Shown: positions 1-64,000 of the stretch, in pieces
How the letters are laid out: the number at the start of each line of letters is the position of its first letter
How positions within the stretch are numbered: the first letter of the stretch is position 1
Assembly: GCA_965222035.1 (NCBI GenBank)
Contig: OZ244940.1
Location: 1,287,134 to 1,351,133, forward strand
Length of the DNA stretch: 64,000 nt
Reading direction: 5' to 3'
From: Candidatus Amphirhobacter sp.
Lineage (GTDB): Bacteria; Pseudomonadota; Gammaproteobacteria; Tethybacterales; Tethybacteraceae
Translations under genes and position numbers: made by a program
Notes under the pieces: generated by a model
Seen by the model: the letters and a program-made list of their open reading frames with translations, nothing else
Told to the model about the DNA's origin: nothing
Database searches by the model: none

Positions 1-513
1 GAGGCCGCCGAGCGGGAACAGCACCTGGCCCAGGCGTTCCGGCGGCATGCGGTACAGGAAGTAGCTCTGGTCCTTGTCCTCGTCCTCGGCCTTGAGCAGG
101 CCGGCGCCGCCCTCTGCGACGCGGGCGTAGTGCCCGGTGGCGAAGCGCTTGGCGCCGAGGGGGCCGAGGGCGTGCTCGGCGAAGGCGTCGAACTTGATCG
201 CCGCGTTGCACCAGATGTCGGGGTTCGGCGTCAGGCCGCGGCGCAGCTCGGCGAGGAAGGCGGCGAAGACTCGCTCGCGGTAGGCGGCGGTGAAGTCGAC
301 CAGCTCGAGCTCGATGCCGATCGCGTCTGCCGCCGCCGCCGCCGCCGCCGCATCGGCCCCGGCCGGGCAGCTGCCGTCGGCGTCCTCCCAGCTGCGGATG
401 AACACGCCGGTCACCTCGTGGCCAGCGCGCTTGAGCAGCAATGCGGCCACGGACGAATCGACGCCGCCGGACATGCCGACGGCGACCGGGCCCGGAGCGG
501 ACGAGTCAACCAT
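1..513 (-). CDS. mnmA: tRNA-specific 2-thiouridylase MnmA, N-terminal part; the 3' end lies beyond the window start
   Basis: Minus-strand translation from the ATG complementary to 511-513 reads [28 protein letters not shown]... with the PP-loop SGGVDSS motif and continues to ...[18 protein letters not shown]. It carries an in-frame (GCC)n run encoding poly-Ala. Confidence 0.85.
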
Positions 514-564
514 GCGGTTAAATTTAAATCGAATCCCCCACCGCCGCCTTTTTTGCCCGCCTGC

Positions 565-1161
565 ATGGACGCCGCCGCCCTCGCCGAGCGCAAGGCCGAA
601 GCCCGGCGCGCGATGCGAATCCGGCTCGCCCGGCTGGACGGCCGCGAACGGGCGCAGCGCTCGGCCGCGATCGCGCGGCGGCTGGGTGAACTGGTGGCGG
701 CAAGCGGGGACGGAGCGCTGGCGGCGTACTGGCCGCGGCCGGCCGAGCCGGACACGCGTCATTTGCTTATTTTTCTTAGCATGGCGCGTCGGTCGCTGCT
801 GCTGCCCCGCGTCGCCGCCGAAGGGCGGCCGCTGGCATGGCACAAGATGTCGCCTTCATCCTTCAGGCTCAAGCCCGGATATCGTGGTCTGGCCGAGCCG
901 CGCTTTGATTCTGCTAGCATCGCCGCGGCGGATATCCCGCTGATGCTAGTCCCGTCTATCTCGGTCGCCAGGTCCGGCGAGCGGCTCGGATCGGGGCGCG
1001 GTTTCTATGATATAACTTCGGCTGCCATGCGCTCGACTATTCTCATCGCCCCCTTGTTCTCATGCCAGCTCGTCGACGCCGTCCCGTGGGTGGAGCATGA
1101 CTGCAGGATGGATGTGATGGTTACCGAGGACGAAGTGCTCGACCTGCGGCCGCGGGCATGA
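565..1161 (+). CDS. 5-formyltetrahydrofolate cyclo-ligase-like protein (MTHFS family)
   Basis: 198-aa ORF with the GSGRGFYD motif, resembling the G-x-G-x-G-Y-Y-D signature of 5-FCL. The ATG at 565 lies 51 bp divergent from the mnmA start. The stop overlaps the dnaA start as ATGA. Confidence 0.6.
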
Positions 1162-2564
1162 CGGCCGCCGCTTACGAAAACTACAACCCGGTCCAGCTGT
1201 GGCTGGACGTGCAGCGCCGCCTGGAGGGCGAGACCAGCGCCCATTTGTTCCAGCGCTACGTGCTGCCGGTGCGCGTCGACGATTACCTGTCGCAGCAGGA
1301 GGGGTCGCTGGTGCTGCTGTGCCCGAGCGACGGCAGCCGCATTTGGCTTTCCGACCGCCTGCGCGGCCGCATCGAGGCGCTGGCCGCGGCGGCCGGGCTC
1401 CCCGGCGGCAGCGCGGTCGTCTACAAGGTCAGCGACCAGCCCGACCTGTTCTTCGCCGAGGACGAGCCCGCCCCGGCAGTCAGCGAGCCGCCGGCGCCGG
1501 CCACTGGCGCCGCTGGCGCCGACGCGGTCCACAAGCGCACCGGCCTGTCGCAGCGCTACACCTTCACGCGCTACTGCTCCGGCAGCAACAACGAGCTCGC
1601 GGTCGCGGCCGGGCGCAAGCTCGCCGCGGGCGAGGACGGCGTGGCAGCGGCCAGTCCGCTGCTGATCCACGGCCCGGTCGGCGTCGGCAAGACCCATCTC
1701 GCCCATGCGATCGGCAACCATCATCTCGAGCTGCGGCCGGGCGCGCAGCCACGCTGCGTATCGGCCGAGCAGTTCATGCGCGAGGTCCAGCGCGCCTTCA
1801 CCAGCAACGGCATCCGCGGCTTCCGCCGCAAGTACCGCGGCTACAGCCTGCTGATCATCGACGACCTCCAGCAGCTGGGGCCGGAATCCAAGCAGACGGT
1901 CGCGCAGCTCGCCTCGCTGCTGAGCTACCGCGACGAGCACGGCCTGCCGACGGTGCTCACCTGCGACCGCGAGCTCGGCGCCTTGCGCGAGCGGCTGCCG
2001 CGCTCGTTGCTGTCCCGGCTGGAGGCCGGCCTGGCGGTACGCATCGGCCGGCCGGACCTGGAGACCCGCATGGCGATCCTGCGCTGCCAGGCGCAGGCGC
2101 TGGGGACCAAGACCCTGGGGGCGGCGCCGGCGCGCCTGCTGGCGACCGGGCTGCGCAGCAACTGCCGCGAGCTGATCGGGGCGCTGCGGCGGCTGCTGTT
2201 CGAGGCGGAGTTCCGCCAGACCGAGCCCAGCGCCGAACTGGCCCAGCGGGTGGTGCGCGACCTGGGCGCCACGCCGCGGCGGCTGAGCCTGCGCCGGATC
2301 ATCGAGGCCTGCGCGGATTATTTCAAGGTGGCGGTCGACGCCTTGCTGTCGAAAAGCCGGGCCGCCGGGCTGGTGGTGGCGCGCCACGTCGCGATGTTCC
2401 TGTGCCGGGAGCTGACCCAGGAATCGCTGCCGGCCATCGGACGGGCCTTCGGCTGCCATCACACTAGCGTATTGCACGCAACGGGCAAGGTCGCCGCGCG
2501 TTTGGGCGAGGATGCGCAACTAGCCGCCGCCGTCGGCGAGCTGCGCCAGCAACTGGCTGGCTGA
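1158..2564 (+). CDS. dnaA: Chromosomal replication initiator protein DnaA
   Basis: 468 aa with the Walker A motif GPVGVGKTHLAHAIGN and the AAA+ sensor motifs. The C-terminal DNA-binding domain contains ...AFGCHHTSVLHATGKV. It sits directly upstream of dnaN. Confidence 0.95.
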   Translation: MTAAAYENYNPVQLWLDVQRRLEGETSAHLFQRYVLPVRVDDYLSQQEGSLVLLCPSDGSRIWLSDRLRGRIEALAAAAGLPGGSAVVYKVSDQPDLFFAEDEPAPAVSEPPAPATGAAGADAVHKRTGLSQRYTFTRYCSGSNNELAVAAGRKLAAGEDGVAAASPLLIHGPVGVGKTHLAHAIGNHHLELRPGAQPRCVSAEQFMREVQRAFTSNGIRGFRRKYRGYSLLIIDDLQQLGPESKQTVAQLASLLSYRDEHGLPTVLTCDRELGALRERLPRSLLSRLEAGLAVRIGRPDLETRMAILRCQAQALGTKTLGAAPARLLATGLRSNCRELIGALRRLLFEAEFRQTEPSAELAQRVVRDLGATPRRLSLRRIIEACADYFKVAVDALLSKSRAAGLVVARHVAMFLCRELTQESLPAIGRAFGCHHTSVLHATGKVAARLGEDAQLAAAVGELRQQLAG

Positions 2565-3740
2565 GCGCGCGGCCGCGCGGCCGAGTCTGCCTAGCCCGGG
2601 ACAGCGTCGCTTCCAGCCGCTGCGGGAAGGCCTGTGGAAGGGCTGGGTGTCTGGTCCACAAAACTCAAACCGGCTAGGGTAACATGGGGCATATGATTCA
2701 TGTCTCTGCCACCTTGATACTGGAAGCTTCCTACGGTACCCAGAAGCGGCGCCGAGCATCGAGTGCTTGCGGCCGATTGAAAAGGGCTGGAGCAGGGCGG
2801 GCGTCACACCACAAAACCCTGACTTGGTTTCCTAGAATCTGCCCCATGATTACGAAGATCCTGTCCCCAGCCACCACCTGGTGCGTGCTGAAGCCTTGGA
2901 TCACCGGGTGCCATGGCTGGAGGCCGTCCTGGATCGCAGGGGGTCTTACGAACAATGGAGCAAGGGCGCCCCGTAGCTGGTGGGACAGGCTGGTTAGACA
3001 TCCGCTCTCATGGCTGTTCTGTTTGATTCTGCATATAGTAGTCGAAAGTTTGGGGGAGAAAGATGTTTCTGAGCACATTTTTTCGGATTCATGGAGGGTC
3101 AAGGCCTCGCTGGAGGCAGCCATTACTGTTGATATATCTTATGGGACCTTGGCGCGGGACACATCTCAAGCCTGCGAAGACCACACAGGCACCTCCCAGC
3201 TTTGCGGCGCCTCTCAGGGCCTTCAGGCATCCTGCGACGGCAAAACAAACGGCCTCCTCTCACTGGATATGGAGCTTGGGAGCGGTCAACAATATCCCTG
3301 GGCTTTCCCCGGTCCTCCTGGCAATCCACCGCCTTTGCTCCGCTATCGCAAGCCTAAACTGCGCTCTTATGGCAATCAAGGGGCGGCGGAGAAGCGCCTC
3401 GCATTAGCGGTACAATGGCCACGCTTCGACTATCCCGGGCCTTGGGAGGGAAAGAGCCAGTCTGTGGTTATCCTGGAGCGCACTTATCGGGCTCGCAAAG
3501 GCACACGAAGGTATCGAGAATTGTGAGTTACCTGTCAGCGCTGCTGTCAGTATCGACGAAGCGGCGCCCAACTCACAGGCTACGCCAACCCTATCGACAG
3601 GGCTATGCACAGCATCCCAGCTGGCGGTTGCGGACCTTGCCCTGGTTATTCAGAAAGGCACAGGCCATACTAGTAGTTGTTTAATTAATCTAAGCGTAAA
3701 ATATAATAGAATACCCTGTTGATTAGGAGCAAGCAAAACG
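2565..3740. other. Candidate oriC: a 1.18-kb non-coding dnaA-dnaN intergenic region with low GC (~50% against ~70% in flanking genes) and an AT-rich stretch at 3655-3735
   Basis: There is no credible ORF; the listed 2684..3526 ORF has a W/C/R-rich, non-protein-like composition. There is an abrupt GC drop. The segment gcgtaaaatataatagaataccctgttgatt lies just upstream of the dnaN SD (aggag) and start. Only degenerate DnaA-box-like 9-mers are present, for example TGGTCCACA at ~2653 and TGTGGTTAT at ~3463. Confidence 0.5.
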
Positions 3741-4877
3741 ATGTTTAAAGTTGGCAGCAACGCCTTCCGCGAGGCTCTCGGTCGGGTCGGCAAGGTCGTT
3801 GACAACAGCCCGCTGCATGAAATCCTCGGCAGCCTGCTGCTGGAGGTCGACGGCGACGAGCTGCGCTTGACCGGCTCGGACGGGCAGCTCGAGATCGCGA
3901 CCAGCTGCAAGCTCAAGGGCGAGGCCAAGGAGGCCGCGGCGATCGCGGTCAAGGCCGCCAAGCTGAGCAACATCGTCCAGTACAGCCCGGCTAAGGACGA
4001 CATCTCCTTCAAGGTCGAGAAGAACGCGGTCCGCCTCGGCGTCGGCCGTACCAAGTACGCCCTCAGCCTGCGCGACGGCAAGCAGTTTCCCAAGCTCGCT
4101 GCCGCCAAGAAGGCCGACTTCGAGGCGGAGCTCGCCAGCGCCGAGCTCGCGACCACGCTCAAGCGCATGCTGTCGGCAATCTCGACCATGACCCATCGCG
4201 TCAACCTCGCCGGCGCCTTTTTCGATTTCAAGGACAAGGGCCTGACCCTGGTCGCGACTGACGGGCACCGCATGGTGATCGAGGAGATCAGCGCCAAGGG
4301 CGCCTCCGAGGCGAGCTTCATCCTGCCGCGCAAGGCGGTCGCCGAGTTGATCCGCCTGCTCGACGCCGGCGCCGGCAAGAAGGTCAAGCTGCGCGCCGAG
4401 CGCAAGGGCGAGAGTTTCCGCCAGGCGGCCTTCGACCTGGGCGACGCCACCTTGACCGCGCAGCTGATTCCCGAGGAGTACCCGGCCTACGCCCGCGTCA
4501 TCCCCGACAGCAAGACCAATTCCAGCAGCATCACCATCGACCGCGAGGGATTGCTCAACAGCGTCCGCCAGGTCTGCGCGGTCCACGACAAGCCCGGCGA
4601 CGTCATCGAGTTCATCGCCAAGGACCAGGCGAGCTCGCTGGAGATCGTCGCCAAGGGCGGCAGCGAGGAGGACAGCGCCGAGCTCGACATCGGCCTCAGC
4701 GGCAAGGCCGACGCCATCCACTGCAAGCTCAACAGCACCTATGTCCAGGACATGCTGACCGCCTTCCAGGGCTTCGACAGCATCGACATGTCGTTCAAGA
4801 ACGGCAAGGAGAAGCTGCTGTTCTGCCCGCATGGCAGCAAGACCGCCCTCAAGTACGTCGTAATGCCAGTGCGCTAG
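3741..4877 (+). CDS. dnaN: DNA polymerase III beta sliding clamp DnaN
   Basis: 378 aa with three-domain clamp architecture and typical motifs (LxLxGxDGxLEI..., ...LKYVVMPVR at the C-terminus). An AGGAG SD lies 12 nt upstream. Confidence 0.93.
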   Translation: MFKVGSNAFREALGRVGKVVDNSPLHEILGSLLLEVDGDELRLTGSDGQLEIATSCKLKGEAKEAAAIAVKAAKLSNIVQYSPAKDDISFKVEKNAVRLGVGRTKYALSLRDGKQFPKLAAAKKADFEAELASAELATTLKRMLSAISTMTHRVNLAGAFFDFKDKGLTLVATDGHRMVIEEISAKGASEASFILPRKAVAELIRLLDAGAGKKVKLRAERKGESFRQAAFDLGDATLTAQLIPEEYPAYARVIPDSKTNSSSITIDREGLLNSVRQVCAVHDKPGDVIEFIAKDQASSLEIVAKGGSEEDSAELDIGLSGKADAIHCKLNSTYVQDMLTAFQGFDSIDMSFKNGKEKLLFCPHGSKTALKYVVMPVR

Positions 4878-4990
4878 GGGCGTCCGCCCCGCGCTGGCCG
4901 TCCCGCTCCCTGGGACGGCCGCTCCAGCAACCATCCATGATCCAGCCGTTCCTTCCCACCCTCCGTCCCGCGCCCGCGGGCAACGCGTAG

Positions 4991-7468
<2,478 letters not shown>

Positions 7469-7549
7469 TCTAAGCGGCATCCGGCTGTCCCTGCCTTGGA
7501 TGACAGCGTAGTTCCGGCGCCGGCTCGACAGCCAGCATAATACGCTCGC

Positions 7550-8836
7550 ATGCCCAAGGCGGCGTTCGACCCCGCGGCGTTCATCTACGGCCTAGAGGAG
7601 AAGTGCCGCGACAGGAGCCTCCTTTTCCGGGGCCAGGACGAGGCCTACCAGCCCAAGGGTGTGCGTGCGGGAGAGTTGTGGGCCGAGTCCACCCTGCGCC
7701 GCGCCTTGCGCAAAGCTGGGATGTCCACCTCCAAGCGCAAGATCAATGAATGGGAGCGGCGGATTCTGGTCGGCGCACGCACCCGGTTGCCGCCGCACAC
7801 CGCTGACGCCGAGGTGTGGGCCGCTCTGCGGCACGCCGGCGGCATGACCAACTCAATCGATTTCACCACGCGGCTGCTTGTCGCCCTGCGTTTTGCCGTC
7901 CAAGGGGTTTCGAGGAAGGGTGGCGCGATTTTTCTGCTCGAGGACGAGGGCCAGCCGCCCGAGCCCGCTTTGGGATATGACATTTTGGCGGCGTCAAGTA
8001 CGTCTTTGTCCAACGGCGCTCGACTTGTTGAGAGCAGTCACACCAGCGAGCATCGCTTCCGGCCTCAGCGACAAGCGAGCATTTTTGTCAACGCCCCTGA
8101 CGGCCGCATCAGCTTTCCCAAGCACACGGACATCATTGTCATACCCGGCAAGTACAAGACCGCGCTTCGAAACCACTTGGAAAGCTCGAAGCATCGTCTC
8201 ACTCACCACAATCTATTTCCTGATTTGCACGGCCTTGTCGCCCTGGAATCGGTGTCGTGCCGCCAGCTAAGCCGAAAGGACTTCGCACGCATCTATGACA
8301 ATCTCGAGAACTTGTTGCGGCATCGTGACTACCTGGTAGCGCAGGGTAAGGAGGATGCTCTGTACCTGCGCGGACAAGTGCATTATTTCCGCGGCGACTA
8401 TGTCGAGGCTCTACGGGACTTCAGCCGAGCGACGCCACCTGCAAAGCCCGAGCCCGGCCGCGAGTTACGCTTATTTTTGAACAGCACCCGGATTTATCGA
8501 GGCGAGTACCAAAAGGCAATCGATGAGCTAGGCGCTATCCCGACAAAATCCCGCAAAGAGCTGGATCACTATCTACTCGCTGAAGCTCACTATCAACTGG
8601 CCCGAAAGACGCGAGACTTCCGTCAGGCACAGCGCAGCATAGATCTTGCCATCCAGAGCAATCCTTATCGACCGATATATTTCCGAGCCCAAATAGCCTA
8701 TGAGACGGAGGCGGGAGATTATGACGAAGCCCGCACAGCAGCTATGGCTTACCACAGCGCGTTTCGAGACGACAGGACAGCGCATGCAATGCTTGAGGAA
8801 ATCGAACGCCGCGAAGGACAAGCCCGGCGCAAATAG
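7550..8836 (+). CDS. Hypothetical protein with an N-terminal FRG-like domain and C-terminal TPR-like repeats
   Basis: 428 aa. The N-terminus has LLFRGQ ... WAALRHAGGMTNSIDFTTRLLVALRFA, which resembles the FRG-domain signature (FRGQ ... lalaQHyGlPTrLLDwT...AlyFA). The C-terminal half has TPR-like helical repeats (YLRGQVHYFRGDYVEALRDFSRA...). The GC is lower than in core genes. A CATAAT -10-like box lies 8 nt before the ATG. Confidence 0.5.
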   Translation: MPKAAFDPAAFIYGLEEKCRDRSLLFRGQDEAYQPKGVRAGELWAESTLRRALRKAGMSTSKRKINEWERRILVGARTRLPPHTADAEVWAALRHAGGMTNSIDFTTRLLVALRFAVQGVSRKGGAIFLLEDEGQPPEPALGYDILAASSTSLSNGARLVESSHTSEHRFRPQRQASIFVNAPDGRISFPKHTDIIVIPGKYKTALRNHLESSKHRLTHHNLFPDLHGLVALESVSCRQLSRKDFARIYDNLENLLRHRDYLVAQGKEDALYLRGQVHYFRGDYVEALRDFSRATPPAKPEPGRELRLFLNSTRIYRGEYQKAIDELGAIPTKSRKELDHYLLAEAHYQLARKTRDFRQAQRSIDLAIQSNPYRPIYFRAQIAYETEAGDYDEARTAAMAYHSAFRDDRTAHAMLEEIERREGQARRK

Positions 8837-8884
8837 GATTTTCAATCTAGCAAGGTAGCAGGGCGCCACCGAGCACAGGCTGCA

Positions 8885-9487
8885 TCAGTTGAAACAGTAA
8901 GGGGGCCTGCCGAACACGCTTCGACTGGGTTCCACCAAGCCGTGGAAAGGGCGCTCGATGGAGAACTTCCGCTTTTTCATGACCGCCGCATCGTACCAAG
9001 GGGCCGTGAGCGGGCGCTCTCGAGTTTTCTCCCCCACTTCCGTGCCCTCGAAGTACATCACGAAGTCGGGGTTGTTGACAGGATCTTTGGAGACCGGCTT
9101 GATCGCACATTCATCAATCAGGTAAGTCTTGCCCTCGTAGTAAAACTTCTCCTTGAGCAGGTTCTGGCTCGGCCGCAGGTCTATCGAAGCTCCGACAAAG
9201 CATGCCCGCCCATTTCTGGGCTTTTTCCGGGGGTTGAGGCAAATCCCGCCGAAGCCATATCCGTTCCGGTAGGCTTGGCCGCGCTTCAGGACTTTGTCGA
9301 CCAGTTTGAGAATTTCGCGTGCGTCTGCCTGGCGGAGTACTGCCGCATAGACCGCTTCGATTGCGGCCCGAGTCTCCGGGGTCAGCCGCCAGAACTTGGT
9401 CTGCTGTGACATCTCGAAGACCATGGGGCTCGCCTCAGTCCAGTAAACCGCTTCTCCGCTGAGAATGGCATTGATGCTCTGTTCCAT
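8885..9487 (-). CDS. Hypothetical protein, tandem paralog 1 of an unknown ~200-aa family
   Basis: 200-aa ORF in the low-GC segment. It is about 65-70% identical to the adjacent ORF 9590..10210, sharing ILSGE..YW.EA.PMVFEMSQ, KLVDKVLK.GQAYR, KFYYEGKTYLID and KDPVNNPDFVMYFEG..VGEKTRERPLTAPWYD. No recognizable catalytic motif. Confidence 0.65.
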   Translation of the reverse strand: MEQSINAILSGEAVYWTEASPMVFEMSQQTKFWRLTPETRAAIEAVYAAVLRQADAREILKLVDKVLKRGQAYRNGYGFGGICLNPRKKPRNGRACFVGASIDLRPSQNLLKEKFYYEGKTYLIDECAIKPVSKDPVNNPDFVMYFEGTEVGEKTRERPLTAPWYDAAVMKKRKFSIERPFHGLVEPSRSVFGRPPYCFN

Positions 9488-9589
9488 AACCGCATTCTAA
9501 CTTAGTTTGTGTTTATATAAGAATATCTTGCCGAAACACAAGTCCGGCGCAAAGAGGATTTGAGCAAGGCCCGGAAGCCAGGCGACTGC

Positions 9590-10210
9590 TCAGGACCCGC
9601 GTGGAATGAAACAGTAAGGTGGTTTGCGGAAGATGTTTCGATTGGGCCGCACCGGGCCATGGAAAGGGCGCTCGATGGAGAACTTCCGCTTTTTCAGGGC
9701 CGCTGGGTCGTACCAAGGGGCCGTTAGCGGGCGCTCCCGCGTTTTCTCCCCCACTTCCTTGCCCTCGAAGTACATCACGAAATCAGGATTGTTGACAGGA
9801 TCTTTGGAAACCGATTTGATCTCGCATTTGTCAATCAAATAGGTCTTGCCTTCATAGTAGAACTTTTCGTTGGCCATGCTCTGGCCCCGCCGCAGATCTT
9901 CTGAAGACCCGGCAAAGTACGTCCGCCCATTCCTGCTCTTTTTCCGGTGGTCAAGGCAAACCAGGCCGATGTCGTACCCCCTCCGGTAGGCTTGGCCGTA
10001 TTTCAGGACTTTGTCGACCAGCTTGAGGGTCACGCGTGCGTCTGCCTGGCGGTCCACCGCCTCATAGACCGCTTCTACCGCGGCCCGGGTTTCCGGCGTC
10101 AGCCGCCAGTATCTGGTCCGTTGAGACATCTCAAAGACCATGGGATTGGCTTCAGCCCAGAAAATCTCTTCCCCGCTGAGGATTGCGCTGATGCTTTGCT
10201 CCATGACCAT
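9590..10210 (-). CDS. Hypothetical protein, tandem paralog 2 of the same unknown family
   Basis: 206-aa ORF, paralogous to 8885..9487. The 3' flank (cccggcgcaaaGAGGATTtgagcaagg) is also shared with the flank of copy 1, which indicates tandem duplication of a ~700-bp unit. Confidence 0.65.
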   Translation of the reverse strand: MVMEQSISAILSGEEIFWAEANPMVFEMSQRTRYWRLTPETRAAVEAVYEAVDRQADARVTLKLVDKVLKYGQAYRRGYDIGLVCLDHRKKSRNGRTYFAGSSEDLRRGQSMANEKFYYEGKTYLIDKCEIKSVSKDPVNNPDFVMYFEGKEVGEKTRERPLTAPWYDPAALKKRKFSIERPFHGPVRPNRNIFRKPPYCFIPRGS

Positions 10211-10229
10211 ATTCTAATCTTGCCGCGAC

Positions 10230-11477
10230 TCAAGTTCCTTGGCGCGCCGCTGTTTCACCCTGCGGGCTTGGCTGCCGACTCTCCTGGCTGGGCGGGTGCC
10301 GGTCCGGATTGAGCGCGAAGGTGCATGCGAACGCCACCAGCATGACGGGAATCATCATGGCGTAGCTGTAGTGCAGCCCGAAGGCCTCGCCGACATAGCC
10401 GATGGCCGGCGGCCCGATCAGGAACGAGAACGAGGCCATGACGCTGACGAAGGCGATGTTGCTTTTCGGCGGGTTGGTGGGCACCAGCCCGGCGGCGGTC
10501 ATGGTCAGGGGGAAGCCGATGGAGACGCCGAAGCCGAGGCAGACGAAGCCGGCGTAGATCAGCGCGAGGTGGAAGCGCCCGGCGATCAGGACCAGCCCGA
10601 CGATGCACAGCCCGACGAGAAAGCGCATCAGCCGCACCGGACCCCAGCGCTCGGTCATGACGTCGCCGGCGAAGCGCGCGACGCACAGGCTGCCGATGAA
10701 GGTCAGGTAGATCGAGCCGGCGGCGGCGGTGCTCCAGCCGGCATGCTCCTGCAGGAACAGCGTCGACCAGTCCGAGCCGATGCCCTCCACCATCGCCATG
10801 CAGATCAAAAAGACGCCCAGGCACAGCAGCACGCGGCCGATGCGGATGCGCCGCCGCGGATGGAACTCCTCGGCGTGCTGCGTGTCGCTGACGGCGGGCA
10901 GGCCGCGGACGATCAGCAGCGCGACAGGGATCGAGACCAGCGCGCAGCCGAGCAGGCCGGCGAAGACGCTGACCTCGAGCGCTCCGAGCGCCACGCCGAG
11001 CGCGCCGCCGCTGAGCTCGCCGAGGGTCCAAAAGCCGTGGGTGCGGCTCATGATGCGGCGGCCGACGATCTTTTCGGTGTCCGAGGCGTGGACGTTGAGC
11101 CCGATCTCGGTCAGGCCGAAGCTGATGCCGATGCCGACGCCGAGCATGAACAGCTGCGGCAGGCTGGTCGCGAGCCCGACGGGCACGACGCAGCAGCCGT
11201 ACAGCGTGTAGCCCGCGAGCAGCAGGTGCCGGGTGCTGACGTGGCCGCGCAGGACGACGGCGATGATGAACATCGTCGCCATCGACGCCAGCGGCAGGCC
11301 CACCAGCGCCAGGCCCAGCTCGGCCTTGTCGAGCCCGGCGTTCTCCTTGATGTCCGGCAGCCGCACCAGCAGGTTGCCGAGCAGCACCGGCTGCAGCGCG
11401 AACAGCAGCCAGACGCCGGCCACCGGCGGCGGCCGCAAGGCGAGGGATACGGGCATGGAAGCGGGAGCGCCGGGCAA
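10230..11477 (-). CDS. Major facilitator superfamily (MFS) transporter
   Basis: 415 aa and highly hydrophobic, with about 12 predicted TM segments. MFS-like motifs are present in the loop between TM2 and TM3 (G.V..R.G). Confidence 0.8.
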   Translation of the reverse strand: MPGAPASMPVSLALRPPPVAGVWLLFALQPVLLGNLLVRLPDIKENAGLDKAELGLALVGLPLASMATMFIIAVVLRGHVSTRHLLLAGYTLYGCCVVPVGLATSLPQLFMLGVGIGISFGLTEIGLNVHASDTEKIVGRRIMSRTHGFWTLGELSGGALGVALGALEVSVFAGLLGCALVSIPVALLIVRGLPAVSDTQHAEEFHPRRRIRIGRVLLCLGVFLICMAMVEGIGSDWSTLFLQEHAGWSTAAAGSIYLTFIGSLCVARFAGDVMTERWGPVRLMRFLVGLCIVGLVLIAGRFHLALIYAGFVCLGFGVSIGFPLTMTAAGLVPTNPPKSNIAFVSVMASFSFLIGPPAIGYVGEAFGLHYSYAMMIPVMLVAFACTFALNPDRHPPSQESRQPSPQGETAARQGT

Positions 11478-11506
11478 GGAAGCGGCGCTATTTTAGGAGG
11501 GCGGCG

Positions 11507-12634
<1,128 letters not shown>

Positions 12635-12692
12635 AGGGATGCGTTTGCGGTAAAATTACCGCGTCTGATTTCCCCTGGGAGAGGAGAGCATC

Positions 12693-13940
12693 ATGCGCAA
12701 AACATTCCTGGCCGCCGCGGTGGCGGCCGTCATCGGCTCGGCGGCCTCGGCCGCGACCGACCTGTCGCTGTGGTACCACGGCGCTGGCAACGAGACCGAG
12801 AAGGGCATCCTGACTTCGATCATCGACGATTTCAACGCCTCGCAGTCCGACTACCGGGTCGTGATCGAGGAGTTCCCGCAGGAGTCCTACAACGATTCGG
12901 TCTCAGCGGCCGCGCTGGCGGGCAACCTGCCCGACATCATCGACGTCGACGGCCCGATCATGCCTAACTGGGCCTGGTCCGGCTACCTGGCGCCGCTCGA
13001 CCTGCCCCCGGCGACGCTCAACCGCATCCTGCCCGGCGCCATCGGACGCTGGAACGGCGAGGTGTACGCGGTCGGCCTGTGGGACGCGGCCTGCGCGATC
13101 TTCGCGCGCCGCAGCATGCTCAAAGAGCTCGGCATCCGCCGCCCGACGCTGCAGCGGCCCTGGACCCGCGACGAGTTCAACGGCATCCTGACCAAGATCA
13201 AGGCCTCCGGCAAGTACGACTACGCTTTCGACCCGGGCATGGCCTGGACCGGCGAGTGGTACCCCTACGCCTTCGGGCCGATGCTGCAGTCCGCCGGCGG
13301 GGATCTGTTCAACACCGCGACCAACCAGGCTGACGGCACGCTCAACAACGAGGCCGCCATCGAGTTCGGCGAGTGGTGGCAGTCGCTGTTCGCCAATGGC
13401 TTCGCGCCGGGCACCAGCCAGGACGGGGCTGACCGGGAGACCGGCTTCCTCGACGGCAAGTACGCCCTGCAGCTCAACGGCAACTGGGCGGCGGTGACCG
13501 CGCTGGAGAAGCTCGGCGACGACATGCTGTTCTTGCCGGCGGTCGACTTCGGCAACGGGCCCAAGATCGGAGCGGCCTCCTGGCAGTTTGCGGTCTCGGC
13601 CAACTCCAACAACAAGGACGGCGCGCGGGCTTTCATCGAGTTCGCGATCCAGGACCGTTACATGGCGCAGTTCTCCGACGGCATCGGCCTGATCCCGCCG
13701 ACGGCCGAGTCCGCTGCCATGAGCGAGAAGTACCGTCCGGGCGGACCGCTCGAGGTCTTCTTCGAGCTTTCCGAGGCCCAAGCGACGCTGCGGGCGGTGA
13801 CGCCGGGCTATGTGGTAGCCTCCAAGGAGTTCGAGAAGGCGATGGCGGACATCTCCAACGGCGCTGACGTCGCCGACGCGCTTGACGCCGCGGCCGACGC
13901 GATCGACGCGGATGTCCGGCAGAACAACGGCTATCGCTAG
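12693..13940 (+). CDS. ABC transporter extracellular solute-binding protein (family 1, carbohydrate)
   Basis: 415 aa with a signal peptide (MRKTFLAAAVAAVIGSAASA) and an SBP_bac_1-like sequence. A GGAGAGGAG SD is present. It is divergent from the ATPase gene. Confidence 0.85.
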   Translation: MRKTFLAAAVAAVIGSAASAATDLSLWYHGAGNETEKGILTSIIDDFNASQSDYRVVIEEFPQESYNDSVSAAALAGNLPDIIDVDGPIMPNWAWSGYLAPLDLPPATLNRILPGAIGRWNGEVYAVGLWDAACAIFARRSMLKELGIRRPTLQRPWTRDEFNGILTKIKASGKYDYAFDPGMAWTGEWYPYAFGPMLQSAGGDLFNTATNQADGTLNNEAAIEFGEWWQSLFANGFAPGTSQDGADRETGFLDGKYALQLNGNWAAVTALEKLGDDMLFLPAVDFGNGPKIGAASWQFAVSANSNNKDGARAFIEFAIQDRYMAQFSDGIGLIPPTAESAAMSEKYRPGGPLEVFFELSEAQATLRAVTPGYVVASKEFEKAMADISNGADVADALDAAADAIDADVRQNNGYR

Positions 13941-14014
13941 AGCGCGCACTGCCTCGCAGCAGCCCCGTCCGCGCCGCAGCGCGGGCGGGGCTTTTGTTTC
14001 GTTAGGTAACGGCC

Positions 14015-15094
14015 ATGGCTAGGCCGGGAGCGCGGCGCGAGGCCCGCGTCGGCATCGCCATGGCGGCGCCGGCGACTGCGCTGCTGGTGCTGTTCCTGGT
14101 GCTGCCTTTCGCGCTGGGCTTCGTCTTCGCGCTCACCAACCAGCGTTTGTTCTCGCCCAATCCGGCGGAGTTCGTCGGGCTGCGCAATTTCGAGAACATG
14201 CTCTCGCTGGGTACGCTGACGCTCGAGCCCGAGCGCGACGAGTCCGGCGCGGTGCTGCTGGACGACGACGGCGAGCCGAAGTTCCCGCGGCTGCGGCGGT
14301 ACACGCGCAACAATCCGGACTATCCCGAGCTCGACCGCATGCGCGAGTGGTTTCACTTCGACCTCGACGACGGCCGCCGCTGGTATGTGCTGGCGCGAGA
14401 CGTGATCTTCATGAAGGCCTTGACGATCACGGTGACCTTCGTGGCGGTGGTGGCGCCGCTGCAGGCGACGCTGGCGCTGCTGCTGGCCTTGCTAATCAAC
14501 CAGCCCTTGCGCGGCATCAACATCTACCGGACGATTTATTTCATGCCGACGGTGATCTCGATGGTGGTGGTGGCGATGCTGTGGCGCTTCATCTACGACG
14601 GCGAGAACGGTTTGCTCAACACCCTGCTCGGCTATCTCAGCTTCGGGCTGTTCGAGCCGGTCGACTGGCTCGGGCGTACCGACACGGTGCTCGGGGCGAT
14701 CATCGCCATGTCGATCTGGCAGTCGGTGGGCTTTCACATGATCATCTGGCTGGCGGGCCTGCAGAACATCTCGCCGACGCTGTATGAGGCCGCCCGCATC
14801 GAGGGCGCCTCGCGCTGGCAGACCTTCCGCTTCGTCACCTGGCCGGGACTGCGCAACACCGCCATCCTGGTGATGGTGATCATCACCATGCAGGCCTTCA
14901 CCTTGTATCCGCAGGTTGCGGTCATGACCAACGGCGGCCCGCTGGACGCCTCGCAGTCGCTGGTGTTCCAGATGGTCGAGCGCGGCTACGGCAAGCAGGA
15001 CATCGCCGCGGGCTCGGCGCTGTCGGTGTTCCTGTTTGTGTTCGTGCTGTCGATCTCGCTGCTGCAGCGCTGGCTGGCGCGGGAGCGCGACTGA
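14015..15094 (+). CDS. Sugar ABC transporter permease (MalF/UgpA-like)
   Basis: 359 aa with multiple TM helices and the EAA-like loop motif (EAARIEGASRWQTFRFVTWP). Confidence 0.85.
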   Translation: MARPGARREARVGIAMAAPATALLVLFLVLPFALGFVFALTNQRLFSPNPAEFVGLRNFENMLSLGTLTLEPERDESGAVLLDDDGEPKFPRLRRYTRNNPDYPELDRMREWFHFDLDDGRRWYVLARDVIFMKALTITVTFVAVVAPLQATLALLLALLINQPLRGINIYRTIYFMPTVISMVVVAMLWRFIYDGENGLLNTLLGYLSFGLFEPVDWLGRTDTVLGAIIAMSIWQSVGFHMIIWLAGLQNISPTLYEAARIEGASRWQTFRFVTWPGLRNTAILVMVIITMQAFTLYPQVAVMTNGGPLDASQSLVFQMVERGYGKQDIAAGSALSVFLFVFVLSISLLQRWLARERD

Positions 15095-15096
15095 GC

Positions 15097-15972
15097 ATGG
15101 ACTCCCGGCGGCTGACGGCGGCCTCGCTGCTGATGCGGTACACCCTGCTGACCTGGATCGCGCTGGTGTTCGTCTTCCCCCTCATCTTCATGGTGATGTC
15201 CTCGCTGAAGCCGGACCTCGACCTGCTGCGCGACAGCAGCTCGATGCGGGCCTTTTTGCCGGTCGGCGACATCTCATTGGCGAACTACGCCGAGGCCTTC
15301 GAGCGCGCGCCGGTATTGCGCTTCATCTTCAACTCGGTCTTCATCACGGCGACGACCATGCTGCTGTCGCTGTTCCTGTGCTCGCTGGCGGCCTTCAGCT
15401 TCGTCTTCTTGCGCTGGCCCGGGCGGGCGGCGACGCTGTCCTTGATCCTGGCGACCTACATCCTGCCGTTCGAGGCGATCGCGATTCCCTTGCTGCTGAT
15501 CGTCAACGAATTGCCCTGGCTCGGCCCCGACGGGATCACCTTCGGCTGGCTCAACTCCTACCATGTTCAGATCGTTCCCTTCATCGCCGATGCGCTGACG
15601 GTGTTCTTATTCACGCAGTACTTCCGCGATCTGCCGCGCGAGCTGGTCGAGGCCGCCCGCGTCGACGGCGCCAGCTGGTTCCAGGTCTACCTGCGGGTGG
15701 TGGTGCCGCTGGCGGGCCCGATCTTCGCGACCGCGGCCATCTTGAAGTTCCTGACCATGTACAACAACCAGTTCCTGTGGCCGATCATGGTGGCGCAGGT
15801 CGAGGAGTACCGCCCGATCATGGTGGGGCTGCTGTACTTCTTCCAGCTCAACGTCGCCTGGGGCGAGATCATGGCCTATCTGACCATCGTCACGGTCCCG
15901 GTACTGGCGTTCTACCTGGCGCTGCAGCGCTCCTTCATCGCCTCGGTGGCGAGCACCGGCGTCAAGGGCTGA
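15097..15972 (+). CDS. Sugar ABC transporter permease (MalG/UgpE-like)
   Basis: 291 aa. It has TM helices and the EAA motif (VEAARVDGASWFQVYLRVVVP). It lies 2 bp after the previous stop. Confidence 0.88.
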   Translation: MDSRRLTAASLLMRYTLLTWIALVFVFPLIFMVMSSLKPDLDLLRDSSSMRAFLPVGDISLANYAEAFERAPVLRFIFNSVFITATTMLLSLFLCSLAAFSFVFLRWPGRAATLSLILATYILPFEAIAIPLLLIVNELPWLGPDGITFGWLNSYHVQIVPFIADALTVFLFTQYFRDLPRELVEAARVDGASWFQVYLRVVVPLAGPIFATAAILKFLTMYNNQFLWPIMVAQVEEYRPIMVGLLYFFQLNVAWGEIMAYLTIVTVPVLAFYLALQRSFIASVASTGVKG

Positions 15973-15974
15973 GG

Positions 15975-17669
15975 GTGGCGCGCACCGTTTCCGCCGCGGC
16001 CGACCTCGCCGCGGGCGAGCAGCTGCAGCTGTGGGCGCGCGCAACCGGTTCCGGCGCTTCCTTGCGTATTCTCGACGCGGCCGGCGTGACGCTGTATGCG
16101 GTCGGGCAGTTATCTGAGCATTGCGAGCACCACCGCTTCGCCGCGACCGCCGCAGGTACCGTTACCATCGAGTGGACGCCGGGCCTGATTGAGTTCGGCT
16201 ATGTATGCAGCTTCGTACCAGAGCGGGCCTTGCAGGACGGTGTGGCGGTGTGGGTGTTCGGTCCGGACGGTCTGGAGCGCCTGGCGGGCGCCGAGCTGGC
16301 CGCGCGGCTGCGCGCCGAGCCGGACCGTCCGCAGCTGCATTTCTCGCCGCCGCGGCAGTGGATGAACGATCCGAACGGCTTGAGCCGCATCGACGGCCGC
16401 TGGCATTTGTTCTATCAGTTCCATCCGGGCTCGACCGCGTGGGGCCCGATGCACTGGGGCCATGCGGTCAGCGACGATTTATTGACGTGGACCCATCTGC
16501 CGGTCTTTCTGCATCCGCAGCACGACTTGCCGCGGCTGGGCGCGAGCGGCGGGGCTTTTTCCGGCTCAGCCTGCGCGGGTCCCGACGGCCGCATGCATTT
16601 CTGCCACACCGAGCGGCTGCCGTGTTTCGACGAGAAGCGCGGCGTCCGCGAGGTCCAGCGCATCGTTGAGTCCTCCGACTTGCTGGAGGCGACGGCGGGC
16701 GCGACGGTACTGGCGGAGCGACCGCCGGGCGCGAGCCAGGACTTCCGCGATCCGAAACTGTGGTGGCACGAGCCGGCGGGCGAGTACCGCATGGTGGTCG
16801 GCAGCGCCCTCGACGGCGATCCGGCGGCGCTGCTGTATGGCTCGCCCGACCTGGCCGCCTGGCGCTACCTCGGCCCGCTGTGGCGCGCGCCGGCCTCTTG
16901 CCGCGAGGGCAGCGCCGACGCGGTCGAGTGCCCGGATTTCTTCGAGCTCGATGGCAAGTGGGTGCTGCTTTTCAGTTTGCACAACTACACCGATCCGGCG
17001 ACCGGCCGCCGCAATCCGACCTGGGCGCTGGTGGGCGATTTCGAAGGCGACGTCTTCACGCCGAAGTCAGGGGAGCCGCAGGAGCTGGACTTTGGCGGCG
17101 ATTACTACGCCATGCAAACCTGCGCGGGCGACGGCCGCCGCCTGGCCTTCGCGTGGCTGTACAACTGGACTGCGCCGCCGGTCGAGGGCGGCAATTATCG
17201 CGGCGAGCAGTCGCTGCCGCGCGAGCTGTTCTTGGCCGATGGCAAGGTGGGCATGCGCCCGGCGCGCGAGATCGATGAAAAGCTGCGCCGCTGTGAGCTG
17301 AAGCTGGATGCGGATGGCTGCACGCAGTTGGCCGATGCTCCGTTTGAAATACGCGTAACCGAGCTGCAAGGGAAGTGCGAGTTGATTGCCAGCGCTGGTG
17401 GAGCGGAAGCGTTCACGGTACGGGCTGACGCCGATGGCGTGGAGATCAGCCTGTCCGGCGACGCCAGTGGCGTCGTGAGCTATCGCGGCGCAGCCTCGAG
17501 CTTGCGCGAACTGCGTGTTTTCTACGACCGCGGCGTCATCGAGGTCTTCGCTGCTGGTGGCTGCTGCTGCGGCACCCGCCGCCTGCGGCCGGATGCGCCG
17601 GTGGACGCCTGCCGCCTGCGGGTGGACGGCGAGGCAATCGTTGAGGAGTTGGGTTTGCTAGCGGAGTGA
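15975..17669 (+). CDS. Glycoside hydrolase family 32 (beta-fructofuranosidase / sucrose-6-phosphate hydrolase-like) with a ~115-aa N-terminal extension; the start is uncertain (GTG 15975 or an internal GTG near 16247)
   Basis: GH32 signature motifs are present: HFSPPRQWMNDPNG (catalytic nucleophile block), FRDPKLWW (RDP) and VECPDFFEL (EC acid/base), plus the C-terminal beta-sandwich. It lies immediately after the ABC permeases, consistent with a fructan/sucrose utilisation operon. Confidence 0.85.
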   Translation: MARTVSAAADLAAGEQLQLWARATGSGASLRILDAAGVTLYAVGQLSEHCEHHRFAATAAGTVTIEWTPGLIEFGYVCSFVPERALQDGVAVWVFGPDGLERLAGAELAARLRAEPDRPQLHFSPPRQWMNDPNGLSRIDGRWHLFYQFHPGSTAWGPMHWGHAVSDDLLTWTHLPVFLHPQHDLPRLGASGGAFSGSACAGPDGRMHFCHTERLPCFDEKRGVREVQRIVESSDLLEATAGATVLAERPPGASQDFRDPKLWWHEPAGEYRMVVGSALDGDPAALLYGSPDLAAWRYLGPLWRAPASCREGSADAVECPDFFELDGKWVLLFSLHNYTDPATGRRNPTWALVGDFEGDVFTPKSGEPQELDFGGDYYAMQTCAGDGRRLAFAWLYNWTAPPVEGGNYRGEQSLPRELFLADGKVGMRPAREIDEKLRRCELKLDADGCTQLADAPFEIRVTELQGKCELIASAGGAEAFTVRADADGVEISLSGDASGVVSYRGAASSLRELRVFYDRGVIEVFAAGGCCCGTRRLRPDAPVDACRLRVDGEAIVEELGLLAE

Positions 17670-19150
17670 TGCTGCTGGCTCTCCGCCCATTCGTTTGCAG
17701 TGCTGGTGCCGTGCCTGACCGGAACGTAGCGGGTGTATTTCTTGGAATTGCCATTGCCTTCAAAGCGCTTGATGCTTCCTTTTGCAATCATCCGTTTGAT
17801 CAATCTCGTGACCTCCAGCGTCTTGCTGTCATCCACTTTGAATCTATCGCGCAGTGATTCATTGCTCATGTAATCATTATTGATGAAACAGACCTCGCAA
17901 TGCTGCAGGCATGCCAATTCCTTTTGCGAACCAGCCAACTCTTCATAAGGCAGCGGCTCCCGCATGATTGCTTCCGTGAGATCGCTGTCGACAACATATT
18001 CAATAGGCGCTGTCCCCGCTGCCTCAATCGCAAGTATGGCCTTGTCGATGCCAGTGCCGCGCTCTTCAGACAAGTTAAGCAGGCGCATAATCCGCATCAA
18101 GCTTGGATTTGGGGTCTTGAACTTACGAATCATTTCCGATTTCTTCAACGGAGGGGCCCCGGGGTTGGTGATTGAGATCCTGTTGCTGAAAATCTCGATC
18201 GATGCGCGTCCGTTGCGCGTGAAATCTTGATGAATGATGGCGTTGGCAAGCAGTTCACGCAAAGCCACCTCGGGGGTGAAATCATCATGCTTGCGAAACA
18301 CTCCCCTGATCACTTGCTGATTGTCCATTTGGTTGAAAGCGAACCGCATCATCTCATCGAAACCCACTGCCCAGCCTTTGTCCCATTCCTCATCGCAAAG
18401 TATCGCACCGGCTTTGCCGGACCCTTTGTACTTGGTGAGCCTGACTCGCTTGTGGGCTAGTTCCGGCGCGCATTCCTCGATGCTGTGGGCCAGCAGCAAA
18501 ACACCCATCCTGGTGATGTGATACCTGCCGTGCTTGGGCGCGGCGGCAACTAGCTTGGCCCGCTTCAGGTCCTCCAGAGCTTTGTCGACAGGCGCAGCCC
18601 GCTCCTCGCGCATGCGATAAAAGGAGGCTAAATCCAATAGATTGGCTACCCGTTCTGGAAGTACGTCCCGCACGGCAGGAACCTCCAGCCAAGAGCCTTG
18701 ATCCTCGGCAAAAATCTGTTTGAGTTCGTCGGTGGACATCTCCTTAAGCTGATCGCCAATCCTGGTGTAATAGATGCCTTCGAACTTGTAGGGCGCTCCC
18801 CGAAGGCGCGACGGAATTATGACAACGACGACCTTTTGTCCCCGCACACGCTGCACGACTACATCTACGCGCAGTCCCGGGCCAACCCGGTCATGGACCA
18901 TTTTCTCGTCATCCGCAGGCTTGTTGCTGGCGGACGTACCCACCACCTGTCGCGGAAGCTTGTCGGTTACGCCTAGGACTAGATAGCCGCCGCCGGCGTT
19001 GGCGATGCCGCAGCAGTACTTGCACAGACTGTCGCTGCTGAAATCATCTCGCGCCGCCTTGAATTCGAGGTCGGAGCTCTCGTGCTGCTCGAGCCATGCT
19101 TCGATGACGGCAGCTGTGATCTCCCTCTTGGCCAGAACTGGCAGATTCAT
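17522..19150 (-). CDS. AlbA_2 (Schlafen-like) plus HATPase_c_4 domain protein (RecG-C-terminal-domain-like putative regulator/ATPase) in a low-GC island
   Basis: 542 aa. The N-terminus reads REITAAVIEAWLEQHESSDLEFKAARDDFSSDSLCKYCCGIANAGGGYLVLGVTDK, typical of AlbA_2. The C-terminus reads ...LRELLANAIIHQDFTRNGRASIEIFSNRISITNPG, typical of HATPase_c_4. GC is about 48-50%. The last ~50 codons are low-complexity R/Q/P-rich and overlap the 3' end of the convergent GH32 gene by ~148 bp, so the original stop was probably lost at the island junction. Confidence 0.7.
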   Translation of the reverse strand: MNLPVLAKREITAAVIEAWLEQHESSDLEFKAARDDFSSDSLCKYCCGIANAGGGYLVLGVTDKLPRQVVGTSASNKPADDEKMVHDRVGPGLRVDVVVQRVRGQKVVVVIIPSRLRGAPYKFEGIYYTRIGDQLKEMSTDELKQIFAEDQGSWLEVPAVRDVLPERVANLLDLASFYRMREERAAPVDKALEDLKRAKLVAAAPKHGRYHITRMGVLLLAHSIEECAPELAHKRVRLTKYKGSGKAGAILCDEEWDKGWAVGFDEMMRFAFNQMDNQQVIRGVFRKHDDFTPEVALRELLANAIIHQDFTRNGRASIEIFSNRISITNPGAPPLKKSEMIRKFKTPNPSLMRIMRLLNLSEERGTGIDKAILAIEAAGTAPIEYVVDSDLTEAIMREPLPYEELAGSQKELACLQHCEVCFINNDYMSNESLRDRFKVDDSKTLEVTRLIKRMIAKGSIKRFEGNGNSKKYTRYVPVRHGTSTANEWAESQQHHSASKPNSSTIASPSTRRRQASTGASGRRRRVPQQQPPAAKTSMTPRS

Positions 19151-19532
19151 AATCTGTAATTATATGCTAGCGGTTGCCACAACCATATCACTTTTAAGAT
19201 ATGTTTTTATGCTGAAAAGAGCGTTAATAGTCAAATTATTGAAAATAAGAAGCAATTGTTTTTACTGAATTTCATTTTTTAAAGGGGCTTGAAATGGCGG
19301 TTTGTGAAAATAAGAATTCAGAGCTAGTGAGAGAGAGCCACCTGGATCCGCCGCCCTTGCCAGCCTTGTTTCCAGCAACGCCACAGCCACCGATTTGAGG
19401 CCAGCATCCAGTGCTTAGCCGGTCCAGCCGCGGCTAAAGAGGGAAAGATGGGATTTGGTCAAGCAGGCCTTGCCACCCTTTTAAGCGTAGAATCTTGGTA
19501 ATAACAAGCGAAATTAGCGTAAAATAAGCGAC

Positions 19533-22500
19533 ATGGCCGCTATCCTGGCCAGGACCTGGCTCAGGATCAGAAAAAAAAAGGGGGGGGGTAGAGCCTTGCA
19601 ACCTCGCGTAGCCACTGCCTGCTTCGCTTTAATCATCCTGCTCGCCGCGGCTGTCGCGCCGGCGCAGCAGGCCAATTGGGTAGACCAGGGACGCGATGGC
19701 GTGTCCCAGACCAGTTATTTCCATTTGCCGAGCACGACGGACAGCTCGACTGGCATCTCGTTCCATCGCAGCCACCCCAGCTGCCGCTTCAACGACGTGC
19801 GGCTGGTGAATCCGCCGACGTGGCTGGAGATGATCAAGTACAACGGGGACGCCAAGGACGGCGACCCCGGCACTCGCTTCACGGTGCGCATGGAGCGAGG
19901 CCATGCCGACGACCGCAGCCTGCGCCTGTCGTTCAAGGCCGGCTCGACCATGCCGACTGGAGCGCACACCCTGTCCCTGGCGGCCGAGCGCCACCTGACG
20001 AGCCCGGGCTGCTTGGGCGTCGCCGCCGCGACCTTGTCGCTGGAGTACACGATTAGCATCTTCGACAACATCTCGTGGATGGCGCAGGGGCTGCAGGCAT
20101 ATTATAACGGCGCGATCTACCGCACCGATGAGCTGGGCGGACTGGCGCTGGACACGGGCTTGCGGCTGCATCGCCGGCCGAACCTTTGCTCGAAGGTCGA
20201 CCTGTCTCTGGTCGGCGGTACCGAGGACTACCTGGAACTGCGCGCCTTTGAGGCGCAAAATGTTTTGTATCAAAGGCGGACAACGCCACCCTCTGGAGGA
20301 ACTACGGTTACCAACGTGGTCCTCAACACCGGGCGGCCGCTGGGCGCAGGAGCCGCCAGGCTTACCAACCTGGTCATGGATCGCGACAGCCCGCGCGACA
20401 GCTACGTGCGCTTGTTTCACAAGGCGAGCGTCGCTGTGTCCGAGGCGCTCGAGATAACCGTCTCGGTTGCATTCGAGACCAGCCGGAGCTGCGGTTTCCC
20501 GGCGACGGTGCGCAAGCAAACGCTGGATTTCATGCGGCATCATGTTGCGCTTGCGCCAACCCAGTACCAAGCCACATGGAAGCTGGAATCCGAGAGCCTG
20601 ACGCCGGACGGACCATTCAGCCCTGTGCGCATGAGAAGGTTCGGTTTAACGCCCACCGGCATTTTCTTAAATCGCTCTTCTTCCCTTTGCGTGGTTACAA
20701 ATATTCAGCTGCTCAACCACACTGACAAATTCGATATCTACGCCTCCGCGGGCGCCGACGCACTTACAGAAAACCAAGGCGATCATGCAATCAAAAACAA
20801 AACCGGCCATGCCATTGCCTGGGTTATACCAGATGGCAAGGATCTGCCCGCTGCGGGTAGTGTCCTGCGGCTGTCTGTGCTCATGCGATCCAATCCCTTT
20901 CAATGCACTAACAACAACATCGCGCCCAGACAGACCCTGGCTTTCGCCTTGACCGTAGCCACGCCGGCGACGTGGGGTGTCCTGGCCGGCGATGTCACAC
21001 GGCAGACGGGACTGCTCCAGCCGTCGGTGATCAGGGCGTCGGCCACACCGACGGACACCGGGGTGCGTTTCCACCGCGGCACCTCCGCATGCCCCTTAGT
21101 GGACATACTGATGCAACCCAATCCGCATTTGGAAATGCAACTGTACAACGGCAACACCGCGACTGGAGCGGGGGTCACCACAATAAACGGCGTGCGCATG
21201 CAGGTTGGCCATGCGGATGATCGTCTAGTGGGACTGCAGTTCCGGGAGCGAGCTACGGTGCCGAATGGCACGCTGACGGTCACGCTAGAGGCGAGCGCAT
21301 CATCTGGCTGCGAGGCTGCGGACGAGCCGTGGCCGTTGACCTTAACCTACACGCTGACAGTGCAGGAGCGCTGGTCGTGGGAGACGCAGAGCCGGGACAA
21401 CTTCGGCACTCAGCTGGAACTCTCGCGGGCGGACCTGGACGGGGCCGGCTTGGTGGCGACCGGCCTGCGGATCCATCGCGACTCCCATGCCTGCCAGAGC
21501 ACCGACGTGGCGCTGGCGGCGGACGCGCCGTCGTACCTGTCGCTGCGGCGCTACACCGCCGCGGGCGCGACGGACGGCGACGCGGCGGCGACGCTGGCCG
21601 GCGTGAACATGTCGGGATCAGGGGCGAATGACCGCCATGTGCAGGTGATGATCGACGGCGGCACGCAGATCACGCCGGGCGCGACCGTGCTGGTCACGCT
21701 GACGGTCAGCCCGAACTCGTCCTGCACCGGCAACCTCCATCCGGAGGCGCAGCAGCTGGTCGGCAAGGTGCTGCCTGTCAATCCGGACGGCTGGGAGAGC
21801 ATCGCCGGCGACGTGGCCTCGCGCCCGCGGATCCTGTTCCGGCCGTCGCAGCTGCGGGCGGCCGCCACGCCGACGGACACCGGGCTGCGCTTCCACCGCG
21901 GCACCGATTCGTGTCCGCTGGTGGATGTGGTGCTGCGGAACACCGATTATCTGCAGCTGCAGCGGTACACCCCCGCCGGCGCCGTGTCGGGCGCGGCGGG
22001 ATCGTCCTTCACCAACGTGCGCATGGCGGCCGGCCATGCCAGCGACCGGCTGGTGGGCGTGCAGTTCAAGGCCGGCGTCCAGGTCCCGGCGACTAGCCTG
22101 ACGCTGACGCTGGTGGCGCAGCCGGTGTCCTCCTGCGTCAATCCGCGCAAGCCGCGGCCGTTGACGATGTCTTACACGTTGGCGGTGGCGGAGCATTGGC
22201 CGTGGCGGCTCAAGCCGCAGGACAATCTAGGCATGGTGGTGAGCCTGGAGGTGGAGAACCTGGCGGTGTCCGGCCCGGTGGCGACCGGGCTGCGGCTGCA
22301 TCGCGACATCCTGGTGTGCTCGAACTTCGACGTGGCGCTGGCGGCGGACGCGCCGAGTTACCTGAAGCTGCGCAAGTACCTGGGCAACGGCGCGACGGAC
22401 GGCGCGGCGGCGCGGTCGCTGACGGGCGTGGACGTGTCCGGCGCGGGCGCGCTCGCCCGGCATGTGCGGGTGGCGATCGACGGCGGCACCAGCTTCACGG

Positions 22501-25500
22501 GCCTGACGACGGTGAGGGTTACGATGACGGTCGCGACCAACGCCTCCTGCGCGAGCGAATCGGGCGCGCCGTCGGCGCGCGCGCTGGTCGGCACGGTGGC
22601 GGTGTTCACGGCGAAGGAGGAGTGGAAGACCCTGGCTGGCGACGTGGCGCGGCGCGATACCGTGCTGTTCAACAGGGTTTACCTCACGGCGACCGACACC
22701 GGGCTGCGCTTCCACCGCGGTACCGACGCCTGCCCGGACGTGGACATCGCTCTGAGCTCGGTCGATCAGCTGCAGCTGCAGTTGTACAACTCCAGCGGCT
22801 CCGCGGTCGGCTCCGCGTCCGATTCCTTCACCAACGTGCGCATGAAGAGCAACGACACCAATGACCGGCTGGTGGGCGTGCTGTTCCCGGCCAATACGAT
22901 CATCCCGTCAGGGACGGGGTCATCGACCCTGACGCTGACCGCGACTCCGAACGCGAGCTGCACCAACCCGGGCAAGCCCGATGATTTGGTGCTGACCTAC
23001 ACGCTGTACGTCGGCGACACCTGGCCGTGGCGGACGCAGGCCCGGGACAATTTCGGCACGACGGTGAGCATGGCGCAGCTGGCCCTGACCGGCACCAATC
23101 CCGTGCCGACCGGGCTGCGGATCCATCGCGATTCGCAAGACTGCCAGGGCACCGACGTGGATCTGGCGTCGGCGTCGCCGAGCTATCTGAAGCTGGGCAA
23201 GTACCGCGCCAACGGCACGGCGGACGGCGCGGCGGCGCGGTCGCTGGATGACGTGTATATGTTCGGCTCGGGCTCGGTCGACCGGCATGTGGAGGTGATG
23301 ATCGACGGCACCACCAGCTTCACGGGCCTGACGACGCTGAAGGTCACGCTGACGGTGGCGCCCGGCCTCTGCGTGGCGTCGACCCTTCCGGATGATGAGA
23401 CGCTGGTCGGCAACCTGGTGATGGTCCCGCCGGAGGCATGGGGAATCCTGAGCGGCGACGTGGCCGCGCTGGCGCGGACGAAGCTGTTCCAGCCGTCAGC
23501 GCTGCGGGCCGCTGCGTCGGCGTCGGACACCGGCCTGCGCATCCACCGCGGCACCGCGGCCTGTCCGGACGTCGATGTCGTGCTGCGGACTGCCCAGCAT
23601 CTGGAGCTGCAGGGCTACGACGCATCAGGGATCGCGACTGGCTCGGCGAGCTCAGCCCTGCGCAACGTGCGCATGCAGTCCATCTCTCCCAACGACCGCC
23701 TGGTGGGCCTGCAGTTCAAGGCGGGCACCCAGGTGACGCCGGGCATGCTGACGGCGACGGTGGAGATGAGCGCGAACGCGTCCTGCACGCATGTGGCCGC
23801 GCCGGCGGGCCTGACGCTGACCTACACCCTCGCGGTGCTCGAGCACTGGCCGTGGCGGACGCAGCCGCAGGACAACATGAACTCGCCGGGCCAAGTTTCC
23901 CAGGGGGCGTTGACCGGGACCACTAATCCGGTGCAGGTCGGCCTGCGGCTGCATCGCGATACGCTGGCGTGCCAGAACGTCGATGTGGCGCTGGCGAGCA
24001 ATGCGCCGTCGTACATGAAGATTGGCAAGTACCGCGCCAACGGCGCGTCCGACGGCGCGGTGGCGCGGTCGCTGACGGGCGTGAACATGTCCGGCTCAGG
24101 CGCGGACGACCGGCATGTGCGGGTGTCCTTCGACGGCGGCGCCAACGTGCAGGTGAACACGGACATCAAGATCACGATGACGCTCACGCCGAACGCTACG
24201 TCCTGTACGGGCGTGGGCCATCCGCCGGCGACGCAGCTGGTCGGGACGGTGATCGTCCGGCGGGGAGCGGCCTGGCTCGAGCTGAACGGCAATGTGGCGA
24301 CGCTCAATCACACCATCTTGTTCCAGCCGTCGACGCTGCGGACGTCGACGACGCCGACGGATACCGGATTGCGCGTGCATCGCGGTACCTCGACCTGTCC
24401 GGATATCGACATCACGCTGCGGACGACCACCCACATGGAGATGCAGAAGTACACCGCCGCCGGCGTCAAGGACGGCGCGGCGTCGATAGCCTTCGCCACC
24501 TTGCGCATGGAGAACAACCACAACAGCGACCGGCGCGTCGGTTTGCAGTTCCGGTCGGGCGTCTCGATAGCGGCCGGCATGCTGACGGCGACAGTGGTGG
24601 TGAGCGCGACGCCGACCTGCGCCGCGGTCTATCCGGTGCCGCTGACGCTGGCCTACACGCTGGCGGTGCTGGAGTACTGGCCGTGGCGCAGCCAGGCACA
24701 GCATAACTTCGGGACCCAGGCGCGGTTCCCCCATCTGTCCTTGGGCGGAACGAATCCGACGCCGACTGGCCTGCGGCTGCATCGCGACGCGCGGGCGTGC
24801 CAGAGCATCGACGTGGCGCTGCATTCGGGCGCGCCGAGTTACCTGAAGCTGCGCAAGCACCAGGCCGACGGCACGGCGGACGGCGCCGCGGCGCGGTCGC
24901 TGAGCGGAGTGAACATGTCCGGCACGGGCGCGGCCGGCCGGCACGTGCGGGTGGCGATCGACAGCGGCAGCGGCCTGGCAGCGAACACCACGGTGATGGT
25001 GACGCTGACGGTCTCGCCCAATTCCTCCTGCGCGGGCGTGGGCCATCCGCCGGCGCAGCAGCTGGTCGGCACGGCGGTGGCGGTGCCGCCGGAGGACTGG
25101 AGCGTACTGGCCGGCGACATATCCGCGGCCGGCCGGCTGCTGTTCCCGCCATCACGGACCAGGTCGTCCAACACGGCGATCGACACCGGGCTGCGGCTGC
25201 ATCGCGGCACCAACGCCTGTCCGGACGTGAACGTCACGTTGCGCAACACCATGCATCTGGAGCTGCGGCGGTATCAAGGCACCCGATCGACCGGCGACGC
25301 GGCGACATTCTTCACCAACGTGCGCATGCAAGCCGGCAACGCCAACGACCGGCGGATCGGGGTGCAGTTCCGGGCGGGGGCGCAGGTCCCGGCGGGCCCG
25401 GTGGAGCTGACGCTGGTGGCGGAGGCGAGCGCGTCCTGCACCGATGCGGCGAAGCCGCGGCCGTTGACGCTGTCGTACACGCTGTCAGCGCTGGAGAACT

Positions 25501-28500
25501 GGCCGTGGCGCAACCAGGCGCAGGACAATTTCGCGACGCGCGCGCAGATCGACGGCGCCGCCGTGCTGACTTCGGGCGCGGTCCCGACCGGCCTGCGGCT
25601 GCATCGCAACATCCTGGTGTGCTCGAGTTTTGACGTGGCGCTGGCGACGGGCACGCCGAGCTACGTGAAGCTGGGTAGTTACCGCGCCGACGGGACGGCG
25701 GACGGCGCGGCGGTGCGGTCGCTGGCGGGCGTGAACATGTCCGGCACGGGCGTGCTGGATCGCCATGTGCGGGTGACGTTCGACGGCGGGACGAGGTTCA
25801 GCGCCAGCGCCATCTTGCGCGTGACCTTGACGGTAGCGACCAACAGCTCCTGCGACAGCCAATCCGGCGCGCCGTCTGCGCAGGAGCTGGTCGCCGAGGT
25901 GGATGTGGTGCCGGCGCAGACGTGGAGCGCGCTGGCCGGCGAAGTGACGAGCCGCGACCGCATCCTGTTCAAGCCCACTCAAATCAGGGCAGCCAACTCA
26001 GCCACCGACACCGGACTGCGGCTGCATCGCGGCACTGCAGCCTGTCCGGATGTCGACATAACCTTGCGCAACACCACGCATCTGGAGCTGCGGAAATACA
26101 ACGGCAGCGCTGCTGACGGCGCGGCGGCAACGTTCTTCAACAACATTCGCATGAAGGCCGGCGACGCCAACGACCGGCTGGTGGGCGTGCAGTTCCGGGC
26201 GGGGGCGACGCTGACGGCAGGTCCGTTTACGCTGACCTTGATCGCGCGCCCGACCTCGGCGTGTACGAACCGGGCCCGGCCGGGTCCGCTGACGCTGGCC
26301 TACACGCTGTCGGTGCTGGAGAACTGGCCGCAGCGCAACCAGAGCCAGGACAATCTCGGTACGCGGGCGCGGATTGCGGCGCTGTCGATAGAGGATGGGA
26401 CCGGCGCGGTGCTGACCGGCTTGCGGCTGCATCGCAACATCCTGGTGTGCTCGAGCTTCGACGTGGCGCTGGCAAGCGGCACGCCGAGCTATGTGAAGCT
26501 GCGCAAGTACCAGACCAACGACACCGCGGATGGCGCAGCGGCGCGCTCCTTGACGGGCGTGGCCATGCTGGGCTCGGGCGCGGCCGACCGCCACGTGCGG
26601 ATCGCGATCGACGGCGGGACGAGCTTCACGCAGCAGACGACCTTGCCCATCACGATGACCTTGTCGACCAACAGTTCCTGCAGCAGCCAGTCGGGCGCGC
26701 CGGCTTCGCATCAACTGGTCGGCACAGTGGAAGTGGTGCCGCCGGCGGCCTGGAGTGCGTTGAACGGCGATGTCGCCAATCGCGACCGCATCTTGTTCCG
26801 GCCGTCGGCGATCAGGGCGGCCAGCTCGGCGATCGACACCGGGCTGCGGCTGCATCGCGGCAACACAGCTTGCCGGGAAGTCGCGGTGATTCTGAACAAC
26901 ACCACGCACTTGGAGCTGCGGCAATACACCAGCAGCGCGGCGACGGGATCGGCGGCGACGTTCTTCCCCTTCGTTCACATGGAGAACAACCATGCCAGCG
27001 ACCGGCGGGTGGGGGTGCAGTTCCGGGCGGGGGCGACGGTCTCGGCGGGCCCGCTGGAGTTGACGCTGGAGGTGGGGGCGAGCTCACTCTGCTCGCATAT
27101 CGCGAAGCCGCGTCCGCTGACGCTGTCGTACACGCTGTCGGTACAGGAAGACTGGCCGCTGCGCAACCAAGGCCAGGACAACCTTGGCACGCAGGCCCAG
27201 CTGCCGGCCTTGTCGCTGAGCGGCGTGTCCGGCGCGGTGCCGACCGGCCTGCGCTTGCACCGCAACATCTTCGTATGCTCGAGCTTCGACGTGGCGCTGG
27301 CGAGCGGCACGCCGAGCTATGTGAAGCTGCGCAAGTACCAGACCAACGGCACGGCGGACGGCGCGGCGGCGCGGTCGCTGACGGGCGTGGCCATGCCGGG
27401 CTCGGGCGCGGCCGACCGGCATGTGCGGATCGCGATCGACGGCGGCACGAGCTTCACGCAGCGGACGACCTTGCCAGTGACGCTGACGATGTCGACCAAC
27501 AGTTCCTGCGCGAGCCAATCGGGCGCGCCGGCTTCGCACCAGCTGGTCGGTACGGTGGTGGTGGTGCCGCCGGCGTCCTGGAGCGAGCTGGCCGGCGACG
27601 TGGACACGCTGGCGCAGACCTTGTTGTTCCAGCCGTCGGCGATCAGGGCGGCCAACTCGGCGACCGACACCGGCCTGCGGCTGCATCGCGGGACCGCGGC
27701 CTGCCCGAACGTGGACGTGACGCTGAACACCACCACGCACCTGGAGCTGCGGCAATACACCAGCAGCGCGGCGACGGGCTCGGCGGCGACCTTCTTCAAC
27801 AACATCCGCATGCAGAACAACCATGCCAATGACCGGCGGGTGGGCGTGCAGTTCCGGGCGGGCGCGACGCTGACGGCGGGTCGGCTGACGTTGACGCTGA
27901 TCGCGCGGGCGAACGCGTCCTGCACGGACCCGGCGAAGCCGCGTGACCTGACGGTGGCGTATGAGCTTGAGATTCGCGAGAACTGGCCGTGGCGCACGCA
28001 AGGCCAAGACAACCTCAGCACGCAGGCGCGGCTGGCCGTGCTGGCATTGAACTCGACCAATCCGGTGCTGACCGGACTGCGGCTGCATCGCGATTCGATA
28101 GCATGCCAGAGCACTGATGTGGCGCTGGCTTCGGATTCGCCGAGTTACCTGAAGCTGCGCAAGTACCAGGCCAACGGCACGGCGGACGGTTCAGCGGCGC
28201 GATCGCTGAGCGGCGTGAACATGTCCGGCTCGGGCGCGGCCGACCGCCACGTGCGGATCGCGATTGACGGCGGCACCAACATAGCGGCAGGAACCTTTTT
28301 GCGGGTGACGTTGACGGTCACGCGAAACTCCTCCTGCACGGGCCAGGGCCATCCGCCGGCGACGCAGCTGGTCGGTACGGTGGCGCTGGTGGCAGCCGAG
28401 GCTTGGGGCGCGTTGGCCGGCGACGTGGCCAACCGCGACCGCATCCTGTTCAAGCCGTCGCAGGTCAGGTCCTCCAACACGGCGACCGACACCGGGCTGC

Positions 28501-31500
28501 GCTTCCATCGCGGCACTTCGGTCTGCCCGGATGTGGACGTGACGCTGCGCAACACCACGCATCTGGAATTGCGGCAATACACTAGCAGTTCAGCGACCGG
28601 CTCGGCGAACACGTTCTTCCGCAACATCCGCATGCAGAACAACCATGCCAATGACCGGCGGGTGGGCGTGCAGTTCCGGGCGGGCGCGACGCTGACGCCG
28701 GGCCCGCTGACGCTGACATTGATCGCGGAAGCGAACGCATCCTGCACGAACCCGGCGAAGCCGGTGCCGTTGACGCAGGCGTACACGCTCTCGGTACAGG
28801 AAGACTGGCCGCTGCGCAACCAAGGCCAGGACAATCTCGGCACGCAGGCGCGGCTGCCTGCCTTGTCGCTGAGCGGCGTATCCGGCGCGGTGCCCACCGG
28901 CCTGCGCTTGCATCGCAACATCTTCGTGTGCTCGAGTTTCGACGTGGCGCTGGCGTCCGGCACTCCGAGCTACGTGAAGCTGCGCAAATACCAGACCAAC
29001 GGCACGGCGGACGGCGCGGCGGCGCGATCCTTGACGGGCGTGGCCATGCCGGGCTCGGGAGCGGCCGACCGCCATGTGCGAATCGCGATCGACGGCGGGA
29101 CGAGTTTCACGGGGTTGACGACCTTGCCAATCACGCTGACGATGTCGACCAACAGTTCCTGCGCGAGTCAGTCGGGCGCGCCGGCTTCGCACCAGCTGGT
29201 CGGTACGGTGGTGGTGGTGCCGCCGGCGTCCTGGAGCGAGCTGACTGGCGACGTGGATACGCTGGCGCAGACCTTGTTGTTCCAGCCGTCGGCGATCAGG
29301 GCGGCCAACTCGGCGACCGACACCGGGCTGCGGCTGCATCGCGGCACTTCAGCCTGTCCGAACGTCGATGTGACCTTGCGCAACACCACGCATCTGGAGC
29401 TGCGGCAATACACCAGCAGCGCGGCGACGGGCTCGGCGGCGACCTTCTTCAACAACATCCGCATGCAGAACAACCATGCCAACGACCGGCGGGTGGGCGT
29501 GCAGTTCCGGGCGGGCGCGACGCTGACGGCGGGCCGGCTGACGCTGACGCTGATCGCACGGGCGAACGCATCCTGCGCCGATGCGGCGAAGCCGCGCGAC
29601 CTGACGGTGGCGTATGAGCTGGAGATTCGCGAGAACTGGCCGTGGCGGACGCAAGGCCAAGACAACCTCAGCACGCAGGCGCGGCTGGCCGTGCTGGCGT
29701 TGAACTCGACCGATCCGGTGCCGACCGGCCTGCGGGTGCATCGCGATTCGCTGGCGTGCCAGAGCACCGATGTGGCGCTGGCGTCGGGTTCGCCGGCATA
29801 CATGAAGCTGCGGAAGTACCAGACCAACGGCACCGCGGACGGCTCAGCGGCGCGGTCGCTGAGCGGCGTGAACATGTCCGGCTCGGGCGCGGCCGACCGG
29901 CATGTGCGGGTGACCTTCGATGGCGGCACCGACCTGGCAGCGGGCACCAACTTGCAAATCACGCTTACGGTCACGCCGAACTCCTCCTGCACGGGCCAGG
30001 GCCATCCGCCGGCGACGCAGCTGGTCGGTACGGTGGCGCTGGTGGCAGCCGAGGCTTGGGTCGCGCTGGCCGGCGACGTGAACAATCGCGACCGCATCCT
30101 GTTCCGGCCATCGGCGATCAGGGCAGCCAGCTCGGCGACCGACATCGGGCTGCGCTTCCATCGCGGCACCTCGGTCTGCCCGGATGTGGACGTGACGCTG
30201 CGCAACACTACGCACCTGGAGCTGCGGCAATACACCAGCAGCGCGGCGACGGGATCGGCGGCGACCTTCTTCACCAACATCCGCATGCAGAACAACCATG
30301 CCAATGACCGGCGGGTGGGGGTGCAGTTCCGGGCGGGCGCGACGCTGACGCCGGGCCCGCTGACGCTGACATTGATCGCGGAAGCGAACGCATCCTGTAC
30401 GAACCTGGCGAAGCCGCTGCCGTTGACGCAGGCGTACACGCTGTCGGTGCAGGAGCAATGGCCGCTGCGTAACCAAGATCAGGACAATCTCGGCACGCAG
30501 GCGCGGCTGCCGGCGCTGTCGCTCGAGGGCGTGTCCGGCGCGGTACCGACCGGCCTGCGTCTGCACCGCAACATCTTCGTGTGCGATAACTTCGACGTGG
30601 CGCTGGCGTCTGGTACGCCGAGTTACGTGAAGCTGCGCAAGTACCAGACCAACGGCACGGCCGACGGCGCGGCGGCGCGGTCGTTGACGGGCGTAGACAT
30701 GTCCGGCTCGGGCGCGAATGACCGGCATGTGCGGATCGCGATCGACGGCGGCACGAGCTTCACGCAACAAACGACCTTGCCGATCACGCTGACGATGTCG
30801 ACCAACAGCTCTTGCGCCAGCCAGTCGGGCGCGCCGGCTTCGCACCAGCTGGTCGGCACAGTGGTGGTGGTGCCGCCGGCGGCCTGGAGCGCGTTGAATG
30901 GCGACGTGGCGAATCGCGATCGCATCCTGTTCAAGCCGACGGAGATCAGAGCTTCCGGCTCGGGAATTGACACCGGCCTGCGTCTGCATCGCGGCACCTC
31001 GGCTTGTCCGAACGTGGATGTGACGCTGCACACCACCACGCACCTGGAGCTGCTGCAATACAGCAGCACCGGGTCGACGGGGGCGACATCGACGTTCTTC
31101 AACAACATCCGCATGCAGAACAACCATGCCCAAGACCGACGGGTGGGCGTGAAGTTCAATCCCGGAGAGACGGTCCCGGCGGGCCCGTTAACGCTGACGT
31201 TGATCGCGAGGGCGAACTCGTCCTGCACGGATCCGGCGAAGCCGCGTGATCTGACGCTGGCCTACACGCTGTCGGTGCTGGAGAACTGGCCGCTGCGCAA
31301 CCAGGGCCAGGACAACCTCGGCACGCAGGCGCGGATGCCAGCGCTGTCGCTCGAGGGCGTGACCGGCGCAATTCCCACCGGCTTGCGTCTGCATCGCAAC
31401 ATTTTTGTGTGCTCGAGCTTCGACGTGGCGCTGGCGTCCGGCACTCCGAGCTACGTGAAACTGCGGAAATACCAGACCAACGGCACGGCGGATGGCGCGG

Positions 31501-34500
31501 CGGCGCGGTCGCTGAGCGCCGTGGCCATGCCAGGCTCAGGCGCGGCCGACCGCCACGTGCGGATCGCGATCGACGGCGGCACGAGCTTCACGCAGCAGAC
31601 GACCTTGCCCATCACGATGACCATGTCGACCAACAGCTCCTGCGCCAGCCAGTCGGGCGCGCCGGTCTCGCATGAGTTGGTCGGCAGAGTGGTGATTGTG
31701 CCGCCGGCGGCCTGGAGCGCGCTGGCCGGCGACGTGCTTACGCGCCCCCGCATCCTGTTCCAGCCATCGGCGATCAGGTCGTCCAACACGGCGACCGACA
31801 CCGGGCTGCGTCTCCATCGTGGTACTTCGGCCTGTCCGAACGTGGACGTTACGCTGCGCAACACCACGCACCTGGAGCTGCGGCAATACACCAGCAGTTC
31901 AGCGACGGGCTCGGCGGCGACGTTCTTCCGCAACATTCGCATGCAGAACAACCATGCCAATGACCGGCGGGTGGGCGTGCAGTTCCGGGCGGGCGCGACG
32001 CTGACAGCGGGTCCATACGCGCTGACATTGGTCGCGAGCGCGAACTCCTCCTGCGCCGATGCGGCGAAGCCGCGTCCCTTGACGCTGGCGTACACGCTTT
32101 CGGTGGAGAACGGCTGGCCGCTGCGCAACCAGGGCCAAGACAATCTCGGGACGCAGGCGCGGCTGCCGGCCTTGTCGCTGAGCGGCGTGTCCGGCGTGGT
32201 GCCCACTGGCCTGCGCCTGCATCGCAACATCTTCGTATGCGACAGCTTCGACGTGGCGCTGGCGAACGGCACCCCGAGTTACGTGAAGCTGCGCAAATAC
32301 CAGACCAACGGCACGGCGGACGGCGCGGCGGCGCGATCGCTGACGGGCGTGGCCATGCCGGGCTCGGGCGCGAATGACCGGCATGTGAGGATCGCGATCG
32401 ACGGCGGCACGAGCTTCACGCAACAAACAACCTTGCCGGTGACGCTGACGATGTCGACCAACAGTTCCTGCGCGAGCCAGTCGGGCGCGCCGGCTTCGCA
32501 TCTGCTGGTGGGCACGGTGGTGGTGGTGCCGCCGGCGTCCTGGAGCGAGCTGGCCGGCGACGTGGACACGTTGGCGCAGACCCTGCTGTTCCAGCCGTCG
32601 CGGGTCCGCGCCTCCAACGCGGCGATTGATACCGGATTGCGGCTGCATCGCGGCACCGCGGCCTGCCCGAACGTCGATGTGACCTTGCGCAACACCATGC
32701 ATCTGGAGCTGCGGCAATACACCAGCAGCGCGGCGACGGGATTGGCGGCGACCTTCTTCAACAACATTCGCATGGAGAACAACCATGCCAATGACCGGCG
32801 GGTGGGCGTGCAGTTCCGGGCGGGCGCGACGTTGACGGCGGGTCGGCTGACGCTGACATTGATCGCGCGGGCGAACGCATCCTGCGCCAATGCGGCGAAG
32901 CCGCGTGATCTGACGGTGGCGTATGAGCTGGAAATACGCGAGAACTGGCCGTGGCGGACGCGGGGCCAGGACAATCTCAGTACGGAAGCGAAGTTGGCTG
33001 TGGCGGCGTTGAACACGACTGGCGAGGTGCCGACCGGCCTGCGGGTGCATCGCGATTCGCTGGCGTGCCAGAGCACCGATGTGGCGCTGGCGTCGGGTTC
33101 GCCGGCATACATGAAGCTGCGCAAGTACCAGGCCAATGGCACGGCGGACGGCTCAGCGGCGCGCTCGCTGACAGGCGTGAACATGTCCGGCTCGGGCGCG
33201 GCCGACCGGCATGTGCGGGTGACCTTCGATGGCGGCACCAACCTGGCGGTGGACATAACCTTGATGGTGACGCTGACGGTCACGCGCAACGCCTCGGCCT
33301 GCTCGGGTTTCGGGCACCCGCCGGCGACGCAGCTGGTCGGCACGGTGGCGATGGTAGCGGCCGCAACCTGGAGCACGCTGCCTGGCGATGTTGCCAATCG
33401 CGACCGCATCCTGTTCCGGCCGTCGGCGGTCAGGTCGTCCAACTCAGCGACCGACACCGGGCTGCGCTTTCACCGCAGCACTACGGTTTGCCCGGACATC
33501 GACGTGACCTTGCGCAACACCACGCACCTGGAGCTGCGGCAATACACCAGCAGTTCGGCGACGGGATCGGCGGCGGCATTCTTCCGCAACATGCGCATGC
33601 AGAACAACCATGCCAATGACCGGCGGGTGGGCGTGCAGTTCCGGGCGGGCGCGACGCTGACGCCGGGCCCGCTGACGCTGACCTTGATCGCGGAGGCCAA
33701 CTCTTCTTGCACCAACCCGGCCAAGCAGCTGCCGCTGACGCTGGCGTACACGCTGTCGGTGCAGGAGGACTGGCCGCTGCGCAACCAAGGCCAGGACAAT
33801 CTCGGTACGCAGGCGCGGCTGCCGGCGCTGTCGCTAGAGGGCGTGACCGGTACGGTGCCGACCGGCTTGCAGCTGCACCGCAACATCTTCGTGTGCGATA
33901 ACTTCGATGTGGCGTTGGCGAACGGCACGCCGAGCTACGTGAAGCTGCGGAAATACCAGGCCAACGGCAATGCGGACGGCGCGGCGGCGCGCTCGCTGAC
34001 GGGCGTAGACATGTCCGGCTCGGGCTCGACCGACCGGCATGTGCGGATCGCGATCGACGGCGGCACGAGCTTCACGCAGCAGACGACCTTGCCGATCACG
34101 CTGACGATGTCGACCAACAGCTCTTGCGCCAGCCAGTCGGGCGCGCCGGCTTCGCATCAGCTGGTGGGCACGGTGGTGGTGGTGCCGCCGGCGGCTTGGA
34201 GCGCGTTGGCCGGCGACGTGGCCGCGCGCGACCGCATCCTGTTCAAGCCGACGCAGATCGAAGCTTCCAACTCAGCGACCGACACCGGGCTGCGGCTGCA
34301 TCGCGGCACTTCAGCCTGTCCGAACGTCGATGTGACCTTGCGCAACACCACGCATCTGGAGCTGCGGCAATACACCAGCAGCGCAGCGACGGGCTCGGCG
34401 GCGACCTTCTTCAACAACATTCGCATGGAGAACAACCATGCCAATGACCGGCGGGTGGGCGTGCAGTTCCGGGCGGGCGCGACAGTGACGGCAGGGCCGT

Positions 34501-37500
34501 TCACGCTGACGCTGATCGCGCGGGCGAATGCGTCCTGCACGGACTCGGCGAAGCCGCGCGACCTGACGCTGGCCTACACGCTGTCGGTACTGGAGAACTG
34601 GCCGCAGCGCAACCAGGGTCAGGACAACCTCGGTACGCAGGCGCGGATGCCGGCGCTGTCGCTAGAGGGCGTGACCGGCGCGATACCCACCGGCTTGCGG
34701 CTGCACCGCAACATCTTCGTGTGCTCGAGCTTCGACGTGGCGCTGGCGTCCGGCACGCCGAGCTACGTGAAGCTGCGCAAGTACCAGACCAACGGCACGG
34801 CGGATGGCGCAGCGGCGCGGTCGCTGACGGGCGTGGCCATGCCGGGCTCGGGCGCGGCCGACCGCCACGTGCGGATCGCGATCGACGGCGGCACGAGCTT
34901 CACGCAGCAGACCACCTTGCCGATTACGATGACGATGTCGACCAACAGCTCCTGCGCCAGCCAGTCGGGCGCGCCGGTCTCGCACCAGCTGATTGGCACA
35001 GTAGTAGTGGTACCGCCGGCGGCCTGGAGCGCGCTGGCCGGCGACGTGCTCACGCGCCCCCGCATCCTGTTCAAGCCGACGCAGGTCAGGTCGTCCAACT
35101 CGGCGGTTGACACCGGGCTGCGCCTCCACCGCGGCACCTCGGCCTGTCCGAACGTGGATGTAACGCTGCGCAACACCACGCATCTGGAACTGCGTCAATA
35201 CACCAGCAATTCGGCGACTGGTTCGGCGGCGACGTTCTTCCGCAACATCCGCATGCAGAACAACCATGCCAATGACCGGCGGGTGGGCGTGCAGTTCCGG
35301 GCGGGCGCGACGCTGACAGCGGGCGCGTTCGAGCTGACATTGATCGTGAGCGCGAACTCCTCCTGCGCCGATGCGGCGAAGCCGCGTCCGCTGACGCTGG
35401 CATACACGCTGTCGGTGCAGGAAGACTGGCCGCTGCGCAACCAGGGCCAGGACAATCTCGGGACGCAGGCGCGGATCGCAGCTCTGTCGCTGAGCGGCGG
35501 GTCCGGCGTGGTGCAGACTGGACTGCGGCTGCACCGCAACATCTTCGTGTGCGACAGTTTCGACGTGGCGTTGGCGAACGGCACTCCGAATTACGTGAAG
35601 CTGGGCAAATACCAGGCCAACGGCACGGCGGACGGCGCGGCGGCGCGGTCCTTGACGGGCGTGGCCATGCCGGGCTCGGGCGCGAATGACCGGCATGTGC
35701 GGATCGCGATCGACGCCGGCACGAGCTTCACGACCTTGACGACGCTGCGGGTGACGATGACCTTGGCGACCAACAGCTCTTGCGCCAGCCAGTCGGGCGC
35801 GCCAGCCTCGCATGAGCTGGTCGGCGCGGTGGAGATAGTCCCGCCGGCGGCCTGGAGCGCATTGGCCGGCGATGTGTCCTCTTTGGCGCGGACCCTGCTG
35901 TTCCAGCCGTCGACGATCAGGTCTTCCAACACAGCTAGCGACACCGGCCTGCGGCTGCATCGCGGGACCTCGGCCTGTCCGGACGTCGACGTGACCTTGC
36001 GCAACACCACGCATCTGGAGCTGCGGAAATACAACGGCAGCACGGCGGACGGATCGGCGGCGACATTCTTCACCGACATTCGCATGCAGCAAGGCGACTC
36101 CAATGACCGGCGGGTGGGCGTGCAGTTCCGGGCGGGGGCGACGCTGACGGCGGGCCGGCTGACGCTGACGCTGATCGCGCGCGCGAACACGTCATGCACC
36201 AATGCGGCGAAGCCGCGCGACCTGACGGTGGCGTATGAGCTGGAGATTCGCGAGAACTGGCCGTGGCGGACGCAAGGCCGCGACAATCTCGGCACGCAAG
36301 CGCAGGTGGCTTCGGTGGCGCTGGAGACGACCGGCCCGGTACCGACCGGCCTGCGGCTGCATCGCGATTCGCTGGCGTGCCAGAGCACCAACGTGGCGCT
36401 GGCGTCCAACGCGCCGAGTTACCTGAAGCTGCTCAAGTACCGGAGCAACGGCACCGTGGACGGCTCGGCGACCCGGTCGCAGACGGCCGTGAACATGTCC
36501 GGCTCGGGCGCCAACGACCGCTACATAGAGGTCGCGGTCGACGGCGGTACCTCCATAGCGGTGGACACCACCTTGGCGGTGACGATGACCATCAGGCCGA
36601 ACTCCTCGTGCACCGGCCGGGGCCATCCGCCGGCGACGCAGGTGGTGGGCACGCTGGTCGTGGTCGAGGCCGCGCCCTGGAGCATGTTGACCGGCGACGT
36701 CGCCAATCGCGACCGCATCCTGTTCCGGCCGTCGGCGGTCAGGTCGTCTGGCTCGGCGACCGATACCGGCCTGCGCTTCCACCGCAGTACTACGGTCTGT
36801 CCGGACATCGATGTGACCCTGCGCAACACCGCGCATCTGGAGCTGCGGCAATACACCGGCAGTTCGGCGACGGGTTCGGCGGCGACATTCTTCCGCAACA
36901 TGCGCATGCAGAACAATCATGCCAACGATCGTCTGGTAGGAGTGCAGTTCCGGGCAGGCGCGAATGTCCCGGCGGGTCCGCTGGCGCTAACGTTGATCGC
37001 GGAGGCGAATTCGTCTTGCACCAATCCGGCGAAGCAATTGCCGCTTACCCTGGCGTACACGCTGGAAGTGCGGGAAGACTGGCTGCTGCGCAACCAGGGC
37101 CAGGACAATCTCGGCACGCAGGCGCGGCTGCCGGCCTTGTCGCTGAGCGGCGCGACCGGCGTGGTGCCCACCGGCCTGCGGCTGCACCGCAACATCCTGG
37201 TGTGCTCGAGCTTCGATGTGGCGCTGGCGAACGGCACGCCGAATTACGTGAAATTGGGCAAATACCAGGCCAACGGCAACGCGGACGGCGCGGCGGCGCG
37301 GTCGCTGACGGGCGTGGCCATGCCGGGATCGGGCGCGGCCGACCGGCATGTGCGGGTGGCGATCGACGCCGGCACGAGCTTCACGACCTTGACGACGCTG
37401 CGGGTGACGATGACCTTAGCGACCAACAGCTCTTGCGCCAGCCAGTCGGGCGCGCCGGCTTCGCATGTGCTGGTCGGCACGGTGGCGGTGGTGCCGCCGG

Positions 37501-40500
37501 CGGCCTGGAGCGAGCTGGCGGGCGACGTGGACACGTTGGCGCAGACCCTGCTGTTCCAGCCGTCGACGATCAGGTCTTCCAACACAGCGAGCGACACCGG
37601 CCTGCGGCTGCATCGCGGCACCTCGGCCTGCCCGGACGTCGATGTGACCCTGCGCAACACCACGCATCTGGAGCTGCGGCAATACACGAGCAGCGCGGCG
37701 ACGGGATCGGCGGCGACGTTCTTCACCAACATCCGCATGCAGAACAACCATGCCAATGACCGGCGGGTGGGCGTGCAGTTCCGGGCGGGCGCGACGCTGA
37801 CGGCGGGCCGGCTGACGCTGACATTGATCGCGCGGGCGAACGCCTCCTGCACCGATGCGGCGAAGCCGCGCGATCTGACGGTGGCGTACGAATTGGAAGT
37901 GCGCGAGAACTGGCCGTGGCGGACGCAAAGGGAAGACAACCTGAGCACGCAAGCGCGGGTGGCTTCGATCGCGCTGGAGACCACCGGTCCGGTGCCGACC
38001 GGCTTGAGAGTGCAGCGCGATTCGCTGGCGTGCCAGAGCACCGACGTGGCGCTGGCATCGGGATCGCCGGCCTACATGAAGCTGCTCAAATACCGGAGCA
38101 ACGGCACGGCGGACGGTTCCGAGGCGCGGACGCAGAGCGGCGTGAACATGTCTGGATCGGGTGCGAGCAACCGCTATGTAGGGGTCACGTTCGACGGCGG
38201 TACTAATATAGCGATTGACACCACCTTGCAGATCACGCTTACGGTCACGCCGAACTCCTCCTGCACGGGCCAGGGCCATCCGCCGGCGACGCAGGTGGTG
38301 GGCACGGTGGTCGTGGTCGAGGCCGAGCCCTGGAGCATCTTGACCGGCGACGTGGCCAACCGCGACCGGATCCTGTTCAAGCCGTCCCAGATCCAAGCGG
38401 GCGCGGCGACTGACACCGGCCTGCGCTTCCACCGCAGCACTTCGGTCTGTCCGGACATAGATGTGACGCTGCGCAACACCGCGCATCTGGAGCTGCGGCA
38501 ATACACCGGCAGTTCGGCGACGGGTTCGGCGGCGGCGTTCTTCCGCAACGTGCGCATGCAGGCCAACCATGCCAACGACCGGCGGATTGGAGTGCAGTTC
38601 CGGGCGGGCGCGAACGTCCCGGCGGGCCCGCTGACGCTGACGTTGATCGCGGAGGCGAACTCTTCCTGCACCAATCCGGCCAAGCAGTTGCCGCTGACCC
38701 TGTCCTACACGCTGGAGGTACGGGAGAACTGGCCGCTGCGCAGCCAGAACCGGGACTCTCTCGGTACGCAGGCGCGGATCGCGGCGCTGTCGGTGGGCAG
38801 CGCGACCGAGCCGCTGCAGACCGGCTTGCGCTTGCACCGCAACATTTTCGTGTGCTCGGAGTTCGACGTGGCGCTGGCGGCGGGCGCGCCGGCGTACCTG
38901 AAGCTGGGCAAATACCAGGCCAACGGCACCGCGGACGGCGCGCCGGCGCGGTCGCTGACGGGCGTGGCCATGCCGGGATCGGGCGCGGCCGACCGCCACG
39001 TGCGAGTGGCGATCGACGGCGGCACGAGCTTTACGGCCCTGACGACCGTGCAGGTGACGATGACCCTGGCGACCAACAGCACCTGCGCGAGCCAGTCGGG
39101 CGCGCCGGCTTCCTATCAGTTGGTCGGCACGGTGGTGATAGTGCCGCCGCAGGCCTGGGGCGCGTTGGCGGGCGACGTGGCGGAGCGGGACGACACCTTG
39201 TTCCGGCCGACGCGGATTCGCGCCTCGAACGCGGCGATCGACACCGGCTTGCGCTTCCACCGCGGCACTTCGGTCTGCCCGGACGTCGATGTGACGCTGA
39301 ACACCACGACGCACCTGGAGCTGCGCCAATACACCAGCAGCGCGGCGGACGGCGCGGCGGCGACGTTCTTCCGCAACGTGCGCATGCAGGCCAGCCACGC
39401 CAACGACCGGCGGGTGGGGGTGCAGTTCCGGGCGCGCGCGACGGTGACGCCGGGTCCGCTGACGCTGACGCTAGTGGCGCGGGCGGCTTCGAGCTGCACG
39501 GCGCTGAACGCGCCGGCGCCGCTGACCATGGCGTACACATTGGCGGCGCTGGAGAAATGGCCGTGGCGGATCCAGGGCCAGGACAGCTTCACCGCGCCGG
39601 CGAGCGTCTATCTCTCGGCCTTGGCGACGACGGGCGTAGTCCCGACCGGCCTGCGGGTGCACCGCAACTCGCCGGCGTGCTCGAGCGTCGACGTGGCGCT
39701 GGCGGCCGGCTCGCCGGCCTATCTGTCGCTGCAGCGCCACAGCGCGGCGGGTGTCGTTGACGGCGCGCCGGCGCGGTCGCTGACGGCGGTGAACATGGCG
39801 AGCACGGGCGCGGCCGCCCGGCATGCGCAGGTGATGATCGCGGGCGGGACCACCTTGACGACCGGCGCGACAGTGATGGTATCGCTGTCGATCGCGCCCA
39901 ACGCCTCCTGCGCCGGTACCGAGGGCGTCCAGGATCTAGCGGACCTGGTCGGCAGCATCCTGGTCCTCGGCCGGGGCCAGGAGGAGATTACGCAGGAATC
40001 GATCCAGGCGGGCAACGCCATGGCGATGCGCATGATGGGGCTGGAGACCCTGGATGCGGTGCTGGCGCGCGGCGCGGCGGGCTCGGGCGCGGCGGCCACC
40101 GAGCAGCTGCTCGGCATGCTGGCGGCCAAGGAAGCCGGGCTGGAGAGCGGCGACATCGACCTGCGCGAGTTCCTTGCGGGCCAGAGCTTCGAGCTGGCGG
40201 CGCGGCCGGGCACCGCATCAGGCGCGGGCGCCGCGATATGGGGCCGCGCGGCCGCCTTCAAGACCGCCTCGACGGTGTCGGCTGCGACAGAGCTGGAAAG
40301 CGAATTGTTCAGCGCGCACTTTGGGGGCGACTACCGCTGGAGCAACGGCTTCGTGCTGGGGCTGGGCCTCGGCCGCCACGAGCTGGAGGGTACTTATAAG
40401 GAAGAGAGGGTTGCCGGCAGCTATCAGCTGGAGCTGGATCTGTACCAGCCGTATGCGGTGATGCCGCTGGGCCCGGCTGGCTGGCTGGCGGCCTACGGCA

Positions 40501-41258
40501 GCCAGGGCAGCGGCGAGATCATGCTGGCCGCGGCTGAGGACGGCGCGGAAGACACCATGCATGATGCCGACTATATAGGATGGGGCCTGGGCTGGCGCAA
40601 CGACCTGGACGACCTGCGCATGCGCGCGAGCGCCAGCGGCGGCGACCTCGAAGCAGCTTTGGATGACGAGATGGCGTTGGATTCCAAGGCCGGCGTGGTG
40701 CGGCTGGGCGTGGCCTATGCGCCGAGCTTCGAAGCGATCCCGGTGCGGCCGGAGCTGGAGGCCGCATGGAGCAAGGACTGGGGCGACGCCCAGGTGGGGC
40801 AGCACTGGCTGTTGGGCCTGGGCCTGGAATACGCGGGCGACGGCCCGCTGCAGGCGCGCGTCGCTTACCAGCATGCGGTGGCGGGCGACGGCGACCTGGC
40901 GGGCCTGGAACTTGACTTCCGCTTCCTGCCCGGCCGCGGCGGCCTGGGCCCCTCCTTCGCTTTGCGCCCGGGCTACGGCCTGGCTACCGGCGCGGCGGTG
41001 TTCGATCAGGTTGCGCGGCCGTTCGCCTTTGACGGCGGCGATGATGATGGCGACCGGCGCCTGCGCGCTGAGATGGCCTGGGGCCTGCCGGTCAGCGGCG
41101 GGGTGTTGACGCCTTACAGCAACTTGAGTATTGACAGCGATCGCGACCAGCTCGGCGCAGGCCTGCGCCTGGGTACCGCCGCGGCCGGATCCTGGCAACT
41201 GGGCTGGCAGCGCGAGGACAGCAGCAGCCTGCGGCTGCAGCTGCGCATCGGCGACTAA
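19533..41258 (+). CDS. Giant (7241 aa) secreted repeat protein: signal peptide, ~46 tandem ~140-aa two-cysteine domains, and a C-terminal ~430-aa autotransporter-like beta-barrel domain
   Basis: A single uninterrupted ORF. The N-terminus after the A9G9 tract is a signal peptide (ALQPRVATACFALIILLAAAVAPAQQ). Two alternating sub-repeat types share the core TGLR[LF]HR...C..DV.L....L.L..Y...G..DG.AA....V.M.....DR.V.V.F..G.....C. The C-terminus reads ...AIWGRAAAF...LFSAHFGGDYRWSNGFVLGLGLG... with alternating amphipathic strands and ends ELHLELRIGD. A TAAAAT box lies 10 nt upstream of the ATG. Confidence 0.85.
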   Translation: MAAILARTWLRIRKKKGGGRALQPRVATACFALIILLAAAVAPAQQANWVDQGRDGVSQTSYFHLPSTTDSSTGISFHRSHPSCRFNDVRLVNPPTWLEMIKYNGDAKDGDPGTRFTVRMERGHADDRSLRLSFKAGSTMPTGAHTLSLAAERHLTSPGCLGVAAATLSLEYTISIFDNISWMAQGLQAYYNGAIYRTDELGGLALDTGLRLHRRPNLCSKVDLSLVGGTEDYLELRAFEAQNVLYQRRTTPPSGGTTVTNVVLNTGRPLGAGAARLTNLVMDRDSPRDSYVRLFHKASVAVSEALEITVSVAFETSRSCGFPATVRKQTLDFMRHHVALAPTQYQATWKLESESLTPDGPFSPVRMRRFGLTPTGIFLNRSSSLCVVTNIQLLNHTDKFDIYASAGADALTENQGDHAIKNKTGHAIAWVIPDGKDLPAAGSVLRLSVLMRSNPFQCTNNNIAPRQTLAFALTVATPATWGVLAGDVTRQTGLLQPSVIRASATPTDTGVRFHRGTSACPLVDILMQPNPHLEMQLYNGNTATGAGVTTINGVRMQVGHADDRLVGLQFRERATVPNGTLTVTLEASASSGCEAADEPWPLTLTYTLTVQERWSWETQSRDNFGTQLELSRADLDGAGLVATGLRIHRDSHACQSTDVALAADAPSYLSLRRYTAAGATDGDAAATLAGVNMSGSGANDRHVQVMIDGGTQITPGATVLVTLTVSPNSSCTGNLHPEAQQLVGKVLPVNPDGWESIAGDVASRPRILFRPSQLRAAATPTDTGLRFHRGTDSCPLVDVVLRNTDYLQLQRYTPAGAVSGAAGSSFTNVRMAAGHASDRLVGVQFKAGVQVPATSLTLTLVAQPVSSCVNPRKPRPLTMSYTLAVAEHWPWRLKPQDNLGMVVSLEVENLAVSGPVATGLRLHRDILVCSNFDVALAADAPSYLKLRKYLGNGATDGAAARSLTGVDVSGAGALARHVRVAIDGGTSFTGLTTVRVTMTVATNASCASESGAPSARALVGTVAVFTAKEEWKTLAGDVARRDTVLFNRVYLTATDTGLRFHRGTDACPDVDIALSSVDQLQLQLYNSSGSAVGSASDSFTNVRMKSNDTNDRLVGVLFPANTIIPSGTGSSTLTLTATPNASCTNPGKPDDLVLTYTLYVGDTWPWRTQARDNFGTTVSMAQLALTGTNPVPTGLRIHRDSQDCQGTDVDLASASPSYLKLGKYRANGTADGAAARSLDDVYMFGSGSVDRHVEVMIDGTTSFTGLTTLKVTLTVAPGLCVASTLPDDETLVGNLVMVPPEAWGILSGDVAALARTKLFQPSALRAAASASDTGLRIHRGTAACPDVDVVLRTAQHLELQGYDASGIATGSASSALRNVRMQSISPNDRLVGLQFKAGTQVTPGMLTATVEMSANASCTHVAAPAGLTLTYTLAVLEHWPWRTQPQDNMNSPGQVSQGALTGTTNPVQVGLRLHRDTLACQNVDVALASNAPSYMKIGKYRANGASDGAVARSLTGVNMSGSGADDRHVRVSFDGGANVQVNTDIKITMTLTPNATSCTGVGHPPATQLVGTVIVRRGAAWLELNGNVATLNHTILFQPSTLRTSTTPTDTGLRVHRGTSTCPDIDITLRTTTHMEMQKYTAAGVKDGAASIAFATLRMENNHNSDRRVGLQFRSGVSIAAGMLTATVVVSATPTCAAVYPVPLTLAYTLAVLEYWPWRSQAQHNFGTQARFPHLSLGGTNPTPTGLRLHRDARACQSIDVALHSGAPSYLKLRKHQADGTADGAAARSLSGVNMSGTGAAGRHVRVAIDSGSGLAANTTVMVTLTVSPNSSCAGVGHPPAQQLVGTAVAVPPEDWSVLAGDISAAGRLLFPPSRTRSSNTAIDTGLRLHRGTNACPDVNVTLRNTMHLELRRYQGTRSTGDAATFFTNVRMQAGNANDRRIGVQFRAGAQVPAGPVELTLVAEASASCTDAAKPRPLTLSYTLSALENWPWRNQAQDNFATRAQIDGAAVLTSGAVPTGLRLHRNILVCSSFDVALATGTPSYVKLGSYRADGTADGAAVRSLAGVNMSGTGVLDRHVRVTFDGGTRFSASAILRVTLTVATNSSCDSQSGAPSAQELVAEVDVVPAQTWSALAGEVTSRDRILFKPTQIRAANSATDTGLRLHRGTAACPDVDITLRNTTHLELRKYNGSAADGAAATFFNNIRMKAGDANDRLVGVQFRAGATLTAGPFTLTLIARPTSACTNRARPGPLTLAYTLSVLENWPQRNQSQDNLGTRARIAALSIEDGTGAVLTGLRLHRNILVCSSFDVALASGTPSYVKLRKYQTNDTADGAAARSLTGVAMLGSGAADRHVRIAIDGGTSFTQQTTLPITMTLSTNSSCSSQSGAPASHQLVGTVEVVPPAAWSALNGDVANRDRILFRPSAIRAASSAIDTGLRLHRGNTACREVAVILNNTTHLELRQYTSSAATGSAATFFPFVHMENNHASDRRVGVQFRAGATVSAGPLELTLEVGASSLCSHIAKPRPLTLSYTLSVQEDWPLRNQGQDNLGTQAQLPALSLSGVSGAVPTGLRLHRNIFVCSSFDVALASGTPSYVKLRKYQTNGTADGAAARSLTGVAMPGSGAADRHVRIAIDGGTSFTQRTTLPVTLTMSTNSSCASQSGAPASHQLVGTVVVVPPASWSELAGDVDTLAQTLLFQPSAIRAANSATDTGLRLHRGTAACPNVDVTLNTTTHLELRQYTSSAATGSAATFFNNIRMQNNHANDRRVGVQFRAGATLTAGRLTLTLIARANASCTDPAKPRDLTVAYELEIRENWPWRTQGQDNLSTQARLAVLALNSTNPVLTGLRLHRDSIACQSTDVALASDSPSYLKLRKYQANGTADGSAARSLSGVNMSGSGAADRHVRIAIDGGTNIAAGTFLRVTLTVTRNSSCTGQGHPPATQLVGTVALVAAEAWGALAGDVANRDRILFKPSQVRSSNTATDTGLRFHRGTSVCPDVDVTLRNTTHLELRQYTSSSATGSANTFFRNIRMQNNHANDRRVGVQFRAGATLTPGPLTLTLIAEANASCTNPAKPVPLTQAYTLSVQEDWPLRNQGQDNLGTQARLPALSLSGVSGAVPTGLRLHRNIFVCSSFDVALASGTPSYVKLRKYQTNGTADGAAARSLTGVAMPGSGAADRHVRIAIDGGTSFTGLTTLPITLTMSTNSSCASQSGAPASHQLVGTVVVVPPASWSELTGDVDTLAQTLLFQPSAIRAANSATDTGLRLHRGTSACPNVDVTLRNTTHLELRQYTSSAATGSAATFFNNIRMQNNHANDRRVGVQFRAGATLTAGRLTLTLIARANASCADAAKPRDLTVAYELEIRENWPWRTQGQDNLSTQARLAVLALNSTDPVPTGLRVHRDSLACQSTDVALASGSPAYMKLRKYQTNGTADGSAARSLSGVNMSGSGAADRHVRVTFDGGTDLAAGTNLQITLTVTPNSSCTGQGHPPATQLVGTVALVAAEAWVALAGDVNNRDRILFRPSAIRAASSATDIGLRFHRGTSVCPDVDVTLRNTTHLELRQYTSSAATGSAATFFTNIRMQNNHANDRRVGVQFRAGATLTPGPLTLTLIAEANASCTNLAKPLPLTQAYTLSVQEQWPLRNQDQDNLGTQARLPALSLEGVSGAVPTGLRLHRNIFVCDNFDVALASGTPSYVKLRKYQTNGTADGAAARSLTGVDMSGSGANDRHVRIAIDGGTSFTQQTTLPITLTMSTNSSCASQSGAPASHQLVGTVVVVPPAAWSALNGDVANRDRILFKPTEIRASGSGIDTGLRLHRGTSACPNVDVTLHTTTHLELLQYSSTGSTGATSTFFNNIRMQNNHAQDRRVGVKFNPGETVPAGPLTLTLIARANSSCTDPAKPRDLTLAYTLSVLENWPLRNQGQDNLGTQARMPALSLEGVTGAIPTGLRLHRNIFVCSSFDVALASGTPSYVKLRKYQTNGTADGAAARSLSAVAMPGSGAADRHVRIAIDGGTSFTQQTTLPITMTMSTNSSCASQSGAPVSHELVGRVVIVPPAAWSALAGDVLTRPRILFQPSAIRSSNTATDTGLRLHRGTSACPNVDVTLRNTTHLELRQYTSSSATGSAATFFRNIRMQNNHANDRRVGVQFRAGATLTAGPYALTLVASANSSCADAAKPRPLTLAYTLSVENGWPLRNQGQDNLGTQARLPALSLSGVSGVVPTGLRLHRNIFVCDSFDVALANGTPSYVKLRKYQTNGTADGAAARSLTGVAMPGSGANDRHVRIAIDGGTSFTQQTTLPVTLTMSTNSSCASQSGAPASHLLVGTVVVVPPASWSELAGDVDTLAQTLLFQPSRVRASNAAIDTGLRLHRGTAACPNVDVTLRNTMHLELRQYTSSAATGLAATFFNNIRMENNHANDRRVGVQFRAGATLTAGRLTLTLIARANASCANAAKPRDLTVAYELEIRENWPWRTRGQDNLSTEAKLAVAALNTTGEVPTGLRVHRDSLACQSTDVALASGSPAYMKLRKYQANGTADGSAARSLTGVNMSGSGAADRHVRVTFDGGTNLAVDITLMVTLTVTRNASACSGFGHPPATQLVGTVAMVAAATWSTLPGDVANRDRILFRPSAVRSSNSATDTGLRFHRSTTVCPDIDVTLRNTTHLELRQYTSSSATGSAAAFFRNMRMQNNHANDRRVGVQFRAGATLTPGPLTLTLIAEANSSCTNPAKQLPLTLAYTLSVQEDWPLRNQGQDNLGTQARLPALSLEGVTGTVPTGLQLHRNIFVCDNFDVALANGTPSYVKLRKYQANGNADGAAARSLTGVDMSGSGSTDRHVRIAIDGGTSFTQQTTLPITLTMSTNSSCASQSGAPASHQLVGTVVVVPPAAWSALAGDVAARDRILFKPTQIEASNSATDTGLRLHRGTSACPNVDVTLRNTTHLELRQYTSSAATGSAATFFNNIRMENNHANDRRVGVQFRAGATVTAGPFTLTLIARANASCTDSAKPRDLTLAYTLSVLENWPQRNQGQDNLGTQARMPALSLEGVTGAIPTGLRLHRNIFVCSSFDVALASGTPSYVKLRKYQTNGTADGAAARSLTGVAMPGSGAADRHVRIAIDGGTSFTQQTTLPITMTMSTNSSCASQSGAPVSHQLIGTVVVVPPAAWSALAGDVLTRPRILFKPTQVRSSNSAVDTGLRLHRGTSACPNVDVTLRNTTHLELRQYTSNSATGSAATFFRNIRMQNNHANDRRVGVQFRAGATLTAGAFELTLIVSANSSCADAAKPRPLTLAYTLSVQEDWPLRNQGQDNLGTQARIAALSLSGGSGVVQTGLRLHRNIFVCDSFDVALANGTPNYVKLGKYQANGTADGAAARSLTGVAMPGSGANDRHVRIAIDAGTSFTTLTTLRVTMTLATNSSCASQSGAPASHELVGAVEIVPPAAWSALAGDVSSLARTLLFQPSTIRSSNTASDTGLRLHRGTSACPDVDVTLRNTTHLELRKYNGSTADGSAATFFTDIRMQQGDSNDRRVGVQFRAGATLTAGRLTLTLIARANTSCTNAAKPRDLTVAYELEIRENWPWRTQGRDNLGTQAQVASVALETTGPVPTGLRLHRDSLACQSTNVALASNAPSYLKLLKYRSNGTVDGSATRSQTAVNMSGSGANDRYIEVAVDGGTSIAVDTTLAVTMTIRPNSSCTGRGHPPATQVVGTLVVVEAAPWSMLTGDVANRDRILFRPSAVRSSGSATDTGLRFHRSTTVCPDIDVTLRNTAHLELRQYTGSSATGSAATFFRNMRMQNNHANDRLVGVQFRAGANVPAGPLALTLIAEANSSCTNPAKQLPLTLAYTLEVREDWLLRNQGQDNLGTQARLPALSLSGATGVVPTGLRLHRNILVCSSFDVALANGTPNYVKLGKYQANGNADGAAARSLTGVAMPGSGAADRHVRVAIDAGTSFTTLTTLRVTMTLATNSSCASQSGAPASHVLVGTVAVVPPAAWSELAGDVDTLAQTLLFQPSTIRSSNTASDTGLRLHRGTSACPDVDVTLRNTTHLELRQYTSSAATGSAATFFTNIRMQNNHANDRRVGVQFRAGATLTAGRLTLTLIARANASCTDAAKPRDLTVAYELEVRENWPWRTQREDNLSTQARVASIALETTGPVPTGLRVQRDSLACQSTDVALASGSPAYMKLLKYRSNGTADGSEARTQSGVNMSGSGASNRYVGVTFDGGTNIAIDTTLQITLTVTPNSSCTGQGHPPATQVVGTVVVVEAEPWSILTGDVANRDRILFKPSQIQAGAATDTGLRFHRSTSVCPDIDVTLRNTAHLELRQYTGSSATGSAAAFFRNVRMQANHANDRRIGVQFRAGANVPAGPLTLTLIAEANSSCTNPAKQLPLTLSYTLEVRENWPLRSQNRDSLGTQARIAALSVGSATEPLQTGLRLHRNIFVCSEFDVALAAGAPAYLKLGKYQANGTADGAPARSLTGVAMPGSGAADRHVRVAIDGGTSFTALTTVQVTMTLATNSTCASQSGAPASYQLVGTVVIVPPQAWGALAGDVAERDDTLFRPTRIRASNAAIDTGLRFHRGTSVCPDVDVTLNTTTHLELRQYTSSAADGAAATFFRNVRMQASHANDRRVGVQFRARATVTPGPLTLTLVARAASSCTALNAPAPLTMAYTLAALEKWPWRIQGQDSFTAPASVYLSALATTGVVPTGLRVHRNSPACSSVDVALAAGSPAYLSLQRHSAAGVVDGAPARSLTAVNMASTGAAARHAQVMIAGGTTLTTGATVMVSLSIAPNASCAGTEGVQDLADLVGSILVLGRGQEEITQESIQAGNAMAMRMMGLETLDAVLARGAAGSGAAATEQLLGMLAAKEAGLESGDIDLREFLAGQSFELAARPGTASGAGAAIWGRAAAFKTASTVSAATELESELFSAHFGGDYRWSNGFVLGLGLGRHELEGTYKEERVAGSYQLELDLYQPYAVMPLGPAGWLAAYGSQGSGEIMLAAAEDGAEDTMHDADYIGWGLGWRNDLDDLRMRASASGGDLEAALDDEMALDSKAGVVRLGVAYAPSFEAIPVRPELEAAWSKDWGDAQVGQHWLLGLGLEYAGDGPLQARVAYQHAVAGDGDLAGLELDFRFLPGRGGLGPSFALRPGYGLATGAAVFDQVARPFAFDGGDDDGDRRLRAEMAWGLPVSGGVLTPYSNLSIDSDRDQLGAGLRLGTAAAGSWQLGWQREDSSSLRLQLRIGD
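19571..19588 (+). repeat. Homopolymeric A9-G9 tract inside the 5' end of the giant gene, between the ATG and the signal peptide; a candidate slipped-strand phase-variation site
   Basis: aaaaaaaaa ggggggggg occupies codons 13-19 and is currently in frame. Equivalent G tracts occur at the same relative position in three paralogs. Confidence 0.7.
21450..39700 (+). repeat. About 22 tandem copies of a ~827-bp coding repeat (each encoding two ~140-aa domains) with high DNA identity
   Basis: The landmark string ccgagctacgtgaagctgcgcaagtaccagaccaacggcacggcgg recurs at ~26480, 27318, 28141, 28965, 29795, 30615, 31447, 32274, 33110, 33935, 34760, 35585, 36418, 37250, 38070 and 38895, giving a period of 820-838 bp. 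Confidence 0.85.
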
Positions 41259-41269
41259 AAGAACCCTTC

Positions 41270-41298
41270 AAGGCGCCTGCCGCGCCGCCTTGTTCCTG
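41270..41298 (+). terminator. Candidate intrinsic terminator between giant gene A and paralog B
   Basis: A 7-bp stem caaggcg / cgccttg with a 10-nt loop is followed by ttgtt. It lies 12 nt after the stop. Confidence 0.35.
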
Positions 41299-41322
41299 GG
41301 CAAAGTGGGATAAAATACGCCT

Positions 41323-44300
41323 ATGGAAGGGCGTTTGATTCGCCATGAAAGGGGGGGGGGTAGCGCCCTTCTAAGCGGCCTGGCGGTTGCGGCCGCCTTG
41401 TTGCTGACGGGCGTGATGATGGCGCCGCAGGCGCATGCTCAGGTGCAGGTTGTCCTAGGAAACCTCCACAAGACAACGGCCGACAAGGTTCTCACTTATC
41501 CCTATGAGGCTGGCCTGACCGGCATCGCTTTCCATGTGACTACATGCGGCGCTCCATCCAACATTGTTCTGCAAACCCGCACCGACGATTTTGACCTGGT
41601 AAGTTATTTCGTCGTACAAGGCCAAATCGGCGTTCGAGAAGGCCGCGGCGACAGCCGAAATGCCGTCGGCCGCGTCCACTACCTGGAGCTAGTTGACGGC
41701 CGGGACAGCCTGCCGGACGGTCCTCTGACCGTTACGGTCAAAGTTTGCAACCAGGCGCCATCGGCCTACACCGTCACGGTGGCGACGTGGTACGACCAGG
41801 GCATGCACAGCGACCGGCCCGCCAGCCGCCACGTCCGAGACATTGCGCCTGGCCAAGACACCGGCATCGCCATTCATCGCAGCGCCAACACGTGTCGCTT
41901 CACCGACGTGCGGCTGGCGGCCGGCGCGCCGGCTTGGCTGGAGCTGCGCCGGCATCGCGCCGACGGCACCGCCGACGGCGACGCCGGGCAGCGTTTGACG
42001 GCGCGGATGGAGAAGGACCATGCCGACGACCGGCATGTGCGCGTGCGCTTCAAGGACGACGCCAGCATGGAGCCGGGCAGCTATGTGTTCTCGATCGTGA
42101 TGGCGCGCACGGCGACCAGCGGCGCGGGATGCACCGCCGCGAGCGCGGCGGCGTACACGCTAGGCTACACCCTCAACATCAGTTTGGGAGCCAGCTGGGA
42201 ACGTCAGGAATCCCTGAACAGCGACAGCGTCACAAGCCACAGTGCGGATGCTTTGGGCGGGCCGTTCGCATTGGCGATGGGCCCGCGCATCCACCGCAGC
42301 TCCTCTTCATGCCGGTGGACGGACGCGAGCCTGGTGGCCGGCGGCTCGTTCTTGGCTATGCAGCGCTACGCCACAACGGGCAACGAAGCGGTTGGCGCGC
42401 CGGCGACCAGCGTGACCGACGTGCGCATGCAGCGCGGCTCTCCGGGCGATCGATATCTCGGCTTGATCTATCGCCGGAATACGCCAGTGCCAGCGGGGAC
42501 GGTGACCGCGGCGGTGGAACTCAAGCCGGCCGCGCGCTGCGCGAATTACGTCGGCATCCCCGGGCCGCTGACGCTGAGCTTCACCGCCACGATCGGCGCG
42601 GCAGCTGCCAACACGGAGCCCTGGATCATCAAGACCGGCTTCGCGAGCTCGGCGCCGACCATCTCGGTCTTCAGCCCGGCCAGCATCCACACGTCCCGCA
42701 CATATAGGGAAATACATACCGGCATCTTCATCGGCCGGCGCACGGCGACTTGCAACGATTATTCCTACAACCTGCTCAATCACCGCGATCTGTTCGAAGT
42801 CGGATACTATCCACTTCACACAGGCTACCAAGACAATATTCAACCCGACGATTCGTTTAGCCGGAATCGCTCCTTCAATTTCGGTGACAACGATGGAGGC
42901 TTCGGCCTGCAGTTCGAGGCCGGCGCGCAGCCGGAGCCGAACACCACCATCACCCTGCATGTGGCGCTGGGCAGGTTTAGATGCGGCAGCCCCGCGCTGA
43001 CCACGCTGTCGTACACCATGACCATTGGCCCGGCGGCGCCCTGGGGAACCTTGGCGAACAATGTCGCGACGGTGACCACGCTGTTCAGGCCCACGCAGCT
43101 GGCGGCCGCCGCGTCGGCGACCGACACCGGCATCCGCTTCAACCGCGGCGTGGCGACGAGCATCTGCACGAACGTGGACGTGGAGCTGGCGAGCGGCAGC
43201 CGCACCCATGTGGAACTGCAGAAGTACAACGGGACGGCGGCCGACGGCGCGGCGGCGGTTTCGTTCGGGGGCCTGACCATGCATGCGGGCGCGACGGGCA
43301 ATCCGGTGGGCCTGCAGTTCAAGGCGGGCGCGTCGGTGCCGGCCGGCGTCCTGACGGTGGCGGTGATCGCCAAGCCCGCCGGCAGCTGCGATCATGCGGA
43401 AGAGCCAATCCCGCTGACGGTGAATTATGAGCTGGTGGTGGGCGAGCGGCAGCCGTGGCAGGTGCACGATCTCGACAGCATGGGACGGGTGGTACTGCTC
43501 GACGGCTTTGCGGCGCAAAGGAGCGCGGCCGACTCCGGCCTGCGGGTGCACCGCAAGCTGAGCGGCTGCAGCTCCATGGATGTGTCGCTGCCAGACGACG
43601 CGCCTGATTGGGCGATGCTGCAGCAGCATGGCCCGAGCGGCCCGGTCGGCGCGCGCGCGCGGACCCAGGCGGCGGTGCCGATGGCGGGCTCGGGCGCGGC
43701 CGGCGACCGGCATGTGCGGCTGATGATCGTGCCGTCGGGGACGCCCCTGCCGGATGCGCGGCTGACGATGGGCGTCGCGGTGGCGGCCAACGCATCATGC
43801 GGGGCCGGCAGCGACATTCCGGCGCCGCAGATGCTGTCGGGCGTGGTGGTGTTTGACACCCAAGGCGTGGGCACGGAGCAGGCGATCCAGGCGGGCGCTT
43901 CGGCGGCGGTACGGGCAATCGGCTTGGAAACCCTGGACGCGGTCATGGCGCGGCCGGACGCCGTGGCCGGATCATGGTCCAGCGAGCTGCTCGGCTTGAT
44001 GCACGCGCACGAGGCCGAGCTCGAGCGCGGCGAGTTCGAGCTGCGGGACCTGGCGGGCGAGGAGTTCGCGCTGGCTTTGTCGAACAGTCCGACCGGCTTG
44101 CCGGCGGGCCTGGCCCTGTGGGGACGTTTCGCTGCCTACGATGTCGGCAATGAGATCGAAGGCGGCGCGCGCTCGGACAATGAATTGTTCAGCGCGAGCT
44201 TCGGCCTCGACTACCGCCTGCGCGCGGGCATGATGCTCGGCCTGGGCTATGGCCACCACGAGATCGACGGCAGCTACGCTGCCAGCTCGGCCAGCGGCAT

Positions 44301-45150
44301 TTACCAGCTGGATCTGGATTTGTACCAGCCGTACGTCGTCGGCTCGATCGGTCCGGGGCTGCTGGCCGCCTTCGCGAGCCAGGGCTCGGGCGACCTGGTG
44401 ATGCACAGCCACGACGGCATCGCGCTGGCGCCGAGCGAGGCCGACTACCAAGGCTGGGGCCTGGGCTGGAGCAGCGCGGTCGAGCGCTGGGACCTGCTGC
44501 TGCGCGCGGGCGCCAGCACGGGCGAGCTCGACGTCGAGGATGAGACTTTGACGCTGGATACCGAAGCGGGCGCGGCGCGCCTGGCGGTGGCCTACGCGCC
44601 GCAGCGGGATTTGATCAACCATCTGCCCTTTCGTGCCGAGCTCGAGGTGGCCTGGGAGGACAACTGGGGCGATGTCGCGACCGACGCGAGCTGGCTGCTG
44701 GGCGCGGCCTTCGAGTACTCCGGCGCCGGGCCCATGCATGCGCGGGCGGCCTACCGCCGGGCGATTGCGGGCGACGGCGACCTGTCCGGCCTGGAGTTCG
44801 ACTTCCAGGTCGATCCGGCCCGCGGCGGCCTGGGTCCGTCCTTCGCCTTGCGCCCGGGCTATGGCTTGGAAACGGGCACTGACTTGTTCGCGCAAGCGGC
44901 GCGGCCGACTTCCTTTACCGCCGGCGCCGACCGCGGCCGGCGCCTGCGCGCCGAGATGGCTTGGGGCCTGCCGGTCAGCGGCGGGGTGCTGACGCCCTAT
45001 GGCGACTGGAGCATGAACGACGCGAGCACGCAGCGCCAACAACTGGGCCTGCGCCTGGGCACCGGCGCCTATGGCGATTGGAACTTGGGCTGGCGCAGCG
45101 CCGACAGCGCCGCTGACGAGCTGCATCTGGAACTGCGCATCGGCGACTAG
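41323..45150 (+). CDS. Paralogous autotransporter-like repeat protein (1275 aa): signal peptide, divergent N-terminal region, ~4 two-cysteine domains and the conserved C-terminal beta-barrel-like domain
   Basis: The start reads M E G R L I R H E R G G G S, a G10 tract, then the signal peptide ALLSGLAVAAALLLTGVMMAPQAHAQ. The C-terminal ~430 aa are homologous to the gene A C-terminus and end ELHLELRIGD. A TAAAAT box lies ~9 nt upstream. Confidence 0.85.
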   Translation: MEGRLIRHERGGGSALLSGLAVAAALLLTGVMMAPQAHAQVQVVLGNLHKTTADKVLTYPYEAGLTGIAFHVTTCGAPSNIVLQTRTDDFDLVSYFVVQGQIGVREGRGDSRNAVGRVHYLELVDGRDSLPDGPLTVTVKVCNQAPSAYTVTVATWYDQGMHSDRPASRHVRDIAPGQDTGIAIHRSANTCRFTDVRLAAGAPAWLELRRHRADGTADGDAGQRLTARMEKDHADDRHVRVRFKDDASMEPGSYVFSIVMARTATSGAGCTAASAAAYTLGYTLNISLGASWERQESLNSDSVTSHSADALGGPFALAMGPRIHRSSSSCRWTDASLVAGGSFLAMQRYATTGNEAVGAPATSVTDVRMQRGSPGDRYLGLIYRRNTPVPAGTVTAAVELKPAARCANYVGIPGPLTLSFTATIGAAAANTEPWIIKTGFASSAPTISVFSPASIHTSRTYREIHTGIFIGRRTATCNDYSYNLLNHRDLFEVGYYPLHTGYQDNIQPDDSFSRNRSFNFGDNDGGFGLQFEAGAQPEPNTTITLHVALGRFRCGSPALTTLSYTMTIGPAAPWGTLANNVATVTTLFRPTQLAAAASATDTGIRFNRGVATSICTNVDVELASGSRTHVELQKYNGTAADGAAAVSFGGLTMHAGATGNPVGLQFKAGASVPAGVLTVAVIAKPAGSCDHAEEPIPLTVNYELVVGERQPWQVHDLDSMGRVVLLDGFAAQRSAADSGLRVHRKLSGCSSMDVSLPDDAPDWAMLQQHGPSGPVGARARTQAAVPMAGSGAAGDRHVRLMIVPSGTPLPDARLTMGVAVAANASCGAGSDIPAPQMLSGVVVFDTQGVGTEQAIQAGASAAVRAIGLETLDAVMARPDAVAGSWSSELLGLMHAHEAELERGEFELRDLAGEEFALALSNSPTGLPAGLALWGRFAAYDVGNEIEGGARSDNELFSASFGLDYRLRAGMMLGLGYGHHEIDGSYAASSASGIYQLDLDLYQPYVVGSIGPGLLAAFASQGSGDLVMHSHDGIALAPSEADYQGWGLGWSSAVERWDLLLRAGASTGELDVEDETLTLDTEAGAARLAVAYAPQRDLINHLPFRAELEVAWEDNWGDVATDASWLLGAAFEYSGAGPMHARAAYRRAIAGDGDLSGLEFDFQVDPARGGLGPSFALRPGYGLETGTDLFAQAARPTSFTAGADRGRRLRAEMAWGLPVSGGVLTPYGDWSMNDASTQRQQLGLRLGTGAYGDWNLGWRSADSAADELHLELRIGD
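41351..41360 (+). repeat. Poly-G (G10) tract in the 5' coding region of paralog B, currently in frame
   Basis: The context gaaaGGGGGGGGGGtagcg matches the motif in the other paralogs. Confidence 0.7.
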
Positions 45151-45205
45151 CAAGCGGCAGCGAGCGGGTTGCCTGCGTCGTTCTCAAGAGGTTAAGTAGT
45201 ATTTA

Positions 45206-45243
45206 GTGGCAGACAATCTGCCGCTGCAAGATAGCGGTTTGAG
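45206..45243. terminator. Conserved hairpin (ggcaga-caa-tctgcc) plus second small hairpin and T-run between the convergent paralog B and AAA ATPase genes; a candidate bidirectional terminator
   Basis: A 6-bp stem with a 3-nt loop is followed by gcggtttg. The same element recurs at 56159-56195 in the second module. Confidence 0.4.
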
Positions 45244-45305
45244 CTAAACAGGCTTACGATGACTTGGCCGAGCTTCTCGGCCTGCGCAACATCGATTCTG
45301 CTCCT

Positions 45306-46463
45306 TCAATTTTTCTTGCGCTTGCGCCGGGCTTTGAAGTATTGGAAGAAGGAGGGGATGGCAGCCCGTACCTTAGCGTCGTTCGTAAACCATACCAAGC
45401 TGTTGTCTAGCAGCAGATTGAAAATCTTGCGCGCCTCTTCGGAACTCATGCCATCATTGGTGGCCGCCAGCTCCGCGGCAACCTCTTCGGGCGGCAATGG
45501 CGGATCCTCATCTTCCACGATAGCCACTACCTGGCTGGCGTAGTCCAATGCGTCTGCGTCTGCGATCTTCTCGTAAACGCTGTGATAGTAAATTTGGCGC
45601 TCCTTCTGCATGGCGGCCTCGGCGCCCTGCGCCAGGGCCAGGTCGACTTCATTGCGCTTGGCTTTCCGCATGGCCTTCCACACTTCCCTGCCCGCCAGCT
45701 GGATGAAGTAAGGATAGTTGTCAGTCCAGCCCGCCATCAAATCAAGCGCCTCGTCCGCCACCTTCACGCCATTGTCCAGCAGCGGCTTGCTCAGTGCTTC
45801 GCGCACCGCCTCGTCGCTGAGCTGATGGATGTATATCGATTGGCAGCGATTGATGAAGGAGGCGTCGGCCTGGTGCAATCTCCCGTCGAGCGCTGGAGTA
45901 CCGGCTATCATCACCGCCAAAGGCCGCTTTAGCATGAGCATCTGCTGGCACGCCTGCAGCAAGTCCCCGAGGGACGTAACATCGTAGTGCATCGCCTCGT
46001 CCAGCAGCAGCAGCACGGGTTTCCTGCGCAGCAGCTGCTGCAACACTCGCGCAATCGTCCGCTTCTCGTAATGCTTCCGCCGCGCGGTAAAGATGGACAG
46101 GCTAAACTGGTAGAAAGCGTTCAGCCACAGCAATGCGTGCTCGCGGATGTCCATGCCATCAAGCAAGCCGTTGATGATGTCGCTGTCCGGGTTCAAGTTG
46201 CGCAGCCTGGCGATGTTAACCACGTGGATGCCTTGTTGCCGCGCTTCGACGCCAGCCACACCTAGCAGCGTCGTTTTGCCCGCCCCGCGCGGGCCGACAA
46301 TCTTGATGGGCGTGAGCGGAGAACGCTCCAGGCCGCCGCCGACCAGAGGCTTGGCGATCAAACGCAGGGTCTCGCTGATTATGTCCCGCTGCTCTTCCCG
46401 TCCCGCCAAATGCGGGGGTTCGAGCGCTGTGCCCGGAACAAACGGGTTTTCGACAGACCCCAT
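45306..46463 (-). CDS. AAA+ ATPase (ATPase_2/AAA_16-like; Walker A GPRGAGKT, Walker B LLLLDEAMHY), paralog 1
   Basis: 385 aa. The N-terminus reads ...NPFVPGTALEPPHLAGREEQ...IKIVGPRGAGKTTLL. It is about 85% identical to the ORF at 56256..57416. A TAAAAT box lies 7 nt upstream of the ATG on the minus strand. Confidence 0.8.
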   Translation of the reverse strand: MGSVENPFVPGTALEPPHLAGREEQRDIISETLRLIAKPLVGGGLERSPLTPIKIVGPRGAGKTTLLGVAGVEARQQGIHVVNIARLRNLNPDSDIINGLLDGMDIREHALLWLNAFYQFSLSIFTARRKHYEKRTIARVLQQLLRRKPVLLLLDEAMHYDVTSLGDLLQACQQMLMLKRPLAVMIAGTPALDGRLHQADASFINRCQSIYIHQLSDEAVREALSKPLLDNGVKVADEALDLMAGWTDNYPYFIQLAGREVWKAMRKAKRNEVDLALAQGAEAAMQKERQIYYHSVYEKIADADALDYASQVVAIVEDEDPPLPPEEVAAELAATNDGMSSEEARKIFNLLLDNSLVWFTNDAKVRAAIPSFFQYFKARRKRKKN

Positions 46464-46644
46464 GATTTGTATTTTACCCTTGCAAGAGGCGGAAAAAGCA
46501 AAAACAGGGGCTCCATGCTTGGCTTGGAGCGCTGCCAGCCCATCTTGGCCTGGTCCTCAATCAACGTTGCGCTCAGGCAACAACAATGCCGAGCATGCCC
46601 GCCTGCGGACAGGCTCCCTGCCAGGCATGCTTTAAAATCTCCGC

Positions 46645-48432
46645 ATGGCCGGCCTGCGTGCGTCCTTGTCCAAGTTGGTCCGCGCCGCCCTGGCGCTGGC
46701 CGTTGGCGCTATTGCCGCCGGTGCCCATGCGCAGTGGCAGACGCTGACCCAGGACAACATGAACACGGCGTCCTCGCTGGATCTGCTGGCGCTGCAGGCG
46801 GCGGGACCTGCGCCGACGGGCCTGATCGTACACCGCAAGACCAACAGCTGTACGAGCATTGACGTGGAGCTGGCGGCTAACGCGCCGGCGATGTTGCGGC
46901 TGCGGCAGTACCGCGGCGACCAACCCGAGGGCAGTGCGGAGCGCTCGCTGCAGGGCGTGTCGATGACCGGCGTGGAAGCGACGGACCGCCATGTGCGGGT
47001 GATGATCGCCAGCGGCGCTTCCCTGACGGTGGGCGCGACGGTGTTCGCGACCCTGACGGTGAAGGCGAACTCGACCTGCACTGGCTCGCAGCCGGCGGAG
47101 CAGCAGGTGACGGGCCGGGTGGTCGTGACCGGCACCGGCCTGGCGACCCAAGAGGCGGCCCAGGCGAGCAACGCCACCGCGCTGCGGCGCATCGGCACCG
47201 AGACGCTGGATGCCATCATGCTGCGCATGGACGCGGTGGCCGATGCTTCCGCCGCCACTGACCTGCGCGGCTTGGCCGCCATCCAGGCGCGGGATTCGCA
47301 GGAAGGCTTCGACCTGCGCGACCTGGCCGGCCAGGACTTCGTGCTGGGTCTGAACCAGCGCGCCAGCGACGGGCCCTTGAAGGCGGGCAACCTGGCGTTG
47401 TGGGGACGTTTCGGCCTCTATGCCCTGGATGCGGTCACTGACGGCGGCGTCAAGCATGACAGCGACCAGCTCAGCGCGAGCTTCGGCCTCGATTACCGCT
47501 TTCGCGACGACATGCTGCTGGGCTTTGGCTACGGCCACCACGGTTTCGAAGGCGGCTACGCCGGCCATCGCGAGGTCGCGGGCGACTACGTCTTGGATGT
47601 CAACGTGCTGCAGCCGTATGTGGTCGGGCGCTTCGGACCGCCGGGCTGGCTGGCGGCGTACGCCAGCATGGGCAAGGGCGAGATGCGGGTGAGCAACGGC
47701 GACGGCCTGCCGGCTGGCGAGTACGAGGTCGATTACAGCGGCTGGGGCTTCGGCTGGCGGCATGAGCTGCGGCAGGGCCTGCGCCTGCGCGCCGGCGCGA
47801 GCGGCGGCGAGCTGGACGCGGAGGATGGCGAGTTGTACCTGGATGTGGCGGCTGGCGCCGCGCAGCTGGCGGTCGGCTATGCGGTTAGGGCCGAGCTGAT
47901 CAAAGGCGCTGAGCTGCATCCGGTGATTGAGGTCGCCTGGGTGGATAAGTGGGGCGACGCGGCCACCGAGGCCACCTGGCTGTTCGCGGCCGCATTCGAG
48001 TATGCTGGCGAGGGTCCGATGCATATCCGGGCGGGCTATCGCCGGGCGATGGCCGGCGATGCCCTGTCCGGCGCTGAGATCGACGCGCGGATCGCGCCCG
48101 CTCGCGGCGGCCTGGGTCCGTCCCTGGCGCTGCGGCCCAGCTACGGCCTGCCGCGGGGGGATGAGTTGCTGCCTGATGCATCCGTCCTGTCCTTGCCGTC
48201 AGCTGCCGGGTACCGCGGCGTACGTCTGGACGCTGAGTTCGTCTGGGGCCTGCCAGTCAACGGCGGGGTCGCCACGCCGTACAGCGAATGGAGCTTGGAT
48301 GCGGATCAGGGCCATGCGGGTGGCCTGGGCTTGCGCTTGGGTACCGGCGCGTATGGCGATTGGGATTTGGGCTGGCGCCGCACAGTTAGCGCCACCGACG
48401 AGCTGCATCTGGAATTGCGCATCGGCGACTAG
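46645..48432 (+). CDS. Minimal family member (595 aa): canonical signal peptide, one two-cysteine domain and the C-terminal beta-barrel-like domain
   Basis: It starts MAGLRASLSKLVRAALALAVGAIAAGAHAQ with no homopolymer tract, followed by TGLIVHRKTNSCTSIDVELAANAPAMLRLRQY...DRHVRVMIASG...NSTC. The C-terminus is homologous to the other paralogs (...LWGRFGLY...LSASFGLDYRFRDDMLLGFGYG...ELHLELRIGD). A TAAAAT box lies 9 nt upstream. Confidence 0.85.
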   Translation: MAGLRASLSKLVRAALALAVGAIAAGAHAQWQTLTQDNMNTASSLDLLALQAAGPAPTGLIVHRKTNSCTSIDVELAANAPAMLRLRQYRGDQPEGSAERSLQGVSMTGVEATDRHVRVMIASGASLTVGATVFATLTVKANSTCTGSQPAEQQVTGRVVVTGTGLATQEAAQASNATALRRIGTETLDAIMLRMDAVADASAATDLRGLAAIQARDSQEGFDLRDLAGQDFVLGLNQRASDGPLKAGNLALWGRFGLYALDAVTDGGVKHDSDQLSASFGLDYRFRDDMLLGFGYGHHGFEGGYAGHREVAGDYVLDVNVLQPYVVGRFGPPGWLAAYASMGKGEMRVSNGDGLPAGEYEVDYSGWGFGWRHELRQGLRLRAGASGGELDAEDGELYLDVAAGAAQLAVGYAVRAELIKGAELHPVIEVAWVDKWGDAATEATWLFAAAFEYAGEGPMHIRAGYRRAMAGDALSGAEIDARIAPARGGLGPSLALRPSYGLPRGDELLPDASVLSLPSAAGYRGVRLDAEFVWGLPVNGGVATPYSEWSLDADQGHAGGLGLRLGTGAYGDWDLGWRRTVSATDELHLELRIGD

Positions 48433-48512
48433 GATTGGCCGGCGGGCTCCGGCTTCGGCGGTTTCCTGTATTGTAAAATGGCTTGAGATGGCCGCAGGAT
48501 TCTTGGATGAAA

Positions 48513-48521
48513 GGGGGGGGG
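48513..48521 (+). repeat. Poly-G (G9) tract; the length puts the upstream ATG and signal peptide out of frame in paralog D
   Basis: The context gatgaaagGGGGGGGGGtagcggccctctag matches E (G10) but has one G fewer. Confidence 0.8.
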
Positions 48522-48570
48522 TAGCGGCCCTCTAGGGCGTTGGCGCCCAGCCCTGGCGGCGCTGGCTTGC

Positions 48571-51500
48571 ATGCTGGCTTGCGCCTTCGCCGCCGAGGCG
48601 CAGCAACTAGGCAATCAGCACAGCGCGACGGCCGATGGCATCGTCAACCTGCCGTACGACAGCGGCAAGAGCACTGGCATCAGATTTCATGTAACCAGCT
48701 GCACCACTGGTGGTCGTTTTCGAAACGGTCTTTATTTGCGCAACGACGACTTTGTTTATCCTGAATTTATTTTTTACAACACCAACGGCAGTTTTTCCCA
48801 CCGATCAGATGCGATCAGTAACTTATTCTTTGGCCGTATAGCGCATTTTGCTGTCTTAAGCGTTGCCACCACGGAAGGAGTGCGGCGGCCGGAGTTCAAG
48901 ATCTGCAACCATGACCAGCTGGCCTACCCCGTAACGGTGGCAATCTGGGAGGACCAGGGGCAGGATGACGAAACGCCGGCGAGCAGCTACTTTAACGTAC
49001 GGAGCGCGGCGGCCGGCGTCGACACCGACATCGCCTTCCACCGCAGCGGCTCGACCTGCCGCTACAATGACGTTCAATTGGTCAATCCGCCTTCTTGGCT
49101 GGAGCTGCGCAAGTACACGGCCAGCGGGACTCCGGACGGCGCGGCGGGCACGCGCTTCACGGTGCGGATGGAGAAGGATCATGCGGAGGATCGCCAGGTG
49201 CGGCTGCTGTTCAAGGAAGGGGTGACGGTTGCGACGGGCCAGCACGTGGCGACCATGGCGGTGGCGCGGCATCTAGCGTCGGCCGGCTGCAGCGGCGGCC
49301 TGGACACGACGGTGACGCTGACGTACACGCTCAACATCACCGACCAGGCTGAATGGGCAGCGCAAGGCCCGGAAGAGGTTCGCGATGCTCGCGCTTTGCG
49401 CACCGACGCTCTCGGCGCGGCCTTGAACCTGACCATTCACCGCAGCTCGGAGATCTGCCGGTACACGTCGGTGTCGCTGGCGGGCGACGCCGGCTCGTTC
49501 CTGGAGCTGCGCGCCTATGCGACGGCGACGGGCCGCCAGGCGGGCGCGGCGGCGGCGAGCCTGCCGGGCGTGTTCATGCAGCGGGGCGCGGCGGGCGATC
49601 TCAACGTACGGGTGTACTCCAAGAGCGGCGCGGCTGCGCCGCAGCCGGGGAGGAAGGATGTGACGATCGTGGTCCAGCCCGGCGCCCGCTGCGGTTTCCA
49701 GCAGGGCTTGCCGGCGGCGCAGAGCATAGCGATTGCGTGGAACGTGCTCGCGCCCTACGGCTCGCCCGAGCCCTGGCAAGCAGGCAGCATCGATGATGCG
49801 ACGTCGGACGGACCGTTCAGCCCGCGGGCGGTGTCGGAAGCAACCGATCCAGTACCCGTCGGGATTTACCTGCAGCGCAACTCAGCCTCGTGCGTCAATA
49901 TGTACTATGAGCTGCTCAGCGGCCAGGAAGCGCTTGATTTCCATTTTGTAGCCCAAAACAGCCGCATCCGGCAAGAAGGTGACGTGATAGGTTTGAAGGC
50001 CAGCGGCAATCGCTCGGCTGGCCTGTATTTCGAGCCGGGCACGCAGCTGGAGTCCGGCGCCAAGCTGCCGGTGTCGATCCAGCTCCGGGCCTATCCGACC
50101 TGCAGCCAAGGCCCGGCGACCCAGACCATTGCGTTCACGTTGACGATGGGCGCGGCGGAGGCGTGGCGCGTCCTGGCAGGCGAGGTCGCGGCGGCGACGG
50201 CGCTGTTCCAGCCGGCGAGTTTGCGCGCGTCGACCTCGCCGACGGACACCGGTGTGCGCTTCCATCGCGGCACCTCGGCCTGTCCGCAGGTGGATGTGGC
50301 GGTGCGGCCGACGGCGTTCGTGGAGGTCCGCAAGTACAACGGCAGCGCGGCGGACGGCGCGGCGGCGCCTTCCCTGGCCAACGTGCGCATGCAGGCTGGC
50401 CATGCGGACGACCGGCTGGTGGGTCTGCAGTTCAAGGCGGGCGTTACGTTGCCGCCCGGTTTGTTGACCGCGACCTTGGTGGCCAAGGCGGCTTCGGACT
50501 GCACGCATGCCAATGCGCCGCAGCCGCTGACCTTGGCCTATGAATTGGCGGTGCAGGACGCCTGGCCATGGCGCGCGGCTGCGCAGGACAATTTCGGCGC
50601 GCCGGCGCTGATTGACACGCTGGAGCTCCAGAGATCCGGAGCGCGATCGACGGGGCTGCGTTTGCAGCGCAATTCCCGCGCCTGCGCGAGCACCGACGTG
50701 GCGCTGGCATCCGACGCGCCGGCGTATCTGTCGCTGCGGCGCTACAGCGCCACCGGCCCCGAGGGCGCTGCGGCGCGGTCGCTGAGCGGGGTGAACATGT
50801 CCGGCTCCGGAACGAATGACCGTCACGTGCGGATAGCGATCGCGGGCGGGACGTCGCTCACGATCGGCGCCGCCGTCGCGGTATCGCTGACGATCTCCGC
50901 CAACTCATCCTGCTCCGGCGCGGTGGGGGTACCGGCTGCGCAGGAGCTGGTGGGCTACGTGCTCGTCAGCGGCGGCGGCCTCGACACGGAGGCAGCCATG
51001 CAGGCGGGCACGGCCCTGGCGGTGCGGGCGCTGGGCATCGAGACATTGGGCGCGGTCATGGCGCGGCCGGGCGCGGCGTCGGACACATCCACGTCAGCGC
51101 AGCTGCTCGGCATGCTGGCGGCGAAGGAGAAAGAGCTCGAGAGCGGCGAGATCGACTTGCGGACGTTCCTCGCCGGCCAGCGGTTCTCCCTGCCGCTGTC
51201 GTCATCGGCCAGCGGCCTGCCGTCGGGCCTGATGCTGTGGGGCCGGGCGGCGGCGTATGAAGTGGGCTCGGAGAGCGAGAACGGCGCGCAGGTGGAAAGC
51301 GATTTGTTCAGCGGCAGCTTCGGCGTCGACTATCGCTTCACCGAGGGCATGCTGCTGGGTCTGGGCTACGGCCGCCACGGGCAAAAGGGCCAGTACCGCA
51401 ACGGCGGCGCAGCCGGCAGCTACCAGCTGGATTTGAATTTGTACCAGCCCTACGCCGCGGCGCGGATCGGCCCGGGCTGGCTGGTGGCTTACGGCAGCCA

Positions 51501-52269
51501 GGGCACGGGCAATCTGCTGCTGGAGGCCCAGGGCAATCTTACTTACCAGCCCCATCTCAAGGCCGATTATGTTGGCTGGGGCCTGGGCTGGTACAACGAC
51601 ATCGAGCGCTGGGACCTGCGCCTGCGCGCCGGGGCCAGCTCCGGCGAGCTCGAATTCGAGGAGGATCGCTTTGAGATGAACGCCGCAGCGGGCACCGCGC
51701 GCCTGGCGGTGGCCTATGCGCCGGGCCGCAACCTGGTCGTCGACATCCCGATGCAGCCGGAGTTCGAAGTGGCCTGGGCCGATGAATGGGGCGACGCCGC
51801 CGGCGATCCGAGCTGGCTGGTGGCGCTGGTGTTCGACTACGCCGGCACCGGTCCGATGCATCTGCGCGCCGCCTACCGTCATGCGGTCAGCGGCGGCGGC
51901 GACCTCGCCGGAGTGGAGCTGGACCTCCGCGTCGATCCGAACCGCGGCGGCTTAGGCCCCTCTTTCGCTCTGCGCCCGCATTACGGCATCGAAGCGGGAG
52001 AGGATTTGTTCGCACAAGCGGCGCGGCCGACCACCTTCGCCGCGGGCGCCGACCGCGGCCGGCGCCTGCAGGCCGAGATGGCCTGGGGCTTGCCAGTCAG
52101 CGGCGGGGTACTTACGCCCTATGGCGACTGGAGCATGGAGCGGCGGGATCGCAGCCGGCAGCTGGGCCTGCGCTTGGGTACCGGCGTCTACGGCGATTGG
52201 AACTTGGGCTGGCGCCGCGCGGGCCGCGCCGCGGACGAGCTGCATCTGGAATTGCGCATCGGCGACTAG
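48571..52269 (+). CDS. Paralog D (1232 aa from the internal ATG); by comparison with paralog E the native start is the ATG at 48488, which is currently out of frame because the poly-G tract is G9, consistent with a phase-OFF state
   Basis: With G9, the ATG at 48488 reads MAAGFLDERGGVAAL and stops at 48533-48535. The main frame is open only from the stop at 48508, and the first ATG (48571) leaves a truncated signal peptide, MLACAFAAEAQQ. One extra G would fuse them: MAAGFLDERGGGSGPLGRWRPALAALACMLACAFAAEA-QQ. The rest is about 80% identical to paralog E. Confidence 0.75.
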   Translation: MLACAFAAEAQQLGNQHSATADGIVNLPYDSGKSTGIRFHVTSCTTGGRFRNGLYLRNDDFVYPEFIFYNTNGSFSHRSDAISNLFFGRIAHFAVLSVATTEGVRRPEFKICNHDQLAYPVTVAIWEDQGQDDETPASSYFNVRSAAAGVDTDIAFHRSGSTCRYNDVQLVNPPSWLELRKYTASGTPDGAAGTRFTVRMEKDHAEDRQVRLLFKEGVTVATGQHVATMAVARHLASAGCSGGLDTTVTLTYTLNITDQAEWAAQGPEEVRDARALRTDALGAALNLTIHRSSEICRYTSVSLAGDAGSFLELRAYATATGRQAGAAAASLPGVFMQRGAAGDLNVRVYSKSGAAAPQPGRKDVTIVVQPGARCGFQQGLPAAQSIAIAWNVLAPYGSPEPWQAGSIDDATSDGPFSPRAVSEATDPVPVGIYLQRNSASCVNMYYELLSGQEALDFHFVAQNSRIRQEGDVIGLKASGNRSAGLYFEPGTQLESGAKLPVSIQLRAYPTCSQGPATQTIAFTLTMGAAEAWRVLAGEVAAATALFQPASLRASTSPTDTGVRFHRGTSACPQVDVAVRPTAFVEVRKYNGSAADGAAAPSLANVRMQAGHADDRLVGLQFKAGVTLPPGLLTATLVAKAASDCTHANAPQPLTLAYELAVQDAWPWRAAAQDNFGAPALIDTLELQRSGARSTGLRLQRNSRACASTDVALASDAPAYLSLRRYSATGPEGAAARSLSGVNMSGSGTNDRHVRIAIAGGTSLTIGAAVAVSLTISANSSCSGAVGVPAAQELVGYVLVSGGGLDTEAAMQAGTALAVRALGIETLGAVMARPGAASDTSTSAQLLGMLAAKEKELESGEIDLRTFLAGQRFSLPLSSSASGLPSGLMLWGRAAAYEVGSESENGAQVESDLFSGSFGVDYRFTEGMLLGLGYGRHGQKGQYRNGGAAGSYQLDLNLYQPYAAARIGPGWLVAYGSQGTGNLLLEAQGNLTYQPHLKADYVGWGLGWYNDIERWDLRLRAGASSGELEFEEDRFEMNAAAGTARLAVAYAPGRNLVVDIPMQPEFEVAWADEWGDAAGDPSWLVALVFDYAGTGPMHLRAAYRHAVSGGGDLAGVELDLRVDPNRGGLGPSFALRPHYGIEAGEDLFAQAARPTTFAAGADRGRRLQAEMAWGLPVSGGVLTPYGDWSMERRDRSRQLGLRLGTGVYGDWNLGWRRAGRAADELHLELRIGD

Positions 52270-52324
52270 GGTTGGCCGGCGGGCTCCGGCTCCGGCGGTT
52301 TCCTGTATTGTAAAATGGCTTGGA

Positions 52325-55300
52325 ATGGCCGCAGGATTTTTTGATGAAAGGGGGGGGGGTAGCGGTCCTCTAGGGCATTGCCGCTCAATCCTGGCGGCGC
52401 TAACTTGCATGCTGGCTTTGCCCTTCGCCGCCGAGGCGCAGCAACTAGGCAACCAGCATAGCGCGACGGCCGATCGCATCGTCAACCTGCCGTATGACAG
52501 CGGCAAGAGCACTGGCATCAAGTTCCACATCACCAGCTGCACCACCGGCGGTGGTTTTAGTTCCAGGATTTATCAACGCAACAACGATTTCATTACTCAC
52601 CTTTTTCTTGACTACAGCACGGACGGCAGTTATCTAGGCAGCACAAATTCAAGCAGTTACCCCTTCAGCAATAGTGTACTGCATTTTGCTGTCGTAAGTG
52701 TTGCCACCACGGAAGGAGTGCGACGCCCGGAAATAAAGATATGCAATCATGCGGACATGGCCTACGCCGTTACGGTGGCGAAGTGGGAGGACCAGGGCCA
52801 GGCTGACGACACGCCGGAGAGCAGGTACTATCACGTGCGCGGCGCAGCGGCCGGCGTCGACACCGGCATCGCCTTCCACCGCAGCGGCTCGACCTGCCGC
52901 TACAATGATGTTCAATTGGTCAATCCGCCCTCCTGGCTGGAGCTGCGCAAGTACACGGCCAGCGGGACGCCGGACGGTGCCGCCGGCATGCGCTTCACGG
53001 TGCGGATGGAGAAGGATCATGCGGAGGATCGCCAGGTGCGGCTGCTGTTCAAGGAAGGGGTGACGGTTGCGGTGGGCCAGCACATGGCGACCATGGCGGT
53101 AGCGCGCCATTTAGCGTCGGCCGGATGCAGCGGGGGCCTGGACACGACGGTGACGCTCGTGCACACGCTCAACATCACCGACCAGGCCGACTGGACGGCG
53201 CAGGGCGGGGAAAACGCCATCGAGCCTTACGACATTCGCTCCGACGCTCTCGGCGCGGCGGGGGTGGGCCTGGGCCTGACGCTTCACCGCAGCTCGGAAG
53301 TCTGCCGGTACACGTCGGTGTCGTTGGCGGGCGACGCAAGCTCTTTCTTGGAGCTGCGCACCTACTCGACGGCGACGCGGCGGCTGGTCGGTACGCCGGC
53401 CGCGAGCCTGCCGGGCGTGTTCATGCAGCGCGGCGTGGCGGGCGACCGCAACGTGCAGGTGTTCTCCAAGAGTGGCGCGTCGGTGACGCCGGGGACCAAG
53501 GCGGTGACGATCGCGGTCCAGCCCGGTGCCCGCTGCGGTTTTCAGCAGGGCTTGCCGTCGGCACAGACCTTGGCGTTGCAGTGGACGGTGCTCTCGCCCT
53601 TCAGCTCGCCCGAGGCCTGGCAATTAGGCAGCGGCGATGACGCGGTACCGGACGGGCCGTTCAGCCCGCGGGCGGTGTCGGAGTCCTCTGATCCGGTGCC
53701 CGTCGGGGTGTACCTGCATCGTACTTCAGCGTCCTGTAGTTTCATCCATCATGAGATTCTAAGCGGCCATGAAGCGCTCGATATATATCTTGTGAATCCT
53801 GGCCGTACCAGCCGCACCTGGCGGGGCGATTTAGCAGCAATAAATATCAACTTCAACTCGGCCGCCCTGTATTTCGAGCCGGGCGTGCAGCTGGCGTCCG
53901 GCAGCGAGCTGCCCGTGTCAATCCAAATTCGCCCTGATGCGACATGCAACGCGGGCGCGGCCGTCCAGACCCTGGCGTTCACCTTGACGATGGGCACGGC
54001 GGAGGCGTGGCGCGCCCTGGCCGGCGATGTCGCGACGGCGACGATGCTGTTCCAGCCGGCGAGCCTGCGCGTGTCGACCTCGCCGACGGACACCGGCGTG
54101 CGCTTCCATCGCGGCACCTCGGCCTGTCCGCAGGTGGATGTGGCGGTGGGCCCGACGGCGTTCATGGAACTGCGCAAGTACAATGGCGGTACCGCGGACG
54201 GCGCGGCGGCAGTGTCTCTGGCCGACGTGCGCATGCAGGCGAGCCATGCCGACGACCGGCGGGTGGGGGTGCAGTTCAAGGCGGGCGTCACGCTGCCGCC
54301 GGGCTTGTTCACGGCGACCGTGGTGGCCAAGGCGGCCTCAGGCTGCGCGCATGGCAACGCGCCGGTGCCCTTGACCTTGGCTTATGAATTGGCGGTGCTG
54401 GACGCCTGGCCGTGGCGGACAGCGGCGCAGGACAATTTCGGCACGCCAGCGCAGCTGGACAGGCTGGAGCTCGAGGGTTCCGGCGCGCTGCCGACTGGAT
54501 TGCGCGTGCAGCGCAATTCGCGGGCCTGCGCGAGTACCGATGTGGCGCTGGCATCCGACGCGCCGTCATATCTGTCGCTGCGGCGCTACAGCGCCACCGG
54601 TCCCGACGGCGCGGCGGCGCGGTCGCTGGCGGGCGTGAACATGACCGGCTCCGGCGCGGCCGACCGCCATGTGCGGGTGATGATCGCGGGTGGGACGGCG
54701 CTTGATGTCGGCGCCGCGGTCACGGTTTCGCTGACGGTATCCGCCAACGCATCCTGCTCGGGCGCGGCGGGCGTACCGGCGGCGCAGGAGCTGGTGGGCT
54801 ACGTGCTCGTCAGCGGCGGCGGGCTGCTGGCGGAGGCGGCCATGCAGGCGGGCACTGCCTTGGCGGTGCGGGCGCTGGGCATCGAGACGCTGGGCGCGGT
54901 CATGGCGCGTCCCGGCGCGCCATCAGGAGCGGCGGCCAGCGAGCAGCTGCTCGGCATGCTGGCGGCGAAGGAAGCGGAGCTCGAGAGCGGCGCGATCGAC
55001 TTGCGCGAGTTCCTCGCCGGCCAGAGTTTCGCGCTGCCGCTGGCGTCCGCCGACGGCGGCCTGCCGCCAGGCTTGATGATGTGGGGCCGGGCGGCGGCAT
55101 ATGACGTGGGCGCGGCGGTCGAGAACGGTCCGCGGGTGGACAGCGATCTGTTCAGCGGCAGCTTCGGCGTCGACTATCGTTTTCGCGAGGGCATGCTGCT
55201 GGGGCTGGGCTTTGGCCGGCACGAGCTGTCGGGTCGTTACAGCAATCGGGGTTCCACCGGCAGCTATCAACTGGATTTGAATCTGTACCAGCCTTATGCC

Positions 55301-56113
55301 GCGGCGCAGCTCGGCCCGGGCTGGCTGGCGGCCTACGGCAGCCAGGGCACGGGCGACTTGCTGCTCGAGATCCAGGATGGCGTGGACCGCAAGCCCAGCC
55401 TCAAGGCCGACTACACCGGCTGGGGCCTGGGCTGGTACAACGACATCGAGCGCTGGGACCTGCGCCTGCGGGCCGGCGCGAGCGCCGGCGAGCTGGAGTT
55501 CGAGGAGAATCGCCTTGAGCTGAATACCGAAGCGGGCACGGCGCGCCTGGCGGTGGCCTATGCGCCGGGCCGCGACCTGGTCGTCGACATCCCGATCCAG
55601 CCGGAGGTGGAGATCGCCTGGGCCGATGAATGGGGCGACGCCGCCGGCGACTCAAGCTGGCTGCTGGCGCTGGCCTTCGACTACGCCGGCGACGGTCCGC
55701 TGCAGCTGCGCACCACCTACCGCCGCGCAGTCAGCGGCGGCGGCGACCATGCCGGGGCCGAGCTGGACGTCCGCGTCGATGCCGGCCGCGGTGGCTTGGG
55801 CCCCTCCTTCGCTTTGCGCCCGCATTACGGCATTGAAGGGGGAGCGGATTTGTTCGCGCAGGTGGCGCAGCCGACCACCTTCGCCGCAGGCGACGACCGC
55901 GGCCGTCGCCTGCAAGCTGAGATGGCCTGGGGCCTGCCGGTCAACGGCGGGGTGCTGGTGCCGTACGGTGGCTGGAGCATGGAACGACGCGATCACAGCC
56001 GGCGGCTGGGACTGCGCCTGGACAGCGGCGCCTACGGCGACTGGAACCTGGGCTGGCGCAGCGCCGACAGCAGTATCGACGAGCTGCATCTGGAACTGCG
56101 CATCGGCGACTAA
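52325..56113 (+). CDS. Paralog E (about 1262 aa): signal peptide after an in-frame G10 tract, ~4 two-cysteine domains and the C-terminal beta-barrel-like domain
   Basis: The ATG at 52325 reads MAAGFFDERGGGSGPLGHCRSILAALTCMLALPFAAEAQQLGNQHSATADRIV.... The listed ORF 52121..56113 only extends upstream because there is no stop in the frame. The C-terminus ends ELHLELRIGD. Confidence 0.85.
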   Translation: MAAGFFDERGGGSGPLGHCRSILAALTCMLALPFAAEAQQLGNQHSATADRIVNLPYDSGKSTGIKFHITSCTTGGGFSSRIYQRNNDFITHLFLDYSTDGSYLGSTNSSSYPFSNSVLHFAVVSVATTEGVRRPEIKICNHADMAYAVTVAKWEDQGQADDTPESRYYHVRGAAAGVDTGIAFHRSGSTCRYNDVQLVNPPSWLELRKYTASGTPDGAAGMRFTVRMEKDHAEDRQVRLLFKEGVTVAVGQHMATMAVARHLASAGCSGGLDTTVTLVHTLNITDQADWTAQGGENAIEPYDIRSDALGAAGVGLGLTLHRSSEVCRYTSVSLAGDASSFLELRTYSTATRRLVGTPAASLPGVFMQRGVAGDRNVQVFSKSGASVTPGTKAVTIAVQPGARCGFQQGLPSAQTLALQWTVLSPFSSPEAWQLGSGDDAVPDGPFSPRAVSESSDPVPVGVYLHRTSASCSFIHHEILSGHEALDIYLVNPGRTSRTWRGDLAAININFNSAALYFEPGVQLASGSELPVSIQIRPDATCNAGAAVQTLAFTLTMGTAEAWRALAGDVATATMLFQPASLRVSTSPTDTGVRFHRGTSACPQVDVAVGPTAFMELRKYNGGTADGAAAVSLADVRMQASHADDRRVGVQFKAGVTLPPGLFTATVVAKAASGCAHGNAPVPLTLAYELAVLDAWPWRTAAQDNFGTPAQLDRLELEGSGALPTGLRVQRNSRACASTDVALASDAPSYLSLRRYSATGPDGAAARSLAGVNMTGSGAADRHVRVMIAGGTALDVGAAVTVSLTVSANASCSGAAGVPAAQELVGYVLVSGGGLLAEAAMQAGTALAVRALGIETLGAVMARPGAPSGAAASEQLLGMLAAKEAELESGAIDLREFLAGQSFALPLASADGGLPPGLMMWGRAAAYDVGAAVENGPRVDSDLFSGSFGVDYRFREGMLLGLGFGRHELSGRYSNRGSTGSYQLDLNLYQPYAAAQLGPGWLAAYGSQGTGDLLLEIQDGVDRKPSLKADYTGWGLGWYNDIERWDLRLRAGASAGELEFEENRLELNTEAGTARLAVAYAPGRDLVVDIPIQPEVEIAWADEWGDAAGDSSWLLALAFDYAGDGPLQLRTTYRRAVSGGGDHAGAELDVRVDAGRGGLGPSFALRPHYGIEGGADLFAQVAQPTTFAAGDDRGRRLQAEMAWGLPVNGGVLVPYGGWSMERRDHSRRLGLRLDSGAYGDWNLGWRSADSSIDELHLELRIGD
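52350..52359 (+). repeat. Poly-G (G10) tract in the 5' coding region of paralog E, in frame (ON configuration)
   Basis: ttttttgatgaaagGGGGGGGGGGtagcggtcct. Confidence 0.8.
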
Positions 56114-56158
56114 AGTCGGCGCGCGGATTGCCCGCGCCGTTCTCAAGGGAAGTCTTAG

Positions 56159-56195
56159 TGGCAGATAGTCTGCCGCGGCAAAGATAGCGGTTTAA
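56159..56195. terminator. Second copy of the conserved hairpin (ggcaga-tag-tctgcc plus gcggttt) between the convergent paralog E and AAA ATPase 2
   Basis: Same structure and position as 45206-45243. Confidence 0.4.
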
Positions 56196-56255
56196 TCAAA
56201 ACAGGCATGCAGTGCCCAACGAAATTTATGGCTTGCGCAGTTCAGCCCTGCTTCT

Positions 56256-57416
56256 TCAATCCTTGTTTTCCTCTTGCCGGGCCTTGAAATATTGGAAGAA
56301 GGATGGGATGGCAGGTTGCACCTTGGCGTCATCCGCAAACCATATCAAGCTGTTGTCCAGCAACAGATTGAAAATCTTGCGCGCCTCTTGGGAACTCATG
56401 CCATTATTGGCGGCTGCGAGCTTCTCCATTACTTTTTCAGATGTGAACGGCGAATCCGCGCCTTCCACGATGGCCACGACCTGGTTGGCGTAGCCCAACG
56501 CGTCTGCGTCTGCGATCTTCTCGTAAACGCTGTGGTAGTAAATGCGGCGCTCCTTCTGCATGGCAGCCTCGGCGCCCTGCGCCAGGGCCAGGTCGACTTC
56601 ATTGCGCTTGGCTTTCCGCATGGCTTTCCACACTTCCCTGCCCGCCAGCTGGACGAAGTAAGGATAGTTGTCAGTCCAGCTCGCCATCAAATCGAGCGCC
56701 TCGTCCGCCACCTTCACGCCATTGTCCAGCAGTGGCTTGCGCAGGGCGTCGCGCACCGCCTCGTCGCTGAGTTGGTGGATGTACATCGATTGGCAGCGAT
56801 TGATGAAGGAAGCATTGGCCTGATTCAGCTTTCCATCGAGAGCGGGCGTACCGGCTATCATCACCGCCAAAGGCCGCTTCTGCTTGATCATCTGCTGACA
56901 CGCCTGCAGTAGTCTGCCAAAGGACTTGGCATTATAGTGCATCGCCTCATCTAGCGACAACAGTACGGGATGCCGGCTCAGCCGGGCTCGCAGCACTCTC
57001 TTGATCGTCTGCTGCTCGTAATGCTTCCGCTTCGCGGAAAAAATGGACAGGCCAAGCTGGTAGAAACCGCTCAGCCACAGCAGGGACCGCTCGCGGAGGT
57101 CCATGCCCTCCAGCAAGCCGCTGATGATTTCGCTGCTCGGATCCAAGCGAAGCAGTTCGGCACTGTCAACCACATGGATGCCCTGTCGCCGCGCCTCTGC
57201 TTCAGCCAGGCCCAGCAGGGATGTCTTGCCCGCCCCCCGCGGGCCGACGATCTTGATGGGCGTGAGCGGAGAACGCTCCAGCCTGCCGTCGACCAGGGGT
57301 TTGGTGATTATACGCAGGGTCTCGCTGATTATGTCCCGCTGCTCTTCCCGCCCCGCCAAATGCGGGGGCTCGGTGGCAGTGCCCGGAACAAACGGGTTTT
57401 CGACAGACCCCATGGT
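56256..57416 (-). CDS. AAA+ ATPase paralog 2 (Walker A GPRGAGKT, Walker B LLSLDEAMHY)
   Basis: 386 aa from the ATG complementary to 57414-57416 (MGSVENPFVPGTATEPPHLAGREEQ...), which is the homologous start to paralog 1. The listed ORF extends a further 43 codons upstream but without homology. Confidence 0.8.
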   Translation of the reverse strand, partial: TMGSVENPFVPGTATEPPHLAGREEQRDIISETLRIITKPLVDGRLERSPLTPIKIVGPRGAGKTSLLGLAEAEARRQGIHVVDSAELLRLDPSSEIISGLLEGMDLRERSLLWLSGFYQLGLSIFSAKRKHYEQQTIKRVLRARLSRHPVLLSLDEAMHYNAKSFGRLLQACQQMIKQKRPLAVMIAGTPALDGKLNQANASFINRCQSMYIHQLSDEAVRDALRKPLLDNGVKVADEALDLMASWTDNYPYFVQLAGREVWKAMRKAKRNEVDLALAQGAEAAMQKERRIYYHSVYEKIADADALGYANQVVAIVEGADSPFTSEKVMEKLAAANNGMSSQEARKIFNLLLDNSLIWFADDAKVQPAIPSFFQYFKARQEENKD

Positions 57417-57550
57417 TTGTATTTTACCTTCGCAAGGGGCGAGAAACATAAAAACAGGGGTTGCATGCTCATGCAAGCCATCGCATGCAAGATGGTAGCA
57501 TTGAGGATCAGCCGCCACCGCAGGCATTTCCGCATAAAATAACATTTGCC

Positions 57551-57943
57551 ATGACCAAGCGGATGCGCTTCCTGCCCCTTTTGCTGCTGCCGCTACTGCT
57601 GCAGGGATGCGGTGGCTTCCTCACCGAGATGAAATGCCGCAATGGCCCGCTGCAGCAGGAGGTGTCGTCGCTGTGGGAGCGCATCGTCGAGCTGCGCGGC
57701 AACGCCAGGCGGGGCTACGCTCTCCATGTACAGTACGTCTCCGAGCAGGAGCCGTACACCGACAAGGACGACCAGGGCCGCGAGGTGACGCGGTACCGCA
57801 GAGTGGAGCGGCGGGTCGAGACGCCGGTGTCGATCGACGTCGAGGCCCAGCGGGCGCAGGCCGAGGCCCTGGCACGCAGCGCCGGCCGGATCGAGGACGC
57901 GGCCGAGCAAGAGTACCTCAAGTGCCTCGCCGCCAACAGCTGA
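57551..57943 (+). CDS. Small lipoprotein (130 aa), paralog 1
   Basis: MTKRMRFLPLLLLPLLLQGCGG contains the lipobox LLQGC. About 60% identical to 58144..58542 (GPLQQE..S...R..ELRGN..RGYALH.QYV.E.EPYTD.D..GR.VTR.R.V.RRVETPV.ID...QRAQAE.L.RS..RI.DAA.QEYLKC). A TAAAAT box lies 10 nt upstream. Confidence 0.7.
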   Translation: MTKRMRFLPLLLLPLLLQGCGGFLTEMKCRNGPLQQEVSSLWERIVELRGNARRGYALHVQYVSEQEPYTDKDDQGREVTRYRRVERRVETPVSIDVEAQRAQAEALARSAGRIEDAAEQEYLKCLAANS

Positions 57944-57956
57944 CGGATCGCGCTCG

Positions 57957-58109
57957 ATCCCTTGGCGACGCTTGACCGCAAGAGTTAGCGCGGCAGGCGC
58001 TGCTACTGCTGGAGCGACATGCCGCCTGAGCACCGGCGCCTATGGCGACACTGGAAACTTGGCTGGTGCTGCCGACGAGTTGCTTCTGGAAATGCGCATC
58101 GGCGACTAG
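57957..58109 (+). pseudogene. Mosaic remnant: a decayed duplicate of the 5' end of the DUF2723 gene (57957-58028), fused to a degraded 3' end of an autotransporter-family gene (58029-58109, encoding ...GTGAYGDTGNLAGAADELLLEMRIGD*)
   Basis: 57944-58028 aligns with 58543-58625 (cgctcgat.c.ttggcg.cgcttgaccgcaag..ttagcgcggcaggcgctgc..ctgctggagcg) but carries a 2-nt insertion that breaks the frame. 58029-58109 aligns with the last ~30 codons of the paralog genes (ggcgcctatggcga...gagctgcatctggaactgcgcatcggcgactag) with internal deletions. It is followed by a cctgtgtaaaat promoter-like box like the one upstream of genes D and E. Confidence 0.65.
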
Positions 58110-58143
58110 GCGCAGCCGTTCCTGTGTAAAATATCATACGGCT

Positions 58144-58542
58144 ATGATCAAGAAGATATGCTGCTGGTTGCTGCTTCCGTTGCCTGTCCTTCTGCAGGGC
58201 TGCGGCGGCGGCGGCGGTGTCGTCACCGAGAGAGATTGTCGTAGTGGCCCGCTGCAGCAGGAACTGACATCGATGCAGAGGCGTGTCAACGAGTTGCGCG
58301 GCAATGTGACGCGAGGCTATGCTCTCCACATCCAGTACGTCGAGGAGAATGAGCCGTACACCGATAGGGATCTCGACGGCCGCCAGGTGACGCGCTTTCG
58401 CAAGGTGCAGCGGCGGGTTGAGACGCCAGTTGCGATCGATATTGATAGCCAACGGGCGCAGGCCGAGGTTTTAGAGCGGAGCGTGGACCGGATCGCGGAT
58501 GCGGCCCACCAAGAGTACCTCAAGTGCCGCGCCGGCAACTGA
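58144..58542 (+). CDS. Small lipoprotein (132 aa), paralog 2
   Basis: MIKKICCWLLLPLPVLLQGCGGGGG contains the lipobox LLQGC. It is preceded by tgtaaaatatcatacggctATG. Confidence 0.7.
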   Translation: MIKKICCWLLLPLPVLLQGCGGGGGVVTERDCRSGPLQQELTSMQRRVNELRGNVTRGYALHIQYVEENEPYTDRDLDGRQVTRFRKVQRRVETPVAIDIDSQRAQAEVLERSVDRIADAAHQEYLKCRAGN

Positions 58543-58560
58543 CGGCTCGCTCTCGATTCT

Positions 58561-60642
<2,082 letters not shown>

Positions 60643-60657
60643 GATAATATAGGCCGC

Positions 60658-63228
60658 ATGCCATCGACGCTGGTCATCGCCGAGAAGCCCTCGGTGGCCC
60701 AGGACATCGCCCGCGCCCTGGGCGTACCGCGGGCGGACAACGGCAATTATTTTGAGAACGACGACCATCTGATCACCTCGGCCATCGGCCACCTGATCGA
60801 GATCTACGACCCGGCGACGGAGACCGAGGACCACAAGAAAGTCAAGGGCGTCAAGCGCTGGTCCTTCGAATCCCTGCCGATGCTGCCGCCGCGCTTCGGC
60901 CTGCGGCCGTCCAAGGACGCCGCCGAGCGCGTCCGCCTGATCAAGAAGCTGGCGCGGCGGGCGGACGAGGTCGTCAACGCCTGCGACGCTGGCCGCGAGG
61001 GCGAGCTGATCTTCCACTACCTCGCCGCCTATCTCGGCCTCAATCAGCCGGTCCATCGCCTGTGGCTGCAGTCGATGACCCAGGCCTCGATCCGGGACGC
61101 CTTCAAGTCCCTGCGCGCGAGCGACGAGCTCACCAGCCTGCGCGCGGCGGCGATCGCGCGCAGCGAGGCCGACTGGCTGGTCGGCATCAACGCCACCCAG
61201 GCCCTGACGGCGCTCAACAGCAAGGACAGCGGCGGCTTCAACCTGACCAACGCCGGGCGGGTGCAGACCCCGACGCTGGCGCTGCTGGTCGAGCGCGAGC
61301 TGCGGCGCCTGGCGCATGTGCCCGAGCCGTACTGGCTGCACGACGCGACCTTCGCGGTCGCTGGCGGCGAGTACCAGGGACGCTGGATGCTGGACCTCGG
61401 CGCCAAGGGCGGCGATCCGTTCGCGCGCAGCAAGGAGTGGCAGCAGCGCATCAAGGACGAAAAGCAGGCCCAGCGCTGCGAGCGGCTGTTCGCAGGCGCA
61501 GGCGTGGAAGGCGAGGTCAGCGAGACGAGCAAGGAGCGCCGCGTCGGCGCGCCCAAGCTGTTCGACCTCAACAGCCTGCAGCGCGAGGCCAACGCCTTGT
61601 TCTCGCTGCCGGCGCGGGCGACGCTGCGCGCGGCCCAGTCCCTGTACGAGCGCCACAAGCTGCTCACCTATCCGCGTACTGAATCGCGCTACCTGCCGCA
61701 GGACTACGCCGAGGTCTGCGCCGGCGTCCTCGACGACCTCGCGGCTGGCGGCGGCCCCGAGGGCATCTTGCGCCAGGCGGCGGCGGACGCGCGCAAGCGC
61801 CTCGATCCGACGAGCAAGGGCATCTTCGACGACAGCAAGGTCACCGACCACTTCGCCATCATTCCGACCGACAAGCTGCCGGACAAGCCGCTGCCGGAGC
61901 CCGAGGCCAAGGTCTACGAGCTGGTGCTGCGGCGCTTCGTCGCCGCTTTCCTGCCGCCGGCGGTGCTGCAAGAGACGACCCGGGCGACGGTGGTCGACAG
62001 CCAGGTCTATGTGACGCGCGGCAGCGTCATCGTCACGCCCGGCTGGTATGCGGCCGCGCGCAGCGCCAAGGAGGACCGCGTGCTGCCGCCGCTCAAGGAG
62101 GGCGAGCGCGCCCGCGCCGTCGCCGCCGAGCTGCAGGCCAAGGAGACCACGCCGCCGGGTCGCTACGACGACGCCAGCCTGCTGGGCGCCATGCAGGGCG
62201 CCGACAAGCTGGTCGAGGATTCGGACATCGCCAACGTCCTCAGCGAGACCGGGGGCCTGGGGACGCCGGCGACGCGGGCGGGCATCATCGAGCACTTGAT
62301 TGCCAACGACTACGTGGTGCGCAACGAAAAGGAGCTGGTGCCGACGCGCAAGGCTTTCTCGCTGCTGGAGATCCTGCGCGGCATGGAGATCCTCGAATTG
62401 GTCCAGCCCAACCTGACCGGCGAGTGGGAGCGCCGCCTGCGCCGCATCGAGGAGGGCGACGAGCAAGTCGAGCCGTTCCTCGACGACATCCGCGGGCTCG
62501 CGACGCGCATCTGCACGGTCGCGAAGACCTACGATCCGGACGCGACCCCCGGCGACTACGCCACCCTCAAGCAGCCGTGCCCGAAGTGCAAGGGCGTCAT
62601 CCGCGAGCAGTACCGCCGCTACCGCTGCGTCAAGTGCAAGGAGTTTCACATCTGGAAGACCATCGGCGGCCGCGTGCTGTCGCCGGCCGAGGCCGATGTC
62701 CTGCTCGAGCAGGGCCGGGTCGGGCCGTTCGAGGACTTCATCAGCCGCCGCGGCTTTCCGTTCGCGGCCACCATCGAGCTGCTCGAGAGCGGCAAGGCCA
62801 ACCTGCTGTTCGCTTCCGATCTCGAGGACGAGCAGGATCCGGCGACGCTGCGCAAGCTCACCGCCTGTCCCAAGGATGGCTGCGACGGCGAGGTGCTCGT
62901 CGCGGCCAGCAGCTTCCGCTGCTCGAAGTCCTTCAACGGCGGCGACTGCGACTTCAAGCTCGGGCGGACGATCTGCCGCAGGGAGCTCGCGACCGACGAG
63001 GTCCGGCCGCTGTTCGAGCGCCGCCGCAGCGATCTGCTCGAAGGCTTTCTGTCCAAGCGCAGCAAGAAGCCCTTCAAGGCCTACCTGCTGCTGGATGACA
63101 AAGGCAAGCTGGCCTTTGAGTTCGAGAAGTCGGAGAAGAAGCCGGCAGCGAAGAAGAAAGCAGCGAAGAAAAAGAAAACCGCCGCGAAGAAGAAACCGGC
63201 GGCGCGCAAGCAGGCTACCGCGGCCTGA
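60658..63228 (+). CDS. topB: DNA topoisomerase III (type IA) with C-terminal zinc ribbons and a lysine-rich tail
   Basis: It starts MPSTLVIAEKPSVAQDIARALG with the Toprim motif ...TSAIGHLIEI. The active-site region reads ...YPRTESRYL. C4-type ribbons are present (CPKCKG...CVKCK and CPKDGCDG...CSKSF). The tail is KKPAAKKKAAKKKKTAAKKKPAARKQ. A GATAAT/TAATAT -10 box lies 9 nt before the ATG. Confidence 0.9.
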   Translation: MPSTLVIAEKPSVAQDIARALGVPRADNGNYFENDDHLITSAIGHLIEIYDPATETEDHKKVKGVKRWSFESLPMLPPRFGLRPSKDAAERVRLIKKLARRADEVVNACDAGREGELIFHYLAAYLGLNQPVHRLWLQSMTQASIRDAFKSLRASDELTSLRAAAIARSEADWLVGINATQALTALNSKDSGGFNLTNAGRVQTPTLALLVERELRRLAHVPEPYWLHDATFAVAGGEYQGRWMLDLGAKGGDPFARSKEWQQRIKDEKQAQRCERLFAGAGVEGEVSETSKERRVGAPKLFDLNSLQREANALFSLPARATLRAAQSLYERHKLLTYPRTESRYLPQDYAEVCAGVLDDLAAGGGPEGILRQAAADARKRLDPTSKGIFDDSKVTDHFAIIPTDKLPDKPLPEPEAKVYELVLRRFVAAFLPPAVLQETTRATVVDSQVYVTRGSVIVTPGWYAAARSAKEDRVLPPLKEGERARAVAAELQAKETTPPGRYDDASLLGAMQGADKLVEDSDIANVLSETGGLGTPATRAGIIEHLIANDYVVRNEKELVPTRKAFSLLEILRGMEILELVQPNLTGEWERRLRRIEEGDEQVEPFLDDIRGLATRICTVAKTYDPDATPGDYATLKQPCPKCKGVIREQYRRYRCVKCKEFHIWKTIGGRVLSPAEADVLLEQGRVGPFEDFISRRGFPFAATIELLESGKANLLFASDLEDEQDPATLRKLTACPKDGCDGEVLVAASSFRCSKSFNGGDCDFKLGRTICRRELATDEVRPLFERRRSDLLEGFLSKRSKKPFKAYLLLDDKGKLAFEFEKSEKKPAAKKKAAKKKKTAAKKKPAARKQATAA

Positions 63229-64000
63229 GCCGTCCTTTGAAGGCGGCGAGCTCCCACCAGAACTGCTGATAGTTGTCAATGTCGCCGTGCCAGGAGCCGG
63301 GCACGGTCACCACATCCACCGCCGCCGAACCCTGCCACTGCGCGAGCAGCCGGTCGGTGCTCGCATGCGGGACGACGACGTCGAACTGCGCCTTGAGCAC
63401 CAGCGTCGGGATTGCGATGTCCTTGGTGTAGGGCACGGTGTCGAACGGATGCCGCAGCATGCGCTTGACCGGATACATCCAGTACAGCCGCGCGGCGATC
63501 TCCGCGATGCTGTCATAGGGCGTGATCAGCGCCAGGCCGGCGACGTCGCGCTGCGAGGCGATCAAGGCGGCGGGATTGGTCCCGAGGCTGCGCCCGACCA
63601 CGAGCCAGTCTTCCGCGGGGATGCCGCTGGCGGCGACGGCATGGTCGAAGGTGGCGAGGGCGTCGGCGCGGATGGCCTGCTCGCTGGGATCGCCGTCGCT
63701 GGTCCCGAAGCCGCGGTAGTTGAAGCCAGCGGCAGTCAGCTCCAGGCCCGCGCGCAAATCGAGCAGGGCGCCGGAGATCTCCTGGGCGTTGCCGCCGAGG
63801 AAGAACACGCCGCGCTCTGACTCCGGCTGCGGCAACAGCCAGCCGCCGAGCTCGACGCCGTCATCGGTCTGCATGCGCATCTCGTAGCTTTCGAGTTCCT
63901 GCTGCCGCGCGAACTGCAGCGGCTGCGGATGGAAGATGAAGCTGTCCTGCCGCAGCCACAGGAACAGCAGCCCGAAGACCCAGAACGCCAGGCCGGCGAG
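63215..64000 (-). CDS. Alpha/beta hydrolase fold protein (partial; the N-terminus lies beyond the window end)
   Basis: It has the GXSXG nucleophile elbow (VVGRSLG) and a downstream His (GSWHGD). The frame stays open upstream of the listed Met to the window edge, with a hydrophobic segment (AGLAFWVFGLLFLWL). The 3' end overlaps the topB stop by 14 bp, convergent. Confidence 0.6.
   Translation of the reverse strand, partial: LAGLAFWVFGLLFLWLRQDSFIFHPQPLQFARQQELESYEMRMQTDDGVELGGWLLPQPESERGVFFLGGNAQEISGALLDLRAGLELTAAGFNYRGFGTSDGDPSEQAIRADALATFDHAVAASGIPAEDWLVVGRSLGTNPAALIASQRDVAGLALITPYDSIAEIAARLYWMYPVKRMLRHPFDTVPYTKDIAIPTLVLKAQFDVVVPHASTDRLLAQWQGSAAVDVVTVPGSWHGDIDNYQQFWWELAAFKGRLRPR

Follow-up and report, generated by a model that had tools for sequence, protein, structure and literature searches.

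Four of the five paralogous genes for autotransporter-like proteins in this stretch of DNA (genes A to E) carry a run of nine or ten guanines between the start codon and the core of the signal peptide, and the question is whether these runs are switches of expression, as the original prediction held, or something more trivial. The window, i.e., the whole 64-kb stretch that was analysed, has a GC content of 66.5%, somewhat below the ~70% first given for the genome. Its homopolymers of at least 7 bases comprise four G9/G10 runs, the A9 adjoining the run of gene A and nothing else; the longest other G run is one G6, and no other notable simple-sequence repeats were found in the 64 kb. The four tracts, all on the plus strand, are exactly where and as long as had been predicted: an A9 (19571–19579) followed by a G9 (19580–19588) in gene A, where this double homopolymer (19571–19588) spans codons 13–19 (RKKKGGG), a G10 in gene B (41351–41360), a G9 in gene D (48513–48521) and a G10 in gene E (52350–52359). 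Dinucleotide shuffles of the window yielded about one G9 match each, so that a single run would not be improbable. However, all four runs lie on the sense strand and at the equivalent site in paralogous genes, which is not a chance arrangement. Likewise, across the window plus nine metagenome loci, sense-strand G runs of at least 7 bases were all located at the 5′ ends of family genes.

Reading the frames through the tracts indicates that genes A, B and E would be ON and gene D OFF, with gene C unswitched. Gene A (19533–41258, 7241 aa) is in frame from the ATG at 19533 at A9G9, gene B (41323–45150, 1275 aa) from its first ATG (ATG1, 41323) at G10, and gene E (52325–56113, 1262 aa) from ATG1 at 52325, also at G10. 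For gene D (48488–52269), the frame of ATG1 at 48488 ends after 15 codons, leaving a long ORF of 1232 aa (48571–52269) that begins at an internal Met; ATG1 would need one additional G to reach it. These frame assignments are those of the original prediction, which had also described D and E as near-identical copies differing by one G. The latter holds in that one G is the sole indel from the ATG to the signal peptide, but the two proteins are only 76% identical, with a dS of about 0.39. Gene C (46633–48432; 595 aa from the ATG at 46645) is a family member without a switch: it has no tract yet keeps the family spacing between its start codon and an upstream TAAAAT box (6 nt), and the tract-less arrangement is also kept at the metagenome locus L091. 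Two further family paralogues, P0009 and P0014, were noted on the source genome.

What kind of proteins these are was judged indirectly. None of A to E matched a Pfam or NCBIfam family above cutoff, and the only direct match to the autotransporter beta-domain PF03797, that of gene E, reached 18.2 bits where 26 are required. A profile built from the last 422 aa matched 736 proteins, always at their C-terminus, and sampled matches carry PF03797 at 43–52 bits, above the cutoff of 26. By this transitive homology, the C-terminal domain appears to be a divergent autotransporter beta-domain, which bears out the earlier label "autotransporter-like"; the proteins are taken here as autotransporter-type and adhesin-like. 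A profile search against PDB sequences returned nothing meaningful, and the AlphaFold2 model of this domain, built from 5 sequences, was unusable (pLDDT 30); family proteins end in ...LRIGD, a terminus that is not aromatic. At the other end, inspection revealed an Arg-containing n-region, a hydrophobic core of 12–15 residues and an AxA-type site (AEA/Q, AHA/Q, AQQA/N), making up a Sec signal peptide that is complete when translation starts upstream of the tract. Between the two, gene A encodes at least 22 tandem double beta-sandwich units of ~276 aa. The model of this repeat unit (AlphaFold2, pLDDT 86) has a fold that matches pilins and cadherins, according to which the passenger is a series of tandem Ig/cadherin/pilin-like beta-sandwich repeats and not a beta-helix, the fold of the classical type Va autotransporter passenger. 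Remote homologues combine Big_9 or cadherin-like domains with PF03797, and a beta-sandwich passenger is thus a known non-classical type.

The leaders in front of the tracts follow one design. In an alignment of 14 leaders, the motif T.TAAAAT is nearly invariant, with the box at 19520–19525 in gene A (7 nt before the ATG), 41311–41316 in gene B, 48474–48479 in gene D and 52311–52316 in gene E; the L091 leader reads TAGAAT here and is otherwise identical to that of gene E. The spacing from box to ATG is 6–8 nt in the window and 6–9 nt once relatives are included, slightly shorter than the 7–10 nt first given. The flanking context gaaaG...tagcg that had been described as common to all four tracts does not extend to gene A, which reads aaaaG9tagag. 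We infer that TAAAAT serves as a promoter −10 element, and the assignment stays at that level because a sigma-70 scanner found no canonical promoter with a −35 element; ATG1, lying 6–9 nt past the box, may then be the start of a leaderless mRNA. From the ATG to the G run is a distance of 25–47 nt in the window genes, and both the charged and the hydrophobic portion of the signal peptide come after the tract.

A second ATG (ATG2), absent from the original prediction, lies directly 5′ of the tract at 41345 in gene B, 48507 in gene D and 52344 in gene E. It is preceded by an AGGA Shine-Dalgarno sequence (in gene E, 7 nt upstream of 52344), and its frame differs from that of ATG1 in all three genes and in most relatives. 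At the present tract lengths ATG2 is out of frame in both B and E, and in gene D it would need two more Gs or one fewer; in two relatives, L001 and L002, it is the in-frame start. Because the second start codon occupies another frame, G9 would be the sole fully OFF length class for leaders of the D/E type. For B, D and E, the stretch from the tract to the hydrophobic core holds no in-frame ATG, GTG or TTG. Gene A, by comparison, has an in-frame TTG at 19596, 7 nt past the tract, from which a normal signal peptide would follow, so that gene A may be expressed whatever its tract length. The tract might have acted as a Shine-Dalgarno element for such a downstream start, an idea that suits gene A alone and was discarded given the missing starts in B, D and E. 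A role for RNA structure around the tract was dropped as well, since a structure is predicted yet none of its 29 pairs covaries; the window had no Rfam matches.

The tract could instead be fixed, either as a Gly3 segment of the n-region or as a G-rich mRNA element, with all copies truly in frame and the apparent frameshifts produced by homopolymer errors in sequencing or assembly. The Gly3 motif was rejected on codon usage: glycine is encoded by GGC in 79% of cases and by GGG in 9.5%, and GGG-GGG occurs at 0 of the 83 Gly-Gly pairs outside the tract, whereas all 15 of the 15 tract-bearing family genes keep the tract as a nucleotide sequence and the peptide around it varies (ERGGGS, MGGV, SEGGGS, KKKGGGR). 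Retaining a homopolymer despite such a strong preference for GGC would be purposeless for a fixed Gly3. The same applies to the stops that close each wrong frame no more than 21 nt past the tract at all 15 tract-bearing loci, namely TAG at +1 and +21 in gene A, TAG at +1 and TAA at +12 in gene B, and TAG at +1 and +12, one per off-frame, in gene D.

The relatives bear on whether errors account for the tract lengths themselves. Eleven additional family genes were recovered from metagenome contigs, each with a tract at the equivalent place (11/11), and tract length was tabulated against frame, as had been suggested, for the 15 tract-bearing loci of the window and its metagenome relatives. The start that is in frame is ATG1 or GTG1 at five loci and ATG2 at two; the remaining eight have neither in frame, and each of these would reach the ATG1 frame with exactly one more G. 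The latter is what deletion-biased calling or systematic under-calling would produce, and in a chlamydial example artefact and slippage were indistinguishable (PMC3323650). One locus, L004, does look error-prone: it reads G7, a length that is unreliable because the contig carries other likely single-base errors (uncompensated 1-nt insertions) at 3.6× coverage. Against errors as a general account, G9 and G10 loci coexist within single assemblies (the window; L088a/b/c), and L001 and L002, being in frame with ATG2, would take a 2-nt error; a run of 9–10 Gs would be mutable regardless. Taken together, we regard an origin of the frame differences in sequencing or assembly errors at a fixed tract as quite improbable.

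The case for genuine length change had been built on differences among paralogues, which are weak evidence by themselves; it is on the differences between orthologues, seen as single-G differences between assemblies, that the argument depends. The leader of gene E has G10 in the window, the same leader in L091 has G9, and the gene E orthologue in L003 (94% identical protein) also has G9. The pair L001 and L005 differs as well, with G8T and G8, and in the pair L002 and L004 the former reads G9 and the latter the doubtful G7. In an indel audit of L001 against L005 (98.6% identical over 23.7 kb), the tract was the only net frameshifting coding indel, and in the comparison of gene E with its L003 orthologue, covering leader and coding sequence, it was again the only net frameshifting indel. 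Outside these contigs, neither species-representative genomes nor JGI metagenomes yielded a relative when scanned with the family alignment, and a DNA-pattern scan for the leader in JGI metagenomes gave two chance matches only, in unrelated genes; the family amounts to only 15 sequence clusters among 5.8 billion.

Length differences at the level of DNA also bear on the possibility that the tract acts on RNA or on the ribosome, through RNA-polymerase slippage (at A9G9 and G9–10) or −1 ribosomal slippage (at G GGG GGG), in which case every copy would be expressed at a fixed fraction, and OFF copies would be leaky and set dosage instead of being heritable ON/OFF states. All eight OFF loci could be rescued by a −1 ribosomal shift or by one extra transcribed G, the ATG1 frame reads AGG GGG GGG, which fits the slippery pattern X XXY YYZ perfectly, and gene A has A AAA AAG in phase. 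However, a stimulatory RNA structure is unsupported (0/29 predicted pairs covary), and since tract lengths in the DNA differ between assemblies, heritable variation occurs anyway. We therefore consider slippage at the RNA or ribosome level unlikely as the explanation for the tracts; it is compatible with slippage of the DNA.

With 8 of 15 loci out of frame, gene D and its OFF relatives might also be irreversible pseudogenes of a redundant family that is being lost, and L088a, where ATG2 is lost and GTG replaces ATG1, could be read as one step in that direction. The out-of-frame genes are nevertheless intact ORFs of >1,230 codons without any other disabling lesion, and dN/dS among family pairs, including pairs with OFF members, was 0.20–0.52 (0.20 for gene D against its orthologue fragment in L003). 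This indicates that the OFF genes are not decaying: the OFF copies are under purifying selection. The absence of a second lesion, the dN/dS values set against decay (0.20–0.47), the position of the frameshift, which in two orthologue comparisons was confined to the tract both times, and an E-type leader whose state differs between two assemblies (ON and OFF) make pseudogenization very unlikely.

Thus, the features found here are those by which phase-variable genes are recognised, i.e., an over-long homopolymer, a 5′ coding position, length polymorphism between strains and intact OFF alleles, and the slipped-strand architecture of the original prediction held up at the sequence level in its conserved tract, single-G differences, intact OFF ORFs and off-frame stops. 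We consider it likely that each tract is a slipped-strand phase-variation (contingency) switch, whose slippage would be reversible and would occur at a high rate within a population. During replication, a run of 8–10 Gs would gain or lose one G by slipped-strand mispairing. As the tract sits in the first ~10–20 codons, ahead of both the positively charged and the hydrophobic portion of the Sec signal peptide, the start codon would be connected to the long ORF at some tract lengths only; in the other frames translation would halt at a TAG or TAA 1–21 nt past the run, and no exportable protein would be made. Which subset of the autotransporter-type proteins with Ig/cadherin-like repeats a cell displays would in this way be random, heritable and reversible.

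A more elaborate version, which we put forward tentatively and consider rather doubtful, is that the switch has three states instead of two. With ATG1 and the Shine-Dalgarno-led ATG2 in two frames, two of the three length classes would be export-competent and only G(3n) OFF, and leaders of this kind, homogenised by gene conversion, would be family-wide in a deep-branching, uncultured, high-GC gammaproteobacterium. ATG1 would probably be used without a leader, the signal peptides would differ at their N-termini, and the yields of ATG1 and ATG2 products would probably differ as well. If true, this would suggest that the lineage, known from environmental metagenomes only, has a lifestyle in which it faces a host, phages or predators.

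In host-adapted pathogens, Neisseria, Campylobacter, Bordetella and Chlamydia among them, phase variation of surface proteins driven by homopolymers is standard textbook material. Among the closest systems are the chlamydial pmp genes, in which poly-G tracts in the coding sequence of several autotransporter paralogues were in frame or out of frame according to the sequencing in question (PMC3323650). Like the Pmp proteins of Chlamydiaceae, the window family is a multi-copy autotransporter-type family with long coding poly-G in several members. Unlike them, it has Ig/cadherin-like beta-sandwich passengers, a tract strictly fixed between start codon and signal peptide, and a host from a high-GC gammaproteobacterial lineage; there is no sequence relationship, as A to E contain no GGA[ILV] motifs, almost no FxxN and no Pfam Pmp match. 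In Neisseria, pilC carries poly-G in its 5′ coding sequence (PMC5320596), and interrupted tracts such as GGGC(G)11 are known (PMC5320596; PMC3723659), which the G8T variant of L001 resembles. Compared with the poly-G of pilC1/pilC2 and the homopolymers of the autotransporters NalP/MspA, the window genes belong to other protein families and another host lineage, and they share one leader design with conserved double off-frame stops and two start codons. In high-GC Bordetella pertussis, the G/C coding runs of the autotransporter genes tcfA and bapC varied more from strain to strain than any other tract (PMC1891110). The window resembles this case as a high-GC proteobacterium with coding-region homopolymers in autotransporter genes; however, the Bordetella tracts are gene-specific whereas the leader here is conserved family-wide, and switching was measured directly in Bordetella whereas in the window it is inferred. 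Finally, the (CAAT)n repeat of Haemophilus influenzae licA has alternative starts in two of three frames, with two repeat classes ON and one OFF (PMC2212159). Leaders of the D/E type similarly place ATG1 and ATG2 in two frames ahead of the tract, although licA has a tetranucleotide repeat and a cytoplasmic enzyme and the window genes a homopolymer and an exported protein.

The source organism represents an uncultured gammaproteobacterial lineage, with a GyrB that shares no more than 68% identity with that of any species-representative genome. As the type of mechanism is already known, what would be new here is a phase-variation switch in a previously undescribed autotransporter family and a new lineage, with one conserved leader design shared by most members. 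If confirmed, it would point to a lineage under fluctuating surface-directed selection, be it from phage, grazers or a host, and would offer, in its box, two starts, tract and double off-frame stops, a compact natural module for studying how switches are built and how paralogues keep them uniform. The family also holds a warning for annotation: for 18 of the 20 family proteins retrieved, gene callers had placed the start at an internal Met without a functional signal peptide.

Four guanine tracts were found, on re-reading the window sequence, exactly where the original prediction had placed them, all on the + strand: G9 at 19580-19588 in gene A, directly preceded by A9 (19571-19579), G10 at 41351-41360 in B, G9 at 48513-48521 in D and G10 at 52350-52359 in E. 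The window has a GC content of 66.5%, and a census of it returned these tracts and the A9 as the only homopolymers of at least 7 bases, the next longest G run being a single G6. Given that dinucleotide shuffles produced ~1 G9 match per window, a lone run would be unremarkable; the telling feature is that all four tracts are sense-strand runs occupying an equivalent position in paralogous genes. The paralogues, all on the + strand, are A (19533-41258; 7241 aa), B (41323-45150; 1275 aa), the tract-less C (46645-48432; 595 aa), D (long ORF at 48571-52269) and E (52325-56113), and they share 40–49% identity, or 76% for D and E. The description of these last two as near-identical duplicates did not hold (76% protein identity, dS ~0.39), whereas the predicted one-G difference between them was indeed the sole indel from the upstream ATG as far as the signal peptide.

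In A, B, D and E the leader opens with a TAAAAT box, followed 6–8 nt downstream by a first start codon, ATG1 (+ strand; 19533 in A, 41323 in B, 48488 in D and 52325 in E), with the tract beginning 25–47 nt past it. The region 3' of the tract encodes a signal peptide with an Arg-containing n-region, a hydrophobic core and an AxA-type cleavage site. ATG1 reads in frame through the tract in A, B and E, and in D its frame ends after 15 codons, as claimed. In gene C, a TAAAAT box 6 nt 5' of the ATG leads directly into a normal signal peptide with no tract between, and this shared layout supports ATG1 as a genuine start, possibly of a leaderless mRNA. As a sigma-70 scanner found no -35 partner for the TAAAAT box, its role as a promoter is putative. 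A second start codon, overlooked originally (ATG2; ATGAAA-Gn), abuts the tract in a frame different from that of ATG1 at 41345 in B, 48507 in D and 52344 in E, and is preceded 7 nt upstream by AGGA in D and E. No ATG, GTG or TTG lies in frame between tract and hydrophobic core in B, D and E, and the internal Met of the long ORF, already suspected of giving a defective signal peptide, yields just MLALPFAAEA, without a charged n-region. An exportable product of these three genes would thus require translation across the tract. Gene A is the exception, with an in-frame TTG (19596, 7 nt 3' of the tract) that would give a normal signal peptide. The A9 abutting its G9 is a second mutable tract in that leader and places in phase the heptamer A AAA AAG, a classic site of bacterial -1 frameshifting; A runs of such length are also prone to RNA-polymerase slippage.

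The family comprised 15 clusters in 5.8 billion proteins searched, drawn from ENA metagenome assemblies and one NCBI genome, and scans of species-representative genomes and JGI metagenomes found no relatives there. For comparison we used nine metagenome contig loci; they came from three samples and added 11 tract-bearing family genes, which makes 15 tract loci with those of the window. All 11 carried a G7–G10 run at the same position, and every sense-strand G run of at least 7 in the window and the nine loci lay at the 5' end of a family gene. The sole other long run was a C9 in an upstream gene remnant of L002 (9918-9926, + strand), upstream of the family gene and beside CTGCAGCTGCGCATCGCC (LQLRIA), which looks like what is left of another family gene's C-terminus; the syntenic L004 has only C4 at this site. 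Three elements of the leader alignment were near-invariant, namely T.TAAAAT, the G run and the TAG that comes after it, and stops closed both wrong frames within 21 nt past the tract at all 15 loci (13 of them with stops at +1 and +12 nt). Because GGG is rare among Gly codons (9.5%, against 79% for GGC), GGG-GGG occurs in 0 of 83 other Gly-Gly pairs from eight genes, and the peptide around the tract varies by locus, the G run is a nucleotide-level feature rather than a peptide motif. Of the 20 family proteins retrieved (P0001–P0020), gene callers start 18 at the internal Met (MLA...AEA|Q), even that of window E, where ATG1 is in frame, so that database entries of the family lack the real signal peptide. 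Copy number differs by strain: downstream of rbsD/pfkB-like genes, L088 has three tandem family genes (6158-21178; one of 2337 aa) and L002 and L004 have one at the same site.

Tract length differed between close relatives. Window E has G10 against G9 in L091, which shares its leader (TAGAAT for TAAAAT), and against G9 in L003, whose protein is 94% identical. The leader of this L003 orthologue (2075-2215) is that of window D (48474-48610), not that of E (52311-52450), and 5' leaders appear to have been exchanged among paralogues by gene conversion or recombination. The syntenic L001 and L005, both at ~20x coverage, carry G8T (ATG2 in frame) and G8 (ATG2 out, an upstream GTG in frame), respectively, the former looking like a G-to-T interruption of the run. 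L002 and L004 have G9 and G7, although the G7 was discounted for its 3.6x coverage and other likely single-base errors. Indel audits found the tract to be the only net frameshifting coding indel between L001 and L005 (23.7 kb, 98.6% identical), and again the only net frameshifting one when the E leader and coding sequence were compared with those of L003. Classical slipped-strand translational phase variation is probably the best explanation. ATG1 or the corresponding GTG was in frame at five of the 15 loci (A, B, E, L005 and L088b, one of the three L088 genes), ATG2 at two (L001 and L002) and neither at eight (D, L003, L004, L088a, L088c, L089, L090 and L091), and in each of the eight exactly one more G would restore the ATG1 frame. 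This uniform deficit would also follow if long homopolymers were systematically under-called, but G9 and G10 loci coexist within single assemblies, some loci are in frame with ATG2 instead, and neither the conserved stops in both off-frames nor the anomalous codon usage would serve a purpose in a fixed tract, which makes sequencing artefacts a quite unlikely source of the length differences. Control by transcriptional or ribosomal slippage, which is not exclusive with phase variation, would likewise suit these loci, whose frame would be restored by ribosomes slipping by -1 or by transcription adding a single G; a stimulatory RNA structure was nevertheless unsupported (0 of 29 predicted pairs covarying), and we consider such control unlikely. 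Out-of-frame genes keep more than 1,230 open codons, and dN/dS was 0.20–0.52 for orthologue and paralogue pairs including such genes. Judged from their sequences, they are maintained and not decaying, matching the expectation for reversible switches. Plain pseudogenisation of the out-of-frame copies is highly improbable in the face of this constraint and of the same leader being in frame in one assembly and out of frame in another.

This mechanism would not surprise specialists; the useful addition is a leader design conserved across a whole family of new proteins from an uncultured environmental lineage. Closest in concept are the chlamydial Pmp autotransporter paralogues, which carry poly-G tracts (PMC3323650) but are unrelated in sequence, and a motif search found no Pmp motifs in the window proteins. 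The closest switches in mechanism are those of gonococcal pilC (PMC5320596) and Bordetella tcfA/bapC (PMC1891110), and the G8T of L001 resembles interrupted tracts catalogued in gonococcal pilC (PMC5320596). A possible reading of the D/E-type leader as a three-state switch has its precedent in Haemophilus influenzae licA, where two frames carry start codons (PMC2212159).

Pfam and NCBIfam searches assigned A–E to no family above cutoff, the only signal being a sub-threshold autotransporter beta-domain match in E. A profile built on the last 422 aa matched 736 of 1.8 billion proteins, always at the C-terminus, and sampled matches carry PF03797 (43–52 bits; cutoff 26), which some of them combine with Big_9 or cadherin-like passengers. 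By transitive homology, the C-terminal domain would therefore be a divergent autotransporter beta-domain. AlphaFold2 gave an unusable model of it, and a profile search found no PDB sequence match. Nearly all family proteins, A–E included, end in ...ELRIGD (a few with E or N last) and lack the aromatic last residue usual in outer-membrane beta-barrels. The gene A product has 22 or more ~276-aa units in tandem, 54–88% identical to one another, whose nucleotide period (~828 nt) exceeds the tandem-repeat tool's range. One modelled unit folded with confidence (pLDDT 86) into two beta-sandwich domains resembling pilins, cadherins and FimH-type adhesin domains, and each unit is predicted to consist of two such domains with conserved Cys pairs. 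The proposal of giant autotransporter-like surface proteins is thus supported at the level of homology and structural models, with a predicted passenger that is Ig-like and non-classical.

The presence of dnaA (1158-2564) and gyrB (4994-7468), both on the same strand as A–E, places the window near the replication origin; the autotransporter cluster lies ~20–55 kb from the likely origin, and cumulative GC skew climbs steadily over 20–56 kb. Among species representatives, one uncultured gammaproteobacterial MAG shares 68% identity in GyrB and all others ~50%, and by sequence the source is a deep, uncultured lineage. A P-loop ATPase gene (Pfam AAA_22/AAA_16, weak STAND-like matches, no NCBIfam name) is the neighbour of nearly all autotransporter clusters, in most cases directly 3' of the cluster and convergent with it. 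Its copies in the window (45306-46463 and 56256-57545, - strand) are 79% identical to each other, and counterparts occur in L001 (14801-16399), L002 (13899-15065), L003 (6025-7191), L088 (21310-22440), L089 (3102-4283) and L090 (6321-7487). The copy downstream of E and its L003 counterpart are far more diverged than the flanking genes. Two low-GC patches (~0.556) encode an FRG-domain/TPR protein (7550-8836, + strand) and, directly upstream of gene A, a Schlafen AlbA_2 plus HATPase_c_4 protein (17522-19150, - strand), genes that may be acquired or defence-related.

Follow-up and report, generated by a model that had tools for sequence, protein, structure and literature searches.

How much folding or cross-linking a passenger may tolerate at the outer membrane has been debated for some three decades, with artificial fusions as almost the only material. 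The window analyzed here (the whole of a 64,000-nucleotide stretch of DNA) brings a natural protein to that question. We infer its host to be a sponge-symbiont-like gammaproteobacterium, hence, as a proteobacterium, diderm; the GyrB encoded in the window is best matched by that of an uncultured gammaproteobacterial MAG (68%). An earlier note on this DNA had described an autotransporter with two invariant Cys in every passenger domain and considered it anomalous, on the premise that classical passengers avoid Cys or carry only close pairs. The premise matches the field's stated view (PMC10269718, PMC8151025). Can such a passenger leave the cell by the classical route, and if so, are its Cys already bonded when it does?

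The gene in question, called here W1, encodes a signal peptide, 49 domains, a helical linker, and a beta-barrel, in that order:

19533..41258, forward strand: W1, the giant autotransporter gene (ORF translation; 7,241 aa)
19533..19673, forward strand: Sec-type signal peptide of W1, aa 1-47 (read from the translation)
19571..19588, forward strand: A9 + G9 homopolymer tract of W1, codons 13-19 (RKKKGGG)
19650..39980, forward strand: W1 domain array, 49 tandem ~138-aa domains, predicted to be Ig/cadherin-like, A and B types alternating, two invariant Cys each
34185..34601, forward strand: domain 36, an all-beta sandwich in its AlphaFold2 model
39933..40175, forward strand: predicted alpha-helical linker from the last W1 domain to the barrel (model residues 2-82; AlphaFold2 model)
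40185..41258, forward strand: C-terminal beta-barrel translocator of W1, type Va-like, ending ...LRLQLRIGD; no Cys

The signal peptide, as read from the translation, has a basic n-region, the h-region FALIILLAAAVA, and an Ala-rich c-region (APAQQA). The A9 + G9 tract is a candidate site for phase variation by slipped-strand mispairing; at the orthologous locus L086, the tract is A8G8. An ortholog in another assembly, P0061 (7,249 aa, 92% identical), has the same architecture, retains all 99 Cys, and shares the N-terminus MAAILARTWLRIRKK(K/R)GGG.

Those 99 Cys are distributed with great regularity. One, C30, lies unpaired in the h-region of the signal peptide. The remaining 98 fall into 49 successive pairs, the first being C84/C160 and the last C6716/C6793 (first Cys codon at 19782, last at 39909). 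The rest of the ~6,770-aa passenger has no Cys, nor do the final ~450 aa. Members of a pair are 72 to 78 residues apart, with a single exception at 101, and in the regular part of the protein the spacing is 73 in A-type domains and 77 in B-type. The earlier claim of two invariant Cys per domain is thus borne out in a stronger form than it was made, as all 98 passenger Cys fall in two columns of the alignment. The estimate of about 46 domains needs correction to 49, but the pairing is real, as are the strings quoted for it (HRGTSAC occurs eight times, NASCT seven). Also, the array had been placed at 21450-39700, and it actually runs from ~19,650 to 39,980, beginning about 1.8 kb further upstream.

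The domains themselves have diverged. The array has nested periods, as an autocorrelation script run on the sequence showed: domains repeat every ~138 aa and A+B units every 276 aa (828 nt), and above them a four-domain pattern recurs at about 1,653-1,656 nt. The alternating subtypes, A (HRGTSAC...NASCT) and B (HRNIFVC...NSSCAS), are only ~27% identical to each other, and domains 1-3 are only 26-33% identical to any other domain. Across the alignment of all 49, just four columns are invariant (G35, R40, C45, and C118). Since two of these four are Cys despite such divergence, the pattern reflects more than chance or recent duplication.

What kind of domain is it? Pfam and NCBIfam scans of both W1 termini and of a repeat block found nothing significant, leaving the domain unrecognised, and a Foldseek search of the domain model against the PDB found no match at E<=0.001. 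The AlphaFold2 model of domain 36 (pLDDT 91, pTM 0.85) has eight strands, predicting an Ig/cadherin-like beta-sandwich in which C45 occupies the loop joining strands 32-41 and 47-52 and C118 the one joining strands 104-114 and 127-135. Going by generic Ig Greek-key topology rather than by the model itself, both loops (B-C and F-G) would share one end of the sandwich, its N-terminal tip. MI-APC couplings, a weak proxy for Cys-Cys proximity, hint at a connection between the regions flanking the one Cys and the other (profile positions 39-117, which ranked second, 50-120, and 45-119, with Cys at 46 and 123). True cadherin identity was considered and rejected: no Pfam profile matches, and inspection of the domain alignments showed none of the calcium linker motifs DxNDN, DRE, or DxD. 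Only the fold resembles a cadherin EC domain (PF00028); identity is ~10%, and the repeat is ~138 aa rather than ~110. By the domain model, then, the passenger consists of Ig/cadherin-like sandwiches in series instead of a beta-helix, a point that the earlier comparison had missed, and the pertinent comparison becomes intimin-like secretion by sequential folding of domains.

The domain is rare. Word-indexed protein searches recovered three homologs for the W1 C-terminus and two fragments for the repeat unit; the family emerged only by exhaustive profile search, which, out of 1.84 billion representatives, found the domain in just some 50 proteins. A profile search of the genome contigs with alignment A4 found no relative. 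The members known so far come from the sponge symbiont AqS2 (P0006, P0007, and P0010) and a handful of uncultured assemblies. Every complete member has a signal peptide, n domains, a helical linker, and the same barrel, always in that order. Both Cys columns are occupied by Cys in 162 of 165 full-length domain matches outside W1, and in the three apparent exceptions a Cys lies 2-4 residues away, so these are alignment slips and both Cys are kept in all 165. Passenger Cys counts are even, and the barrels are free of Cys except in P0036, which has four.

Four paralogs of W1 lie within the window, downstream of it:

41323..45150, forward strand: W2, 1,275 aa; signal peptide, six Cys pairs (five domains matched by profile), same barrel
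46645..48432, forward strand: W3, 595 aa; signal peptide followed by a single two-Cys domain (Cys 76 apart) and the same barrel
48488..52269, forward strand: W4; six Cys pairs and barrel
52325..56113, forward strand: W5, 1,262 aa from ATG 52325; six Cys pairs and barrel

W3 is the minimal natural member of the family. It and two other single-domain proteins, P0002 and P0038, carry exactly two Cys, 76 apart, from which it follows that the pairing is within domains. The remaining paralogs carry G tracts near their starts. In W2 (G10, 41351-41360) and W5 (G10, 52350-52359, in frame) the tracts are ten long, and in W4 (G9, 48513-48521) the ATG at 48488 and the signal peptide are in different frames. 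One extra G would restore the frame, so W4 appears to be phase-OFF. Judging by sequence, W1-W5 make up a candidate cluster of phase-variable adhesins.

The identification of W1 as an autotransporter is supported by structure prediction and transitive homology. Its C-terminus matches no autotransporter family of Pfam or NCBIfam even at E<=1, nor any PDB sequence by phmmer and profile searches. It does match P0003 (E 5e-12, covering 90% of its length as query), and P0003 in turn scores 35.5 bits against PF03797, with P0036 at 27.8 and P0029 at 25.6 (cut-off 26). In the AlphaFold2 model, which is of moderate confidence (pLDDT 69), helices lead into at least 12 long strands and another four or five shorter ones, giving a helical linker and a C-terminal barrel of the translocator type; the structures it matches best are type Va translocators, preceding helix included. 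The barrel is nonetheless atypical. Its beta region is ~340 aa long (~250-280 is usual), with a disordered yet conserved insert and the four to five extra strands, and W1 ends in Gly-Asp (...LRLQLRIGD), preserving the alternating hydrophobic strand LRLQLRI but lacking the aromatic final residue of the beta-signal. Most complete family members end in R[IL]G[DE] and a few in WLE or LLGD; only the distant P0003 ends in ...ELRF. A beta-helical passenger with an autochaperone was not found in W1, whose passenger domains are beta-sandwiches by the model, but this feature is typical rather than universal, and EstA-type autotransporters also do without one (PMC5767081), so its lack is compatible with type Va. 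Type Ve proteins have an N-terminal barrel, whereas in W1 the signal peptide leads directly into domain 1 and the barrel is C-terminal. Two genes encoding AAA_22/STAND-like ATPases were considered as accessory factors for export and dropped, as they matched no secretion-related family.

How anomalous, then, are the Cys? As summarized in PMC10269718 (citing Leyton 2011), translocation of Pet is incompatible with disulfide loops of more than 20 residues, and by that measure 49 loops of 73-77 residues make W1 an extreme outlier. Fusions of CtxB and PhoA to autotransporter translocators are likewise impaired when disulfide-bonded (PMC1533851). Precedents that the earlier note did not weigh soften the anomaly, however: disulfide-bonded scFv and Ig domains are displayed in active form through the IgA-protease translocator (type Va) in dsbA+ cells (PMC1533851), the lectin domain of intimin is secreted with a disulfide made by DsbA, IcsA provides another case of Cys, and chlamydial Pmps have up to 18 passenger Cys (PMC8151025). 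Given these precedents within type V secretion, W1 would be an extreme variant and not a new secretion route.

Taken together, sequence and models suggest that W1 is probably a type Va autotransporter with Ig-like domains each stapled by an intradomain disulfide, most likely one per domain and 49 in all, and that it serves as a giant surface adhesin. The staples would harden a filament of ~0.2 micrometre against unfolding and proteases outside the cell. Sec would move the chain into the periplasm, BAM would insert the barrel, and the passenger would then exit domain by domain from its C-terminal to its N-terminal end, with folding outside acting as a ratchet, much as secretion can be powered by sequential folding of the Ig domains of intimin (PMC6555100). 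Because the barrel is made last, the whole passenger of ~6,800 aa must wait in the periplasm, which makes oxidation before export by a DsbA-type enzyme the more likely course, though we would give it a little less than an even chance. If oxidation does precede passage, the barrel/BAM pair must pass loops of ~75 residues closed by disulfides. That the family exports dozens of such already oxidised (possibly pre-folded) Ig-like domains in the classical orientation is a tentative proposal, and the odds are against it.

The same protein with the same intradomain disulfides might instead keep its Cys reduced in the periplasm, each domain being oxidised only after it emerges and folds in oxic seawater or sponge mesohyl. 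Chaperones might shield the Cys, or DsbA might be weak or absent in the lineage. Oxidation after export would avoid the impairment seen with Pet loops (as reported in PMC10269718) and with the CtxB and PhoA fusions, and since the native pairs are consecutive, a passenger exiting from C- to N-terminus would still pair its Cys correctly. On the other hand, 98 thiols would have to dwell in the periplasm before export, and outside the cell there is no catalyst. DsbA systems, moreover, are the norm in aerobic proteobacteria. Neither DsbA nor DsbB is encoded in the 64-kb window. On balance we regard oxidation after export as rather unlikely, though deserving of serious thought.

Three further readings are much less probable. 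Near the first Cys, His is found at -6 in 47 of 49 W1 domains, Arg at -5 in all 49, and Asp at +4 in 45, and one could imagine that the two Cys are unbonded and join the His and Asp in binding a structural metal such as Zn2+. Yet the thiols of an extracellular protein would be prone to oxidation in an aerobic marine bacterium, the Pfam and NCBIfam scans matched no known metal motif, and a strict two Cys per domain, with all others excluded, is what one classically sees in exported proteins that carry disulfides; a metal site is therefore improbable. Disulfides between domains (Cys2 to the next Cys1) are at first sight suggested by a spacing of 61-65 residues, as regular as that within domains, and bonds between molecules by the higher-order structures that disulfides are reported to mediate in chlamydial PmpD (according to a title cited in PMC9289746). 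Bonding between domains would deprive the Cys at the two ends of each array of partners, however, and does not suit the single-domain members with exactly two; we give such arrangements very little weight. Nor does much speak for the earlier suggestion that the C-terminal domain merely anchors a passenger that is exported by another machine, or for a passenger that stays in the periplasm. The barrel is atypical enough to invite the idea (no direct Pfam match, non-aromatic end, long beta region), but it most resembles type Va translocators with a preceding helix, and a rod of 49 domains is ill-suited to a periplasmic role. W1 has a Sec N-terminus, the family's order of parts is fixed, W1 bears no RTX, T1SS, T9SS, or sortase-type C-terminal signal, and the ORFs of the window scanned against Pfam and NCBIfam yielded no genes for type I, II, or IX secretion. 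This suggestion, too, is very hard to credit.

W1 and its relatives constitute a natural family that keeps a long-range Cys pair in each of up to 49 domains on a type Va barrel. Should the Cys be oxidised in the periplasm, then classical autotransport tolerates loops far beyond the Pet limit of ~20 residues, and if the export of oxidised domains is real, the translocation channel would have to exceed the width permitted by the classical 12-strand pore model (perhaps a BamA/barrel hybrid, or a barrel enlarged with the conserved insert). Should they not be, the cell needs a means of holding 98 thiols reduced. W3 offers a ready-made minimal substrate for the question of disulfide export. With this family, the surface repertoire of a little-studied gammaproteobacterial lineage, of which AqS2 is one member, gains an unannotated Ig/cadherin-like domain and a candidate cluster of phase-variable adhesins.

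Giant adhesins secreted by type I systems, such as LapA, SiiE, and the ice-binding adhesins, form long surface filaments from thousands of residues of tandem Ig-like repeats. They resemble W1 as giant tandem-repeat proteins but have no Sec signal, carry a C-terminal RTX/T1SS signal, and fold under the influence of calcium, whereas W1 has a Sec signal and a C-terminal barrel. Among type Va proteins (Hbp, EspP, AIDA-I, NalP, BrkA, and EstA), passengers are beta-helices or alpha-helical enzymes, in contrast to the 49 predicted sandwiches of W1, and Cys are typically few and closely spaced (PMC8151025). W1 appears also to be far larger than the well-studied examples, besides differing from them in its barrel, as described above. 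A survey of 1,523 autotransporters (PMC5767081) and a classification from 2022 (PMC9289746) include no class with tandem Ig-like domains. Chlamydial Pmps are type Va and, like W1, Cys-rich exceptions, but their passengers are beta-helical (PMC11166332) and do not assign a Cys pair to each of a series of repeated Ig-like domains. Type Ve proteins (intimin, invasin, and relatives with long Ig arrays) share with W1 a passenger of tandem Ig-like domains, and in them the sequential folding of those domains energises secretion (PMC6555100). There, however, the barrel is N-terminal and made first, and the passenger exits from N- to C-terminus, while in W1 the barrel comes last, in the classical order.

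Of the 99 cysteines counted by script on the translation of W1, the giant autotransporter gene of the window, one (C30) falls within the N-terminal signal peptide, in its hydrophobic core, and the other 98 form 49 consecutive pairs, running from C84/C160 to C6716/C6793. The members of a pair are 72-78 residues apart (101 in a single pair), and in the regular part of the protein the spacing alternates between 73 and 77. By the same count, the ~6,770-aa passenger has no cysteine beyond these pairs, and the last ~450 aa are free of cysteine. The earlier note's claim of a cysteine pair in every passenger domain is thereby borne out, and the strings it quoted are present (HRGTSAC eight times, NASCT seven times). 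Three points are corrected: the domains number 49 rather than ~46, their length is ~138 aa, and the array begins near 19,650, not at 21,450. All 99 cysteines are kept in the ortholog P0061 from another assembly (7,249 aa, 92% identical). Four paralogs lie downstream of W1 on the same strand:

19533..41258, + strand: W1 open reading frame, 7,241 aa
41323-45150, + strand: W2, six cysteine pairs
46645-48432, + strand: W3, one cysteine pair, 595 aa
48488/48571-52269, + strand: W4, six cysteine pairs
52325-56113, + strand: W5, six cysteine pairs

The array of W1 consists of A- and B-type domains in alternation, with the motifs …TGLRLHRGTSACPxVDV…NASCT… and …TGLRLHRNIFVCSSFDVALA…NSSCAS…, respectively. 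Identity is ~27% between adjacent domains, 61-70% between domains two apart, and 66-77% between domains four apart; in the DNA of the array this shows as a period of 828 nt and another of about 1,653-1,656 nt. Divergence is greatest in the first three domains at the N-terminal end (26-33% identical to any other), and only four columns are invariant across all 49: G35, R40, C45, and C118. Since both cysteines are among these four even with such divergent domains included, their conservation, judged from the alignment, goes well beyond recent duplication. The passenger (19674-39977) also contains 100 N-x-[ST] sequons, as against 63 +/- 7 in shuffles, a number inflated by repeat inheritance, and a sequon N-[AS]-S-C precedes the second cysteine in 36 of the 49 domains.

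An exhaustive search of 1.84 billion representatives with a profile of the 49 W1 domains gave a family of 52 proteins, including W1 itself (P0009). Complete members with a signal peptide consist, according to local HMM scans, of that peptide, 1 to 49 domains, and a barrel of the W1 type. Both cysteine columns are filled in 162 of the 165 full-length domain matches that these scans found outside W1; the remaining three have a cysteine 2-4 residues off the column and so are alignment slips. Passenger cysteine counts are even across members, and barrels are free of cysteine in all members but P0036 (4 Cys). As the same barrel family also carries Ig-like passengers with no cysteine (P0003 and P0007), the pair is a property of the domain, not of the barrel.

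The repeat has no match in Pfam or NCBIfam. An AlphaFold2 model of domain 36, with the 49 internal W1 copies as the input alignment, is all-beta with eight strands (mean pLDDT 91, pTM 0.85), and Foldseek found no match to it in PDB at E<=0.001. The predicted fold is a Greek-key sandwich of Ig/cadherin-like type, to which no solved structure is close; inspection found the calcium-binding linker motifs of cadherins to be absent. C45 lies in the turn joining strands 32-41 and 47-52, and C118 in the loop joining strands 104-114 and 127-135. By analogy with the Ig-type fold class, these would correspond to the B-C loop and the F-G loop, which share one tip of the domain. A crude MI-APC coupling analysis of 156 non-redundant domain sequences, confounded by the A/B subtype split, weakly favors proximity: pairs that link the two cysteine-bearing segments are among the top ones (in profile numbering, 39-117 at rank 2, followed by 50-120 and 45-119).

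The last 452 aa of W1 matched no Pfam model, NCBIfam model, or PDB sequence, and the region has few homologs in a large protein database. One of them, P0003 (25% identity, 90% coverage, E 5e-12), carries the Pfam Autotransporter domain together with a He_PIG Ig domain. Pfam Autotransporter scores among relatives are 35.5 bits for P0003, 27.8 for P0036, and 25.6 for P0029 (cut-off 26). An AlphaFold2 model of moderate quality (pLDDT 69, alignment of 14 family sequences) begins with a helical part of ~80 residues, followed by 12 long antiparallel strands, an insert of low confidence, and 4-5 more strands. The insert, with the motif P-x-RGGLGPSFALRPGYGL, is highly conserved in the family sequences and is left disordered by AlphaFold. 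Because of the homology to P0003, the scores of the relatives, and this model, the C-terminus is predicted to be an autotransporter barrel, but a divergent one: its beta region (40185-41258) spans ~340 aa as against the usual ~250-280, with extra C-terminal strands in the model, and most family members have R[IL]G[DE] at the C-terminus, where an aromatic residue is usual.

The presence of dnaA, dnaN, and gyrB places the window near the replication origin. A 280-aa ORF with no family match (2684-3526, + strand) sits between dnaA and dnaN, which are usually adjacent, and GC content has two dips to ~0.56, one at 8-10 kb and one at 18-20 kb. Directly upstream of W1, across an AT-rich spacer of ~380 nt, is a gene with Schlafen/AlbA_2 and HATPase_c_4 domains (17522-19150, - strand), a neighbor found also in the orthologous contig L086 (261-584, - strand). 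Two AAA_22/STAND-like P-loop ATPase genes, 79% identical (45306-46463 and 56256-57545, both - strand), are interspersed among the paralogs, which lie on the other strand, and an AAA_22 gene lies near family member P0007 in the AqS2 contig L085 (21252-21968, - strand). Downstream of the adhesin cluster, at a distance of 2.4 kb, follows a TMEM260-like GT-C glycosyltransferase homolog (58561-60642, + strand; Pfam PF11028, E 1.9e-14). Since human TMEM260 O-mannosylates Ig-like (IPT) domains, the homolog could, as pure speculation, modify passenger domains in the periplasm.

The GyrB of the window shares 68% identity with the GyrB of one uncultured gammaproteobacterial MAG; with other Gamma- and Betaproteobacteria the figure is ~50%. 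P0006, P0007, and P0010 of the family are from AqS2, a symbiont of Amphimedon queenslandica that is placed in the order Tethybacterales of the Gammaproteobacteria (PMC12166358). This makes the host a diderm proteobacterium. It may live as a symbiont of sponges, since among the sources of family members AqS2 is the only one with a name. Sponge microbiomes are reported to be enriched in cadherin-type adhesion domains (PMC10947273).

Within the 64-kb window, homopolymer runs of at least 8 nt are confined to the 5' end of the coding region in four of the five paralogs:

19571-19588, + strand: W1 tract, A9 + G9
41351-41360, + strand: W2 tract, G10
48513-48521, + strand: W4 tract, G9
52350-52359, + strand: W5 tract, G10

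The tracts encode Gly-Gly-Gly immediately before the signal-peptide core. W5 (G10) is in frame. In W4 (G9), which is nearly its twin, the frame is lost relative to the ATG at 48488, and one added G would bring it back. The orthologous locus L086 has A8G8 in place of the A9G9 of W1, in a long-read assembly of low coverage (2.3x). The pattern suggests that the adhesin set undergoes slipped-strand phase variation. A hexamer TAAAAT also lies 8-9 nt upstream of the ATG in all five (coordinates approximate):

19519-19524, 41309-41314, 46631-46636, 48473-48478, 52310-52315: TAAAAT, 5' of W1-W5

It could serve as a -10 box, with transcripts that have no leader or a very short one, or as an element of translation initiation common to all five.

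W1 is thus made up of a Sec signal, 49 predicted Ig-like domains with two invariant cysteines each, a helical linker, and a predicted type Va-like barrel. It would be a very long surface adhesin, each domain locked by one intradomain disulfide. Bonds between domains or molecules are very improbable, as the single-domain members P0002, P0038, and W3, with exactly two cysteines 76 apart, exclude obligatory interdomain pairing. A metal site built with the conserved His and Asp of the domains is only slightly less improbable. The passenger would be exported from its C-terminal to its N-terminal end, through or with the barrel and BAM, and domain-by-domain folding outside would give directionality, as is established for intimin (PMC6555100). 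That the barrel is only an anchor seems highly unlikely. Scans of the ORFs of the window turned up no genes for type I, II, or IX secretion, and no dsb genes.

Since the barrel is translated last, the whole cysteine-bearing passenger would have to wait in the periplasm, and because of this dwell we lean toward oxidation by a Dsb system before passage through the outer membrane, the weakest step of the scheme. The partners of each native pair are neighbors in the order of cysteines along the chain, an arrangement that suits vectorial oxidation. Perhaps the cysteines are instead oxidised after export, a possibility of some weight but doubtful. Experiments with Pet (PMC10269718) and with CtxB and PhoA (PMC1533851) speak for a block of export by such disulfide loops; intimin and IcsA (PMC8151025) and scFv/Ig fusions (PMC1533851) are cases in which they can pass.

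The anomaly is real and family-wide, with the surprise softened by these precedents, and the 595-aa single-domain W3 makes the question of the cysteine pair experimentally tractable. Proteins of the T5SS are described as poor in cysteines, which are closely spaced, the notable exception being the Pmps, with up to 18 (PMC8151025); the 98 cysteines of W1, in 49 pairs 73-77 residues apart, are far outside that range. The surveys PMC5767081 and PMC9289746 list, for type Va, no class of passengers with Ig-like domains in tandem. W1 has no direct Pfam match and lacks two typical but non-essential features of type Va, an aromatic C-terminus and a beta-helical passenger, yet as modeled it falls within the structural definition of the type. 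We do not regard it as a new secretion system; by analogy it would combine the workings of a classical autotransporter with a passenger like that of intimin.

Follow-up and report, generated by a model that had tools for sequence, protein, structure and literature searches.

The 64,000-nucleotide window (the whole stretch of DNA analyzed here) contains a tandem array of ∼827-bp units that is real, in-frame, and situated within a single open reading frame (Table 1). The array is probably a genuine and old in-frame amplification of a ∼276-amino acid two-domain module that serves as the stalk of a giant surface protein. The original prediction of ∼22 near-identical 827-bp tandem repeats in one gene was correct as to the period and the gene. 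Segmentation, however, yields 23 units, each composed of an A and a B domain, in addition to three divergent copies at the N-terminus, and the units are far from near-identical (see below). In the domain register, the mean unit length is 826.7 bp (range 819–834 bp), and every length is a multiple of 3. The predicted boundaries (21450–39700) hold approximately, as the domain register starts ∼500 bp upstream and ends ∼270 bp downstream of them.

Table 1. Features of the giant gene, in positions of the window.
Feature	Coordinates	Strand	Basis and remarks
Giant gene	19533–41258	+	ORF list and translation; 7,241 codons plus stop
Predicted Sec signal peptide	19533–19664	+	aa 1–44, ...LLAAAVAPA/QQ; inferred from translation
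A9G9 homopolymer tract	19571–19588	+	Codons 13–19; TAG directly after in another frame
N-terminal domain copies D1–D3	19650–20957	+	Domain HMM; three, divergent
Tandem array, 23 two-domain (A+B) units	20958–39971	+	Segmentation; 819–834 bp each
Starts of units 1–12	20958, 21780, 22599, 23430, 24264, 25086, 25911, 26739, 27570, 28392, 29223, 30045	+	
Starts of units 13–23	30873, 31701, 32532, 33357, 34185, 35013, 35844, 36666, 37497, 38316, 39144	+	
More homogeneous core, units 7–22	25911–39143	+	Pairwise 70–89%; 2-unit and 4-unit higher-order periodicity
Longest exact repeat, 110 bp	29313–29422	+	Second copy 34275–34384, six units off
C-terminal domain, ∼428 aa	39972–41255	+	Helical linker plus predicted β-barrel; ends ...LRLQLRIGD

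A histogram of k-mer distances over the gene peaks at 828, 1653, 3309, and 3312 bp. The 21.7 kb contain 2,065 distinct repeated 20-mers against fewer than 0.01 expected (calculated here), which rules out chance as the source of the periodicity. Tandem Repeats Finder did not detect the array because the longest period searched was 500. Elsewhere in the window no comparable repetition was found, with the exception of a paralog cluster at 43–57.5 kb.

Translation shows that the reading frame is intact across all 7,241 codons, and the product is identical to a public protein (P0006). It consists of a signal peptide, 49 cadherin/Ig-like domains, and a C-terminal β-domain; the domain HMM finds all 49, corresponding to two domains in each of the 23 units plus the three N-terminal copies. 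The predicted signal peptide has a basic n-region, a hydrophobic core, and an AxA motif at residues 42–44. The protein contains 99 cysteines, with two invariant Cys residues per domain located ∼73 residues apart, and the GC content at codon positions 1, 2, and 3 over the array units is 0.62, 0.55, and 0.88, respectively. An AlphaFold2 model of one array unit (pLDDT 91.7) consists of two β-sandwiches, and no Pfam model matches the giant protein, including those for bacterial Ig-like (Big_1–13) and Cadherin domains. The architecture is suggestive of an adhesin or stalk. In this respect, the protein resembles SiiE, LapA, and MpIBP, which are likewise very large surface proteins made up mostly of dozens of tandem β-sandwich domains arranged as a rod, with domains that have diverged from each other rather than remaining identical.

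Whole-unit DNA identity is 60–75% for units 1–6 and 23 and 70–89% among units 7–22, and each unit differs from all others by at least 11%. Stretches of more than 90% identity do exist, as had been proposed. The best long match covers 1,139 bp at 92.5% (27118–28256 vs 28771–29909, an offset of two units), and the others are quarters of the aligned unit (∼210 bp) at 95–97% and one 467-bp segment at 90%. The longest exact repeat gives rise to eleven consecutive repeated 100-mers, and none are found at k ≥111. Exact 45-mers recur as described, the commonest in 8 copies spaced by 822–831 bp or multiples thereof, but they are confined to 13 kb (26061–38995) instead of the ∼18 kb claimed. Among the inner units (7–22), the minimum pairwise dS is 0.25, the median dS is 0.45, and the median dN/dS is 0.43. 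As no pair is closer than a dS of 0.25, recent duplication or homogenization did not occur; the copies are old and diverged.

The pattern of similarity also suggests how the array grew. The central units are most alike and the edge units least, and the off-diagonal blocks extend over 3,194 bp at 87.4% (offset of four units) and 2,143 bp at 86.1% (offset of two units). The best-matched registers lie 2, 4, and 6 units apart, a finding that does not favor the single-unit step of 276 amino acids originally envisaged, and the B-domain subtypes of units 8–22 follow the order 1 2 1 2 1 1 1 2 1 1 1 2 1 2 1. The similarity peaks at 2-unit and 4-unit offsets thus point to array growth by duplication of multi-unit blocks. 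A paralog-like ancestor may have carried N-terminal domains followed by A, B, and the β-domain; unequal exchange of blocks two and four units long would then have amplified the A-B pair in the middle while the edge units stayed divergent, as indicated by the identity pattern.

In order to follow the array between lineages, we compared three assemblies from three lineages: the window, L083, which covers the whole gene, and L001, which covers only 14 units. The L083 ortholog (P0066) is 7,249 amino acids long with an intact reading frame and a dN/dS of 0.25 against the giant gene. L083 and the window share 93.1% DNA identity over the flank and 92.7% over the array, and the L083 array contains the same 23 units, colinear and of identical lengths. 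All indels between the orthologs fall in the N-terminal region (residues 251–440), where D2 and D3 contain every internal one, apart from a single residue added at the C-terminus. L001 is 97.9% identical to the window and colinear over 11.6 kb (14 units), with 237 substitutions vs 9 gap positions. No unit has been gained or lost between lineages ∼2% (L001) and ∼7% (L083) diverged in DNA; as a between-lineage comparison with n = 3, this constancy of unit number does not reach rare or within-population length variants. A close relative that is more distant than these lineages (P0009) combines units of the giant type and a near-identical β-domain with a total of only 13 domains, and copy number therefore does shift over deeper divergence.

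These comparisons bear on two other explanations. The first is that assembly error, through a collapsed or expanded repeat, produced the observed copy number or unit order. Periodic 0.8-kb repeats are a classic trouble spot, and the ends of the available sequences lend the concern some residual substance: the first base of the L001 contig falls within the array, the L083 scaffold stops ∼2.4 kb past the gene within the next paralog, and a 26-domain relative in the sponge symbiont AqS2 is annotated as partial and lacks the C-terminal β-domain. Nevertheless, three assemblies that are 2–8% apart, and hence represent independent data, agree in order and unit lengths, every unit is unique, exact repeats do not exceed 110 bp, and the frame is open throughout. 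We thus consider an artifact extremely improbable, and little remains of the assembly hazard raised in the original prediction. The second explanation, also put forward there, is that the array serves as a rapid contingency device in which RecA-mediated unequal crossover often adds or removes modules, yielding size or antigenic variation beside the homopolymer switch. Substrates for such exchange are present (1,340 distinct repeated 30-mers, exact repeats of up to 110 bp, and ∼1-kb stretches at 92.5%), recombination between units is active in the form of gene conversion, exchanges of this kind created the array, and relatives carry 1–26 domains, including P0009 with its 13. The fixed unit number across the lineages, the absence of any recently duplicated or homogenized inner pair, and the nearly identical DNA repeats of known length-variable proteins, so unlike these units, make this improbable. 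Because the copies are old and diverged and three independent assemblies share the arrangement, the array is neither an assembly artifact nor a demonstrable fast length switch; exchange between units, as originally proposed, is supported, as is a history of block duplication, and length variation is not supported.

The known length-variable proteins provide an instructive comparison. The alpha C/Rib proteins of GBS, staphylococcal SasG/Aap, Esp, and Bap have nearly identical DNA repeats, and their repeat number differs among strains. The giant protein shares with them in-frame tandem repetition of whole domains in a surface protein. It differs in that its units are 60–92% identical with a minimum dS of 0.25, compared with ∼95% or more in alpha C/Rib and SasG/Aap, and in that its unit number is the same in three lineages (in L001 over 14 units). 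The array thus departs from the pattern of recombinationally length-variable repeat proteins.

Evidence for recombination between units comes from comparison with the L083 locus, in which 30 of 189 200-nt fragments (∼16%) are closer to a paralogous unit than to their positional ortholog; one such fragment is 99.5% identical to a unit four units away vs 91.3% to its ortholog. Such matches mark gene-conversion tracts and indicate that the units recombine. The positional ortholog is the best match for 43 of the 46 array domains, with the 3 exceptions matching partners 2 or 4 units away, and the nearest-neighbor unit switches between successive quarters of a unit. Between orthologs, the dS of the array is 0.18 vs 0.08–0.13 for flanking transport genes, and ω is 0.235 in the array (0.18 in its core), rising to 0.445 in the N-terminal part and falling to 0.10 in the β-domain. 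These values indicate that the array is under purifying selection. Residues 1–476 have a dN of 0.15 and an ω of 0.45, and D2 and D3 are only 60–72% identical in protein sequence to their orthologous counterparts.

It is conceivable that antigenic mosaicism is the main role of the array, with conversion tracts shuffling polymorphisms to diversify the exposed stalk at fixed length. The mosaic nearest-neighbor pattern, the origin of the conversion tracts after the lineage split, and the elevated dS would be in line with such a role. However, conversion tends to homogenize rather than diversify, the array is under purifying selection, the truly fast part is the N-terminal tip, and no immune pressure on the organism is known; we regard this role as quite improbable. 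In the favored explanation, an old stalk amplification, present change would consist of point mutation under purifying selection and of conversion tracts a few hundred bp in length that connect units two or four positions apart. The number of units would stay constant presumably because stalk length matters. SiiE offers a precedent, as it consists of 53 BIg domains and is ∼175 nm long, its length is needed for function, and it no longer functions once more than five of its domains are deleted (PMC6272769). The Sec signal peptide would direct the protein to the periplasm, and the C-terminal domain would anchor it in the outer membrane with the 49 domains pointing outward, such that D1–D3, the fastest-evolving domains, are likely the distal tip and may be the binding end.

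The C-terminal domain is common to the five paralogs in the window. For the C-terminus of the giant itself, no match was obtained in Pfam (E ≤10) or NCBIfam or among PDB sequences. Within this shared domain, 5 of 15 family members match PF03797, one of them above the Pfam cutoff (P0032, 27.8 bits with a cutoff of 26; P0027, 25.6; P0026, 24.0); these homologs had profile E-values of 1e-83 to 1e-91 for the domain, and the P0026 and P0027 alignments extend from profile position 1 to ∼210 of 255. By this transitive homology, the domain is probably a divergent autotransporter β-domain. Like the type Va proteins Ag43 and AIDA-I, the giant protein would thus have an N-terminal signal peptide (predicted), a passenger, and a C-terminal β-domain, and members of its family score above the PF03797 threshold or just short of it. 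It departs from them in that the passenger consists of 49 cadherin/Ig-like domains instead of a β-helix, in that the protein contains 99 Cys, whereas classical passengers have few or closely spaced ones, and in that the β-domain is highly divergent, larger, and ends in ...RIGD, without the aromatic residue of the β-signal. The last two residues of nearly all complete relatives are G[DE]; two relatives end in ...YWLE.

Alternatively, the C-terminal 428 residues could serve as an anchor or secretion module of a different kind, outside type V, in which case the weak Pfam matches of the relatives would reflect generic β-barrel similarity. The missing direct database match would fit this, as would the fact that OMP_b-brl is matched about as weakly as Autotransporter, a size beyond the 255 profile positions of PF03797, and the atypical combination of a non-aromatic C-terminus with a Cys-rich Ig-like passenger. 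Disulfide-bonded passengers have been reported to translocate poorly (PMC1533851), and a passenger of 49 domains with Cys pairs therefore fits the autotransporter route uneasily. We nonetheless consider this alternative unlikely given the score of P0032, the long P0026 and P0027 alignments, the UniRef name of an AqS2 homolog, which starts with 'Autotransporte...', and the AlphaFold2 model of the C-terminal domain, in which helices at residues 2–68 precede long β-hairpins (pLDDT 46, at which the strand number, 12 in classical autotransporter barrels, is unreliable). The protein also has no GGxGxD (RTX) motif, and no type I secretion (T1SS) genes were found nearby.

Two further routes were considered. 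A T1SS/RTX giant adhesin was rejected on account of the absent GGxGxD motifs and the adjoining ABC genes, which belong to a sugar-uptake system with an SBP and a GH32 protein. SiiE, LapA, and MpIBP have C-terminal T1SS signals or RTX motifs and adjoining ABC/MFP genes, whereas the giant has an autotransporter-like C-terminal β-domain; unlike at SiiE/LapA-type loci, the nearby ABC genes encode a sugar importer, and unlike in Ig-like T1SS adhesins, the repeated domain is recognized by neither the Big nor the Cadherin models of Pfam. A tandem Ig-like array, in some cases with dozens of domains, is also exposed by the inverse autotransporters (intimin/invasin, type Ve). This type was rejected because the order is reversed, with the Ig-like array N-terminal and the barrel-like domain C-terminal; the Big_1, intimin, and invasin Pfam models do not match the giant protein.

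The giant gene is the first of five clustered paralogs, and poly-G tracts are present at the 5′ end of four of them; the four shorter paralogs have 1 or 5 domains each and the β-domain in common. The only homopolymer tracts of at least 7 nt in the window are those of the four tract-bearing paralogs, the giant gene among them (A9G9, G10, G9, and G10). The ortholog of the giant gene carries A8G10, which has the same total length and is likewise in frame. A G9 tract leaves paralog 4 out of frame, and one added G yields a 1,260-amino acid ORF; paralog 2 is in frame in the window (G10) and out of frame in L083 (G9). Such 5′ tracts, together with frame-shifted variants among copies and lineages, are consistent with the pattern of homopolymer-tract contingency genes. 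As at the Neisseria and Haemophilus contingency loci (including NalP), four of the five paralogs have a tract of 9–10 G shortly downstream of the start codon, a likeness in sequence variants that concerns the putative on/off switch and not the 827-bp array; in contrast to those loci, the organism is an uncultured gammaproteobacterium and no known pathogen. On/off control would then come from the 5′ A/G tract rather than from array length.

The domain family is uncatalogued, with ∼60 matches among 1.84 billion representative proteins, including proteins of AqS2, from which its named members come; members elsewhere have 1–26 domains. Tentatively, and with more doubt than confidence, we propose that the giant is the largest known member of a tiny, phase-variable surface-protein family in which a divergent autotransporter-type β-domain exports up to 49 apparently disulfide-bonded cadherin-like domains. 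Such cargo is unexpected under current views of type V secretion and, if the proposal is true, would mean that translocation follows a modified route or that the passenger is oxidized only once it has been exported. Host contact specific to symbionts may be what the family serves, in a system that combines variation at the distal tip with on/off switching of paralogs while the length of the stalk is kept fixed.

The window contains a single very long open reading frame (ORF), the giant gene, in which the distances between repeated k-mers peak at 828, 1653 and 3309/3312 bp. Segmentation anchored on the recurring motif TGLRxHR...C divides its array into 23 units of 819–834 bp, always a multiple of three, and each unit encodes one A and one B domain. 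The three lines of evidence (k-mer distances, segmentation and ORF) bear out the original prediction of a ~827-bp periodicity, its extent and its location in one gene. The predicted tandem array is likewise present, although the number of units is 23 rather than about 22, and profile HMM analysis of the giant protein counts 49 domains, including three more-divergent copies upstream of the array. Tandem Repeats Finder did not report the array only because the period limit of the program is 500. A GC3 of 0.88 marks the + frame, and the antisense ORFs (up to 660 aa) that lie within the array were accordingly set aside as artefacts of high GC.

Features of the giant gene, its paralogs and their surroundings (window positions)
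Feature	Position	Strand	Remarks
Origin gene set	130-7468		5-FTHF cyclo-ligase, dnaA, dnaN, gyrB; chromosomal replication-origin genes at window start
~200-aa tandem gene pair	8885-9487 and 9590-10210	-	76% protein identity
Giant ORF	19533-41258	+	7,241 codons
Homopolymer tract A9G9	19571-19588		giant gene, in frame
Divergent N-terminal region	19650-21400		aa 40-620 of giant protein; domains 2-4 within
Tandem array, domain register	20958-39971	+	mean unit 826.7 bp
Paralog 2	41323-45150	as giant gene	5 domains + C-terminal domain
Homopolymer tract G10	41351-41360		paralog 2, in frame
AAA_22-type ATPase gene	45306-46463	-	interleaved with paralogs
Third paralog	46645-48432	as giant gene	1 domain + C-terminal domain
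Paralog 4	48488-52269	as giant gene	5 domains + C-terminal domain
Homopolymer tract G9	48513-48521		paralog 4 (ATG 48488), out of frame
Paralog 5	52325-56113	as giant gene	5 domains + C-terminal domain
Homopolymer tract G10	52350-52359		paralog 5, in frame
AAA_22-type ATPase gene	56256-57545	-	interleaved with paralogs; 79% identical to 45306-46463 gene

Describing the units as near-identical overstates their likeness. Whole-unit DNA identity is 60–75% for units 1–6 and 23 and 70–89% for units 7–22 among themselves, and pairwise comparison within the latter group gave a minimum dS of 0.25, a median dS of 0.45 and a median dN/dS of 0.43. These values mark the copies as old and moderately constrained by purifying selection; the array is not freshly homogenised. 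The predicted stretches of more than 90% DNA identity do exist, in the form of a 1,139-bp off-diagonal match at 92.5% (offset two units) and of ~210-bp quarters of the unit alignment that reach 95–97%; the best of the longer off-diagonal matches cover 3,194 bp at 87.4% (offset four units) and 2,143 bp at 86.1% (offset two). Exact 45-mers recur as predicted (eight copies of the commonest), but they are confined to positions 26061–38995 and do not span about 18 kb.

Units are most similar to those two and four positions away rather than to their immediate neighbours, and similarity is greatest among the central units and least at the edges; the B-domain subtypes of units 8–22 run in the order 1 2 1 2 1 1 1 2 1 1 1 2 1 2 1. 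Such a pattern is as expected if unequal exchange of blocks of several units amplified the middle of an array; a present-day crossover would then most likely add or remove two, four or six units, instead of taking the one-unit step originally proposed. The giant gene looks like the architecture of the shorter paralogs with the A–B pair amplified 23 times.

The locus is also present in two further public assemblies, and because their sequences and that of the window differ, the three are independent data. The scaffold L083 (264.8 kb, no Ns) is syntenic with the window (identity 93.1% for the flank, 92.7% for the array); its product, the ortholog P0066, has 7,249 aa, unit lengths are identical across all 23 units, and all internal indels relative to the window protein fall within aa 251–440. 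The second assembly, L001, is 97.9% identical to the window, with 237 substitutions versus 9 gap positions, and is colinear with it across 11.6 kb, or 14 units. Since these independent assemblies agree, the copy number is not an artefact and is not variable at the depth sampled (window, L083 and L001). Moreover, 150-nt reads or k-mers above 110 can resolve the array, because no exact repeat in it exceeds 110 bp and any two units differ by at least 11%. The expectation that assembly would be unreliable here was therefore wrong; other assemblies do break around such genes, so a general caution keeps some merit.

Recombination between units is nevertheless visible, without a change in copy number. 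A paralogous unit matches better than the positional ortholog in 30 of the 189 200-nt fragments of L083 (at the extreme, 99.5% versus 91.3%), three of 46 domains have as their best match a partner two or four units off, and dS is higher in the array (0.18) than in the flanking transport genes (0.08–0.13). Of the proposed recombinational length variation, then, the recombination is supported and the length change is not. Copy number does differ at greater distance, as P0009, a relative encoded on another contig (L084, 632–7648), carries giant-type units yet has 13 domains. The 5′ part of P0009 is 79.5% identical to paralog 2, and its 3′ 4.2 kb share 84.5% DNA identity with the last units and β-domain of the giant gene; P0009 thus looks chimeric, which suggests that members of the family have recombined in a related genome.

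The N-terminus of the giant protein reads as a signal peptide. AlphaFold2 modelled one unit as two β-sandwiches (pLDDT 91.7), and one Arg and two Cys per domain are invariant across 63 domain copies. Neither the units nor the two termini match any model in Pfam or NCBIfam. The giant protein shares its last 428 residues with the four shorter paralogs downstream; when this C-terminal domain was searched as a profile against PDB sequences, nothing meaningful came up, and its AlphaFold2 model, consisting of helices followed by long β-hairpins, was too poor for a fold search (pLDDT 46). The domain has no direct Pfam match, but the Pfam Autotransporter β-domain was matched inside the same domain of relatives, one of which exceeds the curated cutoff. 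An RTX adhesin secreted by a type I system was ruled out by the absence of RTX motifs from the giant protein and by the adjoining ABC genes, which encode a sugar importer, and an inverse autotransporter was ruled out on topology. Because of the predicted signal peptide, the β-sandwich units, the Pfam matches of relatives, the lack of RTX motifs and the sugar-importer neighbours, we read the giant protein as an autotransporter-like surface fibre with the array as its stalk. Scaled from SiiE, with 53 domains and a length of about 175 nm (PMC6272769), the fibre would measure roughly 150–200 nm.

The two ends of this putative fibre differ in their rate of change between orthologs. Domains in the C-terminal half mostly retain 94–99% protein identity, whereas domains 2–4, near the N-terminus, retain 60–72% and diverge far more than any other part; ω is 0.235 for the array and 0.445 for aa 1–476. 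The predicted stalk is conserved, and these values suggest that the N-terminal region would be a fast-evolving distal tip if export is autotransporter-like.

Only four homopolymer tracts of at least 7 nt occur in the 64 kb; each lies in a different one of four paralogous genes for surface proteins, a few codons from the start and with a TAG directly after. Addition of one G to paralog 4, which shares 76% protein identity with paralog 5, yields a 1,260-aa ORF with a signal peptide. The giant-gene tract is A8G10 in L083 (10039–10056) versus A9G9 in the window, both in frame, and that of paralog 2 is G9 and out of frame in L083 (31845–31853) versus G10 and in frame in the window. These differences between lineages are natural variation of the kind expected for a phase switch.

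Only when 1.84 billion cluster representatives were searched exhaustively with a profile did the family come to light; 60 proteins passed E≤1e-3, of which 46 also passed E≤1e-10. Querying 5.8 billion proteins with one unit in a word-indexed search gave nothing beyond fragments from a single contig, the corresponding search with the C-terminal domain (sequence and profile) gave only 2–3 proteins, and pattern scans of GTDB species genomes and JGI metagenomes gave no relatives. The giant protein is already on record, from a 1.86-Mb contig. Most relatives with full-length domain matches have 1–7 domains, and the complete ones share the C-terminal domain; the only larger arrays are those of AqS2 (26 domains, partial) and of two metagenome proteins (with 21 and 13 domains). 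AqS2, a symbiont of the sponge Amphimedon, is a member of the Tethybacterales, a group of sponge-specific bacteria with reduced genomes (PMC8546597); its homologs are the basis for a possible sponge connection of the window's organism. A literature search found no paper joining Tethybacterales and autotransporters. The AqS2-type members P0004, P0005 and P0032 differ from the window proteins in having an additional segment that separates the repeat domains from the β-domain; at this position P0032 has a Pfam Cadherin match (E 1.8e-7).

The AAA_22-type ATPase gene is a recurring neighbour of family members, and similar genes lie near those on contigs L084 (7763–8971, -) and L082 (21252–21968, -), AqS2 included. 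The 380 bp upstream of the giant gene (19151–19532) are markedly AT-rich relative to surroundings of ~67% GC and probably hold its promoter and regulatory region. An 877-aa ORF at 15036–17669 represents two genes fused by mechanical calling; in L083 the region is called as two genes, a 291-aa second ABC permease and, after it, a 563-aa GH32 glycosidase. The ~200-aa tandem pair has no Pfam match and lies in a lower-GC stretch (0.556 over 8001–10000) with a 300-nt direct repeat spaced 717 bp apart. At the origin, the modest Pfam scores of DnaA and DnaN and the at most 68% identity of GyrB to any GTDB species representative suggest a poorly sampled lineage. That best GyrB match belongs to an uncultured gammaproteobacterial MAG, and the remaining ones reach about 50%.

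Our result is mainly corrective: the assembled array is trustworthy, and a role as a length switch should not be assumed. As a putative giant repetitive adhesin, the object belongs to a familiar type. The gene occupies ~1.2% of the 1.86-Mb contig, a share that suggests a very long surface fibre is strongly selected for. Three unusual features may be of interest for type V secretion, giant adhesins and symbiont–host contact, namely a repeated domain that neither Pfam nor NCBIfam contains, an autotransporter-like C-terminal anchor with an Ig-like passenger rich in Cys (for comparison, see PMC1533851), and a putatively poly-G-switched paralog cluster.

Follow-up and report, generated by a model that had tools for sequence, protein, structure and literature searches.

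What is the function of a C-terminal domain that five neighbouring genes share, that resembles the β-barrel of an autotransporter, and that ends in Asp rather than in an aromatic residue? We consider it likely that the domain, in all of these respects taken jointly, is a diverged type V (Va-like) translocator and anchor with about 18 strands, a Gly-Asp end and an internal signal.

A C-terminal domain common to five neighbouring genes

Positions 39900-41258 of the window (the whole 64-kb stretch of DNA analyzed here; all coordinates refer to its + strand) are in frame with an open reading frame, 19533..41258, that encodes a giant protein of 7241 aa. Every motif quoted from this segment by the first-pass annotation could be located in its translation, namely LETLDAVLAR, QLLGMLAAKEAGLE, WGR, LFSAHFGGDYR, LGLGLG, YQLELDLYQPY and RLGVAYAP, as well as LEAAWSKDW, WLLGLGLEYAG, LELDFRF, LRAEMAWGLPV, SWQLGWQRE and the terminal LRLQLRIGD with its stop codon. 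The same domain, with the ending ELHLELRIGD before the stop codon, is present in the open reading frames 41323..45150, 46645..48432, 48571..52269 and 52121..56113. Both the translations and their alignment bear out the claim that all five paralogs (7241, 1275, 595, 1232 and ~1262 aa) share it. When the five domains are aligned, roughly 140 of the ~450 columns are invariant, and the last 416 aa of the paralogs are 43-79% identical in pairwise comparisons. As judged from this alignment, the five copies are old paralogs under constraint, with a similarity far beyond chance. The domain had been put at ~430 aa; its unusually large size is upheld, but the conserved unit is ~416 aa, made up of a helical linker of ~70 aa and a barrel of ~343 aa.

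The giant protein begins with a Sec-type signal peptide and continues through ~49 two-Cys modules of ~138 aa to the linker and barrel. Its Ala-rich helical linker (40008..40175) corresponds to residues 1-56 of the structural model described below, where AlphaFold2 places helices, and is followed by a conserved F-x-L-[PA]-L segment (40185-40199). Residues L56 and F61 in this region are conserved. The predicted barrel (40227..41249) comprises strands b1, which starts just ahead of the invariant W in IWGR, through b18 (SSLRLQLRI). This last strand, together with the Gly-Asp cap and the stop codon that follow it, occupies 41223..41258. Linker and barrel lie at 43882..45150 in paralog 2 (gene 41323..45150, 1275 aa) and at 47161..48432 in paralog 3 (gene 46645..48432, 595 aa), which has a single passenger module. 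In paralog 4 they lie at 51001..52269 (open reading frame 48571..52269, the 5′ end being frameshifted at a G9 tract), and in paralog 5 at 54851..56113 (open reading frame 52121..56113; probable gene 52325..56113 with its ATG at 52325).

Kinship with autotransporters and the predicted barrel

The window copies, whether used as single domains or as a five-sequence profile, have no match in Pfam, NCBIfam or PDB sequences even at E ≤ 1-10, and a 42-sequence profile likewise found nothing usable there. Specifically, they do not match PF03797 (Autotransporter beta-domain) or TIGR01414 even at E ≤ 1, and no curated threshold was reached. A profile search returned 657 relatives at E ≤ 1e-3, the longest of these proteins having 7,796 aa. 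Among the 150 relatives listed, nearly all have the domain at the extreme C-terminus of a large protein. PF03797 is matched by 29 of 42 aligned family members, distant relatives scoring above its threshold, and TIGR01414 by six of the 42; the PF03797 matches span HMM positions 2 to ~225 of 255, with more than 110 further residues beyond. When aligned by hhalign to the β-domains of four E. coli K-12 autotransporters, the family gave an E-value of 1.6e-4, at a probability of only 32-50%. Strands b1-b9 are collinear with the E. coli barrels in these alignments, and beyond the point after which Ag43 has three strands the window domain has nine. These sequence comparisons show homology to the established autotransporter β-domain family, and, with the helical linker ahead of the barrel, they sustain the kinship with type Va translocators that was first proposed. 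In a scan of a genome collection, which does not seem to include the species of the window itself, the sole locus found to carry the domain was from Longimicrobiales, and two JGI metagenome scans returned no relatives. A word-indexed search of proteins, for which the 42-sequence alignment served as query, became saturated and yielded three matches.

AlphaFold2 run on the five paralogs alone gave a model with a pLDDT of 34, which was discarded. The model retained has a pLDDT of 90.3 and a pTM of 0.83, with helices at residues 2-23, 29-40, 42-47 and 52-56 followed by 18 strands. This prediction, a check that the first-pass annotation had proposed, provides a confident barrel model with preceding helices. 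It also replaces the 12-14 amphipathic strands originally counted, and the claim that the barrel exceeds the 12-strand type stands. The count of 18 is based on the DSSP strings, length arithmetic and hydrophobic alternation, and we infer that the strands would form a closed barrel.

One might suppose instead that this is an ordinary 12-strand Va barrel, that the ~110 additional residues make up extended loops or extra β-structure outside the membrane, and that AlphaFold and DSSP have over-counted the strands. Such an arrangement seems improbable given that DSSP assigns 18 separate strands with pLDDT mostly above 90 and short turns between them, and that in 151 sequences all 18 show an alternation of hydrophobic with polar residues. 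Moreover, the last strand is found right at the C-terminal end of the protein, and therefore b13-b18 must lie between b12 and barrel closure. Structural comparison by Foldseek points the same way. TM-scores normalized to 12-strand targets are only ~0.5, and in query-normalized scores 22-strand receptors (0.38-0.45) surpass autotransporter barrels (0.34). Because query-normalized scores are at most 0.45, no solved barrel matches the domain over its full length. An internal duplication relating b13-b18 to b1-b12 was not significant by hhalign (probability 2%, P 0.02).

Among described systems, the best structural matches are the type Va reference structures NalP (1uyo), EspP (2qom), Hbp (3aeh), AIDA-I (4mee), BrkA (3qq2) and EstA (3kvn). 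As in type Va, Sec signal, passenger, helical linker and a C-terminal barrel of the outer-membrane kind are all parts of one polypeptide. Homology is seen through intermediate sequences and profile-profile alignment, strands 1-9 are collinear, and the barrel starts at an invariant W-G. Unlike type Va proteins, the window copies do not reach the threshold of any curated model and have 18 predicted strands rather than 12. Their linker is a helical bundle plus an F-x-L-P-L segment, whereas that of type Va is one helix; Gly-Asp takes the place of the aromatic end; and their passengers consist of Cys-pair modules in place of a β-helix. According to a review, type V barrels have 12 strands (Va, Vc and Ve), 16 (Vb and Vd) or 8 (Vf) (PMC9289746), and we found no description of 16- or 18-strand autotransporter barrels, or of a matching new type V subclass, in the open-access literature subset.

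Several other assignments were rejected. Omp85-type translocators of types Vb and Vd (TpsB/FhaC, CdiB and PlpD; 16 strands) do not fit, as no POTRA domain precedes a 16-strand barrel here. The inverse autotransporters of type Ve are likewise discounted, as the barrel is C-terminal in each of the five paralogs, and also in nearly all of the 150 relatives listed out of 657. Giant adhesins of the RTX/T1SS kind (LapA-like) are not indicated either, given that neither the proteins nor their neighbourhood contain RTX or T1SS domains and that Sec signal peptides are present. A reading as a T9SS or sortase-type sorting signal was also rejected.

The Gly-Asp terminus and a candidate internal signal

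The final residues are RIGD in all five window copies, in agreement with the reported non-aromatic Asp end. A neighbour-joining tree of the family splits cleanly into one clade whose members end in GD, GE or IN and another whose members end in F, W or L. The non-aromatic clade includes Lys/Asn/Ile-rich members (ending ...KIIN or ...NFID) along with Ala/Gly/Arg-rich ones, and the sister clade retains an ...RF end. Because the subfamily occurs in hosts of quite different amino-acid composition and the sister clade keeps ...RF, the Asp end characterizes a protein subfamily and is not a BAM signature of the whole lineage.

A related proposal is that the Asp end reflects a lineage-specific BAM code, the host being a diderm that is non-proteobacterial or unusual in some other way, in which all outer-membrane proteins would lack a terminal aromatic residue. 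The host does belong to a deep uncultured lineage, since its GyrB protein is only ~53% identical to its best named relatives. In Longimicrobiales, one relative has the ending ...VEYNR, and next to it a possible outer-membrane protein has ...SYLAR. Species-specific C-terminal motifs have also been documented (Robert et al. 2006, as cited in PMC3419190). No other outer-membrane protein gene was found in the 64-kb window. However, those best GyrB relatives are from Beta- and Gammaproteobacteria, the protein has the proteobacterial insert domain, and in a close relative the cluster adjoins glyQS, DUF2909 and SURF1. The GyrB insert, the two-subunit GlyRS, DUF2909 and SURF1 point to a host in the Pseudomonadota, which speaks against the non-proteobacterial diderm raised by the first-pass annotation. 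Since the non-aromatic end is also common to the whole protein clade, the ...KIIN and ...NFID members included, and ...RF persists in its sister clade, we regard a lineage-specific code as quite unlikely.

The most conserved strand of the domain is b14, the fifth from the C-terminus (consensus RLxAEMxWGL; 41055..41093 in the giant protein, RRLRAEMAWGLPV). In both clades, 99-100% of sequences have Y or W at position 358, and all have G359. This motif fits the internal β-signal defined in autotransporters (PMC10945584; further precedent in PMC3419190), making b14 a candidate signal on the basis of sequence. In 68% of autotransporters the motif is in the last strand and its final residue is bulky and hydrophobic (PMC3419190). 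In 473 of 1511, such as EstA, the motif is internal only (Celik et al. 2012), and an internal signal in the '-5 strand' is recognized by BamD (Germany et al. 2024). Like these internal-motif autotransporters, the window proteins lack a canonical terminal signal and have hydrophobic-x5-[W/Y]-G-L in the fifth-from-last strand. They differ in that the former have 12 strands and generally an aromatic end, as for EstA, whereas here the end is Gly plus an acidic or amide residue. It seems reasonable to propose that BAM would recognize mainly the near-invariant b14, along with the hydrophobic side of the final strand.

Passengers, proposed export and possible phase variation

All five proteins have an N-terminal signal peptide with an AxA-type cleavage site, as read from the sequence, and the domain order is Sec signal peptide, passenger, α-helical linker and C-terminal barrel. 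The passengers comprise from one module (in the 595-aa paralog) to ~49 (in the giant protein) of ~138 aa, with one Cys pair each. A profile of this module matched nothing in PDB or Pfam, and Tandem Repeats Finder reported no repeats; the repeat period of ~830 nt exceeds the limit of that tool. With 99 Cys residues, the giant passenger is atypical for classical autotransport. As far as is known, widely spaced disulfides block that process. The barrel could then be only a membrane anchor or a pore of other function, with the repeats staying in the periplasm or leaving by different machinery, and the Cys pair in each module and the porin-like size of an 18-strand barrel would both suit this idea. 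We nonetheless find it very improbable, because the proteins are laid out like type Va, with signal peptide, repeats, helical linker and a barrel at the C-terminus, because relatives carry adhesin domains (Big_9, cadherin-like and Calx-beta) where the window proteins have their passenger, and because no T1SS, T2SS or TpsB gene was found in the cluster.

Under the preferred reading, a type Va-like translocator, each protein would be exported by Sec, and BAM would fold the C-terminal ~343 residues into an outer-membrane β-barrel. In this barrel, strands 1-9 would be collinear with the classical ones and six more strands would lie on the C-terminal side. The Ala-rich helices and the F-x-L-P-L segment may serve as a linker that either passes through the pore or plugs it, and the N-terminal passenger would presumably be displayed on the cell surface. 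BAM would read mainly R-L-x-A-E-[ML]-x-[WY]-G-L, the strand fifth from the end, and in addition the hydrophobic side of the final strand. That final strand, L-x-L-x-[Y/L]-x-[I/L], ends in a subfamily-specific Gly-Asp (or Glu/Asn) with no aromatic residue, where Gly-Asp might be a short periplasmic tail or an in-register stand-in for the terminal Phe.

The four G/C runs of at least 7 nt in the 64 kb all lie 20-55 nt after start codons of these paralogs. In the giant gene, an A9G9 tract (19571..19588) is in frame within the n-region of the signal peptide, and G10 tracts are in frame in the signal-peptide regions of paralog 2 (41351..41360) and paralog 5 (52350..52359). Paralog 4 has a G9 tract (48513..48521), 24 nt downstream of its ATG at 48489. 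This tract is one G shorter than that of paralog 5, and therefore the frame runs into a stop, leaving the gene in an OFF state, although this could be a homopolymer sequencing error. Paralog 3 is without a tract, and it is the one paralog that two related contigs include. As at contingency loci, a homopolymer in the 5′ coding region sets the frame by its length, with G10 in and G9 out in homologous context. Tracts in four of five genes, combined with one frameshift, thus suggest phase variation. Opa of Neisseria is a phase-variable outer-membrane protein with repeats in the 5′ coding region. OipA of H. pylori is phase-variable through CT repeats in its 5′ coding region (PMC10564699). The resemblance to phase-variable outer-membrane adhesins lies in the tracts within signal-peptide coding regions of four paralogs, one of them off by a single G; unlike for OipA-type adhesins, phase variation here is a suggestion from the tract lengths within one assembly.

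A more ambitious and, at present, doubtful proposal is that these proteins represent an undescribed type V class. Its 18-strand Va-like translocator would occur in at least 657 clusters (50% identity), with Ig-like, cadherin-like or Calx-beta passengers, and its wider pore could pass disulfide-bonded modules of ~138 aa. It would include a deep subfamily that is capped by Gly-Asp/Glu/Asn, lacks the terminal aromatic residue, and uses an internal signal for BAM or TAM. If true, an autotransporter-related family of ~18 strands that crosses phyla would add an architecture to the type V list and would bring back into discussion the amount of folded, disulfide-bonded cargo that can get through a self-encoded barrel. 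The Gly-Asp/Glu/Asn end found throughout one clade, set against the ...RF of the sister clade, offers a natural experiment on whether BAM needs a terminal or an internal β-signal. Because Pfam and NCBIfam models miss this subfamily, giant adhesin genes of such a type go unnamed by those models. For the organism itself, the five paralogs and their homopolymer switches point to a cell surface that varies in this uncultured lineage of proteobacteria.

Five paralogs with a common C-terminal domain

The first-pass annotation reported an autotransporter-like C-terminal domain at positions 39900-41258 that five paralogs share. These positions lie in frame at the 3′ end of one plus-strand open reading frame (ORF) of 7241 residues (paralog 1, 19533..41258), whose translation includes all the motifs quoted earlier and ends in ...SWQLGWQREDSSSLRLQLRIGD before the stop codon. 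The four ORFs located 3′ of this giant gene, also on the plus strand, encode the same terminal domain, with ELHLELRIGD as the last residues before the stop: paralog 2 (41323..45150, 1275 aa), paralog 3 (46645..48432, 595 aa), paralog 4 (48571..52269, 1232 aa), and paralog 5 (ORF 52121..56113, probable start 52325). Each protein begins with a Sec-type signal peptide that has an AxA-like cleavage site. Pairwise identity over the last 416 residues is 43-79%, and ~140 positions are invariant in the alignment of the five domains, which confirms the earlier observation and indicates old paralogs under strong constraint.

The passengers are built from ~138-aa modules of two alternating types, each with an invariant T-G-L-R-x-H-R...C motif plus a second Cys. 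There are ~49 tandem modules in the giant protein (window 19533-40000; 99 Cys in total), ~6 in each of the three mid-sized paralogs, and one in the 595-aa paralog. Because the module profile has no match among Pfam models or PDB sequences, we consider it an uncharacterised repeat domain.

Only four G/C runs of at least 7 nt occur in the 64-kb window, and each lies 20-55 nt 3′ of a paralog start codon, within the signal-peptide n-region: A9G9 at 19571-19588, G10 at 41351-41360, G9 at 48513-48521, and G10 at 52350-52359. These tracts are candidates for slipped-strand phase variation. In paralog 4, the ATG at 48489 is out of frame through the G9 tract, and the homologous context in paralog 5 carries G10 and is in frame. 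A homopolymer sequencing error could also account for the paralog 4 frameshift.

Two genes for AAA_22/AAA_16/ATPase_2-type (STAND-like) ATPases, 79% identical to each other, directly follow paralogs 2 and 5 on the opposite strand (45306-46463 and 56256-57545, both minus). In a related strain (contigs L002, positions 1-7100, and L003; ENA ERZ23497095 / SRR18245240), the same ATPase gene separates the paralog 2 ortholog from the paralog 3 ortholog on L002. The ATPase may be a conserved partner or regulator. On L002 and L003, the paralog 3 ortholog (96%) is directly followed by a small ORF, a TMEM260-like gene, and a topoisomerase gene. Paralogs 4 and 5 are missing from this strain, as is the second ATPase gene, and thus paralog copy number differs between close relatives. 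The small ORF, which has a lipoprotein-like signal (LLQGC), and the gene for a 693-aa TMEM260-like (protein O-mannosyltransferase-like) membrane protein lie 3′ of the cluster in the window (58042-60642), and their position beside it is kept in L002 and L003. A role in modifying the surface proteins is conceivable.

The cluster is located ~12 kb from dnaA-dnaN-gyrB, an origin-type region (1158-7468) with no recF between dnaN and gyrB. Two stretches of low GC content (7550-10210 and 17522-19150; ~0.556 versus ~0.68) contain an FRG/TPR-domain gene, two paralogous unknown ORFs on the minus strand (8885-9487 and 9590-10210), and a Schlafen AlbA_2 / HATPase_c_4 gene immediately 5′ of the giant gene. 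These stretches could represent acquired islands or genes for defence.

Homology to autotransporter translocators and predicted barrel size

Even at permissive thresholds, the C-terminal domain has no match among Pfam, NCBIfam, or PDB sequences, and the window copies fall outside every curated family model. With the profile of the five paralogs, HMMER searched 1.84 billion cluster representatives exhaustively and recovered 657 proteins at E<=1e-3 (303 of them at E<=1e-10), and in nearly all of the 150 matches listed the domain lies at the very C-terminal end of a large protein (up to 7796 aa). More distant relatives, whose passengers carry Big_9, cadherin-like, or Calx-beta domains, exceed the gathering threshold of PF03797 (Autotransporter beta-domain). 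Within a 42-sequence family alignment, 29 members match PF03797 and 6 match TIGR01414. By hhalign, the family alignment matches the E. coli K-12 beta-domains of Ag43, YcgV, YfaL, and YpjA (E 1.6e-4, probability 50%, 187 columns), and a repeat with 151 family sequences against E. coli K-12 autotransporter beta-domains gave E 4.8e-4. Three independent routes thus support the core of the original interpretation, homology to type Va translocators.

The domain had also been described as larger than a classical 12-strand barrel and as having an Ala-rich helical linker. AlphaFold2 gave a pLDDT of 34 with the five paralog sequences only, and 90.3 (pTM 0.83) with the 42-sequence alignment. The latter model places helices at residues 2-23, 29-40, 42-47, and 52-56, where the linker had been proposed, and a short strand at a conserved F-x-L-[PA]-L segment. 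DSSP assigns 18 strands (b1-b18) from residue 74 to 413/414, joined by turns mostly of 2-8 residues, with one variable 26-residue loop directly after b13. Hydrophobic/polar alternation is found in each of the 18 strand segments across 151 sequences. From b1 to the end there are 343 residues; classical autotransporter barrels have an estimated ~250, and the PF03797 model has 255 positions. Matches of relatives to PF03797 span HMM positions 2 to ~225, which leaves more than 110 residues unaccounted for. In the hhalign comparison with Ag43, b1-b9 pair one-to-one, after which three strands remain in Ag43 but nine in our domain. Together, the DSSP assignment, the length, the partial PF03797 coverage, and the nine remaining strands argue for a predicted barrel of more than 12 strands.

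A caution comes from AIDA-I, which in a later structure (4mee) is reportedly an ordinary 12-strand barrel. On the strength of extra motifs, 'long-type' barrels had been predicted for both AIDA-I and Ag43 (Celik et al.; PMC3419190), and this contrast warns against over-reading sequence length. The size anomaly is real and is best explained by a predicted barrel of ~18 strands. We infer, rather than read from model coordinates, that the strands form a single closed 18-strand sheet and where the linker lies. In the open-access literature that we searched, we found no account of an autotransporter barrel enlarged in this way.

The C-terminal residue and the host lineage

The terminal Asp was previously taken to suggest a divergent insertion signal or a non-proteobacterial diderm host. 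The residue is real. Of the 161 family proteins collected, 83 end in F, 17 in W, 10 in L, 26 in D, 11 in E, and 7 in N. Neighbour joining of 151 domains yields a tree with two cleanly separated clades. The window copies fall in one of these, together with all sequences whose ends are of the types ...EYRLGD/E, ...EYWLE, ...RYRIGN, ...QYNFID, ...EYK[VI]IN, and ...EFQE, with ...RLGY as the single exception among these non-aromatic termini; the other ends in ...LLKGEVRF/W or ...IRL. Lys/Asn/Ile-rich as well as Ala/Gly/Arg-rich proteins belong to the non-aromatic clade, and a Longimicrobiales homolog ends in ...LQVEYNR. The terminus therefore tracks the protein subfamily across different hosts; it has partial precedent in the literature and does not point to an exotic host.

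How the Asp relates to the canonical Phe can be read in two ways. Because L-x-L-x-[Y/L]-x-[I/L]-G-D aligns opposite [IV]-x-L-x-G-x-[VLI]-R-F, the Asp is in phase with that Phe, and the ...RLGY end favours this in-register arrangement. The hydrophobic phase is also compatible with a strand ending at I/L plus a two-residue Gly-Asp tail, an arrangement that ...QYNF-ID and ...LEF-QE favour.

The gyrB product of the window has the GyrB_insert domain, and its best named relatives are Beta/Gammaproteobacteria at no more than ~53% identity (59-99% for metagenomic sequences). An ortholog that is 96% identical to the 595-aa paralog adjoins glyQS, DUF2909, and SURF1 genes. The idea of a non-proteobacterial diderm is therefore unsupported; the host looks proteobacterial and represents a deep, uncultured lineage of that group. 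Besides the paralogs, no outer-membrane protein genes were found within the 64-kb window. On the Longimicrobiales MAG contig (L001, OZ251497.1), the gene for a 3013-aa homolog that shares the C-terminal domain (1358-10399, plus; ...GLRLQVEYNR) faces a convergent ORF (10455-12983, minus; ...ALSYLAR) with a weak match to TraF_2, presumably a family of outer-membrane barrels. The two ends hint at a C-terminal Tyr plus 2-3 residues as a possible general feature of outer-membrane proteins in that genome.

A candidate internal beta-signal and a proposed export route

The most conserved element of the family is b14, the fifth strand from the end (strand -5), which reads R-L-x-A-E-[LM]-x-[YW]-G-L. In both clades, G359 is invariant and 99-100% of sequences have Y or W at position 358. 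This motif fits the strand -5 signal recognised by BamD in E. coli outer-membrane proteins, hydrophobic-x5-[aromatic/hydrophobic]-x-[aromatic/hydrophobic] (PMC10945584). It likewise fits the report that the beta-motif is only internal in 473 of 1511 autotransporters (PMC3419190).

On the basis of this conservation and these likenesses, we propose a route through BAM. The protein would reach the periplasm via Sec, and BAM would then contact it at strand -5 and along the hydrophobic face of the final strand. The large barrel would fold and the passenger would be displayed through or beside it, while the helical and F-x-L-P-L segments would stay behind in the lumen. Modules with oxidised Cys pairs stall in classical type Va barrels, and it is tempting to speculate that a wider pore would ease the export of the Cys-pair modules.

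Follow-up and report, generated by a model that had tools for sequence, protein, structure and literature searches.

Archaeal genes for AAA+ ATPases of the ATPase_2 type (PF01637) tend to be present as many paralogs per genome. Structures have been solved for this large ATPase_2-like class and, to our knowledge, no function has been assigned to it. A second precedent comes from prophage-like islands of E. coli, in which the flu/Ag43 autotransporter gene is followed by a gene for a P-loop NTPase (yeeP-type), in a repeated arrangement. Type Va secretion is not known to require a dedicated ATPase.

We analyzed a 64,000-nt stretch (hereafter the window) of a 1,855,096-bp contig (1.86 Mb) from a sponge-symbiont-like bacterium, Candidatus Amphirhobacter sp., in which a cluster of surface-protein genes appears to have been expanded by recombination, with an ATPase gene carried along twice. 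The ATPase is a member of a large, fast-shuffling family that is often, although not always, found beside switchable giant surface-protein genes. The features of the locus, in window positions, are the following:

19533-41258, plus strand: family gene A, a predicted giant divergent autotransporter of 7241 aa, found by profile search (P0146)
19571-19588: A9G9 tract of gene A, in frame
41323-45150, plus strand: family gene B, 1275 aa, with signal-peptide-like N-terminus and C-terminal beta-domain
41351-41360: G10 tract of gene B, in frame
45151-45305, no strand: spacer between the convergent B and ATPase1 genes, with a GC-rich hairpin at about 45157-45182 just past the stop codon
45208-45222: core of the conserved hairpin GTGGCAGAC-AAT-CTGCCGC in the B/ATPase1 spacer
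45306-46463, minus strand: ATPase1, 385 aa from MGSVENPF, matching AAA_22
46464-46519, minus strand: conserved ATPase1 5' region TTGCAAGGGTAAAATACAAATC-ATG, with TAAAAT at 46471-46476
46645-48432, plus strand: family gene C, 595 aa, lacking a poly-G tract
48490-52269, plus strand: family gene D, ATG at 48490, open reading frame resuming at 48571
48513-48521: G9 tract of gene D, frame-breaking
52325-56113, plus strand: family gene E, 1262 aa when read from 52325, where the conserved ATG lies, and not from the start of the open reading frame at 52121
52350-52359: G10 tract of gene E, in frame
56114-56255, no strand: E/ATPase2 spacer, with hairpin CGGCGCG..CGCGCCG at 56117-56139
56160-56174: core of the conserved hairpin in the E/ATPase2 spacer
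56256-57413, minus strand: ATPase2, 385 aa from MGSVENPF, identical to P0010; its open reading frame extends to 57545, the conserved start being 57413
57414-57469, minus strand: conserved ATPase2 5' region, with TAAAAT at 57421-57426
57551-57943 and 58144-58542, plus strand: duplicated small lipoprotein genes, ~77% identical
about 58026-58109: remnant of a family-gene 3' end, ~85 bp, between the two lipoprotein genes

The five family genes counted in the original prediction were all recovered, as open reading frames on the plus strand that share a C-terminal ending of the form ...L(H/R)L(E/Q)LRIGD. Their sequences point to divergent members of the classical (type Va) autotransporters, and poly-G tracts lie close to the 5' ends. 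A profile search with the C-terminal domain of ~430 aa retrieved 550 matches, nearly all lying at the C-terminus or a few residues from it; PF03797 scored above cutoff in 8 of 10 distant matches tested, and members of the domain family in AqS2, a distinct sponge symbiont of a different genus, carry the name "Autotransporter domain-containing protein". Searching B, C and D against Pfam and NCBIfam returned no family at E<=0.1, PF03797 included, and word-indexed protein searches with the C-terminal domain returned only the gene C orthologs, which are 91-96% identical across the C-terminal 430 aa. The gene A ortholog in the related genome L016 encodes only 2337 aa, with a C-terminal domain that is 89% identical. 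By eye, the N-termini of the family proteins are signal-peptide-like, and the AF2 prediction for the beta-domain shows long beta-strands preceded by a long helix, at a pLDDT of only 46 and with no confidently modeled barrel.

Every family gene except C has a run of G9 or G10, and runs of G8 to G10 occur in the orthologs, with lengths differing among both paralogs and orthologs. Gene D, with G9, is out of frame while its sister E, with G10, is in frame; the broken frame of D means either that the gene is phase-OFF or that a sequencing error is present. A homopolymer in the 5' coding region that varies in length between copies and sets the reading frame is what slipped-strand variation predicts. 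Together with the divergent autotransporter beta-domain, these tracts make the original description of the family as phase-variable surface proteins a sound one.

Both B and E run into the same two-hairpin spacer, as originally reported, with one GC-rich hairpin immediately 3' of each stop codon and the conserved hairpin following it. The palindrome of the latter, GGCAGA-N3-TCTGCC, has exactly two perfect matches in the window (the two spacer copies) and three matches in total when one mismatch is allowed, compared with 0.33 expected. Its fold z-scores (-1.0 to -2.1) are not clearly better than those of shuffled sequences. We considered a role as rho-independent terminator and rejected it, as a consensus scan gave no match at 45208-45222 or 56160-56174; a known RNA was likewise rejected, an Rfam scan being negative, and a tRNA scan was negative as well. 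On the opposite side of each ATPase gene, a TAAAAT box is located 7 nt before the ATG. The box itself was thus correctly noted, but it is not a promoter special to the ATPases: the window contains 13 TAAAAT hexamers, of which 9 precede an ATG start, and the arrangement TAAAAT-N6-11-ATG is general in this genome. The genome appears to have a leaderless promoter style.

The two ATPases lie on the strand opposite to the family genes and share the Walker A motif GPRGAGKT and the Walker B motif DEAMHY. Their DNA is ~84% identical (77-96% per 150-nt window), slightly below the 85% first given, and their proteins 79%. Both match AAA_22 (PF13401) at 35.7 and 36.5 bits, above the 27-bit gathering threshold, while their ATPase_2 (PF01637) scores of 24.2 and 15.0 bits fall under the 33.2-bit threshold. 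Nine positions are invariant in 20 homologs (G57, R59, G60, G62, K63, T64, D155, T189 and R221); as far as sequence can tell, the motifs of a catalytically competent AAA+ protein (Walker A, Walker B, sensor-1 and arginine) are conserved. No signal peptide is present, pointing to a cytoplasmic location. The AF2 model (pLDDT 85) divides into three domains, namely AAA+ core, lid and C-terminal winged helix; a variable insert of helices separates the two Walker motifs. In fold comparison the archaeal ATPase_2 proteins are nearest, followed by ORC/Cdc6 and NB-ARC, with classic unfoldases far lower. The model therefore predicts an initiator/STAND-like AAA+ protein with a winged helix, and not one of the unfoldase or secretion type. 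Other searches yielded little: the PDB sequence search gave P-loop-level matches only, the BFVD fold search generic RFC/AAA+ matches only (TM ~0.4), JGI metagenomes no matches, and the AqS2/Tethybacterales literature that we searched no description of these ATPases or autotransporters.

At least 13 ATPase paralogs are encoded on the source contig. All copies are intact, with dN/dS values of 0.26-0.75, all below 1, and we therefore rejected decaying pseudogenes. The copies are mosaics, shaped by frequent gene conversion. Nucleotides 301-450 of ATPase1 are 98-99% identical to the ATPase behind gene B in L015 and to a copy among housekeeping genes in L010, and only 59% identical to the positional ortholog in L013; similarly, nucleotides 151-600 of ATPase2 are 93-95% identical to the ATPase behind gene B in L019. 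The ATPase gene forms an island of divergence amid flanks that are 93-96% identical, and its variable segments do not follow the identity of the neighboring family gene. Its composition is also distinct (GC 59-60%, GC3 75-77%, versus GC 68% and GC3 82-87% in the family genes and GC3 92-94% in housekeeping genes). Among GTDB representative genomes, ATPase matches were found only in AqS2 and in distant MAGs. Related ATPases are expanded in apparently unrelated marine host-associated MAGs, with tandem triplets in an acidobacterial MAG.

Aligning the two blocks with blastn revealed homology between 43003-46519 and 53969-57469 at 74.7%, which ceases ~55 bp upstream of the ATPase start, at 46519 and 57469. 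The proposed duplication as a unit was borne out insofar as a B-like 3' end, spacer, ATPase and promoter are all present twice; the mosaic ATPases, however, do not form a clean duplicate pair. Over the last 150-300 nt, the 3' ends of B and E are 82-85% identical, compared with 65-72% for A-E and C-E, and B is equally close to D and E (82-87%). Over the last 600-1290 nt, in turn, no pair is closer than D and E (83-85%), and the same holds for the C-terminal domain (79% aa identity), E being the tandem sister of D. This pattern fits one duplication of a B-like block followed by a tandem duplication giving D and E. Downstream, D has a spacer of the C type and E one of the B type. Since gene conversion blurs the identities, the order of these duplications is one that we infer from them. 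The lipoprotein pair, with the family-gene remnant between its members, is the scar of an earlier segmental duplication.

Our preferred reading, which we place at a probability of about 0.5, is that this is a phase-variable autotransporter array built by recombination, in which the ATPase is a linked passenger that acts as an independent DNA-binding switch. Homologous recombination within the conserved 3' ends encoding the beta-domain would have generated a segmental duplication and with it the second ATPase copy. The duplicated unit would have comprised a B-like gene, the spacer with its two hairpins and, in convergent orientation, the ATPase gene together with its short promoter, and the B-like copy would then have been duplicated in tandem into D and E, the ATPase riding along as a tightly linked passenger. 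The ATPase itself is most likely a DNA-binding switch that oligomerises and depends on nucleotide, in a task that would be independent of autotransporter secretion and most plausibly regulatory, or related to genome conflict and defence. The similar, dispersed ATPase copies and the conserved 3' ends of the family may provide the homology through which these loci are continually reshuffled.

The genomic contexts in relatives show how far linkage extends. In L013 and L019 the order is B, convergent ATPase, C, lipoprotein, TMEM260-like and TopA, and L015 has a second ATPase straight after C in addition. The cassette of spacer and ATPase thus follows B in three other genomes, and in a fourth (L016) it follows the ortholog of A; comparison of filled and empty sites shows it to occupy precisely the interval from the family stop codon to the promoter of the lipoprotein gene. 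In L010 and L016, a subfamily-2 ATPase lies co-directionally behind a divergent family gene, and in AqS2 an ATPase is convergent to a family array, two genes away. Altogether, 7 of ~11 position classes have the ATPase at, or within ~4 kb of, the 3' end of a family array, the classes being the contexts that we read, which for the source genome are those of the two window copies. The co-localisation of ATPase and autotransporter genes, including that in AqS2, is too frequent for chance, and it exceeds what a single hitch-hiking event easily explains, leaving room for a functional link. At the same time, some copies are flanked by housekeeping genes and lack a family gene within 10 kb, others are parted from a family gene by several housekeeping genes, and family genes without an ATPase also occur in related genomes. 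The ATPase can therefore not be called dedicated to the surface proteins, as originally suggested: it has at least 13 paralogs, and each family exists without the other, which goes part of the way towards what was to indicate a coincidental duplication, yet the two co-localise beyond chance.

It is possible, although we consider it the less likely account by some way, that selection and not just linkage holds the ATPase at the 3' end because it acts on the DNA of the neighboring array, either as an ATP-dependent transcriptional switch or as a factor promoting or limiting recombination and phase variation of the array. The pairing is seen in more than one lineage and in several configurations (convergent at B, at the A ortholog and at E or C, co-directional in L010 and L016, and in AqS2), two further "housekeeping" cases have family genes 3.5 kb away, and by a rough estimate the expectation from chance is ~1% of the genome per position. 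The predicted winged helix and initiator-like fold suggest DNA binding, for which the conserved spacer palindrome would be a candidate site. That palindrome, however, is restricted to one spacer lineage, and convergent orientation with separate promoters is unusual for a regulator or partner. Many ATPase copies have no family gene nearby and the reverse also holds, and the codon composition of the ATPase is unlike that of the family genes. Moreover, the B-side ATPases of close relatives have at least 3 types of variable segment, one of them in common with a housekeeping-context copy, and therefore display no partner-specific co-variation. A broader version of this idea, which we regard as doubtful, is that sponge-symbiont lineages, here the AqS2-like (Tethybacterales-type) clade, maintain a recombining family of AAA+ winged-helix proteins of ORC/STAND-like type whose function is bound up with the phase-variable autotransporter arrays. 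The ATPase might then determine, at the level of DNA, which giant surface protein is expressed or recombined, or might be a new conflict or immunity module that guards these loci, with swappable segments giving specificity.

We find it improbable that the cassette of spacer, gene and promoter is a selfish or mobile unit, intact or as a remnant, that inserts or spreads into neutral positions, for instance terminators and the 3' ends of genes, and for which the non-essential surface-protein arrays are simply tolerant landing sites. The precisely filled site, the low GC of the ATPase, the scatter of copies among housekeeping genes with a conserved ~25-bp 5' region in common, and the distant relatives that occur as stand-alone genes on plasmids and viral contigs are all consistent with mobility. 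But neither a transposase or integrase nor terminal inverted repeats nor a clear duplication of the target site was seen in the contexts read or at the filled site, the housekeeping-context copies have no hairpin spacer and so no definable constant ends, and archaeal ATPase_2 folds outscore the TnsC type by a wide margin. Finally, that the ATPase assists giant autotransporter precursors in the cytoplasm, as chaperone or unfoldase or in their secretion, a partner role that the original prediction had raised, is very improbable: adjacency to very large secreted proteins speaks for it, while the initiator/STAND-like fold with its winged helix argues against it, the ATPase and autotransporter genes do not form an operon, and many ATPase copies are unlinked to any family gene.

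If the linkage reflects hitch-hiking only, as in our preferred reading, the locus is a clear but ordinary case of small symbiont genomes expanding their surface-protein repertoires, with dispersed paralogs and conserved 3' ends as the substrates of recombination. A functional linkage, by contrast, would provide the first biological context for a large ATPase_2-like AAA+ class, and would indicate that phase-variable adhesins of animal symbionts are subject to a further, new level of control.

Compared with known systems, the family proteins resemble classical type Va autotransporters in their signal-peptide-like N-terminus, repetitive passenger, C-terminal domain of ~430 aa and 5' G tract; they differ in ending with ...RIGD instead of an aromatic residue and in having no direct PF03797 match. 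The 385-aa ATPase differs from ORC1/Cdc6 and STAND NTPases (NB-ARC/NLR, Avs) in having neither sensor or effector domains nor an origin context (dnaA of the window is at 1158-2564, away from the ATPase genes), and PADLOC-DB v2 finds no defence-system model for it, the best match being mad8 at E 0.002 and 15.5 bits over the P-loop region only. From the AAA_22 transposition ATPases (TniB/TnsC, MuB, IstB), it is set apart by the lack of a transposase partner at any context read and by a structural similarity lower than that to ATPase_2 or ORC. The E. coli flu/Ag43 islands are alike in that a phase-variable autotransporter and a P-loop NTPase are repeated together as both ride a duplicated block; there, however, the NTPase is a GTPase, and the islands are integrative elements with toxin-antitoxin and antirestriction genes, none of which were seen here. 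The closest likeness is to the archaeal ATPase_2 proteins (Pyrococcus abyssi PABY2304, PDB 2qen; Sulfolobus SSO1545, PDB 2fna), which are of the same size (~350-390 aa), share an (A/V)GRE motif N-terminal to Walker A and, according to the model, the same three-domain layout, and are likewise stand-alone genes of unassigned function. Identity to them is only 13-15%, and the window ATPases differ in belonging to bacterial, sponge-symbiont lineages, in their variable helical insert and in their recurrent linkage to autotransporter arrays.

The window (GC ~67%) opens with dnaA and gyrB and therefore adjoins the chromosomal origin; the origin gene cluster spans 1158-7468, with a probable dnaN between these two genes. 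The window's genes have named relatives in one organism only, the sponge symbiont "Betaproteobacteria bacterium AqS2" / Ca. Amphirhobacter, which tentatively points to an AqS2-like animal symbiont of Tethybacterales type. Within 19.5-57.5 kb lie five paralogous plus-strand genes (A to E) and two minus-strand 385-aa ATPase genes:

Gene A: 19533-41258, plus strand, 7241 aa
Poly-G tract of A: 19571-19588, plus strand, A9G9
Gene B: plus strand, 1275 aa
Poly-G tract of B: 41351-41360, plus strand
ATPase1 gene: 45306-46463, minus strand, 385 aa, convergent with B
Gene C: plus strand, 595 aa
Gene D: plus strand, 1232 aa as ORF
Poly-G tract of D: 48513-48521, plus strand, G9, frame broken
Gene E: from a conserved ATG at 52325 to 56113, plus strand, 1262 aa from that ATG
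Poly-G tract of E: 52350-52359, plus strand, G10, in frame
ATPase2 gene: 56256-57413, minus strand, 385 aa, convergent with E

Mechanically called ORFs exceed the real genes: that of ATPase2 (56256-57545) adds 44 codons ahead of the conserved start (57413), and that of E (52121-56113) begins inside the 3' end of D. The A-E cluster lies 20-57 kb from the origin, entirely on the plus strand (the leading one, provided that the origin is upstream of dnaA). Accessory genes of low GC (56-59%) occupy 7550-10210 and 17522-19150. They comprise a gene for an FRG-domain/TPR protein, one for a Schlafen AlbA_2 / HATPase_c_4 protein, which is divergent from A, and two ORFs that match no family; genes of such kinds are frequent in defence islands.

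The original prediction of a paralog expansion with a duplicated ATPase block was confirmed. The family-gene 3' end, hairpin, ATPase and promoter recur together, with 43003-46519 matching 53969-57469 at 74.7% (blastn). Measured per 100 nt, identity ranges over 60-85% for the family 3' ends, 65-81% for the spacer and 71-96% for the ATPase gene. It collapses ~55 bp upstream of the start codon of the ATPase; the two ATPase proteins are 79% identical. The claim that B and E end in the same structured element also held, as the palindrome GGCAGA-N3-TCTGCC occurs exactly at the two spacers and nowhere else in the window (with one mismatch, 3 matches vs 0.33 expected). A further GC-rich hairpin follows the stop codon of both genes. 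Neither hairpin passed a canonical terminator scan, their fold energies were just 1-2 sd better than those of shuffles, and an Rfam search gave no match.

The leaderless-type promoter attributed to each ATPase is present, as TAAAAT 7 nt before both ATGs, but is not specific to these genes. Of the 13 TAAAAT hexamers in the window, 9 have an ATG 6-11 nt downstream, namely those of A-E, the two ATPases and the two lipoprotein genes (plus strand 19520, 41311, 46633, 48474, 52311, 57535, 58127; minus strand 46476, 57426). This layout is general to the genome and not peculiar to the block. Genes with the TAAAAT-ATG arrangement lack a Shine-Dalgarno sequence, and other genes have TATAAT- or TAGAAT-like boxes at similar distances. 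The pattern suggests that leaderless transcripts may be widespread in this genome, which would be unusual in a proteobacterium.

In related genomes the locus is simpler, comprising B, a convergent ATPase, C, a lipoprotein gene, a TMEM260-like gene and TopA, with an additional ATPase directly behind C at one locus (L015). Comparison of filled and empty sites shows that the cassette (spacer, ATPase gene and promoter) fits exactly into the interval from the family stop codon to the lipoprotein promoter; neither terminal repeats nor a target duplication could be clearly recognised. The C-terminal domains of D and E are 62-63% identical to that of B vs 48-49% to that of C, and their last 150-300 nt are 82-87% identical to those of B; downstream, D has the spacer of C and E that of B. 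At L016, a locus in a related genome, a B/E-type spacer with wobble-preserved stems joins the A ortholog to its ATPase. Behind the cassette, two paralogous small lipoprotein genes (57551-57943 and 58144-58542, ~77% identical) flank a ~85-bp family-gene 3' relic (~58026-58109); this relic retains the ancestral stop-codon-to-promoter junction, which is intact at loci L013 and L019. The simplest account would be that homologous recombination took place repeatedly in the 3' ends, which are conserved and encode the beta-domain; it may have copied a B-like gene and its cassette to a site downstream of C, with the tandem duplication giving D and E probably following afterwards.

No Pfam or NCBIfam model matched the family proteins of the window. 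When a profile built from the C-terminal 450 aa was scored against 1.84 billion representatives, 550 proteins of 179-7241 aa matched (22 at E<=1e-30), almost always at the C-terminus or a few residues from it. PF03797 (Autotransporter beta-domain) scored above its cutoff in 8/10 distant matches tested, and AqS2 members are annotated "Autotransporter domain-containing protein". The AF2 model of the domain, a poor one (pLDDT 46), has a long helix followed by long beta-strands. G8-G10 tracts lie 20-50 nt into the coding regions of A, B, D, E and orthologs (also at L015, L016 and L019); D (G9) is out of frame vs its sister E (G10), and C has no tract. Given the beta-domain homology and the poly-G tracts, the family genes are therefore divergent type Va autotransporters, plausibly phase-variable. 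Gene A contains ~26 near-identical double modules of ~275 aa; its ortholog at L016 (11263-18276) has just 2337 aa, implying that repeat number probably varies widely.

The ATPase scored above the Pfam cutoff for AAA_22 and under those for ATPase_2, AAA_16, nSTAND and ORC-CDC6-like; PADLOC was negative and no signal peptide was found. Walker A, Walker B, sensor and arginine residues and a C-terminal IPSFF motif are invariant in 20 homologs, and the AF2 model (pLDDT 85, pTM 0.84) comprises an AAA+ core, a lid and a helix-helix-helix-strand-strand winged helix. This fold class serves DNA binding or assembly into switches and does not thread polypeptides, which argues against the proposed chaperone or secretion role.

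Nor is the ATPase a dedicated partner of the family genes, as had been supposed. The contig to which exact-match protein records assign the window (1,855,096 bp) holds 13 ATPase cluster representatives, of which 12 have 371-400 aa and one is a fragment of 221 aa. In related genomes, copies sit between dehydrogenase and Hda/ferrochelatase genes (L010), among PBP1a, UvrC, FtsY and PurM genes (three copies, L012), between epimerase and MetRS genes (L018), and between rhodanese and HisD genes (L033, AqS2). Family genes without an ATPase include C at L013 and L019 and the B ortholog at L018. In unrelated MAGs (Acidobacteriota, Gammaproteobacteria, Acidimicrobiia), more remote relatives with 22-28% identity are arranged as tandem pairs or triplets; others stand alone on plasmids and viral contigs. 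A tandem triplet of related ATPases in the acidobacterial MAG Ca. Marinacidobacterium (L006, 4502-8518) lies beside a MazE-like gene, and a tandem pair in AqS2 (L004/L031, 10001-12704) beside an ImmA/IrrE-type M78 peptidase gene.

Occurrence of each family without the other had been named as a sign of coincidental duplication; the two do occur apart, but their linkage is above chance. The ATPase gene abuts the 3' end of B in the window and at L013, L015 and L019, precedes the lipoprotein gene behind E in the window and behind C at L015, and lies behind the A ortholog at L016. At L010 and L016 it is co-directional, behind a divergent family gene. In AqS2, a tandem pair of ATPases is convergent with a two-gene family array and separated from it by just the M78 peptidase gene and a 108-aa gene. 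For two "housekeeping" copies the distance to a family gene is 3.5 kb. Under the rough assumption that ~1% of a 1.9-Mb genome is within such a distance of an array end, even 2-3 independent linkages among ~7 independent positions give p ~0.001-0.005. The linkage is not chance.

The ATPase gene is also an island of divergence: positional orthologs are 65-87% identical vs 91-96% for the neighbouring gene C (C-terminal 430 aa), and the flanks are 93-96% identical. Nearest relatives switch from segment to segment. Nucleotides 301-450 of ATPase1 are 98-99% identical to the copy behind the B ortholog at L015 and to the housekeeping-context copy of L010, but 59% to the copy behind B at L013. ATPase2 is 93-95% identical to the copy behind B at L019 over nucleotides 151-600 and 94% to that at L015 over 901-1050, and synonymous divergence between ATPase1 and ATPase2 falls to 0.08-0.13 in codons 221-300. 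The ATPase family recombines. Every copy is intact (dN/dS 0.26-0.75). GC (59-60%) and GC3 (75-77%) are well under those of family and housekeeping genes, so that the ATPases are like the accessory FRG-TPR and Schlafen/AlbA_2 genes elsewhere in the window.

One-to-one partner recognition by the ATPase is unlikely because its variable segments differ without regard to the family gene next to it. Of the functional link proposed between ATPase and surface protein, the statistical association at array ends stands, but the evidence favours a linked passenger; functional coupling of ATPase and array at the DNA level is a less probable but credible alternative. We give a probability of about one half to the ATPase being a linked passenger whose orphan AAA+/winged-helix family has expanded and recombines. 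A literature search found no description of these ATPase or autotransporter genes. Both parts belong to kinds already known, the surface-protein genes to autotransporter arrays and the ATPases to the ATPase_2-like orphans.
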